Positions 1-64,000 of a stretch of DNA of 64,000 nucleotides are shown piece by piece. Under the pieces are notes generated by a model, which did no database searches, had not been told where the DNA came from, and saw nothing but the letters and a program-made list of their open reading frames with translations. The position numbers were made by a program, and so were the translations under genes. Numbering within the stretch: position 1 is the stretch's first letter; the number at the start of each line of letters is the position of its first letter. This stretch comes from Azolla caroliniana (Eukaryota > Plantae > Polypodiophyta): positions 3,596,001-3,660,000 of the forward strand of contig JBHGNT010000016.1 in the NCBI GenBank assembly GCA_043228905.1, read 5' to 3'.

Positions 1-1128
1 GCAAAGTTCTTGAGCATCAAGAGTAACTAGCCACTTTCACATTTATGAATGAAAATGTTATATTTTGGTCTCATAGGTCATATGTCTCCCTAGGCAAAGT
101 ATTCCCCAATGAAAAATCATATTATGTTGAGGTAAACAATCTTTATAGCATTATGTTAAATTTGGATAAACAATGGGCCTTGTAAGAAATAACGTATCAT
201 CGATATAATTCCAAACTAATGGATGGCTAAAGGTTTAAGTAGATGCTATGAAAACCTTATGATATAATCTATCATTTGAAATATCTTTATGAGATGAATC
301 CATGCACTGACAAAAACAATTTGAAGTTTCATTTATTTATAGAAGGGGTTAGGGATTGATGAGTAGTGTCTACTTCTTGAACATTCTCTCATAGATGAAA
401 TATGGATATAAGACCAACTCCTTTCCTACAAATTGCAACCATCACTAGAACCTAACTCCCTTGTGACTATCCGCACATGGAGGATGATTACATGACTATC
501 CGCACATGTGAATAGAAGATAATGCCTTTAAAAACTCCTTCCAAAGTTTCCACATACATTTGCAAGGATCCACCAAAATATCCTATTACAAACATAAAGC
601 TTGTCCCATATATTGTGTACCATCATATCATGAATCTTTGTAGTATTTCTATCCTTCCTCCTTGTGGTGGAAATAATTTAGTTTTACCTTTACCATAGTA
701 CCCTAGTATGCACTTGCTCATATGTGCAATTTCACATAGTGTAAGGTTATTTGTTTTCTCACAAACATCATTCAGGGAACTCATTCCTCACCTTGAATCT
801 AGGGAATAGTAGAATGACAAATCTAGTCCTTGGGACATATGTGTGTGATGCATACTTATTTTGCCCAAAATTCATGTTGTTGGTTCGCATTTTATGGTAT
901 CACAACAAAATGTATGTAAGCCTTTTGATATGTTTCTTTGTGTGTATGTTGTTAGAGGGAAATAGATAGATATATATTTTCTAAACGTCCACTTGAAACT
1001 AATTGTGATCCACGAGATTGGGGCTAAGCCCATCCCCAGGCTTTGAATTGTGTTGTGTGACTAGAGACTATGAAATTTATAATGGTTTTAAACGTGAACA
1101 AGTTATAAACCAAGATTGCTCGAGCTAG

Positions 1129-1129
<1 letters not shown>

Positions 1130-1197
<68 letters not shown>
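1130..1197. repeat. Compound microsatellite (GT)n(GA)n
   Basis: Directly visible. Confidence 0.95.
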
Positions 1198-1199
<2 letters not shown>

Positions 1200-1459
1200 G
1201 CAAAATATAATTTTACTTGATAATGATTTGAAACAACAAGAACAAGTGAAAAAGCAGCATATGTTCACAGGTTATTCAAGGAGCTAGAGGTAACTTCCTC
1301 ATAAAACTTATAGAACTACATGCTACTTGTTCAATACAAATATGAGGCAATTGATACAAGATCAAAACCTCAGTTGTGATCTTGTTTATAATAGTAATGG
1401 ATACTTAATAGATGCGACAAAATACAAATTAATATTAACTTATTGGGATCATAATTGTA

Positions 1460-1473
1460 TCATGCGCTAAAAC
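1460..1473 (-). CDS. nsLTP exon 2 (micro-exon giving C-terminus ...CAGFSA*)
   Basis: Pyrimidine-rich acceptor TGTTCTTTCTTGTGCAG| at 1474, then GT TTT AGC GCA TGA in phase with exon 1. Confidence 0.75.
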
Positions 1474-2040
1474 CTGCACAAGAAAGAACAACCAGATCGA
1501 GATCAAAAGAAGAACATTAAAAACAAATTTACCTTGATTTTTTTAATAATGTGAATCATCACCTTACTACTTATGTTGTACCTTCCTAAACGTTTTGTTA
1601 GTAGTTACCATACGTTTAAGCATCAAAAGTTTATAGAACCCCAACATTTGGGTTAGTTGTTGGAAGAGGAGGAATGAATAAGGTTTTGCCTCAACCACAT
1701 GACCTATCTAATTACTTGTAAGACGCATACATAGAGAATATACACTCGCATGTAATCATTGTTTCTTAGCACATGTATTTCACATGAGATCTTTTCCATG
1801 TGTGCATTGTTTTCCCTTAAATTGTGACATGACAAAGGGAAGATTTTGCATTACACATGTTCCCTTATAGTTTAATGCATTAGTCACGTATGCTCCTCCC
1901 ATGTAATTTGATACATTCATCATATATGTTTCTTTATATTTTAACACAATCATTACACATGTTTGCCACAATTTTCAACATTATGAACTTATATTTTAAC
2001 ATAGCGTGGGCAATTAATAATAACAACAAGAATTTTATAC

Positions 2041-2368
2041 CTGCACATCGTAGGCCCTTGGGGGTTCGGACTTGGCATGAGCTCTTGATGGAATTGGCAA
2101 CAGAGGGGTTGATACTATTAGCATAAGGAGAATTGGCGAGTTGAGCACAAAGACAAGGGAATGAGACAGTGCGGATGGAGTTGCAACAAGGGGATCCTAG
2201 GTTTGGGCGCCCACCACTCAACACCACGGGTGCACATCCTTGTATCACACTATTGAGCTCGTTTCCTGTGCAAGCAGCTGTTGCCCCTCCCACATTCATT
2301 TGCATGCCTACCATTACCATAATTGAGATCATCATTATGGTTGACACAACCTTCCACGTCATGGCCAT
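2041..2368 (-). CDS. Non-specific lipid transfer protein (8-Cys motif, type D-like), exon 1
   Basis: ATG at 2368, hydrophobic signal peptide, then C-x11-C-x15-CC-x9-CLC-x23-C-x9-C. Donor CAG|GTATAA at 2041/2040 lies 4 nt after the 8th Cys codon, the intron position seen in type D/G nsLTPs. Confidence 0.93.
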
Positions 2369-2504
2369 AGCTAAATTTGTTTAGGAATTGAGATCTATCT
2401 ATCTCCCCACACACAAACACACTAGGGGATTAAGTCACTTTGATGAGCTTAAAAGAGTATATATTTTTGGCTCGGTGTTATGATTGTTTGACACCCTCCC
2501 TCCA

Positions 2505-2514
2505 ATTTATAAAC
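2505..2514 (-). promoter_or_regulatory. Candidate TATA box of the nsLTP gene
   Basis: TTTATAAA about 140 bp upstream of the ATG, beside a poly-G/C run at 2525-2545. Confidence 0.4.
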
Positions 2515-5500
2515 TTTTGGCAATCCCCCCCCCCCCCCCCCCCCCACTTCTAGAAAACAAAATAAAATAAAACTCCTCATCTTCTTGTGACTTGTGAGTC
2601 CCATTCCTCTCATAAATAAAGGCCCCTTTGTTAGGTGGCATGTACATTAAAGTGAGTGCACATAGTTATAGCAAGACAAGCTATGCTTTCAATTCCTAAA
2701 GTTGGAGCTCTTTTATGCAAGACAAGCTATGCTTTCGTTGGTCGGCGTCAGGTTTTAGTACTTGGTTTTAGCTCTCAATAAATTGGGTTTGTGACAAACC
2801 ATAGCACTGTGCACATACTCTAGAGCTCACCCATGTGTCATATTAAGCATCTGTCACAACTTTGAAAAGGAGATGCATGTATCAACGCTTTCGAAAAGTC
2901 TTGGGAGACCCTATACTTTCAAAAAGTCTTGGGAAACAACATTCTTTGCAAAACAACATTATGGTCTTATTCTAGAATTGCCAAAAATATTTACTAGTAC
3001 AGTGTCTCGAGTTACTAATAAATAAATGTCATAGAACTTGGAGCTATATGTACCTCTTCATCTTCAATTATTTACTTCAAATGATAACAAAAATATATTG
3101 AACTTTGGTTAATTTCATGTACATTGTGTTCTTACTCTCATTGACTTTCTATTTGTACCGTAGTTTAAATGCATTAAATGGTTATGGGATGAATGTCATG
3201 GTGTACACTGTATACACCGAAAGAAGTCCAGACAATAGTTTTATGGAAAGTACACCTCTAGACTTAAGGAACAACAATCAACATTGAATACTTAAGTTTG
3301 TCATCCAAATCTCCTATTGAAATTTAAATAAGCTTCATCTCTAAAAAATTGAAATGCATTGAGAAACATCAATGTGTCAACATAAAATTGGATTGTTTTT
3401 TTTTTTCCAAAAAAAACATTGGATTGTTTTATAATAATATATGATAACATGATTACATTATTAGAGTTATATAGCTCTAGGAATCCCTATCTTTATTTTG
3501 GTCATGGTGAAAACATTAACCTACCATGAAACCATGAAAAGACTAGGAACAAGAGAACAAGAAATACTCTGAAAAGAAACAATACTTAAATTGATGACAA
3601 GTAGAACACTATACATAAACAAAACTTGAATGATGAAACTGTTGTTTTTAACCTCATGATGTTATGATTTTATATGCCTTGTTTGTATAGTGACCTATGA
3701 TGTAAGGAATATAACCTTATGACGAATGGACTAGATAAAGTTTCAAATAAAGCCCTTTAAAGTTAAGAACCACATGCGAAAAAAATGCACACGAGTGAAA
3801 CTACACTACCTAGTATGTGACACCCCAACATGCCAATGTTGGTCGAAACACATACCTTCCCAATTCATTTGTTTCAACGTAATGGGTTTTTCTTGCAAAG
3901 TTAAGAGCTCTTGCTTGGACATAATCATTTTCCAATGTTCCTCAAGCCTTGGTAAGATGCTTTGTAATGAGTCTTGCTCCCATGAGAGATGTTATTTGAC
4001 CTTTGTATTGATATAAGATCATCGTCACCAAGAGCATCTTTTCAATGTATGCATCATAGTAATCCAACAACTCAACGACAATGAAATGAAGGGATTTTTG
4101 TATAATGGGTGAAGTAAAGTTGTGAGCCTATAAATGGATCTCTAAACCTATTTTAATCAAGAAATGGATAAGAAAGTAATTGTAGGGAAGATGTGGAAGA
4201 AGAAGAGAGTTGGACAAGAGGATCAATTAGATCAATCCGTAAGAGGAAACTTGAAAGTACAAGAGAAGATGAGGGAATGAGTTTCAAAATAATGACCCCC
4301 GAGTCCCTCCACTTTATTTATTTTTATATAAAAAAAGTGGCCAAAATTCAAAAGCTTTTACTTTCTCGTAATAAGTTATAGAAATTCCCAACACTGCATT
4401 ATTAAATGTGTCATAACTTTGGGCACTTCTAATTACTTGGTCGAATGTTGGAATTTCTCACGCTTTTGCAGATTATTAAATGTGTTGTCAACAATTTTTT
4501 GTTATGTGAATCAAAAGTCTTTGAACTTCCGACACTACAAAAATGGTGTATACTAGAGGTACCAACACTAATAAAAACAACATATAGTCTTCCAAAGTAT
4601 CGACAATTCCAAAGTAGGGAAATTTTTGTTTTGTTTTAACACATCAAATTTCTAATTGTGTATCTTGTCATTCATCATCAAGATCAACATTGAAAGGAAC
4701 CTCAAGGTCTATTCATGAAAAGTGGAGCTCAATACTGAGATCATACATAGGCATGTATTCTTGAACCTAATGATTGAGTTTGATTGAGTTTCATGTTTGG
4801 GTGCACCTCCTTGTTGCCCTCTTGTTCATTATCTTATTCAACTTATCAACCCCATCATCAAAATGATTTGTAAGACCTAATTCATTCACAACCAATCTTG
4901 GTTTTGGAATACAATTTTTCAATCAAACGACAACTTGTACAATACACTACCATATGGGATGCACTTCACTCAAGAAGCAATAATGCCAATCACAACCTTG
5001 TGCAAAATCTTGTTTAGTGAGTATGTTGACAATAACGAGTCAACATCGAGATATGTTTTTGAGTTAGTTGGACAATAAGTGAAGAGTGCCATTGGTGGTT
5101 GACGTTGCATAAATCTACCATATTGTGATTCTCCAAAACAATAGAAAAAGTGTGATTGCCCTCGCTCAAAATCCGGTTTTTCACTCAAAGATAAAGGGGT
5201 GAATTTGTCACTTTATTTGAGATTGAATTGAGAAAAACTATATTACCTTAAAAGATTCTTCACTTATGGAGAAAGTTGCCCCTCTTTGTAGTGTCAGACC
5301 AAGGGCCTCAATGGAACTATTGATTTCCATGGACCCTTTCTTGAATATCAGTACACCATGACAATGTACCCCATCAAGTTTCAACACCCCTTTATAAGTT
5401 GTTTTTGTATGTATAGGTTTTGGTGTACATACAATGTATTTTATTCTACGTTGTAAGCCTTTAGGCAGACAACTTCAAGTTGCAGCCTTGACACGTTTCT

Positions 5501-5849
5501 AATACTCATACTCATTTTGAACGCCATTGTTGGGTTAATGTAGCTTGAGGAAGCAACAAACCAAGGATGAATATTGTTTGCCACTAAGTAGGGTTCATGG
5601 TGGATCATTGACCATAGGTTACCATTAGAGAGTGGTTTGAGGATAGTGGTACATACCCATTGGGTGGGACAGAGTTTTGGGGTTCCTACACCAACATATA
5701 AATTCCAACACCGTATAGATGTGGATTGTGTCTACACGATGTAGGGTGTAGATATAGTAAACTTCCACTCATGTGTTGGCCTTTGGTGGGACATTGATGT
5801 AAATAGGACACTAGAAGGGAAAGTGAATCTGTGTTCAAAAGACTTCCGT

Positions 5850-6978
5850 TACATAATATAGTCTCTTGGCAATACTGATTTCAAGATATGCTGGAAATGA
5901 GTGTGGGGAGGATGCTCTAAAATGCCACTCACGTAGACATTCAGAAGGTATATCTCCTAATGTCGTGGCTAGTATTCGAGTAGTAGAAAAAGGACAATAA
6001 GTGCACAACAGTATATGCAAATAGGGTTTGAAACATGATCTTGTAATTAGTAATATGCTCGTTGATATGTATGCAAAATTTGGATTACTTGAAACTACTC
6101 AAGTAGGTTTTTGGATCATGTTCCAGCTCGATTTGTAGTCTCTTGGAATGCATTGTTCACTGGCTATATTCAATTTCACAATTGTGATAAGGTCTTTGTT
6201 TATTTCAAGTTCATGATCAAATTGCTAGAAGGGGATTTGTGAGAAGGATGTTATGTTATGCTTGAAAAAACACAAAAAGTGCATGGTGAGCTTCTTGTTA
6301 AGACTCTATACTCTTCGAATCACTAATTACTCTTGTTAGAAATGGTTACAAAGGAATGAACTATTTCTAGAAGATGCAAAGTGAGGGTCTCTCACTAGAT
6401 AGGATCACATATATTTGCATCTTGAAGGCTTGTGGAAACACTAGATCTATTGTAAAAGGGGAAAAGATTCATGATGATGGTATAAATAAAGGTCTCTTCA
6501 TGGAGGAGGATATCATGCTCAACAATGCTTTGGTGAATGCAAAAGATTGATTGGAAAAAGATCCTTTTGTTGGTACCGTAAATGTGGAGCAATAATTGAA
6601 GCCCAAGAGCTTTTTTATGATTTATTGTTGGTTGGAGATGTGGTACAATGGCTTGCCATGTTATTGGGCTATATTGAGCATGATAAGAATGAGGATGCTA
6701 TCCTTGAATGCTTGTGCAAGGTCTCTTACCTAATATGATGGCATTTTCTGGTATGTTGAAAGCATGTGGCAACATGGGAGAATTGGTAGTACATACTGAA
6801 ACAAAATTAGATTTTGAGATGGATCTCAATTAAATGAAGGATCCATGGCTAGCCATTGTCTTACACAAGCTGGGCTTGGGAAGGATAATCATTTCTTTTC
6901 CATCTATTTTGTAGTTTGTAGCTGATATGCCTTTTTTAAAACTAATGGAAGGATATTTTGTTTTGAAAAAAGAAGAAG
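5850..6978 (+). pseudogene. Degenerate PLS-class PPR fragment mosaic ending in a shared LINE-like 3' tail (copy A)
   Basis: Translatable motifs LVDMYAKFGLLE (~6057), VVSWNALFTGY (~6135) and LKACGNTRSIVKGEKIHD (~6422), with frameshifts and stops. The last ~140 bp plus A-rich tail recur at ~21830, ~40000 and ~56090 (minus). Confidence 0.75.
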
Positions 6979-7119
6979 AGGGAAAGCCAATCGAGTTACT
7001 CTAGTGTGCACTGTGGACCCAAGTATAAATCTAGGAATTTAAGGCTTGGGAGCGTGGTGATGTGCTTTGAGAGTTTATCCTTTTAGATATATATGTATGT
7101 AGATAGATATATGTGTACC

Positions 7120-7162
7120 GAGTGAGTGAGTGAGTGAGTGAGTGAGTGAGTGAGTGAGTGAG
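7120..7162. repeat. (GAGT)n microsatellite
   Basis: Directly visible. Confidence 0.95.
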
Positions 7163-8699
7163 GTCTTGCATCTATTGTTGTGATTCGTAAATAGTGAAGT
7201 TGTCATCTCTAACATTCTTAATTGAATTTGTGTGTTGTCTCATCATGTCATTGTCAATCATCTTTTCTATAATCATGATATAGAATCTTTTAGATCTTGT
7301 GAGATTCGTTCAAATTGTATGGTAGCATAATTCTATTACCTTGTGCACTATGTGAGCTTTGTGCGCAACAACTAAGGGGCATTGAACATTATTCCTATTA
7401 CTAGTGTATAGTGTATATGTAATAGTGCAACGAATAAAGAATGGCTATCAATGCAAAACAAGTGGATACCCCCCAAAAGTCACTCATAGATGAACATATG
7501 CAAAACAACTAAGTTATATTTTCCCATAGAACTACACTAAAGGGTAAACATATATACCAAGACAAAGACCGTTCTACATAAGATAGTAGTTGTTTAAGGA
7601 TGCCTTTAAAACCATAAACTTAGCTACATATCTTCATGCTCATTCAATGTGAAGGATTAAATCATCAAATGTAATTGAATATGGATGAGAGAACACACAT
7701 CAACCTAAGTTGTGGACATGGTGTAGAACATGGGGGTCAAGCAAAATGGTAATGCTTTTTCCAGAAGAATTAGGAGATGTTGTACACATCATAAAGGCAA
7801 ATGAAGGGGTTCAATATATGTGGAATTAAATATGCACAAAATGAACTCGTGATGTTCATGTTGCATCATGCTATTTTTGCTTAGTGGGGTCTAAATTCAG
7901 CCCCCAAGGGGATCTCGATACTTCTCAATAAATCTTAGTGTCGAACATTCACACCTTAGCACTTCAACTTCCACTATCCTCCAGCCAACCCCTCAAGCAT
8001 ACGTTCTCTTGCAATGAAATATTGCAATGAACGTTTGTTTTTCCATGGTGATTTGTGGAGGCTATTGAGAAGTCATACAAAATCAACAAGTAAAGTCATG
8101 GAACGTAAATTTGGATCTAAATTGTCAATGATTGTGATTTAATGAAATATAACGTCTTTGAAGGGTCTACATTTTTTTACGGTTGTGATTGAATGAAACA
8201 ATAATGAGGATATGATGTAGCGATTGAAAGTTCCGCAATCGTAACAAAAGGATAAGAAGAATCTAGAAAGTATTGAATACTCAAAGGGAGCTAACATCTA
8301 TTAAATGAGATGAGATATAATAATAAAAGTTGGACAATGCACTAATTTCCTTGGGAAACTTCAATAGTCAAATATATGGAATACATTGCTAATGTTGCAT
8401 TGATGGGGCACATGTCCCATACAAGAAAATAGTGGTATGCGTCACCCATCATGGCTATAAGAAAAATGGCAAGCTAGTTATGTTAATAATGGCAATGCAA
8501 ATAATATATAGCTTTCACTACAGAATCTTTTGAAAACATAAGTAAAAATGATAAAATGCTAATAAAACATGGAATGTGAAATTCCTCCAAGAGTTCATTT
8601 AACATATAATCCTAAGTACATAATGAAATTTTGAAATTGATATGTCAAAATACATTGAGCATATAGAATTCAAGATTGTTTCTCAAAATTTTCTTATAC

Positions 8700-10650
8700 A
8701 AATGTAGAAAAAGCTACCCTTTGGTAATTACTACATTGCTTACGGTAAAGCATTTAGCATTAATCTTCTTAGAGAAATAGAAGAAGAAATCCTTTAACCT
8801 ATGGTATGTGAATTTAAAGAAGAGTTCAAGAAAAGTTGAAAAGTGGGTTTTATACTTTGACATTTGAATGTTTTTGCCCTTGGGCCTTGTCATACTTACA
8901 TTGGTCACAAGGCTCTTCTATTCTAGCTTTTCATGTATTACACTCTTTTCCTTGTACATTGCATCTCCGTAGTCTTGTACCCATGATAAGATTTGACGCA
9001 TGAGGTCTAGAGTTTATAATGAGTATAAAACAAATAAGCTCATGGATCTTTCTTTGTTTTCACTTCATGAACACTAATTAACTAATGACATGTGCTCACC
9101 AAGATCATCATTCCATCGGAATGTTCTACATATTGCACCAAGTGGAAAGTGTACACTTTCCTACACCTATTAGAGTTTCAATTGTCATATTCTCGAGTGT
9201 GTATTACCCATCAAGAACAAATAAGGTTGGGACATACACCGATGCTTGAAGTATCTCCCTATATTGTTTGAAAATTCATAATTGGCAATCCACACATGGC
9301 ATATTCTCTATGTTACCCTTGTTGGTAACTAATTTGTGTTTATGTTGTAACCTTGGTATAATTTCCCCTTTGTTGCTTGTGTGAAATGATATCTTATCAT
9401 GGTAAACAGTTCTCACAACTTCCCATATGCTTATAGACACATCAAATGAATTTATGGAGAAGCCAAACAAGGAAGCTGCTTTATCATCCTCAGCATCTTG
9501 TGTGGTTATGTTTTAACCATGGGTCATGACTCATATATACACATTTTTCCTTGCATTTCATAATCCAATGTCAAGGTGGTGTTACGTGTAGATCAAACCA
9601 AACATGCTTCATGTATTTTCAAGTTTGCATGTTTTTTGCTATTTCTATCTATTGGAGAAATGTCAAAGTTGTGCATTCTTTCAGAAGCAAGACAATATCA
9701 TATTTTTCATGAGCAAGTATAAACAAATGCCATAAATTTCTATTTACATTCAAATCTTACTCCATATGGAACATCAAGTTGAAAATGCTTCATGTATTTT
9801 ACCATGTTGCTTCTTTCCATCCACCAAGGAATGCCCAAATTGCTCATCCTTAGTGAAGATGCACATTCTCCTCTTTTTCCCAAACATGTAGAAAGAAATG
9901 CTATTGTAAATGCATATAATTAAAGGTGTGCAACCATTTAGGAGAAGGTGCATCAAATAGATTTCTCCATAGTGTGCCAATAAGAATAACATAACATGAG
10001 ACAGCTTTTTATTTACATTGGATAAAATATCAATCCACACTCCTCAAATTGGACTAAGATCGTTGGCAACGGCATAATATTTATAGAATATGCTCAACAC
10101 TGTTGCCCATAGAACATGATGTCTTCATAAGAACATATTGAAGAGAACAAAATGCATAGTAATGCTGATGCTAACTTCAATTTTGTATATACTTTCTAGG
10201 ATTCCATTGAGTACGAAATTTACATTGAAAGTTTTCATGACAATAGACCTACATACACTGAGCACAAGTGATCCATTCACCACATGAGTTGAACAAATGT
10301 AAAACTCCATGCAAAAGACACGAGGTACCTTCTTATTGTTTCGATGGATTGCTAAATTATGGAAGGATGCAATACTTTACAAATGATATTAGACAGATCG
10401 TTTGCTTTTTTCTTGTAACATACTTTAGGCTATCACTCAAAAAATTTAAACATGACATTATTCTAAGCATCCAATGTTTCTCATTCGATGTATACATATA
10501 ACAACGCATATATTGAAAACGTTGACCATCACAATGCACAACATTTGACCAGATCTCATTATCTTCCAAGACAGCCATACCAGATTCTTTAATACATAGC
10601 ACTGCATTCAACTACTGCAAGGTCATTCAAACTTGGCTAAAAGAAGGCAG
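8700..10650 (-). mobile_element. Possible highly decayed hAT-type transposase remnant
   Basis: Fragment LVDGKKQHGKIHEA resembles the hAT/DUF659 LRLVDG..MGYIYEA motif. Other motifs are only faintly recognisable and the boundaries are uncertain. Confidence 0.3.
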
Positions 10651-11589
10651 TGATAATGGAGGAACCACTGAATTTATATCAGATCAACCTGTCCTCCAGC
10701 TCCAAGGGAACTTGAAACATGTCAACATTATGGTTAGGTGTGGCTCACTTTCACAAGAGTGAACATGTCCCTGTCACTATGGTTTCTTCAAATTTCTTTA
10801 GTAGCAATACAAACAATCTATAGCATATCTAGTGAAAAAAGGATATATTGTTCCAATACAATACCATTTCCCATCGTTCTTGAGGTGATACTTTGACAAA
10901 CCATTCCATCATCATGAAGAAGAGTCTGAAGTCACATGAAGAGGTAGCATTATGATGACTACAATTCCTTTCAGATCAACAAACCAGGGAAGGATTTTTG
11001 CCTAGAAATCCGTAACTGTTAATAGAACTTTTTTAAGTTGAGAAGAATGAAACCCCACTCTTTAACTGGGGGCTTGCATAGTCTTTACAATTGCAATACT
11101 GAAAACATACTCGTAAATGGGACCCTTAATCACACATTAATGTTTACCATGAAGACATTATACTCTCGCCTTGAACTGCATCATTATTAGTTTGCAGATA
11201 ATTGCGTCAACAAGGACAGTGGAATACACGTAAGATTGACCTATTAAGTCATTATGAATGTATCCATTTCACAAGCAAATTGAAAATTCTCCCATCTTAA
11301 CTTTAAATGGGCACCTAAAGTTCACATCCATCCAATAAGAAGCATATATTGAATTCCAAGTATACATCTAAATGCAAGATTACAAGGAGCATGATGAAAA
11401 GGATATATATATGCAACCAAAAAATAGATTCTAGACACTGTAGCAAGCAATAAGCATTTCGTGATCATTGCCCCTAGTCAGTGTGACTTGTTTTTGTGGT
11501 ATGTTGTTCGAACTTTCCAATTGTTCATATTAACAACAAGCCCATCAATGTAAACTAAAAACACAAGATATTTGTTCGGTGCTTTTTCT

Positions 11590-11751
11590 TTACCGTGAGT
11601 TCTCAATGGGCTCGACAGTTGTCTTGAACAACAAGACAGACACCTTGTCCAAGGAGAAGTAAACAAACCCTCCTAAGGAATGCGTTACAAATGATCCAAA
11701 ACTTGTTCCGACAATACAATGCCATGCAGGACCATAGACATTGTCGAATTC
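11590..11751 (-). CDS. Dynein light chain type 1 (LC8 family) protein, exon 2
   Basis: Acceptor TTTTCAG| at 11752; [25 protein letters not shown] is the LC8 signature; stop at 11590. Confidence 0.95.
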
Positions 11752-13714
11752 CTGAAAAGCAAATAATATAAGAGTGAACCATGAATGACAAGAATCATAT
11801 ATCATGTTAAACATTATAATTTCATGTGCATAGCTTAATATAATATGCGGTTAGCATTGCACTTTCCTAAACTACATAATTAGCCTAGCACAAGGAAGAT
11901 CTGGATTATGTGGTTAGGATTGCATTCGTCTAAATACATATATAGCCTAATAACCATAAGAATGAACCAAAAAGGGTAAGCATACCACTCAATGTGTATC
12001 AGACAAGGGTGTGCATTATTCTCCTAATTGCATAACTAACCTAATTTAAATCATCAATTAGTGAATCGTGTACCTTCGGTTCAGTGAAGAAGAAAACACA
12101 AATTACCAAACTATACTCTACTGACCATATGAAGCTAGCTCCATAAATAAGAGAGGGTGGTGTAATCACGATTCATGAATAATAAAAATGAAGGATTAAC
12201 TATGCACATGGGTATATGTAGTCTTTATATACACGGTCTATGGCATATACCATAGCATAGCAATCCTAACCATAGACAAAATAGCCTAGTTCTATGTCCA
12301 AACCAAATATATCTTAACATCGTTTGGAATCCCGAAGAGCAGTAGAACAACAATCAGACTATCAACTTAACTACAGCGTTAGAAATGCTCAATAATCGAT
12401 GAAACACAGGAATAATCTCTAAGACTCTACTTCAAATCCAGGAGGCTAGATTCATCCTGAACAAGGAAGCGAGCATCAAGTTGCCCCAAAGCACCTCTTT
12501 GAGCACTTCTTTATTGATAATTATCAGGGACAGATACAATAAGATAAGATTCAACAGCCTAACTAGCAACACGGCCTTCAGTGTAACCGTATTTAAGCAA
12601 CTAAACCCTGCATGTACAGCTTTAAAATGCTGTCCACTGAGAAAAGTAGGAAAGAGATCAAATCAGCTGTGAAACCTGCTCCTTGGAACTGTGCAAAGCA
12701 ATGTTGAATGGAAGTCTACGTTAGTAAATTCTAACAGATGGCATAAACTATAGTGTGTAAGCCATTCTAATTTATTCATCATGCTGATAGTTATCTAGAA
12801 AACAATACAAGATGATGGTGTGAGTGCATATTTGTGCTCAATATTTACATTCTAGACACAAACAAAAGTTCACAACAATGGCACTCACTGTTTTCTTTTT
12901 ATTTATTTTAGAGTATTTTGAAGAGCAAGTTAAACTTCTTGTAGGGTTCAGTAGCATATTTATTTGCCTCAAAACCTTATAGCTTGTATGCAGAAAGTGG
13001 AACTTTCTTCCCTATCTCTATTATCTCAAAAGCATACTTGTTGGTAAACTCATATTATTGTAGGCACATTAATTAATAGTAAATAGTGTTCACGTGTGCT
13101 TTATGCTCTGAAACATAGCCTTTGCGCAAACTTAAATTTGTAGAATTGGCTCCTTCGCACAGGTATCACTCGTGTTCACAAACAAAGCTTTCAAAAACAT
13201 ATTTTTCATCTTAGGGCCCAGCCACTGACTACGGACTGACTACGGACTTGAGCATCCTAAAGTACTACAAGATATTCTACATTGTTCCAGGTTTATCTTC
13301 TTCCTTACAAGAAAAAAATGATCTTGCATGCTGATTCTACATATGATAGTCAACATCATTCATTTTCTATTTTTATCACGAAAGATAAAAATTAAATCCA
13401 TGGGTGTTTCCCAAGGTCTAGCTGGGATTGGCAAAGACTGGCATAGCCCCGGTGCCATTTTTCTATCATGTCTAACCTATTGATAAATTATGCACATCCA
13501 TGCAAATGTTTCAATCTCTTGTGGCAAAGTTGGTCAAACTCTTTCACAGTGACATCATTCCATGATGTTAACATAAAGACGCATGACTCTCGACTAAAAC
13601 TTAGGCCTTGACTGCTTTGTGACACACAACTTTATATGCATCCTAACAAATCCACCTCTGAGATGCCATCTTTCTTCAACACTAAAAGTACTGATTCAGC
13701 CCCTCGTCTAACAA

Positions 13715-14145
13715 TTGGCAACAGCTCGGTTCAGTTGGGTTTGGTTCGAGAGTGTCAAAACCAAACTGGTTTAAACCAAATCGTTTAAAAATTTTCAAAC
13801 TTGACCCAAAGCGAACCATGAAACCATTTAAACCAAACCATTACAAAAAATCTAAACCGTTAAAACCGTGGTTTCAAGGTTTGGTTTCGGTTTTCAAGTT
13901 AGGTCAAAATTCAAATATTCATTTTTAAATTTAAAATTTTTAAAATTTTTCATTATTTCAAATTTTAATTTTTCAAAAATTTAAAGATTTTTTCCTAAAA
14001 TGTGAGAATTAGGCTTTAAAAAGAAAAGGTTGTTCAAAAAATTATTTTAAAAAAAAAACAACTGCCAACCGTAAACCATCGAACTGTTTAAACCGTGCTT
14101 TCAAACCGTTAAAACGAACCGAACCATTCACGGCCCGTTCAAAAG
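13715..14145. mobile_element. MITE-like non-autonomous element rich in AAACCG/CGGTT motifs, in the dynein light chain intron
   Basis: GGTT-rich left end mirrored by AACCGAACC motifs at the right end, around an AT-rich core. No clean TIR or TSD resolved. Confidence 0.55.
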
Positions 14146-15707
14146 GTAAGTTTCCCCAAAGAGAATCCAAAAAAACAGCTTAAAGCTTTCAAGAAAGTTG
14201 TCATGTCTTTGTCAAAGTAAAAAGAAGTAGACAATTTTATGTGCATTAACATCCTTTGGGAAGACACAGTACATAGAAAAATGATTTTTCATTACACTAG
14301 ATATACTAAGAGCTGAAATAACAGGAAAAGATCCCCTTATAATGATCTTGGATTCAATCCCAAGCTCAACATACTATGAGGCTCAACTGCATTTGTTGTA
14401 AAACAACGACATTATTCATCAGCCCAGAAAAAGTATTTGTCTTTCTCTTACTGACTTATGCTTATCTTTTCATTTGAACTAGCCGACTTAAGCCAACACA
14501 CAATTAAGATGCATAGTGTCCTCTCTCATCACAAATAAAGCATTTCCCTTGCTTTCCTAATGGAATTTGGTTTTGATCCTTGCCGCTACCAAAATCCTCC
14601 TTGAATAGCTTCTTGAACTTGAGAGCTTTCCACCCAAATATTTATTGTCATTTGAAGAATTAATTAGGAAATACTCCCCAAAAAAACTATTTTGACTTGA
14701 CCTCTACTTTGTTGCCCTGAAATCTCATTGCACTTCCTTGCAGCAAGCCATTGGTCATGGATACACCCTCATTCAAATTGTGTAATAATTGTCACATTAG
14801 TCTTTGTCACAGAGTCCATAATTTCTCTGCTTATATCATAATATTAATTTTCCATCATTACAGACAATGTCCTCAAAGAGGTGAGGTGCAATAAGGTTTC
14901 TAGAAACTATTATAGTTTTCTAGATTTTGCCAAGTTCCACATCAACTTGTGACAAGTTGTCAGGGATCCAACTCAAAAGTGTTTGTCAAATATGCAGATG
15001 AGTAAACTATTTGGATTGGCCACATGAGGAAATTGACATTGCTCCAACCGTGTGATTCTTCATTCCAATGCATTATCATTTAAGAAGTTGGTTTCCTTTA
15101 GCACTTTTGAGGATTCGGTGAAGTTTCCCCCTTCAGTAGGCTTGTTCAAATTGTTATATAAAATTTAAATCTTCCTCATAATTCTCTTTTATTTCTCACA
15201 GGTGTCGAGAGATCATAAATAGGTGTCTGTAAAAGTGGCGCTCCACCATGTATATTTCCTAAGACTCTATCATAAGAATTCTTTCATCCGCATTAGAACT
15301 ACCCAGGTATGGTTGAGGAAAACCAGTGGTTCTAAAATGTCTTATATGGAATCTCGAATGCTTCTAAGGGAGCTAGACTGCTAAAAAACAAGGAGCTATG
15401 ATATGCAAATAGCCCCATAAACTGTCAAGCCTTTCAATATTTCTCATACCAAAATATGCAATTGTCACGAACTCCCCTAATGTTAATTGGATCTAACACT
15501 TACAAATCCCAGGGCTTCTGTGTCATTGTGACCTTCATTCTTCTGATCTAGGGATAGTGGGGCCTCAGCCATTCCACATTTTCCATGCAAAGTCTTCTTG
15601 CTCAATTTAAGATTCCTATGAGAGAAAGTAAAAATAAATAATGATAAGTCATTAAGCTATGTCACAAAGAAAAAACTAAATAACGCCTTTTTGTGAAACC
15701 TTGGTCT

Positions 15708-15965
15708 CTTCTCTGGCTAGGTCCATGTGCTAACTATAGCCATGGAAACAATCATCAGCAATGACCATCAAATAGTAGATGAACTGAACTACTCTAGCCT
15801 TAAGAAGCCTTAATAATGTTATTATGTGTATGCTAACTTCTCTGGCTAGGTCCATGTGCTAACTATAGCCATGGAAACAATCATCAGCAATGACCATCAA
15901 ATAGTAGATGAACTGAACTACTCTAGCCTTAAGAAGCCTTAATAATGTTATTATGTGTATGCTAA
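15708..15965. repeat. Apparently perfect 2 x 129-bp tandem duplication (intronic)
   Basis: CTTCTCTGGCTAGG...GTGTATGCTAA begins at 15708 and again at 15837. Confidence 0.95.
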
Positions 15966-16421
15966 TAGCACAATTGATCCTACTGTACCATAAATTAACC
16001 CTTAATATTGTATGTTCATATGTTCCCATGAAATATGTTTCACGCAACTTTTGGTCTATATCCAAACCATCACAATCCAATGTGTGTTTAAAACCCATCA
16101 AATACTTAAACATCCTACTCTAGCCTAAATTAAGATACAAAAGTGTGATTATGCAAATAACATCACATATAAACACAGGAATATAATCTAAAGACATCTT
16201 CAGAGGCTACAGAATAGCTGATGAGACTACTCTACCATAAACTAATATCTAACAATGTACAATGTGGCCAATCCAAATAGTTTACTCTACCATAATCTAA
16301 AAGTGATGATCCTACTCTTGACTAAACTAGCCTCTGATAATCTAATGATGAATATATTAATAACATGGGCACATGAAATGAAAACATTACTGAAAACCAA
16401 CTTTATGGGGGGGATACTGAC

Positions 16422-17261
16422 CTTTTTCAAAGTATGCGCAATAAGTTTACTTTGAAGTTTGCCCAGGTGATCTAAACAAGCTCTTGCACACCGAAAAGCA
16501 TGTTCTTGCATTGAGGCAGACATGTCCGCTGCCTTTATCCGGACCCGGAGCTCATTTGCCAAAGCATCTATATCAATTTGTGGTGTAACCTCTTCATAAA
16601 CACGATCAGGTGGTGAATCCAATGATGTCATTTCCATCTGTAGAAACTTAGAGTTCATTTCCATGGGTAGAATCTTAGGTTCTATTTCTAAAGGAAGAAA
16701 CTTAGGGTCCATTTCCGTGGGTAGAAACTTTGGATTCATTTCCATGGGTAGATAATGAGGATGCATTTCCACTACGTCCAATCCTTTCACGCTACTACTT
16801 TTCATCCTTGATGATGATAATGAACATGATCTCTCTAACATTCCACATATGATTTCCTTGTGATGCTCTGGTGAATCTTCTCTGATGTGATTCTTCTTCT
16901 TGTTGCTATTGCTGTTGTTATGGTTATTAAAGATTTCCTTATCTGATAAGAAACCTTTGAGAGACTGTTCATTTGGAAAGTAATACTCTTCTTGTTGTCG
17001 TTGTTGTTGTTTCAAACCATTCTTTTCATCCTCGTTTTCAAATCTAGTGTCTGAAGCTACCACTTTCTCTGGAATCATCATCTTCTCTGCTACAGAAGAA
17101 GATTGCTTCTCTTCTCTGATAAAATTAGGATTAGGGTTTTGATCTCTTTGTTGGACCCTTCCTTGCCTAACTTTAGCTTCATATTTCTGAATCCTTGCAA
17201 CAAATCTGCTTCTCATAGCTGCATTCATCATGCTAGCAGCTCTCGCATGTCCAGAATCCAT
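16422..17261 (-). CDS. Dynein light chain type 1 (LC8 family) protein with long N-terminal extension, exon 1
   Basis: First ATG at 17261 (the ORF track starts at an upstream TTG). Ends VRIKAADMSASMQEHAF...LIAHTLKK|GTCAGT, phase 0, joining exon 2 across a 4670-bp intron for a 333-aa product. Confidence 0.9.
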
Positions 17262-20152
17262 GGGGGAAACCCTAAGAAAAGAGGAAATACTCAAATATGG
17301 AAAAACCTAAACGCAGAACGCCTCAAATCTTTAAACCCACCTAACTTTATGGCCCAGAGCAGACACCACAAGCCTTAATTTGAGGATCCTAGCAGATAAA
17401 GACGCAAATGTAAAACACAAATCTTGAAAACCCTGACGAAGAAACCAAAATCTGCACTACCCTACAACAGGAAGACAAGACCCTATTTCTGAAAACACTA
17501 GCAGAGGAAAAAGAGAACTCAATGTTGCAAATCTGGAAACCCCAAATATTGCATAGAGAAACCCCAAAATCTGACAGAGAAATATAAAGCCTAAACTTGA
17601 AATTTCTAGCAGAGGAAATCCCTCGATCTAGGAAATGGAGGGACCTAATATTGGGAGCCTAGCAGAAGGGCAGATGGGCATAACAGAGAAAAAGGGGGGG
17701 ATAGTTTCTGGTGTTAGGAGCTGCTGATGGTGTCTTCAACAAGAACAAAAACAGATGAGGAGGAGGAGGAGGAGGAGGAGGAGGATCCATGGTGTGTCCT
17801 TTCCTTGCTCAGACACAATATGAGTGTTTCCTCTGCAAATGCTACAGTTCTTACCAATAGTCTCACTCCTCCTCTTCTTGTTCTTCTTACACCAAGCATG
17901 TGGGCTCTACTGGCTTTTTTAGCATATGTGGATTGGAGGAGGAGGGGTTTCCTATGCCACCACACATCTCCTTCAGGACCATGCCAATGTATTGTACATA
18001 TCCTATCAAGAGTCCGATCCAACAGACCCATCATCTGTTGTAGACCCATCATCTGTTATCGTCCCTCCCTCTCTCATGAATCTTGAAAGACCTGCAAAGA
18101 ATAACCCATCCTCGTCCCCCACGAAATCAATCATCCGTCGCAAGCCGGTCGAAGTGGCCTGATCTCATTGAAAAGCGGGGATTATGTCTGCCAGGAATTA
18201 TTTTTATGTCTATCTTGCTCTAATAAGATAGCAATTGGGGTACACACAAACGTTTCCATGAGCCATGGATCCGCGCATTGCATGGCTTGGTGGACGGATA
18301 TACATTTATCCTATTATATGTGGCACGAATTCATTGGTCGCTATCAAAGTGGCACTTGAGCGCCCAACTTGTTGTACAAGGGCCCGACTCAATGAAAATA
18401 CACAATGGTGTGGCACAAAAATCATTAGCCCCAAGGAACATACATTCGAGCATGAATCACATTATCACTTACATTCAACACAAAGGGAGAAAATCCACGA
18501 CTACATGGCAAACAATAACTGGCACAACAATAGAAATGGGCCACATAGTGATTGCACGTACTTGTGTCCAAACAATAGTTCACAATGACATGATACAAAA
18601 TCATTGGTCATAAGAATAGTATTTGGGGTCACATCATGTAGTAAGGCCCGATTTATATGTGAACATACGCATTGGAATCCAAAGTGTAGAAACAATTATG
18701 TATGGATCCTAAAAATGTCATGCATCGATCATGTTGAAATCAAGTTTGGTTCATACTTACTACACATAATCACTCCCATCACAAAATTACATTTAGCCAA
18801 ACATAAAATTGCATTAAGAATGGTGTCGCATTGATTACCTAGAAGGAAATCCATGATGATTTGGCAAGACAAAATCGTTGGTTGTGGGTAAAGTAGGGCA
18901 AGGCGAAATCATTGGTGATGAGTATAGTGGGAGACAAAATAATGGGTTGCAAGAGAATTCAGGCAAATAACCTATTTCAAACTAAACAATCGAAGGAAAT
19001 AACGTTGATGTTACAAATTCCCATCGAAGTGAAGTGGACAACATTAATGCACACAAGTTCAAACTAAACAACATGGCGGAAATCCATTTTGATTTAACAC
19101 AAAATCATCAATCTCACTCACTAGACAAATGTGAACGTCTTCGTGTAAAGCATAACAAAAAGAACTACAAGCAAGGAAGTGTTCCACGTATGCATATCAA
19201 ACCCAAACAAGGCTATTCAACAACTAGTCTCATCTCCATTCTATGTGAATCATTGGATTCTTTCTTACATATGGTAATCTTAATTTGCACCCAAATAAAT
19301 TCGTATCCTCTTGCAAAGCTTTCGGGAAATTTGAATCTTTTTGGTAGATCTTTGTGATTCAACCAAAATTGTCCTCACACTAAATAAATTCCAACCTCGG
19401 TTCTCTTTAATAGTGGGTCCATCTCGTTGCTTTAGAATTGGAGGGCATAAGTATGCCCTCCATTTGCCCAATTGTTGGTCGTCTTCTTCATTGTCATAGT
19501 GACACTGGCACGTGACCGCTACTTAAAAGTTGATCACATATTTATCTAAAAACTCAATAAAACCATATTGGGGCACACCAAGATGTAATAATTCATACTC
19601 ATGCTATACTTTTTACCAGCATTGCATGAGAAAGGCAATGTTATTGTTTCCAATAGTGAGTGCATTGTGAAAATGAATATGTATAATAGCCATGTTGTAA
19701 TGAGAAACTATCAATCTTTTATTCTCTTAGATAAGTGCAAACATGGGGAAGGGAGTACTTTTGTTTCCAACCCTTGGGGGTTGTGGAAAACTGAACTTGT
19801 ATAAGTTTGCACGATCCTTTGATAAGATAAAATGATTTTGGATTCACTTACCTTGGACGAATGTAGTGCTATTATGCCAATAGAAATTATTGATAAAGGT
19901 GCATTTTCGGGACAAATTTTGTGCAAAATTTGGATTTGATTAGCTTGGATAAGTACAAAGGCAATGGTTTTTTGTCATGCTACTATTTTGCGACAGAAGT
20001 ATTTATAAAGTCATGAGTATCAATTGGTGGATAGAAATAAAAACATGATTGGTTGTACAACCAATATGGGGCTTACTAGGTTTAAGTTCATGACCCAAAC
20101 CCTAACAATCGTCGCTTACCTTAAGAACAAAGTCTTGTTATAGCAAAAATAA

Positions 20153-20418
20153 TTGTACCAAACATAGAGGTAGGTGCTGAATTGTGAAGTGATTGGAGGG
20201 TGTCTTTGCTGAATGTGGGTTGTGTGAGGCTCATGTTGAGGGGAGTATGTCAAGTAATTCTGTGACGAGGCTTTGTTGCTTCATTTATACATGATGTTTT
20301 CTTGTAGCCATTGCAAAGTGGCTTGTAACATACGAGTTATATATTATCCTATGTACTTTTTCTTAACTAATGGAAGTAGAATTTTTTTTGGAAAAAAGAA
20401 AAAAGAAAAAAGAAGAAG
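20153..20418 (+). mobile_element. 5'-truncated LINE 3'-end copy with 24-bp target-site duplication
   Basis: AAAGTCTTGTTATAGCAAAAATAA at 20129-20152 and 20419-20442; A-rich tail; body matches 46719-46990. Confidence 0.88.
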
Positions 20419-20986
20419 AAAGTCTTGTTATAGCAAAAATAACTATTGGCAATGCAATTAAGTTTTAGAATTTAAGAAAATATAATTTGTGATGCTAACT
20501 TTCTACTCTTTACAATTTGTGAATTTATATGTTGTAAAGCTATTATTTAAGAGCAGCTTAGTAGTGTGCTGGATCACAAACTAAAAACGTGAAGTGTTTT
20601 TACATGGATGCACAATCAAAACCATGACCTCAATGCTCAAAACCCAATACTTACAATACATTGTGATGTTAAGGTTTTTAAAAATTTTGCTTTAAACTAG
20701 TATTGTGAAAATCTCTAAGTAATAAAATTTGGCGATGTTTAAAGGATATTACTTTACTAATGAATGTCATAATTGAGAGTGCACACTATGCCAATGAGAA
20801 ATCCATGCGATGATTGGCTTTGGTTGAAGATGTGTGGAAAGCATAGTCAAATGTGATCAATGGCCAAGCATTGTATCAAGGTGTGATACTCACACTCCCT
20901 ATGTAGAGTGAGAGGGCAACATTATTGTATGGTTTTACATACAAATAGTTTATTGTGTGGTTTATACTAGAGAGAGAGAGAGAGAG

Positions 20987-21080
20987 CCCAAATGGATGTA
21001 GCTCAATTGGTAAGGTTACCCAATGGAGACCAGGTGGTCCTAGGTTCAACCCCTACTAGGGTAAGCTAATTACGATAAAA
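20987..21080 (+). mobile_element. tRNA-derived SINE-like element or tRNA pseudogene inserted in a (GA)n tract
   Basis: A-box TAGCTCAATTGG at 20999-21010, B-box GGTTCAACCCC at 21043-21053, short A tail, (GA)n on both flanks; no good acceptor stem. Confidence 0.65.
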
Positions 21081-21659
21081 GAGAGAGAGAGTAGACTTTG
21101 ACAGTCCACAAGGAGGCCAAATTGACATTTTTGACCAAATAAACATATCATCTTGTATTTGGCCCCTTGTTAAAAAGGGCATTATTGTATTGTATAGTAA
21201 AAATTGTCTGTTATAAACTCTCTATGTGAATAATGATGACAAATATGTGCTCATTGTTCTAAGCATGAAATTGGAATTATCATGCTTGTCCAACAAGTCA
21301 TCATAATATTCCAAATTTTGTCTTGTGATGAGTGTTAACATCTCGCCAGTTTTGACATTATAATATCTTCACGATATTTATCTTCCCATAATATGTAATC
21401 CCTATTCAATTTCTAGACGAAGATTTTGCAGAAATGTTGGCAATAAAGGATAAGGAAATGTTTACAGTTTAAGGGATGAATAAAGTATGAAGTTCACGAC
21501 ATGGAATGAAAGAGGGTATGAGTTTCCAATTTGCACTAATTTCAAAATATTATATATGTTTTATTTGATATGTATGCAAAAAACGGTATTGTAACACAAG
21601 CACAAGAACAGTTTGACAAGCATCCAATCCAAAGTGTAGGTTTGTGGGTTGTATATATT

Positions 21660-21972
21660 TGGATATGTTGAACATGAACATGATGAGGAAGATTGTTTTG
21701 CTTCCAGCATATGCAAATTCATGGTAGTATTTAACAGGCTTTCAGTCTAGGAACATGTCTCTTGGAATGCAATGAGTGTACGATATGATGAGAATGGGAA
21801 ATTTGATGAAGTGTTCAATCAAGTCTATCAAACGAAGGATTCATGGCTAGCCATTGTCTTACATAAGACAGGCTTGGGAAGGATAGTCGCGTCATTTCCA
21901 TCTATTTGCATTTTGCAGCTAATATGCTTTTTAAAACTAATGGAAGGATATGTTTTTTTGAAAAAAAGAAGG
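21660..21972 (+). mobile_element. PPR-mosaic plus LINE-tail repeat, copy B (short)
   Basis: Similar to 39895-40135 and to the reverse complement of 56090-56320; includes a VSWNAM PPR motif. Confidence 0.75.
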
Positions 21973-21989
21973 GTATACGTTCCCATTTT

Positions 21990-22477
21990 TTTAATTTTTT
22001 TTCCAAAAAAAAACCTCCTTCCATTAGTTATAAAATTTTGCAAATGAGACGATTATGTACAAATCCCTGAAGGGACGCTATAGTTCCATCTTATGTGGAT
22101 GCCCACTGACTCAAGAAAGGGAGAGAACGACCATTGTTGGATGAAGGCTATTCGTTGTCTTTTAACTCCATCAGAGCCGCCCTTAAGGCCATCATATTGG
22201 CTCTTCAGAGTGGCTACAATTTCACTCCATATCTCTTGTAGTAACCTTGTTGGATGTGTGGTTTGGTTGGAGAAGACTCGCCTACATCATTGTTTCCATA
22301 GAATCCAAAGAGTTATTGGATTGACCAATTCCAACACCTCTTGAGATTTGTCATTAAGAGGAGTGGAGTGGACATTGCCGCTGGAGGAGAAAAAGACCTC
22401 TTGTGCTTTTATCACCAAAGTCATCCCCTCCTCTCGATGCTCGTATCTGCCAATTGCGGTCTACCGTGATAGCCAAC
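21990..22477 (-). mobile_element. L1-like LINE 3' part (ORF2 C-terminus and tail), left half of the LINE split by Copia
   Basis: Minus frame ITLWILWK...EIWSEIVATLKSQYDGLKG...IRWNYSVP parallels the other LINE ORF2 ends in this window; tail AACTAATGGAAGG...AAAAAAA. Confidence 0.8.
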
Positions 22478-22910
22478 TATAAAAGAATACGTTGTGCGGA
22501 AGCGTGTGCGTAAAACGTAGAGTACAAAGTTCGGAAGAATGAGACAGTTCAGTAAACACAGAAAACACAAAGATGGAGAGGGAGAGATAGAGACAGAGAC
22601 AAAGACAGAGAGACACTATATATCAAAGTCAAAATAATTCTCTGTTCTATACATACTTCGTGCTCGGTGAGCAGCTTATCTAATAGCCTTGACAATCGGG
22701 CTAACACAAGTACTGACAGTACTTGACCGCTCATAAATGAGCCGACTACACAAACTCCCAAAATTATTCCTTTACGAGGAATAACGCTCTAACGGCCTCT
22801 TCGGTTTTCACACTGATGCGGCCCTGTTGTGCGTACTTTTTCACGCACCCAGTCTATGCACTGGGTTACGCTGCATACTTCGCATCGAATGTTGAGCTTG
22901 TCTCTCAACA
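22478..22910 (-). repeat. 3' LTR of outer Copia
   Basis: Matches 32925-33345; adjacent to the PPT (minus-strand TTGAGGGGGTG). Confidence 0.9.
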
Positions 22911-22980
22911 CACCCCCTCAAGCTCAACTTGAGGTTCCACTTGCTTCGCCGGATCTACGCTCCGGCTTCTCCTCCTGCCT

Positions 22981-23355
22981 TCACGCCTCGCTCGCGCTTC
23001 GACCCTTTCGGTCGGCTTGTCTGCTCGTTCGGCCTTTCTCAGCTCCCTTGTTGTCGCGGTGTTGGCGCCTCTTCTGCTGCTTTCTCTTCCGCTTGGCCCT
23101 CAGTTGATTCGGCGTATCCGAATCAAACATACCGATTGAATCGAACTCTTCCGATTCAATTTCACTCTCATACGAATTGGTTGTCTCCAATTCGTCCTCA
23201 ATCGTCAGGCCCCTGACAACATCCGACCACGTCTTAATCTTGGCCTTATCTCCCCCTGTTCCAGCTGTCCTCGGCTCCTTCTTATGCTTACAACCCTTGC
23301 TTCCGTCTTCAGCTTCTTCAGTCAGTTCGAAGTCGAATTCTCCATCCGACTCCAT
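22981..23355 (-). CDS. Extra charged ORF (acidic then basic) between outer Copia pol and its PPT
   Basis: 124-aa open frame in the element's sense orientation; function unknown, and it may be a pol C-terminal extension. Confidence 0.4.
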   Translation of the reverse strand: MESDGEFDFELTEEAEDGSKGCKHKKEPRTAGTGGDKAKIKTWSDVVRGLTIEDELETTNSYESEIESEEFDSIGMFDSDTPNQLRAKRKRKQQKRRQHRDNKGAEKGRTSRQADRKGRSASEA

Positions 23356-23459
23356 GATATCGAAGTTGAATTCTCCATCCGACTCTGCATCACGGTCACT
23401 TCCATCGTGATGCTTACCTCCGCTCCTTTCACGCTCTTGTCCCTATTCTTCCTTTCTCC

Positions 23460-25197
23460 CCCTCAAGTTTGGCGTGTCGAGGTGACGCAACCCAAGCGCA
23501 CCCGAGAAATGCCGTAACTTGTCAAGACCAAGAGGTTTTGTGAAGATGTCGGCAATTTGCCAATCAGTCGAAACATGCACCAATTCGACTTCACCTCAAA
23601 GGACCCGCTCGCGGACAAAATGGTAATGCACCTCAATGTGCTTGGTCCGGGCGTGGAAAACGGGGTTCTTCGTAAGGTGGATACTGCTAAGGTTGTCACA
23701 ATAGATTGTCATCAGATCAGACACCTCTACCTGCTAATTCCGTAATAGCCATTTCAGCAAAATGACTTCCACGTAGTGACAATCGCCCCTCGATATTCGG
23801 CCTCCGTGCTCGACATTGCTATTGTCGACTGCTTCTTATTGCTCCATGCGATCGCTGCACTCCCAAGAGAGAATGCGAAACCGGACGTGGATGGACGATC
23901 AGCGACATTGCCGGCCCAATCAGCATCGATGTAGCCGACCAACTGCGGGCCTATACCGGTCTGATATAGTAGCCCTCGGTCCTTAGTGCCGCTTTCGTAC
24001 CGTAGTACACGTTGCGCACACTGAAGGTGCTCACGCCATGAACTAACTAACCACACCGACTGAGTAACTGAGATCTGGTCTAGTGATGGTCACGTATATA
24101 AGGCTTCCAACTATCTGTTGGAACCTCATCGGGTCGCATACCTTTCCGGAATCAAGGCGAAGCTTGAAGGTTCTATCCAGAGGAGTCGAGACGGACTTAC
24201 AGTCTGCCATACCCAATTTGAAGAGCATACTCAGCACGTAATGTCGTTGGCTTATCAGTATACCTTCAGGGGTGCGGATCACTTCGATCCCGAGGAAGTA
24301 ATGAAGGTCCCCCAGGTCCTTGATGTCGAATGATGCTGCAAGTTGGAGCTTTACGCGGTCAATTTCACCTAGGTTGGTGCCGGTGATGACCAAGTCATCA
24401 ATATAAAGTAAAATACTAACCAGCCCGAATCGGCCTTACCAAATGAACAATGAAGAGTCCGATTTGGACGTTGCAAATCCCATCCGATGCAATCGCTACG
24501 TGATTTTCGCATTCCAAGCACGCGGGGCTTGCTTTAGTCCGTAGAGGAACTTCTTTAGCCGGCAGATCGCCGAAGTGTTCATTCCGGAGTGAAATCCGAG
24601 GGGTTGTACCATGTACACCTGTTCCTCAAGCTCGCCTTGCAGGAACGCATTCTTGACATCCATCTGATGTAAATGCCACCCCTTCGCCCTGCTACGGCTA
24701 GCAGAACACGCACGGTAGTCATCTTCGCAACAGGTGCGAAGGTCTTGTCGTAGTCCACGCCGTGCTTCTGCGTGTAGCTTTTCGCTACGAACCAGGCCTT
24801 GTAGCGGTTGATCGAGCTGTCGGTGTTGTACTTGACCTTGTACACCCACCTACATCCGATCGGCTTCACACCCTTCGGTGCGTCAACCAGGTCCTAGGTT
24901 TCATTCTTTGCCAAAGCGCGCATCTCTTCCTCCATTGTGGCACGCCAATTGGCGTCCTTCGTCGCTTCTGCGTAGCTCTCTGGCTCACGCACTTCCACTA
25001 CACGCGTCATGTACGCATAGGGATGCGCCATGTACTCGTTGTATCCGAACAACACAATAGGGTTCTTCTGGCGGGTAGATCGGCATAACTGCTCATTAGC
25101 CGATGTTGATGCTTTCTTGGCTGACACGGACTTCGCTCTCGAAGGCTCGTCGTCACTCTTCTCGGAGTCGTATTTGCGTCGATCCAACTCGCCCTTA
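23460..25197 (-). pseudogene. Outer Copia RT-RNase H, disrupted
   Basis: [51 protein letters not shown]; frameshifts and stops. Confidence 0.93.
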
Positions 25198-25199
25198 TT

Positions 25200-25777
25200 T
25201 GTTGGGATTTCGGTCCCTCCGGATGGGATGTCCGGAGATGAATGACGGCAAGCCCGGTTGCGGTTACGGAGCCGGATGATGAAGACCCCGGTTACGGAGC
25301 CGGATGACGAATGTACCCGGAGAGAGATCCGGATGCGGAGACATATTTGTGAATATGTTTGCCAAGAGCCCTTGAGGCTATATTTGTAAATAGCCCGAAA
25401 GTCATATGTGTATAAATATGACTTAGGGCAAACAGTTAAGTCTGTTGTTGCTCATTTTTCTGTTTTCTACTAAGAGGGAGCGAAGTGAGAGCAGCCGAGA
25501 GAGAGAGAGACGAAGAGGTCGTTGCCTCTGTGTATTACCACCGCCTGTGGTGAAGATAGTGAGCTCAAGGTTGTTGCCCTGTAGCTTCACCAGTGTACAT
25601 CTCTGTTTTAGTGATAGTTGGAGTTTGAGGACTCCCGTGGTTTTTTCCCATTTAGGGTTTTCCACGTAAAACATCCAGTGTACTCTTCTCTCTTTTGTTT
25701 TTCGTGCATTGTTGTATTTCCCGTTTTCTGTGAATCGATCCTGTTCCTCGGTTGTGGCCGAGCACGGAATTTCGACA
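25200..25777 (+). repeat. 5' LTR of inner Copia
   Basis: Identical by eye to 29893-30470; TATAAATA at ~25411. Confidence 0.97.
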
Positions 25778-25808
25778 AAGTGGTATCAGAGCGACGGTAA
25801 CACAGAAA

Positions 25809-28800
25809 ATGGAAGGCGGCAGCAGCGGGCAGCCGGGGATGATGGTGCTAAATGCGCAGAACTACGCCGACTGGAAGATAAAGATGGAGGATCTGCTCAT
25901 TGTTCGGGACCTGTATGAACCGATCGACAGGTCGGAAATACCCAAGGGGGTACTTGAGACGGAGTGGAGGCTTCTGAACCGGAAAGCCGTTGCAACCATT
26001 CGGCAATACGTCGACGTGAGCGTTCTACAACACGTGGCGAATGACACCAACGCATATGAGATGTGGAGGAAGCTGTCGGGCCTCTACGAGAGGAAGAATG
26101 CGTTGAACCGGACCTCCCTGATGAGAAAGATAGTGAACCTCAAGTACCGGGACGGCGAGAGTATGGTGGAACACGTAAGCACGTTCATGGGATTCGTGAA
26201 CCAGCTTGCGGCGATCAAGTTCCCGTTGGAGGATGCAATGCAAGCCATCATCCTGATGTGTACATTGCCGGACAGCTGGGAGAACTTGGTGGTGACTCTC
26301 AGCACCTCCTGCACCGAAGATAACTTGTCCCTACAAACGGTAAAGACAAGTATTTTGAACGAAGAAGCGCGTCGGAGAGATAAAGAGCCGGCCTCCGACT
26401 TGAAGGCGCTGCTTACCGAATCGGAACGGGGAAGACAATGGAACCGGAGTCCGCAAAGACGGGAGAAGTCGGGGACCCGGTCGCAGTCAAGAGGAAGACC
26501 CACATGCTTCCACTGTGGGAAGCCGGGGCACTTCCGGAAGAATTGTCGGCATTACCGAAAAGACAACGGAGCCGACGACACCGATTCGAAGAAGTCACCG
26601 GAGCGAAACGGCGCATACCGGGGAGCCACGGACTGGAGAGGTCCGGATCGGCGAGGGCAGGACCGGAAAGGAACGACGGCACTCGCGGCAAGTGAAGAAG
26701 AGATAATGCTCATTACCGAAGAGAGGGAGCTGAACCTTGCCGGTGAAGAGATGACCTGGGTGGTCGATTCCGGAGCGTCGTTCCACCTGACCCCGGAGAA
26801 GAAATACTTCTCCTCCTACACAGCCGGTGAGCACGGCTGTGTCCGGATGGGAAATGAAGGTACATGCCGGATTGCCGGCATAGGAGATGTGTGGCTGATG
26901 ACATCAACCGGATGCAAGATGCTGCTGAAGGATGTCCGACACGTTCCGGAGGTTCGATTGAACCTGATTTCGGCCGGGAGGCTAGACGATGAAGGCTACA
27001 CAGGTAGCATCCGGAACGGTGTCATGAAGTTCAGCAAAGGGAGCCTGATAGTGGCTCGGGCCCGGAAGGTCAACACACTGTACCTGATGAATTCCCGGCT
27101 ATGTCCTGAGGAGCTGAACGTGGCAGCTGACACTGCCGGTGAGCTATGGCACAAGAGACTGTGCCACATGAGCGAGAAGGGGATGAAGAGGCTTGCCGAA
27201 GACAACCTGATACCGGTAAAGCAATTACACTTGGGGAAGTGTACCGACTGTCTGGCCGGTAAGCAAAACCGGACCTCCTTCCACTCAAGGCCACCGACGA
27301 GACGTAGCGCACCATTGGAGTTGGTGCACACTGACGTGTGTCAAGTAGAAACGAAGTCACATGGCGGAGCCCAGTACTTCGTGACATTCATTGATGACCA
27401 CAGCCGGAAGCTGTGGACGGCACCGTTGAAGACAAAGGACCAAGTGTTGTGCGTCTTCAAAGAACTCCACGCGAGAGTGGAAAGAGAATCCGGCAAGAAG
27501 CTGAAAGCGATACGAGCGGATAACGGAGGGGAATACCGGGGGCAGTTCGTGGAGTACTGTCGCTCGAAGGGAATCCGGCTTGAGTTTACTGTGCCGAAGA
27601 CGCCGGAACTGAACGGGCTGGCCGAGAGGATGAACCGGACCATAATGGAGAGGGTCCGGAGTATGCTAGCGCATGCGAAATTACCCAAGGGGTTTTGGGC
27701 TGAGGCGATGTCGACGGCGACATACGTGATAAATAGATCACCCTCAGTACCTTTGGACGGAGACACGCCGCAGAGAGTGTGGACCGGTAGGGAAGTATCC
27801 TACCGGCATCTGAAGGTGTTCGGGTGCCTCGCATATGTGCATGTGGCTAAGGACCGGAGAGGAAAGCTAGATCCAAAGACCCGGCCATGCATATTCCTCG
27901 GTTACGGCGATGACGAGTTCGGCTACCGAGTATGGGACCCGGTCGACAAGAAGATATTCAGGAGTCGTGATATCATCTTCATGGAGGACAAGACACTCGC
28001 CGACTGGGAGTCGGAGAAGAAGATTAAGAGCTTCAAGTCGACCGGTGAGAATCAACTCTACGAAGAGCAGTCCCGACCGGCAAGGGACCGGTTAGCACTC
28101 GAGGATCCGGCCGAAGACGGTGAAGAAACAGAACCGGCCTCGGAAGATGAAACTGATACCGGAACCGGCCTCGATCCCGAAATGGATTCGGATGAAGAGG
28201 AAACGGAGGAGCCGGTTACCGAAGCTCCGGAACGGAGATATCCTCTAAGAGAGAGAAGGGCCCCCCGGAGATTTCCGGAACCAGAGCACGTGCTGCTAAC
28301 CGACGAAGGGGAGCCGGAGAGCTTTGAAGAAGCAAAGCATGACACCCAGAGCCGCAGGTGGTTGAGTGCCATGCAGGACGAGATGGATTCCCTGCATGAG
28401 AACCACACATATGAACTTGTGGAGTTGCCGAAAGGAAAGCGGGCACTTCGAAACAAGTGGGTGTTCAAGCTGAAACCGGGAGATGCCGAAAACCCCCCGA
28501 GATACAAAGCCAGGATCGTGGTGAAGGGGTTTCAGCAGAAGAAGGGCGTCGACTTCGACGAGATATTTGCCCCGGTAGTGAAGATGACCTCCATCCGGAC
28601 GGTGCTGAGCATAGCGGCAAGCATGGACCTCGAGGTAGAACAGATGGACGTGAAGACGGCATTCCTTCACGGTGACCTCGAAGAAGAGATCTACATGCAG
28701 CAACCGGAAGGATTCGAGAAGAAAGGGAAGGAGCACCTGGTATGCCGGTTGAAGAAGAGCCTTTACGGACTGAAGCAGGCTCCCTGGCAATGGTACCGGA

Positions 28801-29882
28801 AGTTCGACTCCTTCATGACCGACGAAGGGTACCACAAAACGCAGTCTGATCACTGCGTGTTTGTGAAGAAGTTCGAAGGAGGAGACTCTCTAATACTCCT
28901 CCTGTACGTGGACGACATGTTGATCGTCGGACGGGACCAGGTCAAGATACGGGTGCTGAAGAAGGCTCTTCACCGAACCTTCTCAATGAAGGACTTGGGT
29001 CCGGCGAGGCAAATATTAGGGATGCACATCATCCGGGACCGGAAGAAGAAGCAGTTGTGGCTGTCACAGGAGAAGTACGTGACAAAGGTGCTTCAACGGT
29101 TCAACATGTCGGAAGCAAGACCGGTCGGGTCAACCCTCCCGACAAACTGCAAGTTGTCCAACAAGCAAAGCCCCAAGACAAAGGCTGAGAAGGAGGACAT
29201 GATGAAAGTGCCATACGCCTCTGCCGTCGGAAGCTTGATGTACGCAATGGTGTGTACAAGACCGGACATTGGATATGCAGTTGGAGTGGTGAGCCGGTAC
29301 ATGACCAATCCCGGCAAAGAGCATTGGAACGCGGCCAAATGGATACTCCGATACCTGAAGGGCACGGCAAACGTGTGCCTCCGATTCGGCTCCGGTAAGC
29401 CCGAACTCGACGGCTTTACCGATTCGGATATGTCGGCTGATGCAAATACCAGCCGGTCCACATCAGGGTATGTGATGACGTATGCAGGGGGAGCTGTTTC
29501 GTGGCAGTCGAGGCTGCAGAAGACGGTTGCGCTGTCAACCACGGAGGCGGAGTACATGGCGGCTGTTGAAGCCGGCAAGGAAATAATATGGATGAAGGAC
29601 TTCATTAGAGAGCTCGGTATCCGGCAGGAGGAGTACCGACTCTACTGCGACAGTCAGAGTGCCATCCACCTTGCGAAGAACGCGGCTTATCACTCCCGGA
29701 CGAAGCACATCCAGCGAAGATATCACTGGATCCGGGAAAGGATAGAAGACAAGGAGTTCGTGCTGACGAAGGTCCACACGGACGAGAACGGGTCGGATAT
29801 GCTGACCAAGGTGCTCACACCCGACAAGCTGGAAGCATGCCGGAAGAGGATCGGACTGGAGAGACATCCCATGCCGAAGTGA
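25809..29882 (+). CDS. Copia Gag-Pol polyprotein (1357 aa from ATG 25809)
   Basis: CFHCGKPGHFRKNC zinc knuckle, WVVDSGAS protease, LWHKRLCH..CTDC plus DDE integrase, QMDVKTAFLHG/YVDD reverse transcriptase, DSD..TEAEY..DSQSA RNase H. Confidence 0.97.
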   Translation: MEGGSSGQPGMMVLNAQNYADWKIKMEDLLIVRDLYEPIDRSEIPKGVLETEWRLLNRKAVATIRQYVDVSVLQHVANDTNAYEMWRKLSGLYERKNALNRTSLMRKIVNLKYRDGESMVEHVSTFMGFVNQLAAIKFPLEDAMQAIILMCTLPDSWENLVVTLSTSCTEDNLSLQTVKTSILNEEARRRDKEPASDLKALLTESERGRQWNRSPQRREKSGTRSQSRGRPTCFHCGKPGHFRKNCRHYRKDNGADDTDSKKSPERNGAYRGATDWRGPDRRGQDRKGTTALAASEEEIMLITEERELNLAGEEMTWVVDSGASFHLTPEKKYFSSYTAGEHGCVRMGNEGTCRIAGIGDVWLMTSTGCKMLLKDVRHVPEVRLNLISAGRLDDEGYTGSIRNGVMKFSKGSLIVARARKVNTLYLMNSRLCPEELNVAADTAGELWHKRLCHMSEKGMKRLAEDNLIPVKQLHLGKCTDCLAGKQNRTSFHSRPPTRRSAPLELVHTDVCQVETKSHGGAQYFVTFIDDHSRKLWTAPLKTKDQVLCVFKELHARVERESGKKLKAIRADNGGEYRGQFVEYCRSKGIRLEFTVPKTPELNGLAERMNRTIMERVRSMLAHAKLPKGFWAEAMSTATYVINRSPSVPLDGDTPQRVWTGREVSYRHLKVFGCLAYVHVAKDRRGKLDPKTRPCIFLGYGDDEFGYRVWDPVDKKIFRSRDIIFMEDKTLADWESEKKIKSFKSTGENQLYEEQSRPARDRLALEDPAEDGEETEPASEDETDTGTGLDPEMDSDEEETEEPVTEAPERRYPLRERRAPRRFPEPEHVLLTDEGEPESFEEAKHDTQSRRWLSAMQDEMDSLHENHTYELVELPKGKRALRNKWVFKLKPGDAENPPRYKARIVVKGFQQKKGVDFDEIFAPVVKMTSIRTVLSIAASMDLEVEQMDVKTAFLHGDLEEEIYMQQPEGFEKKGKEHLVCRLKKSLYGLKQAPWQWYRKFDSFMTDEGYHKTQSDHCVFVKKFEGGDSLILLLYVDDMLIVGRDQVKIRVLKKALHRTFSMKDLGPARQILGMHIIRDRKKKQLWLSQEKYVTKVLQRFNMSEARPVGSTLPTNCKLSNKQSPKTKAEKEDMMKVPYASAVGSLMYAMVCTRPDIGYAVGVVSRYMTNPGKEHWNAAKWILRYLKGTANVCLRFGSGKPELDGFTDSDMSADANTSRSTSGYVMTYAGGAVSWQSRLQKTVALSTTEAEYMAAVEAGKEIIWMKDFIRELGIRQEEYRLYCDSQSAIHLAKNAAYHSRTKHIQRRYHWIRERIEDKEFVLTKVHTDENGSDMLTKVLTPDKLEACRKRIGLERHPMPK

Positions 29883-29892
29883 AGGGGGAGTT

Positions 29893-30470
29893 TGTTGGGA
29901 TTTCGGTCCCTCCGGATGGGATGTCCGGAGATGAATGACGGCAAGCCCGGTTGCGGTTACGGAGCCGGATGATGAAGACCCCGGTTACGGAGCCGGATGA
30001 CGAATGTACCCGGAGAGAGATCCGGATGCGGAGACATATTTGTGAATATGTTTGCCAAGAGCCCTTGAGGCTATATTTGTAAATAGCCCGAAAGTCATAT
30101 GTGTATAAATATGACTTAGGGCAAACAGTTAAGTCTGTTGTTGCTCATTTTTCTGTTTTCTACTAAGAGGGAGCGAAGTGAGAGCAGCCGAGAGAGAGAG
30201 AGACGAAGAGGTCGTTGCCTCTGTGTATTACCACCGCCTGTGGTGAAGATAGTGAGCTCAAGGTTGTTGCCCTGTAGCTTCACCAGTGTACATCTCTGTT
30301 TTAGTGATAGTTGGAGTTTGAGGACTCCCGTGGTTTTTTCCCATTTAGGGTTTTCCACGTAAAACATCCAGTGTACTCTTCTCTCTTTTGTTTTTCGTGC
30401 ATTGTTGTATTTCCCGTTTTCTGTGAATCGATCCTGTTCCTCGGTTGTGGCCGAGCACGGAATTTCGACA
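29893..30470 (+). repeat. 3' LTR of inner Copia
   Basis: Identical by eye to 25200-25777; the ORF-track peptides in the two LTRs are identical at offset 4693. Confidence 0.97.
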
Positions 30471-32817
30471 TCCGTGTCGTACTCTGACATCTTCTTCTTC
30501 CCTTTTTCCTTGCGCGTAAACCGTCTCCTCGGTTTCCTGCGCGGGGAATGCACGGTTGAGTCTCCACTACTCGTTGGCTCTTCTTCGGACTGGTCAAACC
30601 GACCCAGCCACTCATTCGGTCCACTTAGCCAAAATGAAATCGAACTCTCTCAGAGCTCCGATGTTCTCATCATGCAGAGGCATCTCAGCCTAGCTGACTT
30701 CGTCTTCAGAAATCAGAATGGAGTCATGAGGTTTTGGAGGAGAAGGCAAGTACCACGAAGCGGACTCGTCAAATACGACATTGTGGCTTACACGTACTTC
30801 CTTCGTTTGGGGGTTATAGCACTTATACCGCTTCTGCTCGTCTGGATAGCCGACTAAGATGCACTTTTCGGCTTTGGCGTCCAACTTCCTCCTGTTTTCC
30901 TTTGGCACATGCACATATGCAACGCTACCGAAAATCCTCAAGTGTGCCAAGTTCGGCTTCTTCCCGAAATACAGCTCATGTGGCAACACTCCTCCATTAG
31001 CAGAAGTTCGATTCTGCATGTAGACAGCCATCCTCGCGGCTTCAGCCCCAATAGAATTTCGGCATATGATTCTCTTGAAGCATTGCTGTGGCTACTTCTT
31101 CAATCATCTGATTCTTCCTTTTGGCTACGCAGTTCTGCTCCGGCGTATATATACACGAGAATTCACGCCGAATTCCCTCCTTCTGTAGATAACTCCTTCC
31201 CGCCATTGGACCGTAGCCATTTGATCTTACGCCCTATTTCCCTTTCCGCAAGGCTCTTCACCTTCAGGAAACATGCGAAGACTTCACTCTTCTTCGTGAT
31301 CGTGCATACCCATGTGTGCCGAGTGAAGTCGTTGATGAAGGTTACAAAGTAACGGCTTCTGCCAAGACTCACGTTCTGTGCCGGTCCCCACACATCCGAA
31401 TGGATCAAGTCCGGCGGACTTCGACTACGATTACGCTCATTGGGGAATGGAAGTCGGTGTTGTTTTCCCATCTGACAGGCTTCACAGACTTGGCCATTAC
31501 GGCCCCGAAATTTCGGCAAGCCGAAAACAATGTTCTTCGTCTGCATCTCACGAAGCCGTGGGAAATTTACATGGCCGAACCGCTTGTGCCACAGGTCGAT
31601 ATCCGATTCGACCTTTTGTCCTTTCGCGTACAACACAGTGCCCACATTATTGGTTTCGAGGATAAACATCCTACCTTCACGACACCCTTGCACGATCACT
31701 TTGCCTTCCTCTTCTATGAAGCAACCGAGGTGTGTGAATCAAACTTGCATACCTTGGTCGACGATCTGACCGACCGACACCGGGTTCTTGGTTATTGTCG
31801 GGATGTGCAACACGTTCATTAGCTTCCCTTTCTGCCTGACATGGCAAAGGGGAACTTTGCCGACATGTTCGATGGTATGAGGAGTGTCGTCTCCCGTTTC
31901 GACCACTCCTTTCTTATCCAACTTCTCCAAGTACAAGAACCATTCCTCGTGACTCGTCATATGATTTGATGCTCCGGAATCGACATACCACACCTCACTC
32001 GATTTCAAGGTGTTCACGACCATTGAGTTGGCCTTATGCTTCATTACGAAGGCAGGGCCCGCTCCATTCCCGGCTCTTTCTGAGCCTTCCGCGTAGTGAG
32101 ACTTTTGACGCCTCTTCGCGTCTCTTCCACTTGATCCGGCTTTGTCCGAATCAGCCTTCTTTTTCCATCACTCGCTCTCCCTGTGACCTCTCTTGCCACA
32201 GTACAACAATCCGACGTGGCCTTCTCTTGCCGTCTTCCGGCGCCGCCATGACTCCCCCTGCTTCCGGCATTTCAATTATGTCGTCCATTCTTCTCTTTTC
32301 GGCCGCCTCCATTGTGCGCCGATTCGCCTCATTCACCACGACAACGGGGCCTATCATCCTCCGTGTAGAGCATCTTGCCATCGGCATGTGCACTCGTTGA
32401 TGCACCCACGTGGTTTTCTTCTACGAGCAACATTGGCTGAAGCTCGAAAAACGAAGGCTTATTCTCCCTCGTGCAGACCACCGTTCAGAAAGCTCTGAAC
32501 TTAGATGCTAAACCGCCAAGACAAACCTGCACCATCTCGTCCTCCTCGACGTTCATGTTGACAGAGGCGAGTGAGTCGCAGATTTCTTTGATCTTGGTGG
32601 TGTAGTTAGCCACCGGCATATCTCGTTGTCGTACATTGCTCAACATTTGCCTGAGTTGAAGCTTCCTGGGTGTAGTGCTTGCGGCGAAGACCTTTTTTAG
32701 GTTTCCCCAAGCTTCTTTGGGCGTCTTGGAGTCTCGGATATGGCTCAGCATCTGGTCTCCGACACTGGACGCAAAGCAGTACATCACTCTACTTGCGCTT
32801 GTTATTCCTCTGTCCAT
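30471..32817 (-). pseudogene. Outer Copia gag-protease-integrase, disrupted
   Basis: KTPKEAWGNLKKVF (gag), WYVDSGASNHMT (protease), LWHKRFGHVN..CEACQMGKQHR and LIHSDVWGP (integrase), KLDAKAEKCILVGY; multiple frameshifts and stops. Confidence 0.92.
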
Positions 32818-32924
32818 ATCTGTTGTCTTTTCCTTTTCCGAAAAATGAAGAACAACTTCAACTCTGTTTGTCACAAGTTTTTCCTGTCGGCTATAGAGGA
32901 CTTCAACCACCCTTGCGCTCTGAT

Positions 32925-33345
32925 AGAATATGTTGTGCGGAAGCATGTGTGTAAAACGCAGAGTACAGAGTTCGGAAGAATGAGACAATTCAGTAAACAC
33001 AGAAAACACATAGATGGAGATGGAGAGACAGAGACAGAAACAGAGAGACACTATATATCAAATTCACAATAATTCTCTATTCTGTACATACTTCGTGCTC
33101 AGTGAGCACCTTATATACAAGCCCTGACAATCGGGCTGACACAAGTACTTACAGTACTTGACCGCTCATAAATGAGCCGACAACACAAACTCCCAAAATT
33201 ATTCCTTTACGAGGAATAACACTCTAACGGCCTTTTCGGTTTTCACACCGATGCAGCCTTGTTGTGCGTACTTTTTCACGCACCCAGTCTACGCACTAGG
33301 TTATGTTGCATACTTCTCACCGAATGTTGAGCTTGTCTCTCAACA
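32925..33345 (-). repeat. 5' LTR of outer Copia (inner end clipped by a short deletion)
   Basis: Matches 22484-22910; followed on the minus strand by the PBS remnant ATCAGAGC. Confidence 0.9.
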
Positions 33346-33775
33346 CCAACATATATTTCCCCACTTGATTGAGCCTTGCACCTGGCATAATTGCAACAAG
33401 TGGCCAACTCCCCAACATATTCAATGGGACGTTGGGCAGTCCCATAGAGCGTGTTGTATTAATTCTACTGCATGTGGGCACTCTACATAATTAGGAGAGC
33501 TAAGGTTCCCACATTGCCATGCTCCCACCGCTAGGGACTTATGTATTAATAGCCATTGGAATGTGGTAATTCGCCTCGCGTGTTGTTGTTTCCAAATTTT
33601 CTGCCAAAACTTGGTGATTATTGTGGGAGGAACTTGAATGTCAGACCTTCGCAGCAATCGGCTCTCGGGCGGTTTGAGCAAATAGAATGTGGCAACCCAA
33701 CCTAGTTGTGAATTGGAAGAAAGGAATGGGTTTGCTTCCTTGCCCCATGTAGGGATCACGCCATGAGATGTGGAA
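33346..33775 (-). mobile_element. L1-like LINE zf-RVT region, right half of the LINE split by Copia
   Basis: FWQKIWKQQHARRITTFQWLLIHKSL...HALWDC; the frame continues into 22477 once the Copia and one CCAAC are removed. Confidence 0.8.
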
Positions 33776-33789
33776 TGCTTTGATCAATA

Positions 33790-36180
33790 ATTATTGTAAT
33801 TAGTGGGATGCTCTATGTGTAATGGAGCATAAAGAATATAAAATTGTTGGTATAGTTATTTCATCTAGGGGCTACACACAATCTTTTATTTGTAGATTTC
33901 AAGATGATATTCAAGGATTGTTATGTTTTCTAGGGATCAATATCACTTTAAAGATGATCTTGATTGGTGTATAGTGATACATACACAAATTTTGTAAGGA
34001 GAACAAAATTTATAGTTAGTTGGCATAAATACATAGAATCTATCACAAGGACAAATATTATTAAGGCAATCACTTCTTTTTGTGCTACGAAATGACAACC
34101 ATAGTTATTGATGGGGGATTTTAATCAATTTTGTGAGGAAGAACAATGTACGTCATTCAATTCAATTATGGATGGGTTGGAGTCTTAAGTTTGGGGAAAA
34201 TTAGGAAAATAAGTTTTACAAACAAATGTATGGAAATGGATTCAAAGATATCAGCATGGTTATACTTTGAGCCAACTTAGAATAAGTCTACTTGGAGTAT
34301 GGTAGATTGGAGGTATATAATGCATGATGATGGGTTTGTGCCAAAGTTTGGATATTTCAATTTCTTTTGTTCTAGCTCTTTTCAATCATTTTCCATCAAC
34401 ATTTGAGTTTATTCACCACCTTAAGTATCATTTCCATCATTTGTTAAGTAAACCACCTCTTAGATTTAATTCATCCTTTTGGGATCATGATATTTTTCGT
34501 GGATATTTACAATAGTTCATTGTATTTGTTTTTTTTCCAAAAAAGAACACTACTTCGCATTAGTTAGCAAACATAATACAACAAAGTTAAACTAAAATCC
34601 ACAATGGGATCAGTATACACAACACGGAGGAACAACTCCAAAACCAACAAAACTCACGCGGCCCTTATCCTCACAAATTTGAAATAAACCCCAATTTACA
34701 CCATCTCTACTTATCCAAGTGTTCTTTGTTATAACAATGTTATTTGGGTAACACGACAATGATAAACCACTTGCGCTCCAACTATACATCCCATATACAA
34801 TATTGGGAGTTGTCGGTGAAAACAACCACCTAGGCGCCTGGTAGTTCCACTTAGGCCTTGTTGAAGATTTGACCATCATGGGAGAATCACCCCATTTCAG
34901 CAAGAACTTTGACCTTGCCCTTTCTACTTCATCCGATTCCCCTAATCGAGTCATGTTGTCCATGTAGCTAGGCCACTAGCTCAAACCAGATATTTAGCAT
35001 CACTTCACCGCATGAGAGCCTTTGTCGCTAAAAAACAAACTTACAAAGCCTGGTCCAAATGTGAAAGACCGATAAGCACACCACCATAACCCAAATCTCC
35101 TCAAAAAATTCAGAATTTGTGCCAAGTCTCACCCCATCACATAGGAATACACTACCACCCTGCATTATAAATCCATGTCCTTGTGGGTTTAACTATTTCG
35201 CCCAACTTTCCCATTCACACTGCAAAGTTGCCATTATTCTAAGGCTTCTATTCCAAATGCTAATCACCTCTGTATAATTCCAGAAACAATGAGAGATTGA
35301 TTCCAAAGCATGTCCACATAACTTACAACCAGCCTCACCACCATGGGAAAGTTCATTGTATTACATGCTCATGTTGATTTAAAGCATGGGATGCATTTGT
35401 TGCAAAATGTCAAGAAATAAAAGAGGTGCAAACATTTTGCAATGCTTCTATGAGTGAACGAAGATTGAAGGTTAGAAATAGTTTGTTGGATTGATGTAAT
35501 AAAGGATTGACTTATTTCGCTAAGAGACAAAGACTTGTTCAAACATCAAAAGATACAATCCATTTTGTGCATGATATAAGAGTTGAGAATCATGAACAAG
35601 CTAGTATATGTAAATTTTTCTATGTTCTTTAGGAGTCAAATGCAAAGTAAAATGTGGCCAAATGTGTAGATTATATCTATATAATTTTTTGTTGTAAAAA
35701 CGTGTGTTAATGTGGATGTTAGATATGCTCTGGGTATGCTTTTGACAAGAGTAACAAATCATGTATCACTAGAGGTTGCAAATGTGCTTGATATAGATCT
35801 TTCAAAGGATGAAGTGGAAAAAGTGATTCATGATTTCTAATCTTGCTAATGACAAATGTCATGGGTTGATAATTGACGTTTATATGTAATATATCTGTAG
35901 TCAAAAGGTTCACTTGTGTTTTTGTTTCAAAATGTTTGGTCATCACAATATACAAATCAGTCTTCAGAGGTTTAATAAAGCTTTTGCAAAAGATGTTGTC
36001 TCCAATGTCTTCTATCCGATGGAGGCATATCCCTTTGAGAGGGGGTATTTAAATATCTGCAAAAATAATTGCAAATAGACTTCATAATGTCTTCCCCTCT
36101 ATTATTCATAGTGCTCAATATTGTTTCTTAATAAGAGGAGATATATTGCATTTTATTTTGAATGTGTAGATGGCAATTGA
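33790..36180 (+). mobile_element. Old decayed LINE ORF2 remnant (endonuclease to start of RT), interrupted by an opposite-strand LINE piece
   Basis: GDFN-like APE motif at ~34112-34126; AKIIANRLHNVFPSIIHSAQY (L1 RT pre-domain) at ~36059-36120. Confidence 0.55.
34525..35350 (-). mobile_element. L1-like LINE 3' fragment
   Basis: GESDEVERARSKFLLKWGDSPM...KWNYQAPRWL parallels GPSDASEEARARFLLK at ~46590; A tail at ~34530 (minus). Confidence 0.72.
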
Positions 36181-37087
36181 TTAAACAATATGATGTATTG
36201 CTCCATGACTTCGTAGTCAGATCTACAGTCGTGCATTGGCTTGTTCTTTCACTATTTAAATATAGGTGATAGTGGCAACATGACTTCAAGGGCAACAACT
36301 TGCTTTCTCATTGCAATAGTTTCCTTAGTCACATAGGAATATGATGGCACTCTATAGTAAAAACTCTCTGGGTGAAAATAGCACACATGTATAATACTTA
36401 ATTTAGCATGATACTTAATTTATCATGCTCATCTAACAAGTCATCATATTTCAATCAAATTACCCATATATGTTGAACATGAAAGAAATCAATGATGTTA
36501 ATCCCCCACTAGGTGTTCAATGCAAGGCTCTCTATAAGACAAGGCTCATGGGGGTAGTAAGATGTGGTTGGATATGTCTAGCATTTTTACCTTGTATTGG
36601 GGCCAACATTGAGGGCTAACACTTCCAATGTAATATTATTCAAATTTTTGACATTTTAACTTCATTTTTCGTGCCTCTAATAATTGATAATGATGATCAA
36701 ACACCTCATATCGTCACATGCGAGAGGGATATAGAGTTTTCATTGTCATCATCCAAGGACATTATAACATATATAAGCCCAAACTTATAACATTTTCACA
36801 CAATGCAAGTGAAAGTGAATAATGACTTTCAATGTTTTAAAACTTTACTAATAAAATGTATAACCTTATAGACCAATTCTATAACTATAGAATTGGTTTG
36901 TAATGTTATTCTGCATATAACACCTATGCGCACTATCAATTAATCTCATTTGCATATGCCCCAAAGTCCCATCTCACATCTAAGCGAGTGCGAACAAAGT
37001 CATATAGAAACAATGGGATGGGCTCTAACATGTGGGTGTGTGTGTTTGAGAGAGAGAGAGAGAGATTCTATTATCGTCTTCAGAGGT

Positions 37088-37185
37088 CAAATATGACCTA
37101 TGACCTATGAGTGAGAGAGAGAGAGAGTACATTGTGAGTCTCTCTCTCACACACAATGTACTCTCTCTCTCATAGGTCATATTTG
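37088..37185. repeat. Foldback inverted repeat built around GA/TC microsatellite arms
   Basis: CAAATATGACCTATGA...GAGAGAGAGTACATTGTG pairs with CACAATGTACTCTCTCTCTCATAGGTCATATTTG. Confidence 0.8.
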
Positions 37186-37189
37186 GGAG

Positions 37190-38005
37190 AAATTACATGA
37201 TATACCATTTTTGCAAGGATCTTTGCCATTGAAAACCAATTTTGTACCTTGGGTAGATTGGCGGTTACAAGATGGTACACGCTTGTTATAGGTCACTACA
37301 AATATATTGTATCATCATGCGATGACATCATTATCTTGGCTATCTCCTAAAGCAACGAAGTTGTGGAATGTATATAAGTCAGATGCAAGGTGGTGGAAAA
37401 TATTACAACGTGGTTGGCATTCCCATCTACCATTTCGTGCAAAGGTATTCATATGGAGAGTCATGATTGGTAGGCTCCCATTAGGTTCGGCCTTAAAGAG
37501 ACGAGAACTAGGGTCTAGCACTTGTTTCTTTTGCACCGTTCCATTAGAGGATAGTACACATAGGTTCATTAAATCTCCTATAGTGTGTACCATTTGGAAG
37601 TACTTATCAGACATTTGGCAAGTTTTAACTCGTTGTTGTTTGAGACCTCAACAATGGTTTTTTTCTCAATATGTTCAAAATGAATCAAATGATGAGATGG
37701 AGATATTGTTCCAATTTTTACATTATTAGGGTCTACAACAAAATTGGAATATGCGTAATGCTTTCATGTTTCCTAATAGACATGGGGTGAAAGCCTATAT
37801 AAAGAAGCTTAAAGGTATTCTCATCTGGAATTTTTGGATGTTAGATCATGTGGGGATCATTTCCTCAAATGCATATTCAGGTTTTTAATAGCATTACAAA
37901 ACGTCCCTCTCCCTACATAGGCATATGATAGGTAGAGGAGACTAAGAAGTGTTGTAACTAAGTGGATTTTAGATACAATTAATATAATTGTGTGCTTTTA
38001 CCAAA
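37190..38005 (+). mobile_element. L1-like LINE 3' fragment (zf-RVT)
   Basis: WHSHLPFRAKVFIWRVMIGRLP...CFFCTVPLEDSTHRF; ends at a (GA)n tract. A more decayed relative lies at ~38100-38400. Confidence 0.8.
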
Positions 38006-39604
38006 GAGAGAGAGAGAGAGAGGTTTTGAACTCTATTGCACATGCTACTTGGAAATATTTATTGAAATATGATTCTATCTTCTTGTTTTTTTATGCCTAG
38101 ACAATGGGTCTTTAGCCAATATGTGCAATATGGGCTAAAGAACTAGATGGGAATCATATTCCAAATTTTAAGGTCGGGGGTGACCACATAATTGGAATAT
38201 GTGCAATGCTTTCGTGTTTGATGATAGACATGGAGTAAATGCATGCATTAGAAAGCTTAAAGGCATACTTATGTGGCATATGTGGGGATTCTTTCTTCAT
38301 GTGCGTATTCAAGTTTTTTATGGCATTGGGGATTGCCAATCTCTATATGTAAGGAGGGAGGGCAACAATATTGTAGTGGTGGCTTTCACATACGAGTAAT
38401 TTAACTGTGTGGTTTAATTGTACCCCATTGCTACATACAATTGAGGGGTCAATCAACAATGCTATATGATGTCATATTAAACAAATTAATGGTGTGATAG
38501 TTGTAAATACTATTTCTACGTAAGTTTATCAATGTGGGTAATGAAACAATACTCTTCTAAAGTATGTTATTGTGAAGAAGTCAGGCGCACAACCCGATGA
38601 ACTTTGCACTAATTCTCCACTTGATATCACTCTTGCAAACAATCATGAAATGTTTTATGAGGGACTTGAATAAAGAAAACAATGACTCAACAATCTTTTT
38701 GCCACGGAGGGGGTAAAGAGTCCTAAGAAGATTTGACGAGAACCTTCTATACCAGAAATGATATTGCACAAAAGAAACTTGGCTCACTAATGTAATTAAT
38801 ATAACACAAACATATAGAAAAACATGACAATTAAATGGTATTTCAATATCATTGATGTTAACAAAGACAATATGGGCGTCTTTGCTCGTATAGTAATTTG
38901 GTATTCATGCATGATTATTATGAATGAAACAATAATATTAAGCAATAAATATTTCGATTAAGAAAAGAATGGTTTAACGATGCTTAATCACACCAACCCA
39001 CCCCAAGCAAGGGGCGAGAGATAAACATAAAATACCAGTGGCGTCCCATACCACCACTTGTCATAGGTGCTATGGGGATTTCCCAAGTCCTACGGTAACT
39101 GGTTTCCCATATGTCTTGCCCTTAAACCAAAAAAATTAGTTTTAGAATTGGTCCTTAAGAGTATGCATATAAAAATGATGAAAATACCGAAATCGAGGAA
39201 TATATATATACCTACAATTGTTTACATGATGGAATAATATCCAACATAGTAATGTGTTCATCAATTCTTTTATGAAGAAAACTAGCATCAAGGGAAAGGA
39301 AAAAATGATACAATATCCTTTCTTAGACTCCCCAATATGTAATCGAAGTGTGACGCACGATGGGAGACTCATGCATATAGTTCATGACCATTAGTGTATA
39401 ACAATTACTTTTTTTTCAACACAACTTGGGAAATCAAATTTCACCTTTATATATATGAGCGGGTGGTGTATATGAGGATTTACCTACTCTAGTTGTGACA
39501 TTTTAGCTTCTCCTACTTGTATGCTACGTGTTTCTCCTTGTACTTTTCACAACCTAACAAGATAACACCTCTTCCTTTCTAGCAATATCACTATCATGAT
39601 CCTA

Positions 39605-40140
39605 GTATTGGATGGTGTCATGAAGCACGGTTGATGTGCAGGCAACATGTGGAAGGTTATTAGATGCATATAAACTGTTTGAAGGGCTAAGATCCCTTAA
39701 AGTGGGTGTTGATCACATGGTTGTACATGACGACATGTTCATACATGCTGGAATCATGGATCGAGGCATACAAAATTACCTCTATACCATAATGCTTTGA
39801 TTGAGTTTTACGTTGAATATGAAAAATAGAGGATGCTTGGTCATTGTAAATCTTGGGGTATATTGGATGCATGTGATGACCCAAAGGTGGTATCGGGAAA
39901 TGTTGAATATGAACATGATGAGGAAGATTGATTTGGTTTGAACATATGAAATTTCATGGTATGTTTCAACTATTGAGGAAGTGTTCAATCAAGTCTATCA
40001 AAAGAAGGATTCATGGCTAGCTATTGTCATACATAAGACGGGTTGGGGAAGGATAATCATCTCCTTTCCATCATTTTGTATTTTGTAGCTAATATGGTTT
40101 TTTTTAACAGGATATGTTTTAAAAAAAAAAACTAAAAAGA
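39605..40140 (+). mobile_element. PPR-mosaic plus LINE-tail repeat, copy C
   Basis: Colinear with the reverse complement of ~56090-56750; ends in poly-A. Confidence 0.8.
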
Positions 40141-40344
40141 ATTCTACTTTACAACTCTATTGGACATGCATATTATCTAATTTTCACATAGAATCTTTGA
40201 AGGGTTGAGGTGGAAACTTAATAAAAGAATTTGAAACTTATAGGTACAAATGAAGTGCTAGCTCGATCATGTGCTCCTTCAAATATTATGGTAGCAACGG
40301 TTAGTATTACAATGCCCATGGTTACCAAATTTGTATGTTGCACA

Positions 40345-40835
40345 TGGGATGTCAAGGCATATTAATTCTTCATGGGCATGTCATGGATGAACCATGGATG
40401 GTTGTGTATGGATGCAACACATTTGAGTCATGGATTGTCATTGTCAATTACAAAGGAGTCATAGCCATGGAAAAACAAATATACAAAACCTTGTCTTCAT
40501 ACAAAAGAGCCCACCTCCAAATTATGAGCTCGCCTACTACTAGTTCGCTAAAAGAAATTCCGCATCAAACTTTTTTATCGGTGAGGGAACGTCAAGACAT
40601 ATTACTTGTCCATGGGTATGTCATGGATGGGCCATGGATGTTCATGTTTGGGTCATGTTGCATGCATCATCATGGATGGACATGGTTGGTTATGGGCATG
40701 TCATGGATAGTGAACAGAAAACATTCAAAAACTTATCTTCATCCAAAAGACCCTTCGTCCCAAATAAAGAAGCTCACCAACTACTTGTTTCTTAAAAGAA
40801 ATTCTTCATCAAACTTGATTATTGGTGAGGCATGA
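40345..40835. repeat. Diverged tandem repeat, about 2 x 240 bp
   Basis: GTCAAG.CATATTA...CATGGG.ATGTCATGGATG..CCATGGATG at 40351 and 40591. Confidence 0.7.
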
Positions 40836-43800
40836 TGCAACGAGTTTTGGTTTGGTTTGCTTCACCATTGTCCATAGATGAGCAACTAAAGTACTAACAT
40901 GACATCAAAGGCGATGTTGAATATCTAAGTATGCGGATACCCATTCCACATCCATTCACAATTGTGTTCACACAACATGTCAAAAGTGCAACTAACATTA
41001 TAAATTGAAATATAGTTTCGAGGTTTTAGGTATACAATTAACTACAAATATTTAATTGCATAACTTGCATATATTTCCAATTAGAGCATTTCATGTATGT
41101 TTCCACATATGCACTCCATTGAACAAAGAAGCACAATAGAATAAAATGCATTGTTTTTGGCATCCCCAAAATACAATGCACATGTCCATTGTATTGTAAA
41201 TTGTGGCCATTGTTGCATGATGTCAAAAGTAGCATTCTCAACTTGAAACACCTTGTACTGTGGAGAAATTTTAAGAAAACATTAAATTAATATGCTTCAA
41301 CAAGAAGATCCCACAAATATATCCAATGCTAGTAAAAAAAAGCCAAACTTTTCATGATTGAAAGTTCTATTGGTATTTTCTATCCATATCAAAGTTGAAC
41401 CACAAGTTATAGTACTCATGTGTGTGTGTGTGAACTTCAAATTTCATATCTATTCATCAACTACAATTTAGAATGATAGTTACAAACAAATATGATTCAT
41501 CAATAATTATAGAAGCTCTAATTCCAAACAAAATGATCATTTTGACCCATGAGAGTCATCACTTTATCAATCAATACCAATGCAATGAAACCATGTTTGA
41601 TTGTTGGCTTGGTAATTTACATCGTGGCATCAAAGTCATAAAAATTTAGACAATCAAAGTTTCATCCATGCCATGGGCTCGGAGTGTAGTATACATTATA
41701 CCAATGTTGATGTTGTCAATTAATAACAATATCTTCTTTGCAATGAAGCTATGTTTGATGTTGGTTTGATAGTTCGCATCATAACAATCACGATCATATG
41801 GACATAAGACATATGTCTATCTATCTGTATAGCCCCTCTTGTTCATATACCACAATAAAATAAAAATAATACCACTACGCTAACAATCTATTTAATTACT
41901 AAAAATCTCTTTTTGGGATGCCTTTTGGTCAATAAATTTTGGATGCTTAGGAATAAGTATATCATAATTGTCAAGGTTGTTTATGAATGAGTCTATTGTC
42001 AATGTCAAAGTTTGTGGCTGCTAGCCACAAGGTGGTCTTTGAAGTCTCATGTGCAAAGTTCTCAAAGAGAGAAGAGAAGGTATAAAAAAGTAAGGTCTTG
42101 AGGTTGTTCAAAGCTCTAATTAGGCGTTCAACTAAGGACATACACTAATGACTAAGGTCATTCTCCTGCAATCGTTGGTTTCTTGATAGCCTTGAGCACT
42201 AATCTATCTCATAAACAATGTCATCTTGATTCTGCATATTAGCTACCCACTTATGAATATGTTCACTAGATCAATCAACAAGCATTGCAACACAAAAAAC
42301 TATGGAACTTAATGAGTTTAAAACAATTGGAATTTTTATCATAAATAATAAATTGTATGATGATTATGCAATCTTCAAAAGGCATGATATCATGGAGTGG
42401 TTTGGAAGAATGTTTTTTAATGTTTGGGCCCTGGGGTATGATAAATTTTAATGATATTTGGAAAGAAAAGCTATTTGGGCTTCTAAAGCTTTCATTGGTA
42501 GGGTTAATTTAATGTTATTCTACAACATGTCAAAGAAGCTTTAGTTGCCTAAACCTAACAAAGAATAAGTTTAGAAATAGACCAAAAAACAATATGGTAG
42601 ATGCATTGATATGAATATTCATTGAAGAACCGGAACAAGAAGAATACAAGTTTAGTGCCAATATTTTATTGTGGTGAGAACACAACGCATATCCCCATAT
42701 TTTCACAAAAACTTCTCATGATCATGATGACTCCGAAGACTTCATAGAAGATATATATTGAATTTTTGTTAATTTTATATAATAATGTTTTGAAAGTTCA
42801 TATAATGATTTCCTATTCCCCCTTCCTAGGGGAATAAGCTATAAATGCTCTATGATTTGGTATGTTGATGTTTTGATATGGTATTTGATGTTCTAATATG
42901 GTACAATAACAATTTCTTAATTGTGAAATTAGGCATAAATGTTTTTACAAATGTAAAATTGTATTGATTGTGAAATTAGCTATAAATGTTTGTGCTCTCA
43001 ATATTTTACTAATCGCTTTTCGTAGTGTTCATGTTATATTTTTTTTGTGATGATTAAATTTTTTTAGTTTCTTCCTGTTCTAGCGGACAAGAGCATTCGT
43101 AGGAAAATGGCTAACTAAATTTCCTTTAAAAGGTTATCGACATAACAATATATAAGAGGAGAAGAAGAGGAAAAGAGAGATAGTCAACAATAAAGAATAG
43201 TAACAAAATAGCGAAATATTACATAAATATCCTTAATTTTGTGGCATTTAATAACTCTATATTTTGATTAGTATTAACTAATGTTTATTAAGTAAGTGTT
43301 ATGGTCCAAGAAGGCCAAAGGAAAATCATTGGTGGTCAAGTAGGAGTTGCTTGAGTATGTCTGGCTATTGTTTCAATATCACATATTGAATAACATGTGT
43401 GGCTTTGCAAAGGTGTACTCATATAGGCCATGTAGCCTTTGAATAACACTCGCCGATGCACACTACATTTCTAGTAGTAGCTCATTATGGTTGTCAATGT
43501 TTATCATCAATCATTTGTACAGGCAACAAGCATGTTCGTGGTGAGTTCCAATCAATCACAATCAAGTCTTGTCAATTCCTTGAAATACCGACTTACACAT
43601 GATTGAGTTATTGAACTTCACTATAGGAGATACCTTAACACTTTTAATAATGTTGTTCAATCCTCAACCCCTTTATAATCGTATGCATTCAAGTCATACA
43701 TTTACATTTATTTTATTATTACAACTCGTCGGATAGCCAACAATACCTTTGAAGTATATAGAGGTCTTTCGTTTGTAGTGAACCCACATTTTACTCATTG

Positions 43801-45429
43801 GTATGATATTGTATCATCATCTATCATGTATGCAGATACATTAAGCTTTTCCATTCTTTCACATAAGTTTGTCGTGGGTATTGTTTTTTAATGCCTTCTT
43901 GAAATATAGTTATAAATGGTAGTCCTTTAAGGTAACTCTCCCCCATTATGAGTCATGACATGAAAAAAAATGAAATGAAAAATAGTGTTGAGTTTCACTT
44001 AGACACTTGCATGTCCCACAACTCTTTTATTACGTTTTTCAACCCATTATTTGAGTTGATATTCAATCGTATTCCCTGGAAATTAAACCATACAATCTCA
44101 CAACATAATATTTTGCAATAATTGGTGAATTGATTTATAATGGTGTATTAAACAAGATATCTTATTGATCTCAAGGAAAACCTACTATTTATTGATATAG
44201 CAATGCATGTACCCATACTTTAGGTATCGAGCCAATTCATTTTAGACATTTTGAGCAAGTGTAGTATACCTACAACCTTGCCATTGTAAATTTCAGTTTC
44301 GCCTCTTCTTTACCCTCCTATATTTTAAAGTTTCCATATGTATTCAAGAAAGTACATGGCAGTCATAGATATTTTGTCCTCCTTGTATAATTATTGTGCA
44401 TGTGTCCAGATTTCTACATAGGAAAGTGTCCCTTTACTTATATTGATAGCTCTCTATGCTCCCTTTGGGTTCCATTGTTTTGTGTTGATGTAGGCATCCG
44501 TATACCACTTGAATCTTGATGCTAGATGGATGGCCTTAAGTTTGTGTCATTGATTGCATTAAGATAATAATCCAATCATAGATTTAGTTTGCCCTTACAA
44601 TGTTACACAAGCACTTCCTTCGAGGTGTCAAAATTAGGCACATTCATTTTGTCATTTCATCTTATATATGATTGGTCCAAGGTATGCATTGGTTTGGCTT
44701 CCTCTTGTGAAAAAAATTTCCTTGCATTTACAGATATATGCTCTAAATTTGGGGATCTCCAACTTCAAATTTGTTCATCATGATTTATTTGTACATAGTC
44801 AAAGACATTATTCGCCTTTGCTCTTTGTACGACATGTCCAATTGTTTGAATAACATAAGTTGTATTTCTATCTGTAACTAGGCATGAACAACATGTCTTC
44901 AATGAGAATTTTCTAGTTTTTTGTCTACATAGAATGGGTTGCATAACATGGATGCATGGTGGATGGCAAGCATTGGAAACCCACATTTCTTCAAGAATAA
45001 ATATGTAGGATTACTTTCTTTTATTTAGACATTTTACTTTCTTTCGCAAGAAACCTTTATTGCTCCAACTTGCAACTTGTATAAACTTGTCACTTGGCCA
45101 TGTATCCATGTTCCTGGACTTTTCTCTTCATGCTACATAAGATTCCATATTTCCTACCATATGTCTTCACATACTTGGATGCCTAACATCCATAAGTTCT
45201 CTGAAAAAAATAGTTTCTCCATTACTACTTGAAGCCAAAGTTGTGTTTACATATTTTGTCTTGCATTTGTCTTATGACAAGCGCGTTTCAACATTTTGAG
45301 CTTGTGTTGAGTTATGCTTGAGATTTTATGTTATTTTCTGAGGAAAAAATTGCTTCCCCTTAGTTAGGTGAATCACATGTACAAATCATGCTCTGTAGAC
45401 TCTTAAGTATTTAACCCTTATTGTAGAAC

Positions 45430-46990
45430 GATACCTTAAAGTCGATAGAGGGAAAGATGCTTGGCCAGAGCAAGGGTATGAAGTGGCTATATTGCATTGT
45501 GCAGGGATTCATTCAATGGCAGATTGGATGCAGATGTCCGCTAGTAATCAGGATAAATTATATGAAGACACGAGAAAGTTCAGAAATGACAAGAAATGCT
45601 TGACCTAGTCAATACAATTGTTTACTCTTTTCCTATTAGTAATGGGGAAGAGGGTGAATGGTTTGGAGAATATGATGACACGGGAAAAATTATCGATGCC
45701 AAAGGTCTAGGAAAGAATGGGAAGATCATCTAGTTGGGATCAGTAGATTCAAGAGCTAGTTGGTCCCTAATTAGAATTGTGGCACTAGACGGTAAGAAAT
45801 GGAAGGTGAATCCATCAGTCGATGAGGTTGAGGAGGATTGGATCTTGTATGTAGTTGAAGGCAAGCCACTCGAGTGTTTAGAATGGGATCTTGCAGAATA
45901 TACGTGGAGGGGAGAACAACATAAATTAAGAGGTTTCTTTGACTACTCAACACGCTTGGGGAGAAAGTTATGCTTGCATTGTGAGAAGTGTGCCAACAAA
46001 CGGACCCATGTAGCTGTCGATTCAGTCTTCATGGATAGAAATAGGAGCAGAATATGGAACTCATCCCTCCTCGAGAGGCTCAAGGTGCTTTTTTGGTTAA
46101 TCACCCATTGGGTTGTTCCAACCGGAGAGTGGTTGGGGAAAAGGGGTGGCATGAGTAATTCCAAGTCTTGTGGAGCGAGTTTGGAGGACATCGACATTGT
46201 TTGTGGAGCTACCCACGTGCCCAAGAAGTTTGGATGAGGAGCTTAAGAATTTTGGCTCGATGTAGGGTTGTTGAAGTTCAGGTATCAAGCACAACAGTTG
46301 TTTGGTTAGCAACTAAATCGGCTATGTGGTTTCATGGGTGGAATCGAAATCGTCCTTCGTTAAAGGTGATGCATGGAATTGTACAACCTTTAGCTCTAGG
46401 AGGTTCATTCTACATACAGGAACGATACGTAGATATTTGGTTTTTAGGGGCCGGCCTTACTGTTTGGCAAGTGTGGGTATCTAGGTGCAAGGAGTCGTTT
46501 ATTGGTAAGCGAACCCCATTGGTTGAGAGTTTAATGATGATTTGGTTTAATCTTATTTCTACGTTACAAGGAGAGTTTGACAGCCTTCATGGGCCCTCTG
46601 ACGCGAGTGAAGAAGCGAGAGCCCGTTTCCTTCTAAAACGGAGAGGTTCTCTAATGCTGTAGATGGTGGATGGCAATGCAAAGTGGATTTATCACCCTGG
46701 TTATTGATTCTTCTAAGGGTACCAAACATAGAGGTGGGTGCTGAAATGTGAAGACATTGGAGGATGTCTATGAGGAATGTGGGTTGTGTGAGGCTCAATG
46801 ACATGTTGAGGGGATTCGGTTGAGTAATATTATGTGCATCGGATAGTGAGTTTGAGTCTTTGTTGATTCCTTTATACATGTTGGTTTCTGTGTAGCCATG
46901 CAAATTGGCTTATAACATATGAGTTGTAAATTATCCTATATACATTGTCTTAACCAATGGAAGTAGTAATTTTTTTTGGAAAAAAAAGGG
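45430..46990 (+). mobile_element. L1-like LINE 3' portion (zf-RVT, 3' UTR, A tail)
   Basis: RIWNSSLLERLKVLFWLITHWVVPTG, HCLWSYPRAQEVW, LTVWQVWVSRCKESF; tail ACCAATGGAAGTAG...GGAAAAAAAA. Confidence 0.85.
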
Positions 46991-47089
46991 TAACTTTTTA
47001 CACTTGAAATTCATTATTTTAATGTCTAGTTACAATGAGTTTTTGTCATCTTTCTCTTTAATATTTCTAAATGACTTATACTCATTAAG

Positions 47090-47321
47090 GATGTAAGAAG
47101 TTAAATGTGCACTTGGGAAGCAAAATGCATGTTTTTTATAAGGATGAGTGCCGGTGGTGTGGGGGTTGAAGCAGAATCTATTAAGAAGACTAGACTCATT
47201 TAGTTGTTTGTATGTATAGGTTTTGGCAGTAATAGGTGAGAAGTTGATGTGGACTTGATGACGCAAAATGTATGTTTTTGGATAAGGATGAGTGATGAGG
47301 TTATGGGGGACGAAGCATACT
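47090..47321. repeat. Degenerate tandem repeat (left part), interrupted by the Gypsy insertion
   Basis: GTTTT..ATAAGGATGAGTG.TG.TG.TGTGGGGG..GAAGCA units here continue at 53272-53730. Confidence 0.65.
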
Positions 47322-47755
47322 TGTTAACTCTTCGGGCCGGACAATGGCCTAACACAGGGTGTCTACATGAGACACTTCACCAAAGGGTGTTACGGCAACC
47401 GGATTAAACTTCAACGCTTAATCCAACTTAGTTAAGTTACTTATTAGGATCGTCTTTCATAACACGCGTAAGATATAACAATTAAGACAGAACGGCAATT
47501 AACACAGAGAGATAACAATGCTTAAGCTTTCATTAATTAACCACTAACTATTACATTGTATCCGAGCCTTTAAATAGGTTTCCGGTCTGTATTACAAAAC
47601 GGTGCCATCTGCACCTGTTCGGGATCGGTCCGGATCCGGAACGGCATACCGATTCCGGTCCGTCCGTCCACACTCATAGCTTAATTACAACCACATTCCT
47701 ACTACTTAATTAGCTCTCTGTTTCCCACTCTGGACTCCTTTGCCGGCCGGTAACA
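47322..47755 (-). repeat. Complete Gypsy LTR (434 bp)
   Basis: TG...CA ends with terminal inverted TGTTA/TAACA; its last 177 bp match 53095-53271 with 3 differences seen. Confidence 0.92.
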
Positions 47756-47757
47756 CA

Positions 47758-47774
47758 TGGCACGCCCATGGGAC
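47758..47774 (+). promoter_or_regulatory. tRNA-Arg(UCU)-type primer binding site-like sequence, antisense to the coding strand
   Basis: TGGCACGCCCATGGGAC starts 2 nt after the LTR end; it resembles the complement of the plant tRNA-Arg(UCU) 3' end (...GUCCCACYGGGCGUGCCA, recalled, not searched). Confidence 0.7.
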
Positions 47775-47809
47775 AGTACCTTGTACGTCAAATCTACAAC
47801 TAACCCTTG

Positions 47810-50806
47810 CTATTCTTCGTCCAAAATGTCCAGAATGCTTTGTTCGAGAGGCTCCAATGGTTCATCTGGAAGTGGTTGTTGTTGTTGTTGTTGTTGTTGC
47901 TCTGTTGCTGTCTGCTGCGGTGGGTCCGTTGGTGGTTGCTGCGGTTGCTCCTCCGTTTGTGGCTCTGACACCGGCGTCTCCGTCGTTGCTCCCTGCGTCG
48001 TAGTGGTCTCCGGTTGACTGGTTCCCGGCAGGCCCTCAGCCGGCGACGGTTCCTCATCACTAAGGTTAACCGTTGTCGCTTCCCGTGCTTTTTCTGCCCG
48101 TACCCGGGACCGCTCGTAGCTTTCAAACTGGATTTGAGTGTCCAACCTATCATCGTCCAGCTGAGCTACGAGCTGCCTGACCTGCACCAGCTGTTCATCT
48201 GCCAGGACTTGGAAGTCGTCGGCCAGCTCGTCCCGTATGGCGGTGAAGTCCTCGGAAATCAACGTATAACAGTCATCTCCTTCCTTCCGCCGGTTTGCCA
48301 CATCCGCCCGTAGCAACTAGAGTTCCGCCGCGTTTTGTGCCCACTTTGTCCACCATTTTACGGAGCTTTCATCAATCAAGTGTTTCGTCTGATTCAGCCA
48401 TGCCAGGAGGATGGACTGAATCCGGCTCGTTCCCAATTGCGATTTGGTTTCCGCCGCTTGCCGTTCCTCCTTCAGTTGTTTGATGATTTTGACGTTGTCC
48501 TCCGCCTGCGCCTTGTAATGCGTCAATTGCCTTTAATATGTACTTTGTAATTTCTGCAATACTGTTGACGCTCTCTCTTTGTCTTCTTGCTGCTGCCTCT
48601 AGAGCTCCATCTGGACCTTCTCTGCCTCTTCCAAGCGTCTTGTATTTTCCGCCCATTCGTCGGCGATCGCCATCGCGGCCCGATCAACTGCCTGCTGGAG
48701 CTCGGCCATCCGTTCTTTATGCTCTGTTTCCAGCCGTTTGTAGTCCTGGTGCAGGTGCTCAAAATCATCCGTCTTTTGCTTGAGCCGTGCATTGATCTAA
48801 CGACGGGCCCGGTCCTCGCGGTCCTTCTGCTGGCGGAGCTCTTCCTTTAGCCGTTCAATCTTTGTTTCTGCCGTTTTCCGCAGCTTGTCCTTTTCCTGCA
48901 GCACTTTGTCTTTCTCCTCCTTTAGCCGGTCGTACGCTTGATGGCCTTTCCGGAGGCTCTCCTCTGCCCGGCGGAGGTTCTCAGCAGTCTTCTTTAATTC
49001 GGCTTCGGCCGCCGTCTTCAATTCTCGTTCACGGCTCCTTAGCGCTTCTTGTGCGGCAAGTTCCTCTCTCAATTCCGCAAGCTCCCGAGCTTGCGCCGCA
49101 TCTCTCGCCGGAACGGTTTCCGTTGCCGGGGTCTTATTGCTATGTACAGGTCGTTCCGTTTCTTTATTCTGTACACTTACCGGAGTCACCGGTGATTGGA
49201 TCCGTATTTTGGCCATCTCTATCGTGACCTGATCCAAATCTTTTTCAAGGCACCGGATTCTGGACCGGGCCGTCTCTAGTTGTTCGGTTGTGACGAGCAA
49301 CCGTTCGCTTTGCGCTCTTTCTTCCGCCTCTATATACCCCACTGCTCCGGCTATCTGTTCGCCTATCCACCGGAGCCATAGGCTACCGGTGCCTTGTTGT
49401 GCTTGCACGGAGGTTTGATAGATGGACTCACTTGTAGAGGGGTGGTCCCGCCTGGTTGCGCCGAGTTGCAGTTCCTTTTCTGCCCATGGACCATCTTGCT
49501 GTCCTGGTTCCCTTTGCGCTTCTTCTTGGCTGACCGAGGGAGGCTGTAGTGACCTTTCTGGCTCTGGCGGGATGGGACTTGCCGGTGTTGCCGGTGGTGC
49601 CGGGGCTTCTGTTTCTGGTGCCATCTGCACCGGTTCCGGTTCCTTCCTTGGCGTGGGAGTCTCAGTCTGGGGAGCCGGTGTTCCCTCCGTCTTAGGGTCC
49701 GAACGTTTCCCGGCTGTCTCAACGGTCCTTGCCGACGACCGTCGCTGGAAGTGCTCCGTAGGCTCCTCCTCTATTTCCTCCTCCTGAGCTCCGGCATTGA
49801 GTTTTGCCGCCAAGGGGTCCACTTCTCGATTCACCGGTCGGCGGAGTGTGACCTTTACGGGCCGTGCCGGTGGTTCCTCCAGCGCCTCTGTTGGGCGCTT
49901 CCGGCTTCCGCTTCCTGTTGCCGCCTGTTCTGCATCCACCGCCTTTCCCTTACTGGCCTTAGAGGCCAACATCTGTTGCCGTTTGGAAGCCGTCCTTGGG
50001 GTGCCGTCCGGCACTCTTCCTCGCTTCTTGGGCTGGACGGTCTGAACGGGTGGCACCAACAAGGTGAGCCACTGCGTTACGGCATGCCATATCCTTCGTC
50101 CGTCTCGGCCTTCTTTGCCGTCTTTGCCTCTGACGATCTCGATCGCCGCACACAACCCATCTGCAATCAATACCGGCCAATCCACCTTGATCCCTTCATA
50201 GGTGGCGATGATCATCCCTGCCCGGTTCTGCGGCATGACAGGGGGTCTAGGGTACACGTGGCCGTATTCATGGAGCACACGAGCAATTTCGCGGAACAAC
50301 ATATCCCCGCCGCCCTGTGTCCGGTAGCCCTTGCTGGCTAGAGAGTACTCACCAAAATACCTGATGAGTTGCTCCGGGGTTGGATTGTCGATCGTGAGTA
50401 TGCCTCCCTCCGGAAGGCCTGTTAACGCTCGAATCGCCTCTGCCGTTATGACCTCTGTATCGATTTCCTTGATCACTTTGTCGGCTTCTTTGTGTTGCGG
50501 TACTTCCATCATCATCAAGAAGCCCTCAAGCCCGTGTTGCTTCAGCCATGTCTTGGCGGCTTCCGACAGCGTTTGCGGGTCCATCTCTGTGTCGGGGTCG
50601 GATTGCGGTGACGAGGATGGATGGTGATGAGAGCGGGGTTGAGAAAGAGAGAGTTCAGAAGGCGGGGGTTCTCTGTGCGCAGGTTCTCGTCTGATGATCT
50701 TGCAGCGTTTCGATGCTTCTGTGCTCCTGGGTTCGCGAAAGTAGAGGGTCTCTATGCGCAATGGTTTTTGTTTGTGCATTTTGGCGCCTTTTTCGAGTTT
50801 GTGCAT
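47810..50806 (-). pseudogene. Gypsy accessory ORF downstream of integrase (globular N-domain, P/E-rich linker, long coiled coil, Q/E-rich tail), disrupted near its 3' end
   Basis: 669-aa open frame at 48797-50806, continued by pieces to 47810. ITAEAIRALTGLP and IKVDWPVLIADGL resemble the 'putative plant transposon protein' domain of Athila-type extra ORFs. Confidence 0.75.
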
Positions 50807-50953
50807 GTCGCGTACTTAAAATAGCATTATGTCCTGTGGTGGCGCTTTAAATGCCCACTACGTACCTTTTCGCTCCACGCTCTTTCCTCCATTCATTCCT
50901 CGTTTTTGCATGATTGTTTTTTTTTTTCAGTTATTATTATTATTAGTGTGACG

Positions 50954-52818
50954 TCACATGTCCGTTGGTCCTCCCGGACCCTTACCGGCATCATTCTCTC
51001 TGGTTCCCGACTTGCCGTCTCTGCCGTCTTGGTGGTTGCCATCGGTCCTTTGCTCAAACGGGTTCTTAGGCATCGGTCCTCTATATGCCTTTAACCGGAA
51101 TCCGTTGACCCATTTGCCCAGCACTTCGCCGGCAAGTGTCCCCAACTGGTAGGACCCATTATACTCCCGTGTTAGCCAATATGGTCCGGTCCATCTAAAC
51201 CTTAGTTTACCCGGCATCTTGCCCATCCGGGTTTGGAATACTAACACTGGTTTGCCGATTGCGAACATTTTTTCGTTACCTTTCCTGTGCCGGTCGACGA
51301 ATGCTTTCCATCGCCGTTGCTCCAATTCTAAATGTAGGATGCTGGCCAACCGTTATTCCTCTAGCTCACACAGCGCTGTCAACCTTATTGTCTCCGACTC
51401 CTTCTCGTTCAGTCGTTCTCGTAGCTGGATCCGTAAGCTAGGTACTTGAAATTCTACCGGCATGACCGCCTCGAGTCCGAACGCCAACCGGAACGGTGTT
51501 GTTCGGATGCTCGTTTTGTATGTCGTTCGGTATGCCCAAAGCGCTCTATGTAGCTTTGTGTCCCAATCCGTCCGGTTCTCGTTGACGATCTTCCGAAGGA
51601 TGTTCTGGAGCGTCTTGTTTGTTGATTCCGCTAATCCGTTCGCCTGTGGATAGTAAGGTGTGCTTCGTTTGTGGACCACGGCATAGAAGGTTGTTAGGCT
51701 TTCCACTACTTGTCCGAGAAAGTGACCCCCTTGGTCACTTATCAATTCAATGGGGCATCCGTAACGGCACCAGATGTACTCATATAGAAACTTTGCCGTT
51801 GACGCAGCAGTGTTATCCCGTAAAGCTTTGGCCTCCACCCATTTCGTGCAGTAATCCGTAGCAACGATAACGTACCGATTACCCGTTCTCATTGCCGGTG
51901 GCTTGAACGGTCCTACAAAGTCCAGCCCCCACTTTTGGAATGGCTCGAGTGGTAGTACCGGCTGGTGTGGCATACGAGCCTGCTCCATTGGCTGGCCCAT
52001 TCTCTGGCATAGGTCACATTCTTTTGCGTACCGTACCGCATCTCTTAATGTCGTTGGCCACCATAGGCCACTTTGCCATATTTTTCTGGTTGTCGCATCT
52101 CCGGCATAGTGACCTCCGGCAACTCCGCAATGGGCTTCCCTCAGTATCAGTTCCTTTTCATCGTTGCGCACCGCCCGTCTCCATATGCCGTCCGCGCCCT
52201 TGTGGTACAGTGTGTCTTGCAGTAAGCAGAAATGTCAGCTTTGTACCGCCAGGCGTTTCCGTTCGTCCCGGTTCAGTTCTTCCGGAGGCAGTCCTGTGCT
52301 CAGAAACTGGTGCATATTTGTGAGCCACTTGTCTTCCTGGGCCACTGTCTCATCTGTTGCCGTCTCCGTAGTGACTCGAAACAGCTCCGCATCCGGAAAC
52401 TCATCCGGTACTCCGTCACCCGTCTCTCCGGACTCCAATCGGCTTAAGTAATCCGCTACGGCATGCTGTATACCGGGTCGGTGGAATATTTCAAACTCGA
52501 ACTCCTGTAACAATAAGGTCCACCGGGCCAATTTGCCAGTGAGTGACGCCTTGGACACCAGGTAAAGGAGTGCCGAATGATCTACATGGAAGGAAAACTT
52601 CCTTCCCAATAAATAGTGCCGAAACTTTGTCACACTGTAGATCATTCCTAGAGCTTCCCGTTCCGTAGTAGAGTAGTTCCGTTCTGCTTGGGATAGCTTC
52701 CGGCTGGCATACTACATTGGCCGGTACCACTTTGGTTCCGTAAGCTGCATCAGTACGCTTCCGATTGCGATGTCGGAGGCGTCCACAAAACGTGAAATTC
52801 TTTACTCCAATCTGGAGG
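50954..52818 (-). pseudogene. Gypsy pol fragment: RNase H and integrase
   Basis: VDASDIAIGSVL, YYASRKLSQAERNYSTTEREALG, HHCC domain (EAHCG..GHY..CDLCQR), WGLDFVGP, YYPQANGLAE, RWTGPY; a few stops and frameshifts; no chromodomain. Confidence 0.93.
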
Positions 52819-52827
52819 TCCACGGGT

Positions 52828-53097
52828 AGGACAACAGGATGGTCCACGGGCAGAAAAGGAACTGCAACTCGGCGCAACCAGGCGGGACCACCCCTCTACA
52901 AGTGAGCCCATCTATCAAACCTTCGTGCAAGCACAACAAGGCACTGGTAGCCTGTGGCTCCGGTGGATAGGCGAACAGATAGCCGGAGCAGTGAGGTATA
53001 TAGAGGCGGAAGAAAGAGCACAAAGCGAACGGTTGCTCGTCACAACCGAACAACTAGAGACGGCCCGGTCCAGAATCCGGTGCCTTGAAAAAGATTT
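52828..53097 (+). repeat. 270-bp inverted copy of 49236-49505 filling the Gypsy deletion
   Basis: The same peptide QAQQGTGSLWLRWIGEQIAGAV appears on opposite strands; about 9 substitutions by eye. Confidence 0.93.
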
Positions 53098-53271
53098 CCG
53101 GTCTGTATTACAAAACAGTGCCATCTGCACCTGTTCGGGATCAGTCCGGATCCGGAACGGCATACCGATTCCGGTCCGTCCGTCCACACTCATAGCTTAA
53201 TTACAACCACATTCCTACTACTTAATTAGCTCTCCGTTTCCCACTCTGGACTCCTTTGCCGGCCGGTAACA
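53095..53271 (-). repeat. Truncated Gypsy LTR (outer 177 bp only)
   Basis: Equals 47579-47755 and is followed by TSD ATACT. Confidence 0.92.
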
Positions 53272-53730
53272 ATACTCTCATGAGGGGATGAGGAAAAAAG
53301 ACTCATGTATTGTTGTATGCATAGGATTTTGGTGGTATTCGGCGACATGGATGATGTGAACTTAATGACATAGGATTTATGTTTTAGATAAGGATGAGTG
53401 ATGATGGTGTGGAGGTCGAAGCACATTCTCATGAGGAGATGAGGAATTTAGACACATTTTCTTGTTTATGTGCAGGAATTTGGCGTATTCAACAATGATG
53501 GTGTGGAGGTTGAAGCACATTCTCATGAGATGAGGAATTTAGACACATTTTTTTGTTTATGTGCAAGAATTTGGTGTATTTGGCAAGATGGTTGATGAGG
53601 ACTTAACGAAGCAGTTTTTATGTTTTTTGATAAGGACGAGTGATGATGGTGTGGGGGCGAAGAATATGCTCATGAGGAGAGGAGGAAACTTGACTTAATT
53701 TGTTGTTCTATGTACAGGATTCTAGTGGTA
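53272..53730. repeat. Degenerate tandem repeat (right part)
   Basis: Repeated GATAAGGATGAGTGATGATGGTGTGG and CATGAGGAGATGAGGAA units. Confidence 0.7.
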
Positions 53731-54122
53731 ATCCGGCAAGATGGTTGATGGGGAAAGAGGAAACATAGTTGTTGACTACAATCACAGATGTGGAAAGTGG
53801 TCTCTTGAAAAACCAAAGAACGTGATCATCATCAAAACCGAGATCTACAAGTTGAAGAAGCATTGAATGGCACATAACTATGACCTCAGATGGTTTATTT
53901 CCAAGAAGAAGAAGAAGATAAATGTGCAATCAAAAATGCAATAGGCTTGGTGCCATAACAATATAAACAAAAAAGGAGATTGATCATGCCTAACATGAAA
54001 AATAATACAATCGGCCACATGCTTTAAATATCATATTGGCGTTGTACATATGAGGAAAAATAATTGCTTAACCCTTATTTAAATTGCATATTATTTATTT
54101 ATAAAACCACAATACGCTTAGC

Positions 54123-54482
54123 AAGACTTTTGAATTTTGTAAGTCCTTTGAGTCATTCAAAGTCCATCTTTAACCATGTCGCTAACATGTATATCAGTTG
54201 ATTCATCATAAAGAAACATGATGCCTTCAATAGTGTGCCTTTGTTGATTCATGATCGATGCTTAATAACTCTTTTCTAAATTAATCATCCTTGCAAATTG
54301 TCCCGTAAAGCAGTTGTGAAGACTTTTGAATTTCGTAAGGTCCTAAGGTCCTTTGAGTCATTCAAAGTCCATCTTTAACCATGTTGCTAAGATGTATATC
54401 GGTTGATTCATCATAAAAAAAACACAATGCCTTCAATCATGCACCGTTGTTGATTAATCATCTTTACAAATTGTCCCGAAAG
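54123..54482. repeat. Diverged tandem duplication, about 2 x 190 bp
   Basis: AAGACTTTTGAATTT...GTCCTTTGAGTCATTCAAAGTCCATCTTTAACCATG at 54123 and 54319. Confidence 0.85.
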
Positions 54483-56069
54483 TGTTTGCATGCCTTATCA
54501 TAAATAGTCATATTGTAATGACCAACAATAAGCCCCAATTGGGATATTTTCCAATTCTCCCAATATAACATGGTGTAATGAATAGTAAAATGTGCGCTTT
54601 ACGGCATTGAGGCAATGAATTCCAGACATGAGCTACAAGTGTGATATTTTATTCATAAAAAAGTATTTGTAGATCTAGTTTTGGATCATACACACTAATA
54701 TGTTGCTCATAACAAAGGGCTTAACAACTTTGATATTGTCATATTTTCCAATGTACAAACACCACCAATTCTTTTCCAAAGGCAATGCCTACAAATTGTA
54801 GTAATAAGTGGAGTATTCATGGTTCATTTGAAATCATGAGATTGGACAACTCCAATATTGTTTTTTTAATCATAAACAAAAACATAATCATTTATTGGAA
54901 ATTTGCTTTTGCTCATTGTCCAAGGATATCTCTTGTTTTCCAAATGTTTATAGATCTAACAAACTCATATATCAAAGATTCCATGTAGACATGAAGTTTC
55001 AAACAAAACATCTTGTGTATAATGGTATCTTCAATATTTGTGCATTTTTGTTTAGGTTTTGAATGATTTTGCAACATGGTTGTCATATAATGAAATTAAT
55101 TGTTCAACATATAGACAATTTTTATTTATCTTTCACGTATTTTCCAACTCTACATTTGGAATCCCAAATATAAGGTATTTTACTTGTAGGCAATGCATTA
55201 TAATGTATCATGTGGTAACACCTAGGTACCAAAGCAACGTTGAATGCTATAGTATAATGGCAAATTGCAATGATTGCTCTCCTTCACATGTAAAGTTCAT
55301 TTACAACCATTTATGTAATCTTCGTTGTACATTGTTCACCCTCCCTAAATGGCACTTTACATATAAGCTTGAAACATAATGATCTATTTTACTTAAAATT
55401 TGAGAGAATCTTTTGTTGCTCAATGACAAATGCAATTGTTGTTCCTAGAAAAGAATAATCAAACAAAATGTTTAGGTACAAGCTAACTAGACCAATTATC
55501 AAAAATCGTCTATGTGGTTGTGATAATGATTTATGTTGGTCATTTAATTGGGAAAAAATTGGAATAATCTTGTGTTTATCCTTATTTTCCCATATGATGT
55601 TATGGTTTTCTCCACTTGTGGGAGTTACCATGATCATGGAAGGATTATTTACGAAACTCTTAACTAAGCATTATTGAATCTCTTAGATATGATCAATGGT
55701 TAACCCCAAGTTGCGAGTTTTTCTCCACACGTGTTCTTTGAGTGCACACTTTGTGATAGCATCCTAAATGAGGAGTAGCTAGTGTTTAACTCAACCATAT
55801 GCGTCGATGAGCTGTCAATGGTGTGACCATAGATGAGTAGGACAAAATATATTTAGGATAGAGAGAAATAGAGTAATGGGATTTACTAGTAAGAAATAGA
55901 ATAATATTCTCCATTGGCAAGTTAATATTTACTTAGCCTTGAAGAATGTATAATGTTACATTGACTTTAAGATAAGTACTATCTAGCACTAGCTTCTATG
56001 TGAGGAGCTAGGTAATTTAAATGACAAATCACTTGACATATAAAAGGAATATCCCCACCAATATCATTT

Positions 56070-57520
56070 GACTTTTTTTTATAAATGAAAATATATCCTT
56101 CCATTAGTTTTAAAAAGCATATCAGTTACAAAATATAAAATAGATGGAAAGGAAGTGACTATCCTTCCCTAGCCCGTCTTGTGTAAGACAATGGCTAGCC
56201 ATGAGTCCTTCGTTTGATAGACTTGATTGAGCACTTCCTCAATAATTGAGACATACCATGAATTTGCATATGCTCGAAGCAAATCAATCTTCCTCATCAT
56301 GTTCATATTCAACATATCCAGATACCACTTTTGGGTCATCTATTCCTCGAAGAACTTTACATGCATCTAATATACCACCACATTTACAATGACCAAGCAT
56401 CCTCTATTTTCCACATTCAACGTAAAACTCAAGCAGAGCATTAGGGTATAGAGGTCATTTTGTATGCCTCGATCCATTATTTCAGCATGTATGAGCATGC
56501 CTTCATGTAAAGCCATATGATTGGCATCGCATCCTCTATTTTCCAAATTCAACGTAAAACTCAAGCAAAGCATTATGGTAGAGAGGTCATTTTGTATGCC
56601 TCAATCCATGATTTCCGCATTTATGAGCATGCCTTCATGTAAAGCCATGTGATCAGCACCCACCTTGAGGGATCTTAGCCCATCGAACAGTTTATATGCC
56701 TCTGATAAACTTCCACATGTTGCATACCTATCAAGAGTGCTTCCAATGAGCATATCCAAGTTGATACCTAGTTGAGCGATGGCAAAATGGAGTTCTTTTC
56801 CTTTCTTTTAAATCAGATGTGTTCGAACATGAAAATCACATCTTGAATGCAAGATTTGAAGAACAATGACACCATCCATCTCATAAGAAGAAATGGAATT
56901 CTACATACATATCAATTAGCATACCATGTTCCACACCTTGCTTTCAAATACGATTGTGCACTTCTTGTCCTTTTTCTACTGCTCAAAAACATCCACATGT
57001 TTTCAAGTCACAAACAATGTGATGACATTCAAAGATATACCTTCTGAATGCATACATAAGTGCCATATAAAAGCATCCTCTCCCAACCTGTTTTCAGCCT
57101 ATCTTGAAATCAGTGTGGTCTTGAGTGTCTCCGCAAGAAAGTCACATTCCATATACAGCAAGACAGACAACTCCAACAATCACGTTATTTTCAAGTAATC
57201 CTTTCTTTGTTATCACCACATCCATTCCTTGGCCTTTGCTAACAACACATGCATGTCCACCTATTTTCAAGATACAAATCAGAGCTAAAGGATTGAGAAA
57301 GATACCGTAATCTTGCATAAACTCAACATAATTCTATGCTTCTTTATCTTGGTCATTCTCTACATATCCTCTAATGAATGAGGTCCAAAGCACCACATTT
57401 GAAGCCATGTGTAAAAATATTATCATTTTCAATTTTTAATTAGCTCATCCATTTGGACGAAACAGAAAAATTGTGTTCCCTTTCTATACATCTCCCATGT
57501 TGCCACATGCTTTCAACAAA
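56070..57520 (-). pseudogene. PPR-mosaic plus LINE-tail repeat, copy D (longest), with an internal 2 x 132-bp duplication at 56397-56660
   Basis: Minus-strand motifs VVLWTSFIRGYVEND and YATCGSLSEAYKLFDGL; 56955-57115 also matches 5875-6006; shared tail at 56070-56215. Confidence 0.8.
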
Positions 57521-57599
57521 CTAGAAACTAAGTCTCGAAGGCCTTTCTTCTTGGCCCAAGCCTTGAGATTGCACAGAATCTCAATTATTTCTTTCTTTT

Positions 57600-59440
57600 C
57601 AACTGCTCATAGATTGCCATTGACATACATAACTCCCAAGATAGTACCAATAACAATTATACATAGCCACATGCTTCATATCGATGGAGGAAATACCTAG
57701 AGAGGTGGTTGATACCTCCAACGTATACAACAATTAACCATGTAGAATATGTTCATCCTTTCCCATCTCTTCTTAAAAACCTCTTTCTTTCGAAAGACTA
57801 CATCTAAATCACCCTTGATAGCGTCATATTCTCCTTTTAGTGTATACACCAAGGTCAACCAAATCTCCTTAACTACATCCACAACATTTCATTGAATTTG
57901 CTGAAATATCCTTCAACATCTACAAGTCCACAAAACCCATAATGTTATGGAACTAATAATCTCCCAAACCACCCCATTCTATATTGAATTAATAGGCATA
58001 CACGACGACACTTCCTCAACATATCGACCTCTTGTATGTAATACAAAGGTAACCTTTTCTTGTTCATAATCTTGTACCTCACCCTTAATAGCAACCCACA
58101 TCACTGCCCCCCATTTATATACTCTAGAGCCATATACCTCATGCAATAGACGTAATATCCTTTTCCAAACCAATTTGGCAGCCATACATGACCAGAATAG
58201 GTGATGAAGAGACTCCATCTCTAATCCACAAAAATCACACATCTTATCCATATCCTTACAATGCATCCAATCCCTAGTAGGAACCGCATAATGAACAACC
58301 ACCCATCTAAATAGAATAATCTTCTTTGAAATTTGCATAGCCCATAGCCATTTCCAAAATGTTGTCATATGAGTAGGACAAACATTATAACTCAACCATG
58401 TTGTAGCTTGTTGTTGGCCAACGAGGTATCCTACGTCGTAACATCTCCCTTCCCAATCGGACCGAATATTGAAAAAATGGAATCGGCCTAACATCCTCCC
58501 CTAAATATGATGTAGGTAACCACTTCCCATTCCCCTTGATGAACATTAGGATCAAGGTCTAGGATCCAAATCTTATCTACCTTAGCGAGACGTCTAACTG
58601 GTTTTAATGTAGCCTCAACAAGACATTCATCTTCTAGGGGGGATCAACCCTAATCATCCATCTTGTAAAACATCATAACTCAAGAAAGTATCCTTATCTT
58701 GAATGTCACATACTCCAAGTAAAATTTGAAAATTTGAAAATTTGAAAATAATCCCACCCATTTATGACAATTAGAATGTATATTATCCATCAAGTGTAGC
58801 TGCAATTTCCTTAACTCATCAACTACCATCTTTCCTCCTCTTATTCCTCTAGATTCTTGTTGCATAATATCAGTAGGATTGTGAACAAAGCGTTGCCACT
58901 TACTAAAAGATGAGGCAAAAGATGAATCCACTTGAGCCCAATTTAATCTCACTCTCCTCCCCAACATAGATCCTTCATCATCTAGAAATAAAGGATTCCA
59001 AACCAAGGGTTGATGTAAACATTCATCCATCTAAGTGGGCCAAACTTGTTGCAAATTATCTTTTAGGGACCACCAGGCTCGCTTTATCGCAACAAAGAAC
59101 CTTTCATTCTAAAATACTATCTTATGCGAATGAAAGTTAGGAATAAACCACCATCGAAGAGACATTGTCCATTCACCTCCAGTTTTCGAGAAGACCTCTT
59201 TCATTCTTAACTGAAGAAGCGTCTTCCACAGTTCATTTCCTAGCAGTAAACCTTGCACTATAAATGTTGTCAATAGTGCCTTACATTGCATCAGAGGATC
59301 TACCAAACCTAAAGCCCCTTGAAAGGTCAGCACTATAATTGTTTTCCAAGTTACCTAGGGTCTAACATTCTTAAAATCAGTAGAACCACATACAAAATTT
59401 TTAATCAACCTTTGTAACTTTGACAACACCAATCTCAATT
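57600..59440 (-). mobile_element. L1-like LINE ORF2 3' half, decayed
   Basis: GALGLVDP, QPLVWNPLF, FWKWLWAMQISKKIILFRW...CDFCGLEMESLHHLFWSC (zf-RVT), IRWRYQPP. Confidence 0.88.
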
Positions 59441-61210
59441 GACTTGCACATTTAATGTGACAATAAGACGAAATACAAACTATATAGATATCCAAACTCT
59501 TTCTCTTACACAGTCGGCGTGACTATTATATATATCAACTAATTTTGTTGACAAAATCAGCTGCCTACAAGGGCAATTGGATGAGGTTTGCAACCACTCC
59601 GACGGCGTGGTCATTGCCCGCTTACACTTCTGGTAGAAATGGAGGAACACACTGATGGTGACACAAGGAAGAAACCACCCAAGTTGAAACCACCAAGCCC
59701 TATGCCGGTTGTCTCCTACTCACCTTCCGCCCTCCCTCCGTTGAAGGCCAAAGGATTGGGCTCATGTTGGCCAGAGATGATTGCCACTCTGGATACCTAC
59801 TTACATTAAGTAGAAAGTAAGAGAGGATATGTACATAGTTTCATATTCTTGAACTCGATCGGGGGGTGATTCCCTGACTTATATACTTGTAGTCTTTCTG
59901 TAAAAAAATTCCTAACTAATTAGACAAAATCCCATCTAAGCTCTAAGGTGTACAGTGTGAGCATGCATGAGGACTACCATCGTGAGCTTCTCTTATATGT
60001 AACAAAAAATTTGTATTGTAACGATCGCTCTTTTCTTTTTGGGTACAAGAACGCATACCACATGCCGCTACGAAAGAAGGGTTTGGTCTACCTAGTCAAT
60101 TCTCAATATTTCCAACAAAATCCTTGTCAAATTTGCCAAATGTGTAAGAATGATAGCGAATAAACTAAAAGGCATCTTATACAATGTTTCATTAAAATGG
60201 AATATGGCTTTTTATCATAAACAAAGTCATATAAAAAACAATATAGCAAATACATATGAGTGAAATGCAACCAAATGTGTCCACAAACAATGCATAAGGT
60301 TATCTATCATAGATTTTGGAACAAAAACTATATATATGCTATATCAACTTTTAATGGAACGAATCATCATAGAATCTTGTAGAAAGAGCAACTAGTGAAA
60401 GGATAAAACCTAGAAGAACATATTGTCCACAAAATTTATATACCATTGCTAACCATCCTTTTTTGCTATATATGGATAACTTAATGATAAGGTTTAATCC
60501 ATCAAATATACATTGTAAACTCCACAAAATTCAAGAGGATTTGGATAATTTAATTCAAGGGGCCGTTAATGTCAATGTCTCACAAAGCAAGCCTTCTTTG
60601 TAAAACTTTTAGAATGTGGAACCCATCGTAAATTTTACTTTATCACTTACAAGATAAGTTTTCTTCCTTGCCTTTGAGAACATTTGTTACAAAGTAAATC
60701 CCATGCCTCTTGATACTTTTGGATATTATCTTCATGTGTTTCTGCTAAGCCTCTCTTCTTTTTTTAGTATACCATCCTTTGTGACAAGAGACTTTCACAT
60801 CACTCCACATCTATAGACTTTTATATATATGCTTTCTCACATCACTCCAAATATGTGTGCTTTTATGCATAGGCCTTCACATCACCCCATGCACGTAGTG
60901 CTTCCAAAGGATGGCCTCATTTACATTTCTTAAGTTTACATAAAAATGGCATACACTTTGTAGTTGCAAATGATAAAATACAATGTTAGGACTTACAGAA
61001 AAATCACGGCATTGGTAATGTGTTCTCAATCTTTTCTCATGCCATGAGGCTCAGTAGAATCGACCCACTTTTATACAACTAATATCCAACAAATCAGTTA
61101 TAGAAGTTTCTTAATGTAGACAAGATATCACATATGGGGGCATCCTTGAACCACATTGCACATAAACTGGTCATTAATAATACATTTTGGTCTAATGGAA
61201 AATATGTCGG

Positions 61211-61687
61211 TTAATCTCTTCGCGGAGTGTCCACATGGAAAAGGCTATGGCTGCTTTCTTGGTGAGGACTACAAGGAGGGCTGAAAGAAGGCATAGATAG
61301 AATCTCTGGGGAAATCTCCTTGTTCCAATTACTTTCTTCTTCACTATGATAAACATTATTAGAATCTGGCTGCTGAATGTCCCTTGGATAAGGATACACA
61401 AGACCATGTTTAATTTCTGGTTTGAATCCTTCATCTGATTGGCCACGAGCAATGTCTTCTGAATATGCTTTACCACCCAATTCCGCATCACCACCGTGAA
61501 CATCTTTGTTACTGCTCAGTGCCATTATTACAGTATCAAGATTTTCAACTTGCCCGAAATTTGACTCATTAATTTTGGATGGTGGAATTTTGGAGCACAA
61601 AATCTCCTTAAAGTTGCCAAGTATACCCTTGTCGTATGGGTTCCCATTGTGATCATAGTAGCGATACCTGAAGTTCTCGTATGTCGT
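61211..61687 (-). CDS. DHHC protein S-acyltransferase, last exon
   Basis: TTTAATCAG|TTYENFRYRYYDHNGNPYDKGILGNFKEILCSKIPPSK (TTxE and PaCCT motifs); stop at 61211. Confidence 0.93.
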   Translation of the reverse strand, partial: TTYENFRYRYYDHNGNPYDKGILGNFKEILCSKIPPSKINESNFGQVENLDTVIMALSSNKDVHGGDAELGGKAYSEDIARGQSDEGFKPEIKHGLVYPYPRDIQQPDSNNVYHSEEESNWNKEISPEILSMPSFSPPCSPHQESSHSLFHVDTPRRD

Positions 61688-63249
61688 CTGATTAAAACAA
61701 TGTAAGATTTGACTAATTATATACTAGCACACTCCCTCTCTCCCTCCCTCCTATGATGGGGTTCCTGTGCATCAAATGAGGTAATACAAATATAGACATT
61801 ATGAGGACCAATCAAAGTACTACCTATGTGAAGTGAGAATTGCATAGATAGGTTTGTATGGTGAAGTCCAAGGTTGACATTGTGAATCATGATTGACCTC
61901 AAATTGAGAAATGACATGGAAATTGTGGCATTATCCTCTACGGCATTAAAAAACCATGATTGGAGAGCTATACTCCAAAGTAACACAATAGGAGCATTTA
62001 AAAGGTTGGTTAACCATGAAAAAGTCCAAGTAGAACAAAAGAGCATGTTTTCTGTAGTTTCGTGTAAAAACCTTACATTCAGAACTATAACTTCATTTCA
62101 TTAGTTTCAACCTAGTTTCAACCATAGTAAAAACAGGATTTCCATATACCTGCAGTTGAAGCATTGTAACAAGATCCATTGCAATTATCAAATTAAGCTG
62201 AAATTCATACACATGCACTGAAATATTAAGTTTAAAAGAGTCACGGAAAAATACATGCGAAGTATGTATGGTGAAACAGTGGCATATGAAATACAAAATA
62301 CGCCTCGAACGGTGCTGCCTTTATAAAATAGATGGAAAACTCGCCATCCAAGCATAAATCAAGAACTTACATCTTGTTGTGTACCGCAAAAAGTTGCAGT
62401 TGTCAGCAAAATCAGAATTTGGCAGAAAGCCGCACCTGTTGCTACAATGCTCCTGCTCTTGGCAGGAAACCAGAAATTACCCACCCAACTTTGCTCCATA
62501 GAGTGATCCAATATGGAATGTACATTTGGAGGAGGAAGTGTCTCCGATGTACTGTGATGTGGCTTGATCTTATAAAGATGTGCAATCTGAACCATGGTCC
62601 ATGACAAAGAGGAATGGCTCTCTGATTCCACTTTAACCAGGATGTTTGCTTATACATTACTAGTATCCCTAATAATATCCATGCAGAAGAAATTTGTCTA
62701 TTTTCTCTGCCTAGGTGGATTTCTGCGCATCTAGGTCTCCCTCAAGTGGCCTTTTCAAGGTCTTCTTATCTCTAGAAAGAATGGCAATAACAATCTTTGA
62801 GTAGTGTACTCTGTCACTCTCTGGAGAATCCAGGCATTCAGCATATAAAGGACATCATTTACTAATCATAGCCTAAAAGGCATTAAAGCCATGCAGTTTG
62901 AAGGAATCTTCCACATGTGGACAATACTCTAAAATCTGTTCATCTTTATAGCATTATTGCCTTGTAAAATGCAAAACCAACATATCTCCATATTTCAATA
63001 GTAAAGTTGCCATTTATATCTTTGGTATTGCATTAACAATAAATGATGCATAGGTTTTCACATTAACACTTCTAAGTGCCCTTAGTGAAGTAACTTGGCA
63101 TTAGTTGAGGTCAAATGCGTGCTTTATTTATTTATTGTGGGTTTCTTCACATTTAATCCATGCAATTTCACATATAGCATAAAGGAAATTAAACAATGCC
63201 AAAAATGTATATGAAAAAAGCAAACATGAGAGCTAGGGTCATACAATAC

Positions 63250-63486
63250 CTGATTTGTGCTTATCAAGTACGCATGAAACACAGTGAGACCGCCGACAAA
63301 CCAAGACGCTAGAAAACAATAAGCCATTAGAGCGACAGATGCAGGTGATCTTTGGAATGCTTTCCAAACTGTATTTGGAGAATTTCCATCCATGAGCTTT
63401 TTTATTCGTAACGCACACATTGCGATAACAAAGAAGCATAACAATGTTGACGTGAATATGAACGTTATAAAGAATGGATAATTCCT
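63250..63486 (-). CDS. DHHC protein S-acyltransferase, penultimate exon (TM3-TM4)
   Basis: TTGCAG|RNYPFF...WFVGGLTVFHAYLISTNQ|GTATTG, phase 0. Confidence 0.95.
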
Positions 63487-63687
63487 CTGCAATACAATAA
63501 AAACAACCAAATGCTATAAATAAAAACAACACGTCAAAAAATGAAAAACAACAAGGGAGAAAAACCTAAGTACCCATCTTGTTGGATGCTCATCAGAATT
63601 CCTCTCTGTAGTACATAATTCATAATACTACATGTGGGTACCCTGGTATTTTTCAAAACTTGGGTATTTTGGTGTTGATATACATAC

Positions 63688-63951
63688 TCTTCCAATGCAT
63701 TGCCCTATCCATGGGCAATGATGATCGAATCGGTCTACGCAATTGTTGCAAATGGAGCAGTGTGAACACCGAAGGGGCCTATGATGACGACAGGTCTGAC
63801 AATACTTCCTCTTTACTATCTTTCCATTCACAATTTCATCAATAGGTTGCCATGCAGATGAATCAAATAATGATTCGAAAGCTTCCTTGTTACTATTCCG
63901 AGGGATTATTCCTGGATCTCGACTCGCTGTTAGCAAGAGAGATATTAAGAC
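63688..63951 (-). CDS. DHHC protein S-acyltransferase (PAT), internal exon with the DHHC cysteine-rich domain
   Basis: Acceptor TTTGCTCAG|; TASRDPGIIPRN...KYCQTCRHHRPLRCSHCSICNNCVDRFDHHCPWIGQCIGR|GTATGT. Upstream exons lie outside the window. Confidence 0.96.
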
Positions 63952-64000
63952 CTGAGCAAAGATAAATGGAACACAGCATAAAATTTCATCATGTTTTGAA

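Follow-up and report, generated by a model that had tools for sequence, protein, structure and literature searches.

The window (i.e., the whole 64-kb stretch of DNA that was analysed) holds four copies of one sequence block, which an earlier note had located correctly and which proved 82–88% identical in pairwise comparison (E 1e-27 to 1e-53), with part of the tail core TTAACAGGATAT missing from copy 3. All four copies are 5′-truncated 3′ UTRs of two LINE families, referred to as LINE-A and LINE-B (Table 1).

Table 1. Features of the four tail-sharing copies in the window.
Feature	Position	Strand	Description
5′ TSD of copy 1	5816..5829	+	12/14 identical to 6979..6992; exactly at homology boundary
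Copy 1	5830..6978	+	5′-truncated LINE-B-type 3′ UTR: PPR mosaic, shared tail, A-tract
Shared block, copy 1	6826..6975	+	
3′ TSD of copy 1	6979..6992	+	partner of 5816..5829
Copy 2	21532..21972	+	5′-truncated UTR end
Shared block, copy 2	21803..21971	+	
Copy 3	39612..40132	+	5′-truncated LINE-A 3′ UTR end; 89–94% to LINE-A UTRs
Shared block, copy 3	39973..40131	+	
3′ TSD of copy 4	56056..56074	-	partner of 59427..59445
Shared block, copy 4	56072..56242	-	
Copy 4 UTR	56075..57675	-	1.6-kb PPR mosaic and shared tail, directly after LINE-A ORF2 stop
LINE-A ORF2 3′ part (zf-RVT), broken	57676..59426	-	one insertion with copy 4; PF13966 E 1.2e-9
5′ TSD of copy 4	59427..59445	-	17/19 identical to 56056..56074

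Homology of copy 1 with the other copies begins at ~5830, and its body was also found after LINE-B ORF2 in one locus (L296) and after the LINE-B UTR repeat in two others (L294 and L297), its initial 216 nt being 77–78% identical to the UTR of the LINE-B copies L039/L189. The final 250 nt of copy 2 matched full-length LINE-B (L216/L189) at 86–88%, while the module 5′ of them occurs in LINE-A UTRs too; a degenerate TSD-like repeat around this copy (~21511 / ~21968), missed by the two-mismatch scan, was recognised by eye. No TSD was found for copy 3, for which one contig of run X7 links 39611 to 40123 across single-copy flanks and thereby gives the empty site; a 17-nt repeat (38030/40150; score 13) was ruled out as its TSD given these empty-site positions.

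Copy 4, which had been thought to start at 57520, reaches as far as 59426, so that 1.75 kb of LINE ORF2 belong to it. Its mosaic holds a 132-nt internal duplication, and DNA identity to other LINE-A copies is 85–88% across the ORF2–UTR junction. Mosaic and ORF2 lie within one TSD; the mosaic belongs to the LINE itself as its 3′ UTR and is not, as the earlier note proposed, a separate non-autonomous element. Runs X1 and X2 contain contigs that lack 56059–59439, although these may represent paralogous empty sites because the flank is itself a repeat. No inverted pair of the Pack-MULE type was found bordering any of the four copies.

The shared block of ~140 bp described earlier holds for the copies in the window, but only the last ~55 nt of the tail are common to all family members. 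The tail occurs ~570 times, and its exact 18-mer core is above the genome mean in the window (3 in 64 kb vs. 360 per 523 Mb), a density to be read with the clustering of copies in chromosome arms and the choice of this window for showing copies in mind. Across 39 tails no consensus hairpin was found (single-sequence folds of nine tails were mixed, with z of -3.6 to +1.0 under a crude shuffle), and no pairing of the ORF1/ORF2 junction with the tail was found in six full-length A/B copies. The tail core that had been noticed in LINE fragments at ~20365, ~22020, and ~46955 is indeed present there (the last with one mismatch); because these fragments belong to a different, cargo-free family, with an ORF2 only 23–30% identical to that of A and B, they are not the partner LINE.

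Judged by their ORFs, A and B appear to be L1-clade LINEs, with ~50% RT identity to each other and with named relatives, by similarity, from Adiantum, Selaginella, and Riccia. ORF1 matched DUF4283 (E 1e-6) and zf-CCHC (E 2.8e-6) in L222 and, below the cut-off, DUF4283 (E 3.9e-4) in L209, while ORF2 matched RVT_1 (E 1e-27 and 7e-30) and zf-RVT (E 1e-8). The partial ORF2 pieces scanned gave no Pfam match for APE; relatives at 56–90% carry PF03372, and the start of the A/B ORF2 presumably resembles an APE start.

Six full-length elements (ORF1, ORF2, cargo UTR, and tail) of 6.4–9.6 kb were found within TSDs of 14–18 bp. Five of these (6353, 6812, 8275, 9029, and 9574 bp) emerged, together with three truncated ones, from 18 upstream/downstream pairs, and the TSD of the sixth (L224/L155; 16 bp) was recognised by eye. 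In L212/L195 (9574 bp) and L216/L189 (9029 bp), a single 14-bp TSD surrounds LINE and foreign RNA together. A 57-nt match of L211/L197 was dropped as not being a TSD, and the LINEs upstream of L068, L053, L063, and L088 were judged to be unrelated neighbours. Intact ORF1 plus ORF2 was present in none of 20 upstream regions (sampled from the top-scoring copies), the best ORF2 being interrupted by one stop (341+900 aa); a relative at 84%, intact over 1450 aa, is known only from public assemblies without context.

The stop-to-UTR join of copy 4 recurs as cargo junction in 29 of 39 LINE-A ORF2 ends, and the shared tail is reached in 26 of the 39, with UTR lengths from 0.42 to >2 kb. Four of the 39 have a short end that lacks cargo and carries another tail; this end is absent from all 29 cargo-junction copies. 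Among 20 LINE-B ends, nine lacked a strong match to the shared tail over 6 kb and had a weaker motif resembling it or none at all, and 11 LINE-B ends were without an alignment match of at least 55, several of them with motif matches.

With regard to PPR content, sense-strand Pfam matches were weak and confined to copies 1 and 4, the best of them (PF01535; E 1.7e-4) falling below the cut-off; copies 2 and 3 and six antisense control frames gave no PPR match. A PLS-triplet HMM made from 17 units of the genome's intact genes (reversed-sequence control maximum of 3.0 bits) yielded five matches in copy 1 (7.7–31.6 bits), one in copy 2 (11.3 bits), and one, at window scale, in copy 4 (33.5 bits). 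Copy 3 gave no HMM match, its link to PPR being DNA similarity only (87% to copy 4, and 87% over 63 nt to a module of L204). Across the genome, sense PPR sequence lay within 1 kb of the tail in 29 of 60 sampled tails, as opposed to antisense PPR in 1/60 and PPR in 2–3/60 control windows 4–6 kb upstream. One intact PPR source gene was identified (L315, with a 785-aa open frame), which is 92–94% identical to the cargo of L204 and whose 3′ UTR is also found there at 84%, whereas the next unrelated gene reaches 40% at the amino acid level; the L315-derived piece of L204 recurs in the Cullin subfamily. The cargo contained no intact PPR frame (longest 156 aa), and the shared tail was absent from 44 loci around PPR genes and from every intact PPR gene examined, so the suggestion that these elements are a source of PPR expansion is unsupported.

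Nor is the cargo PPR only, as it also includes pieces of Rab-GDI, starch branching enzyme (SBE), Cullin, and Fig4/SAC, and probably of NAT10. When the cargo of L193/L195 was compared with its host genes, nine gaps of the GDI gene (L261; GT..AG no more than 3 nt from the break in six) and five of the SBE gene (L262; GT..AG in four) were absent from it, the exons being 84–97% identical. Its order runs SBE, GDI, NAT10-like, GDI 3′ part with 3′ UTR, GDI 5′ part, SBE, and tail, and Cullin cargo is permuted likewise. Cargo joins fall mid-exon, without poly(A) or TSD, those of GDI and SBE at least 10–14 nt inside exons and away from splice sites. Microhomology at about six joins inspected by eye amounted to 1–2 nt for GDI/SBE and ~8–12 nt, imperfect, for L315. 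The missing introns, the interleaved and permuted pieces, and the lack of internal poly(A) indicate that the GDI and SBE pieces came from spliced mRNA, for which RT template switching is the most likely route of capture. Source genes for Cullin, SAC, and NAT10 were not found: the candidate Cullin gene matched the Cullin cargo at only 75% over 59 nt, and searching the genome for the NAT10 family gave no match. When 150 of the 298 non-redundant open segments without PPR were scanned with Pfam, only Cullin, GDI, and two LTR pieces emerged.

Insertion signatures across the genome corroborate the LINE-type mobilisation of a dispersed family, with PPR mosaics shuffled between subfamilies, that the earlier note had put forward. 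A TSD scan scored at least 13 in 24 of 60 unbiased loci vs. 4 of 300 flank-swapped controls; the calls at L034 and L084 were dropped as microsatellites. The remaining 22 have TSDs of 13–36 bp and inserts of 34–4165 bp, all with different 5′ ends, and 20 of them are without ORF2. Copies end in A-tracts, have unique flanks, and carry TSDs, unlike Helitrons, which have no TSD and TC...CTRR ends with a hairpin. None of the three contrary patterns that the earlier note had named fits what was observed, i.e., tails mostly without PPR sequence, copies sharing flanks and lacking TSDs, or enclosing Helitron or Pack-MULE termini.

Taken together, the cargo occupies the UTR position in sense orientation, TSDs surround whole elements, introns are lost from GDI and SBE, each mosaic has been amplified as a subfamily, and tail and cargo modules are common to A and B. 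The four copies are 5′-truncated insertions of two L1-clade LINE families whose 3′ UTR, from the ORF2 stop to the ~55-nt A-ended tail, is a patchwork of host gene pieces, mostly PLS-class PPR, which were probably captured when the RT, in the course of insertion, switched from LINE RNA to host mRNAs and then back. The empty sites of copies 3 and 4 speak for this reading; against it stand the lack of an intact copy among the 20 upstream regions, the short or imperfect microhomologies, the missing sources for Cullin, SAC, and NAT10, the nine LINE-B ends without a strong tail match, and the absent or degenerate TSD of copies 3 and 2, respectively. Reverse transcription would begin on the tail, and the RT would jump at short imperfect matches to at least one mRNA in the same particle before going back to a LINE RNA; a product retaining ORF1 and ORF2 could become a new source copy, with a UTR that later jumps, deletions, and duplications may rework. 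Most copies look like PPR plus tail because most insertions stop inside the long UTR. The PPR excess likely reflects the size of the gene family together with feedback, in that PPR sequence already in the UTR would give matches to other PPR mRNAs, and the cargo is most likely neutral baggage. A bolder version, in which such "Pack-LINEs" let the RT hop among co-packaged mRNAs many times per insertion, appears unlikely to us; here the PPR load would be self-reinforcing and useful to the element, since hundreds of UTR copies resembling essential organellar editing genes would make anti-LINE small RNAs also hit PPR genes, so that the LINE is shielded against silencing or PPR expression tuned, and in-frame jumps from one PPR mRNA to another would occasionally create new PPR genes.

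Tail and modules could equally have passed between A and B by nested DNA insertion, and such exchange would also be accounted for if the mosaics as a whole arose in this way, i.e., if a host gene first received a short tail that terminated its transcript, and the resulting tail-ended cargo copies were TPRT-inserted into a LINE UTR, the new tail replacing the old end in the next round. A short tail indeed lies in sense inside a PPR pseudogene (L076) and another behind another LINE's own tail (L053), and cargo joins LINE-A at a site rich in A. Nevertheless, this origin of the mosaics seems quite improbable, as the tail is absent from both GDI genes and the SBE gene (scores 24–28), and nested insertion does not yield GDI within SBE, pieces in permuted order, or joins that fall mid-exon and lack poly(A). 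Those GDI/SBE joins, lying inside exons and not at splice sites, likewise make it very improbable that capture proceeded by RNA ligation, trans-splicing, or cDNA-templated DNA repair in the LINE UTR instead of RT jumps; such routes have been proposed for human L1 chimeras (available text of PMC13174262) and give sense orientation, but repeated alternation of three RNAs within 2 kb is hard to obtain by splicing.

The high proportion of TSD-bracketed copies without ORF2 would suit a separate non-autonomous PPR retroposon borrowing a LINE tail, as would the fact that no intact autonomous copy was seen, so that current spread may partly be in trans. Since there is no fixed 5′ end, lengths are as expected from 5′ truncation of a 1–4 kb UTR, and LINE ORFs were reached from each UTR type that was followed far enough, we give such a retroposon hardly any credence. 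Least probable of all, and largely refuted, is classical 3′ transduction, in which transcription that runs past a LINE's weak end, into genes or retrocopies beyond it, would put spliced sense exons behind the LINE. A degenerate tail-like word 60–90 nt past the ORF2 stop in A and some B copies could be seen as such an end, but cargo-free LINE-A copies also have this word in an internal position, and it was rejected as the former end of LINE-A; moreover, the real cargo-free end is replaced, not retained, in cargo copies, and one common tail, not many host poly(A) sites, ends all mosaics.

If capture by RT switching is correct, A and B constitute a natural and dated archive of template jumping in which donor genes have been identified, and their RT would be worth assaying. 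Fern PPR counts have been based on ORFs of at least 300 nt (available text of PMC6786969), and the cargo, with segments reaching 156 aa, is a likely source of false PPR counts in fern annotations. The A/B UTRs also offer a testable route to PPR-matching small RNAs.

Mobile elements bearing gene-fragment mosaics include Pack-MULEs, Helitrons, SVA, and L1 with 3′ transduction. DNA-level capture retains introns and has TIR or Helitron ends, and 3′ transduction leaves the element's end in place ahead of the cargo; A and B fit neither. Closer parallels are found in LTR-mediated mRNA capture, including maize Bs1 (accessible parts of PMC5131818), which shares with A/B the partial intron-less pieces, several parent genes, short join matches, and further retroposition; there the cargo replaces the ORFs of a particle-packaged LTR element, whereas A and B are non-LTR and their ORFs stay. 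Like other plant L1-clade LINEs, A and B have an ORF1 with DUF4283/zf-CCHC, an ORF2 with RT and zf-RVT, an A-tail, TSDs, and 5′ truncation (PMC5203782, PMC3747384, as far as accessible), and their short conserved 3′ end across diverged elements recalls a maize/sorghum lineage described as having its last 45 nt conserved. They differ in their 0.4–4 kb UTR of host gene pieces and in having no consensus tail hairpin, and the accessible parts of that literature describe how ORFs gained domains, not cargo in UTRs (PMC5203782, PMC3747384). Our literature search, with most subscription journals, Repbase reports, and supplements outside its scope, turned up no account of plant LINEs capturing mRNA in their 3′ UTRs. 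The bipartite and tripartite WEIRD-MGL insertions of Magnaporthe (PMC2104539) and mammalian RNA/L1 and mRNA/L1 chimeras (PMC13174262; both as far as accessible) resemble A and B in fusing different transcripts in the same orientation within one TSD-flanked insertion, by single or double jumps, but most occur at one locus only and have the foreign RNA 5′ of their LINE part (PMC2104539, PMC13174262). In A and B, by contrast, the cargo is placed between the stop and the tail of two-ORF elements, derives from many mRNAs, and amplifies in subfamilies. DNA transposons and LTR elements are known to capture gene fragments serially and to amplify them, while LINE chimeras have mostly been single loci; as whole two-ORF L1 families with growing and shuffled mRNA mosaics in their 3′ UTRs, A and B would be serial collectors and spreaders of gene fragments.

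The four PPR-bearing copies had been regarded in the earlier note as a separate non-autonomous element that borrows a LINE end. The shared 3′ block was indeed present in all four (window self-BLAST), and the copies proved to be 3′ untranslated regions (UTRs) of LINEs: copy 4 is continuous with ORF2 of LINE-A, one of two L1-clade families, within one target-site duplication (TSD), and full-length elements with a UTR carrying host gene pieces (cargo) exist. Exactly 56075–59426 was skipped in public contigs, although the flank is itself a repeat. Copy 3 is a LINE-A member (89–94% identity), while copies 1 and 2 trace to LINE-B and also hold modules known from LINE-A UTRs. The claimed PPR content was borne out for copies 1 and 4 by Pfam (weakly, and in sense only) and more clearly, with copy 2 included, by a PLS HMM from this genome, and for copy 3 by DNA similarity alone. 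Among the DNA runs X1–X18, of which X1, X2, X7, X11, and X14 were examined, family sequence occurs in runs with several different organism codes. One contig of run X7 lacks copy 3 and presents the empty site, so at least this insertion postdates their split.

Features of the window, with TSDs, LTRs and neighboring elements
Feature	Position	Strand	Remarks
Copy 1	5830–6978	+	
Copy 2	21532–21972	+	
Copy 3	39612–40132	+	
Copy 4 with ORF2 part	56075–59426	-	19-bp TSD, 2 mismatches
LINE-B-type UTR tandem repeat	47093–47565, 53272–53900	+	79–93% to region upstream in L083; no tail seen
LTR element	47566–53271		splits the above repeat
UTR copy of other LINE family	20123–20442	+	5′-truncated, 243 nt; inside 30-nt TSD (96.7%)
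Parent type of 20123–20442	45600–46990		cargo-free 280-nt UTR, similar last 30 nt
Short tail of 45600–46990-type family	21986–22035	-	head-to-head directly behind copy 2, resulting in 39-nt inverted repeat
Copia element	25198–30470		identical 580-bp LTRs, open 1382-aa frame; nested in 22484–33346
Older LTR element	22484–33346		LTRs 90.7%
Lipid transfer protein, host gene piece	1934–2380	-	
Dynein light chain-like, host gene piece	16287–17306	-	
DHHC palmitoyltransferase, host gene piece	63124–63513	-	
Perfect 129-bp tandem duplication	15708–15965		

Both families have L1-type ORFs, their RTs being 50–57% identical and the remainder ~32%, and named relatives include Adiantum sequences. Full-length elements within TSDs measured 6353 and 6812 bp (LINE-A) or 8275, 9029, and 9574 bp (LINE-B), with one more read by eye; none of 20 examined copies was intact. 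A common cargo junction followed LINE-A ORF2 at 29 of 39 ends (30 plus 9 added) and the shared tail was reached in 26, while four ran without cargo into a different tail after ~150 nt and four had neither. LINE-A UTRs can be ranked as a series of deletions, from >2 kb (PPR-rich) down to 0.42 kb. LINE-B UTRs (1.9–4.4 kb) combine cargo with a tandem repeat and carry the shared tail too; of 20 downstream regions, nine matched the tail strongly within 6 kb and the others showed a weaker motif or none. A LINE-A variant (L234, L243, L247) differs in its UTR, which is ~600 nt long, and has a related tail.

Besides PPR, the cargo includes Rab-GDI (GDI; Pfam E-value of 1e-37), Cullin (8e-21), starch branching enzyme (SBE; PDB, 6e-56), and Fig4/SAC (4e-13), next to a weak NAT10 match (1e-4) whose host gene could not be placed in the genome. 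The GDI and SBE pieces of the 9574-bp element and of L193, its sister, match host genes L261 and L262 at 84–97%, and lack nine and five host gaps, respectively, of which six and four break at GT..AG bounds. Five carriers of such cargo are 92–98% alike, and a GDI search yielded a dozen or more carrier places. The GDI/SBE pieces are interleaved and permuted, with mid-exon joins devoid of poly(A) or TSD. In GDI and Cullin cargo, the 3′ part precedes the 5′ part in a nearly circular permutation, and SAC cargo seems arranged likewise, 3′ part first, judged by its domain order (carriers L193/L195, L083, L038); this order suggests that the copying enzyme jumped back to where the same mRNA ends (3′). 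A single PPR donor could be identified (L315, intact 785-aa frame), from which L204 holds 1.2 kb of coding plus adjacent sequence (92–94%) and further 3′ UTR (84%). Since a shorter L315 piece recurs in the Cullin subfamily, captures were serial; the direction of flow is from genes to LINEs. On contig C13, the SBE (20.036 Mb) and GDI (20.655 Mb) donors lie 0.62 Mb apart, with full-length carrier L195 at 20.87 Mb, 0.2 Mb from the GDI gene, reflecting either chance or local capture.

Throughout the 523-Mb plant assembly (22 large contigs), the exact tail 18-mer occurs 360 times (control: 0). Because it was exact in 37/59 tails recovered by other queries, the total would be about 570 copies, haplotig duplicates counted in. 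The bodies form several groups that have only the last ~55 nt in common; no shared structure was detected in the tail, which is likely a recognition or polyadenylation end (cf. PMC3747384). Tail matches on contig C1 avoid the chromosome middle (17 in 0–9 Mb, 2 in 9–26 Mb, 34 in 26.7–36.8 Mb). Very short copies of the tail lie in sense within a PPR pseudogene (L076:5400–6618) and directly follow the tail that belongs to another LINE family (L053:560–700).

Dispersed insertion, rather than shared-flank duplication, held up in the first 60 of at least 100 places listed, where flanks were unique. TSD scores reached ≥13 at 24/60 loci versus 4/300 swapped controls (22/60 once two microsatellites were dropped), bracketing elements of 34–4165 bp with all different 5′ ends. 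PPR sequence lay within 1 kb of the tail in sense at 29 loci and in antisense at one. No TIRs indicating Pack-MULE-type enclosure were found at the borders of the window copies.

The genome holds 989 E motif candidates and many intact PLS-E/DYW genes, which together with the Adiantum LINE relatives makes a fern the likely source. The earlier suggestion that the elements feed PPR expansion was unsupported in a small sample: the longest of 96 open cargo segments with a PPR match spans 156 aa, and the tail was carried at 0/44 loci around PPR genes (~37 distinct intact genes; 1.1–1.5 kb beyond the stop covered at 25 PLS loci, not always at P-class).

For the cargo LINEs, it is established that the pieces lie in the UTR and in sense, within the borders of a single insertion, that GDI and SBE pieces have lost their introns, that the old LINE-A end was replaced, and that modules are shared. 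Read-through transduction is very unlikely, because the old LINE end is gone from cargo copies. Nested insertion may explain exchange between LINE-A and LINE-B, but it does not give interleaved pieces. Such UTRs were most likely built by template switching during target-primed reverse transcription; microhomology at the joins was read by eye. In the literature searched, no paper described plant LINEs that capture mRNA in their 3′ UTRs. The analogues from which template switching is inferred are Magnaporthe double jumps (PMC2104539), mammalian L1 chimeras (PMC13174262), and LTR capture (PMC5131818).

Follow-up and report, generated by a model that had tools for sequence, protein, structure and literature searches.

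How does plus-strand DNA synthesis begin in an LTR retrotransposon in which part of a tRNA stands where the polypurine tract (PPT) should be? Priming of the minus strand by a tRNA and of the plus strand by a purine tract is treated as general in LTR elements and retroviruses and, to our knowledge, the exceptions (half tRNAs, self-priming) touch the minus-strand primer alone. The question is raised by a deleted Ty3/gypsy copy in 64,000 nucleotides of Azolla caroliniana DNA, the stretch analysed here and hereafter called the window. A previous, sequence-only reading had noticed a tRNA-type primer site at the 3′ LTR of this copy, and had proposed that a tRNA primes the plus strand or, alternatively, that the packaged RNA is antisense to gag-pol.

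The insertion occupies positions 47322-53271 and has a 5-bp target duplication (Table 1); since identical bases lie at both of its sides, the entire stretch can be considered a single insertion. That reading had placed RNase H, integrase and a long accessory ORF on the minus strand, running toward the LTR at 47322-47755, and both the Pfam matches and the ORF positions agree with it. The copy has lost gag, protease and reverse transcriptase (RT) by deletion, together with the remainder of the 5′ LTR and the sense primer site. In effect, the other internal junction is deleted, as had been said: the 175 bp left of the second LTR, which show three mismatches with the first over the length compared, are joined to an inverted 270-bp piece that derives from the accessory ORF, with a short stretch of similarity at the join. 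The integrase contains an in-frame stop at 51353-51355. The accessory ORF has four internal stops in this copy and no Pfam match, and its C-terminal end is a conserved ILDIL-acidic peptide. A full-length relative, P0002, possesses gag, RT, RNase H and integrase domains, the last one 91% identical to that of the window; its residues 1287-1865 align with positions 52789-51053 at 87%, and, as judged by eye, it retains the CCHC knuckle and the four acidic residues of RNase H. The window also includes a DHHC exon, whose best protein matches are from Ceratopteris (78%) and Adiantum (73%), with 5 hits among 20 candidates; this points to a fern, and not to a moss, as the likely host.

Table 1. Features of the insertion and its borders (positions within the window)
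Feature	Position	Strand	Basis or remark
Target-site duplication ATACT, left copy	47317..47321		5-bp repeat
Complete 3′ LTR, 434 bp, TG...CA	47322..47755	-	72% alike to the L013 LTR
Spacer of 2 nt between CCA and LTR	47756..47757	-	TG, GG or AG across six cases
17-nt copy of tRNA-Arg(UCU) positions 59-76, one C missing	47758..47774	-	tRNA numbering
13-nt hairpin insert	47775..47787	-	Constant length in six cases; two compensatory stem pairs
10-nt copy of tRNA positions 49-58 (5′ half of T arm)	47788..47797	-	tRNA numbering
Accessory ORF, ~924 codons	47810..50584	-	Same sense as pol
Integrase: zinc-binding, core and C-terminal part	50954..52234	-	Pfam Integrase_H2C2, rve
RNase H remnant, integrase directly after	52235..52827	-	Pfam RT_RNaseH
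Inverted 270-bp copy of 49236-49505, fills deletion	52828..53097	+	Short similarity at the join with the LTR remnant
5′ LTR remnant, first 175 bp	53097..53271	-	3 mismatches in 175
Target-site duplication ATACT, right copy	53272..53276		5-bp repeat

On the plus strand, TGGCACGCCCATGGGAC begins at 47758, 2 nt past the 434-bp LTR. The junction is thus PBS-like, as first described, and is not purine-rich either: in gene sense, the 15 nt before the LTR contain eight purines, with a longest run of three. The match to a tRNA extends 10 bases further than had been noticed, beyond a 13-nt hairpin (47775-47797), so that the complete motif spans 40 nt (47758-47797) and reproduces the 3′-terminal 28 nt of tRNA-Arg(UCU) except for one missing base, with an interruption after position 58. 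The missing base, a C of the 17-nt core, sits at the junction of T stem and acceptor. Read in gene sense, the order is 10 nt, 13 nt, 17 nt, 2 nt and LTR in all six cases found (the window and the five loci described below), and on the plus strand the core has the sense of a primer-binding site. The motif ends exactly in CCA (CTA in locus L013) and the spacer is always 2 nt long. The 10-nt part of the window copy differs from the tRNA at three positions, two of them private to this copy.

Chance is a poor explanation for this resemblance. For the 17-nt core with up to two mismatches, 0.07 occurrences would be expected in the 482,895 bases of the window and 80 related loci (both strands); there are six, and in every one the core precedes 2 nt and TGT. 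When the 10- and 17-nt parts are joined, they have one match in a viral and one in a prokaryote collection, both called tRNA-Arg(TCT) by ARAGORN. The claim that the motif matches a tRNA 3′ end holds for tRNA-Arg(TCT) genes that are prokaryotic or phage and not the host's own; the 3′ half of the plant tRNA-Arg(UCU) is presumably identical. ARAGORN finds no tRNA gene in the window or in the 26 loci scanned of the 80, and Rfam gives only a chance match (E 2.5) on 47700-47900. In the hairpin, 92% of cells are paired and two pairs are altered on both sides, in seven cells; the cell count was equalled by 0 of 500 shuffles and the pair count by 178 of 500, in a statistic built on six related rows and on a structure drawn from those same rows. 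As for the origin of the motif, A58 is the point at which RT stops on a tRNA template. The break after this very position suggests that the motif may have arisen when a tRNA was captured during minus-strand synthesis.

The arrangement is not restricted to the window. A scan with a 21-protein alignment gave 513 loci, and the best 80 include five with the motif, six with a PPT and 69 without a callable junction. In the five (L003, L005, L013, L019 and L070), the motif lies 2 nt ahead of an LTR that starts with TGT. L003 and L070 run uninterrupted from integrase through accessory ORF, motif and LTR into unrelated genomic flank. The other three contain a single LTR, preceded by the motif and followed by a sense primer site, and are thus collapsed or tandem assemblies, not individual full-length copies. 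L013 can be assigned to the LTR family of the window, as its LTR is 72% alike and its 5′ site is the same as that of the contig loose ends discussed next. Altogether, the six LTRs form four families, with identities between families of 44-51%, against 46% for shuffled sequence.

Contigs assembled from sequencing runs give a similar picture. Those from four runs over 47200-47870 cross the LTR-motif junction without gaps, with 47752-47774 as one of the deepest bins. At the opposite end of the LTR, an ordinary primer site in gene sense, TGGCGACCAC, is present in 22 contigs of run X2 and 23 of X5 among the rows listed (24 of 498), with a loose-end agreement of 0.48 and 0.44, respectively. The anticipated primer sites at both ends, in opposite orientation, are therefore found at the family level, in run contigs and in three loci. 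A second contig alignment (47715-47840) covered organisms A, C and D and one doubtful RNA run. In its three DNA runs, the 17-nt core is near-invariant, with three variable places, although this invariance is partly built in, because only similar contigs align. At 47768, the tRNA-matching base accounts for 97-99% of depth and the window copy deviates from it, and two CpG-type transitions within the core appear at 1-3%; beyond 47796, the spacer varies freely. Among loose ends, other LTRs are joined to the same motif, and the exact tRNA 5′ half is present in 17, 18 and 12 contigs. One X2 contig bridges the LTR-motif junction with more than 31 nt per side. Two contigs of run X21, which is RNA by guess, also cross the motif and carry no strand or expression information. 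In short, conservation of the motif extends over several families and, in the runs, over four or more organism labels. A look-up found no look-alike windows in other genomes, and the viral collection held no relative of the integrase.

Is the purine tract really absent, or was it lost from individual copies? The longest purine run at this junction is three in all six motif cases. In the six PPT-bearing relatives, the same 15 nt hold 10-12 purines in runs of 5-9, at the equivalent junction of L040, L049, L074 and L076 (LTR start by alignment) and of L029 and L032 (LTR start set by eye). An integrase tree was obtained by a quick method from 68 rows: the window, 44 usable loci of 45 chosen from the 80, and 23 of 120 proteins. 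All six motif rows fall in one 19-row clade (SH-aLRT 100), the remaining 13 being proteins or contigs that end short of the junction, and all six PPT-bearing loci fall outside it; the PPT label of the tree itself included L042, L051, L078 and L080 through a shared LTR and omitted L029. An ordinary PPT in other copies would have spoken against the original observation; instead, the six clade rows with a visible junction all carry the motif and no PPT. The row of the window stands with those of ferns and liverworts, away from those of angiosperms and conifers. Its deep branches being weak and its root arbitrary, the tree suggests that the PPT may have been lost once.

The 5′ primer sites of the clade are of a more familiar kind. 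They match a tRNA over 10-14 nt after a spacer of 4-7 nt (3-7 nt in the PPT-bearing relatives) and are of the TGGCGACCAC or TGGCACGCC types, those of outgroup loci being of the TGGCGCCGTTGCC type. The 10-nt end of the 5′ site has 80 hits in the viral collection: 32 Arg, 7 Asp, 5 Trp, 1 Ser and 35 uncalled. A similar human primer site is labelled Arg and also Trp in the portion of PMC4724089 consulted. In L005, the 5′ sense site agrees across 13 nt with the same tRNA-Arg end that the motif copies, an indirect sign that the plant tRNA shares this 3′ half. Together with direct TG...CA LTRs, a target duplication, the RT-RNase H-integrase order and a family-level tRNA 5′ site, all of them typical of Ty3/gypsy, these elements lack the PPT that is expected before the 3′ LTR. 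The element is a non-chromovirus Ty3/gypsy element that departs from its superfamily in the missing PPT.

Its position among known lineages was also considered. The Tat group (TatI-III, Ogre, Retand), with which it had been compared, is rejected: an archaeal RNase H domain is the defining trait of Tat lineages in the available text of PMC6317226, and the comparison fails because the element lacks it, RNase H joining integrase directly and PF13456 not being listed for P0001-P0004. Although tRNA-Arg primer sites occur in 89% of Ogre, 64% of TatIII and 30% of Retand elements (PMC6317226, supplement 5), in Tat, Ogre and Retand this is the ordinary 5′ site, whereas the tRNA-Arg copy of the clade precedes the 3′ LTR. 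Athila and other plant non-chromovirus OTA elements are closer, with a 5-bp duplication, no archaeal RNase H and an ORF after pol in the sections of PMC6317226 seen, and with integrases ~40-45% identical to that of the window element, which likewise has the 5-bp duplication and no additional polyprotein domain. Nevertheless, Athila uses tRNA-Asp, Asn or Ala according to the same sections, which does not agree with the 5′ site types of the clade, and the named Athila-type proteins fall in a separate branch of the quick integrase-only tree, whose deep branches are weak; relatives in that branch show purine tracts. The element is only Athila-like, with another primer type and apparently a separate branch. 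Phygy/Selgy elements (4-bp duplication, tRNA-Trp or Ala, short length, no extra ORF) are rejected on the 5-bp duplication and the long extra ORF, and a self-priming chromovirus such as Tcn1, with a chromodomain and no tRNA site, is rejected as well, as the C-terminal part of the integrase has no Pfam match and a tRNA-type 5′ site is present.

What, then, could the motif do? In the sense RNA it has the tRNA's own sequence, so a tRNA could bind it only on minus-strand DNA or on antisense RNA. We infer, with a probability of about 0.6, that this clade of autonomous fern elements gave up the PPT and that host tRNAs prime both strands, a second tRNA annealing to the minus-strand DNA and priming the plus strand through a split, hairpin-interrupted site that was probably captured from a tRNA. 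In this scheme, minus-strand synthesis would start from a tRNA at the usual primer site, and RNase H would clear the RNA. tRNA-Arg(UCU) would then open its acceptor and T arms, so that 17 + 10 bases could pair with the minus-strand DNA with the hairpin looped out, and RT would extend from CCA through the 2-nt spacer into U3. Finally, RNase H would remove the tRNA and integrase would trim the 2 nt; integrase is known to trim 2 nt from the DNA ends of LTR elements.

Predicted pairing is consistent with this scheme. With RNA parameters as a stand-in for DNA pairing, cofolding of the whole tRNA gains 17-27 kcal/mol with the minus strand vs 2-10 with the sense strand; with the minus strand, nearly all 27 bases are paired, the hairpin is looped out and CCA is directed into U3 at a distance of 2 nt. 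Three of the four family-level changes (G53A, U55C and G68A) preserve pairing with the minus strand as G-T or U-G, which is weak evidence, while U55A in L003 and L019 disrupts one pair and counts against tRNA pairing. Two general properties also count against priming in trans: a tRNA paired to DNA is a substrate of RNase H, and RTs poorly extend RNA primers other than the PPT on DNA. In addition, the two-site layout does not come from single full-length copies, as both sites are seen together only in the collapsed or tandem L005, L013 and L019.

The covarying hairpin is also present in the sense RNA, with the last 10 nt free in four of six folds, and this fits equally well a primer in cis, where the element's own RNA, a hairpin with a CCA tail, would resist RNase H and be cut after CCA as a tRNA-like, non-purine PPT. 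We regard this as possible though unlikely. It needs nothing beyond ordinary PPT logic, as laid out in the part of PMC5371799 consulted, and accounts for the compensatory changes in the stem and for the free tail predicted in L013, L003, L019 and L070. However, the window and L005 sense RNAs fold differently, the T-loop bases vary, and the structure is not a minihelix, since upstream of it there is no conserved 5′ acceptor strand; nor would it be explained why families whose LTRs are unrelated all keep 27 bases in agreement with a single tRNA species. A more doubtful role, which we consider improbable, is pairing of the motif with the element's own 5′ site, which would circularise or self-prime the RNA, or service as a small-RNA decoy, the plus strand starting in another way. 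The pairing between 5′ site and motif is strong in L005 (-26 kcal/mol) and L019 (-20), but weak in L013 (-9), of the window's family, where the 5′ site differs and the motif is nonetheless unchanged; thus, it is not the general function of the motif. Moreover, a distance to the LTR that is constant at 2 nt is the mark of a priming position, and the left DNA end would still require a precise primer.

The antisense alternative, in which the RNA packaged would be the antisense of gag-pol and the motif would act as a split minus-strand primer site of the Ty1 kind, with the roles of the ends swapped, appears very unlikely to us. It would explain the textbook 2-nt spacing and a tRNA match longer than that of the 5′ site, an RNA:RNA duplex would escape RNase H, and the sole TATAWAW of L003 and L019 is on the antisense strand. 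By contrast, TATAWAW is in gene sense in L013, L070 and L005 (the window LTR has it on neither strand), and in all six cases the LTR halves are G-rich and then T-rich in gene sense, like the copia LTR of the window; LTR polarity thus mostly follows the genes. The 3-7 nt spacer of the 5′ site is shared by PPT-bearing relatives, and the gag side lacks a purine tract as well, so that this model would still require a tRNA-type primer for the plus strand. Finally, one could argue that the internal region was inverted in the window copy alone, a copy already rearranged by a deletion and an inverted filler, and that the motif is an ordinary primer site. This has almost no probability left and is refuted by the same unbroken gene order, through to the flank, in L003 and L070, which also answers the early concern about a single-copy inversion, by the bridging X2 contig, and by the separate sense site at the opposite LTR end. 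Priming of the plus strand by a host tRNA is thus the reading that we prefer.

The replacement of the PPT by a tRNA-like motif departs from a rule thought to be general. If a high-copy, successful clade does without a PPT, its RT and RNase H must be able to define the left DNA end differently, and a tRNA in trans or a tRNA-like piece of RNA in cis would either one be new, if true. The motif also allows a short, direct test of how an RNA primer can function on DNA and escape destruction. In practice, elements of this kind may be given the wrong orientation, or be missed, by annotation tools that rely on PBS and PPT to orient them. The literature searched, most subscription journals being outside it, yielded no description of an element without a PPT or with two tRNA primers, and the element tables and sequences of PMC6317226, a source available in part, may include members of this clade.

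Comparison with known systems shows which pieces are familiar. Canonical Ty3/gypsy elements have a PPT where the clade has a tRNA-sense copy, which can bind a tRNA only on minus-strand DNA or antisense RNA. According to the portion of PMC5371799 at hand, Ty3 and Ty1 resemble the clade in their LTRs, in the tRNA site after the 5′ LTR and in the RT-RNase H-integrase order, and start their plus strand from an RNase H-resistant purine tract; for the minus strand, both also use split primer sites, whose parts pair with the acceptor stem and the T arm of the tRNA. In HIV-1, a tRNA-Lys3-like sequence in U3-R, near the 3′ end, aids reverse transcription (cited in PMC6468702, seen in part); it is complementary to the tRNA and aids minus-strand transfer, whereas the clade motif has tRNA sense, and HIV keeps its PPT (PMC5371799, same portion). 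The Retand paper gives a standard PBS and PPT layout in the text accessible to us (PMC11963269). Lastly, Helenus TRIMs are also LTR elements that contain a tRNA-derived sequence but, in the passages available of PMC10886601, the tRNA-like part serves as a Pol III promoter within the LTR, and both PBS and PPT are retained.

The accessory open reading frame of the gypsy element ends in a peptide composed of ILDIL plus acidic residues, and this ending is found in all six cases compared, namely the window and the five related loci that carry the tRNA motif (L003, L005, L013, L019 and L070). A gap of 0-92 nt separates it from the downstream motif, while the residues on its N-terminal side are unrelated among the six. 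The peptide may act as a short interaction motif, or else the RNA may be what is constrained. At the other end of the frame, the N-terminal ~200 residues are kept in 10 of the best 80 of 513 related loci, at 28-51% identity, and comparison of this part with Pfam matched no family.

Features of the window
Feature	Position	Strand	Remark
Host lipid-transfer protein gene	1934-2380
Host dynein light chain gene	16287-17306		Coding region contains a 27-bp tandem repeat
Nested copia elements	22492-33346		Inner and outer in opposite orientations
ILDIL-plus-acidic peptide, accessory ORF end	47810-47870	-	Kept in six cases
Accessory ORF, N-terminal ~200 residues	49862-50584	-	Conserved among loci
Inverted copy of 49236-49505	52828-53097		97% alike; occupies the gag-PR-RT deletion
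Host DHHC acyltransferase gene	63124-63513

The inverted filler looks like the product of a template switch. Its joint with the LTR has about 22 nt of partial similarity, close by the TATA-like site. The element was inserted into a degenerate host repeat (flanks at 47129-47321 and 53272-53710), whose units are spaced about 90-240 bp apart around it.

Elsewhere in the window, the inner copia (about 25198-30470), hosted by a decayed copia, is apparently intact, with 1382 codons, LTRs 100% alike over 300 nt, a tRNA-Met-type site and an ordinary purine tract. Inspection of its ends revealed no matching target duplication. For the DHHC acyltransferase, fern proteins are the top matches among named ones.

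With regard to primer sites, TGG(C/T)GACCA-type 5′ sites occur in a related lineage that bears the polypurine tract, in L078 (4480 and 5998; assigned through its shared LTR), L076 and L074. This type resembles that of the window's family, and its presence in both suggests that the 5′ primer is older than the loss of the purine tract. In the L005 family, the same tRNA fits both sites of L005 (5016-5025 and 5517-5526), and mutual pairing of the two is predicted to be possible. The situation differs in the window's family, where each site uses a tRNA end of its own.
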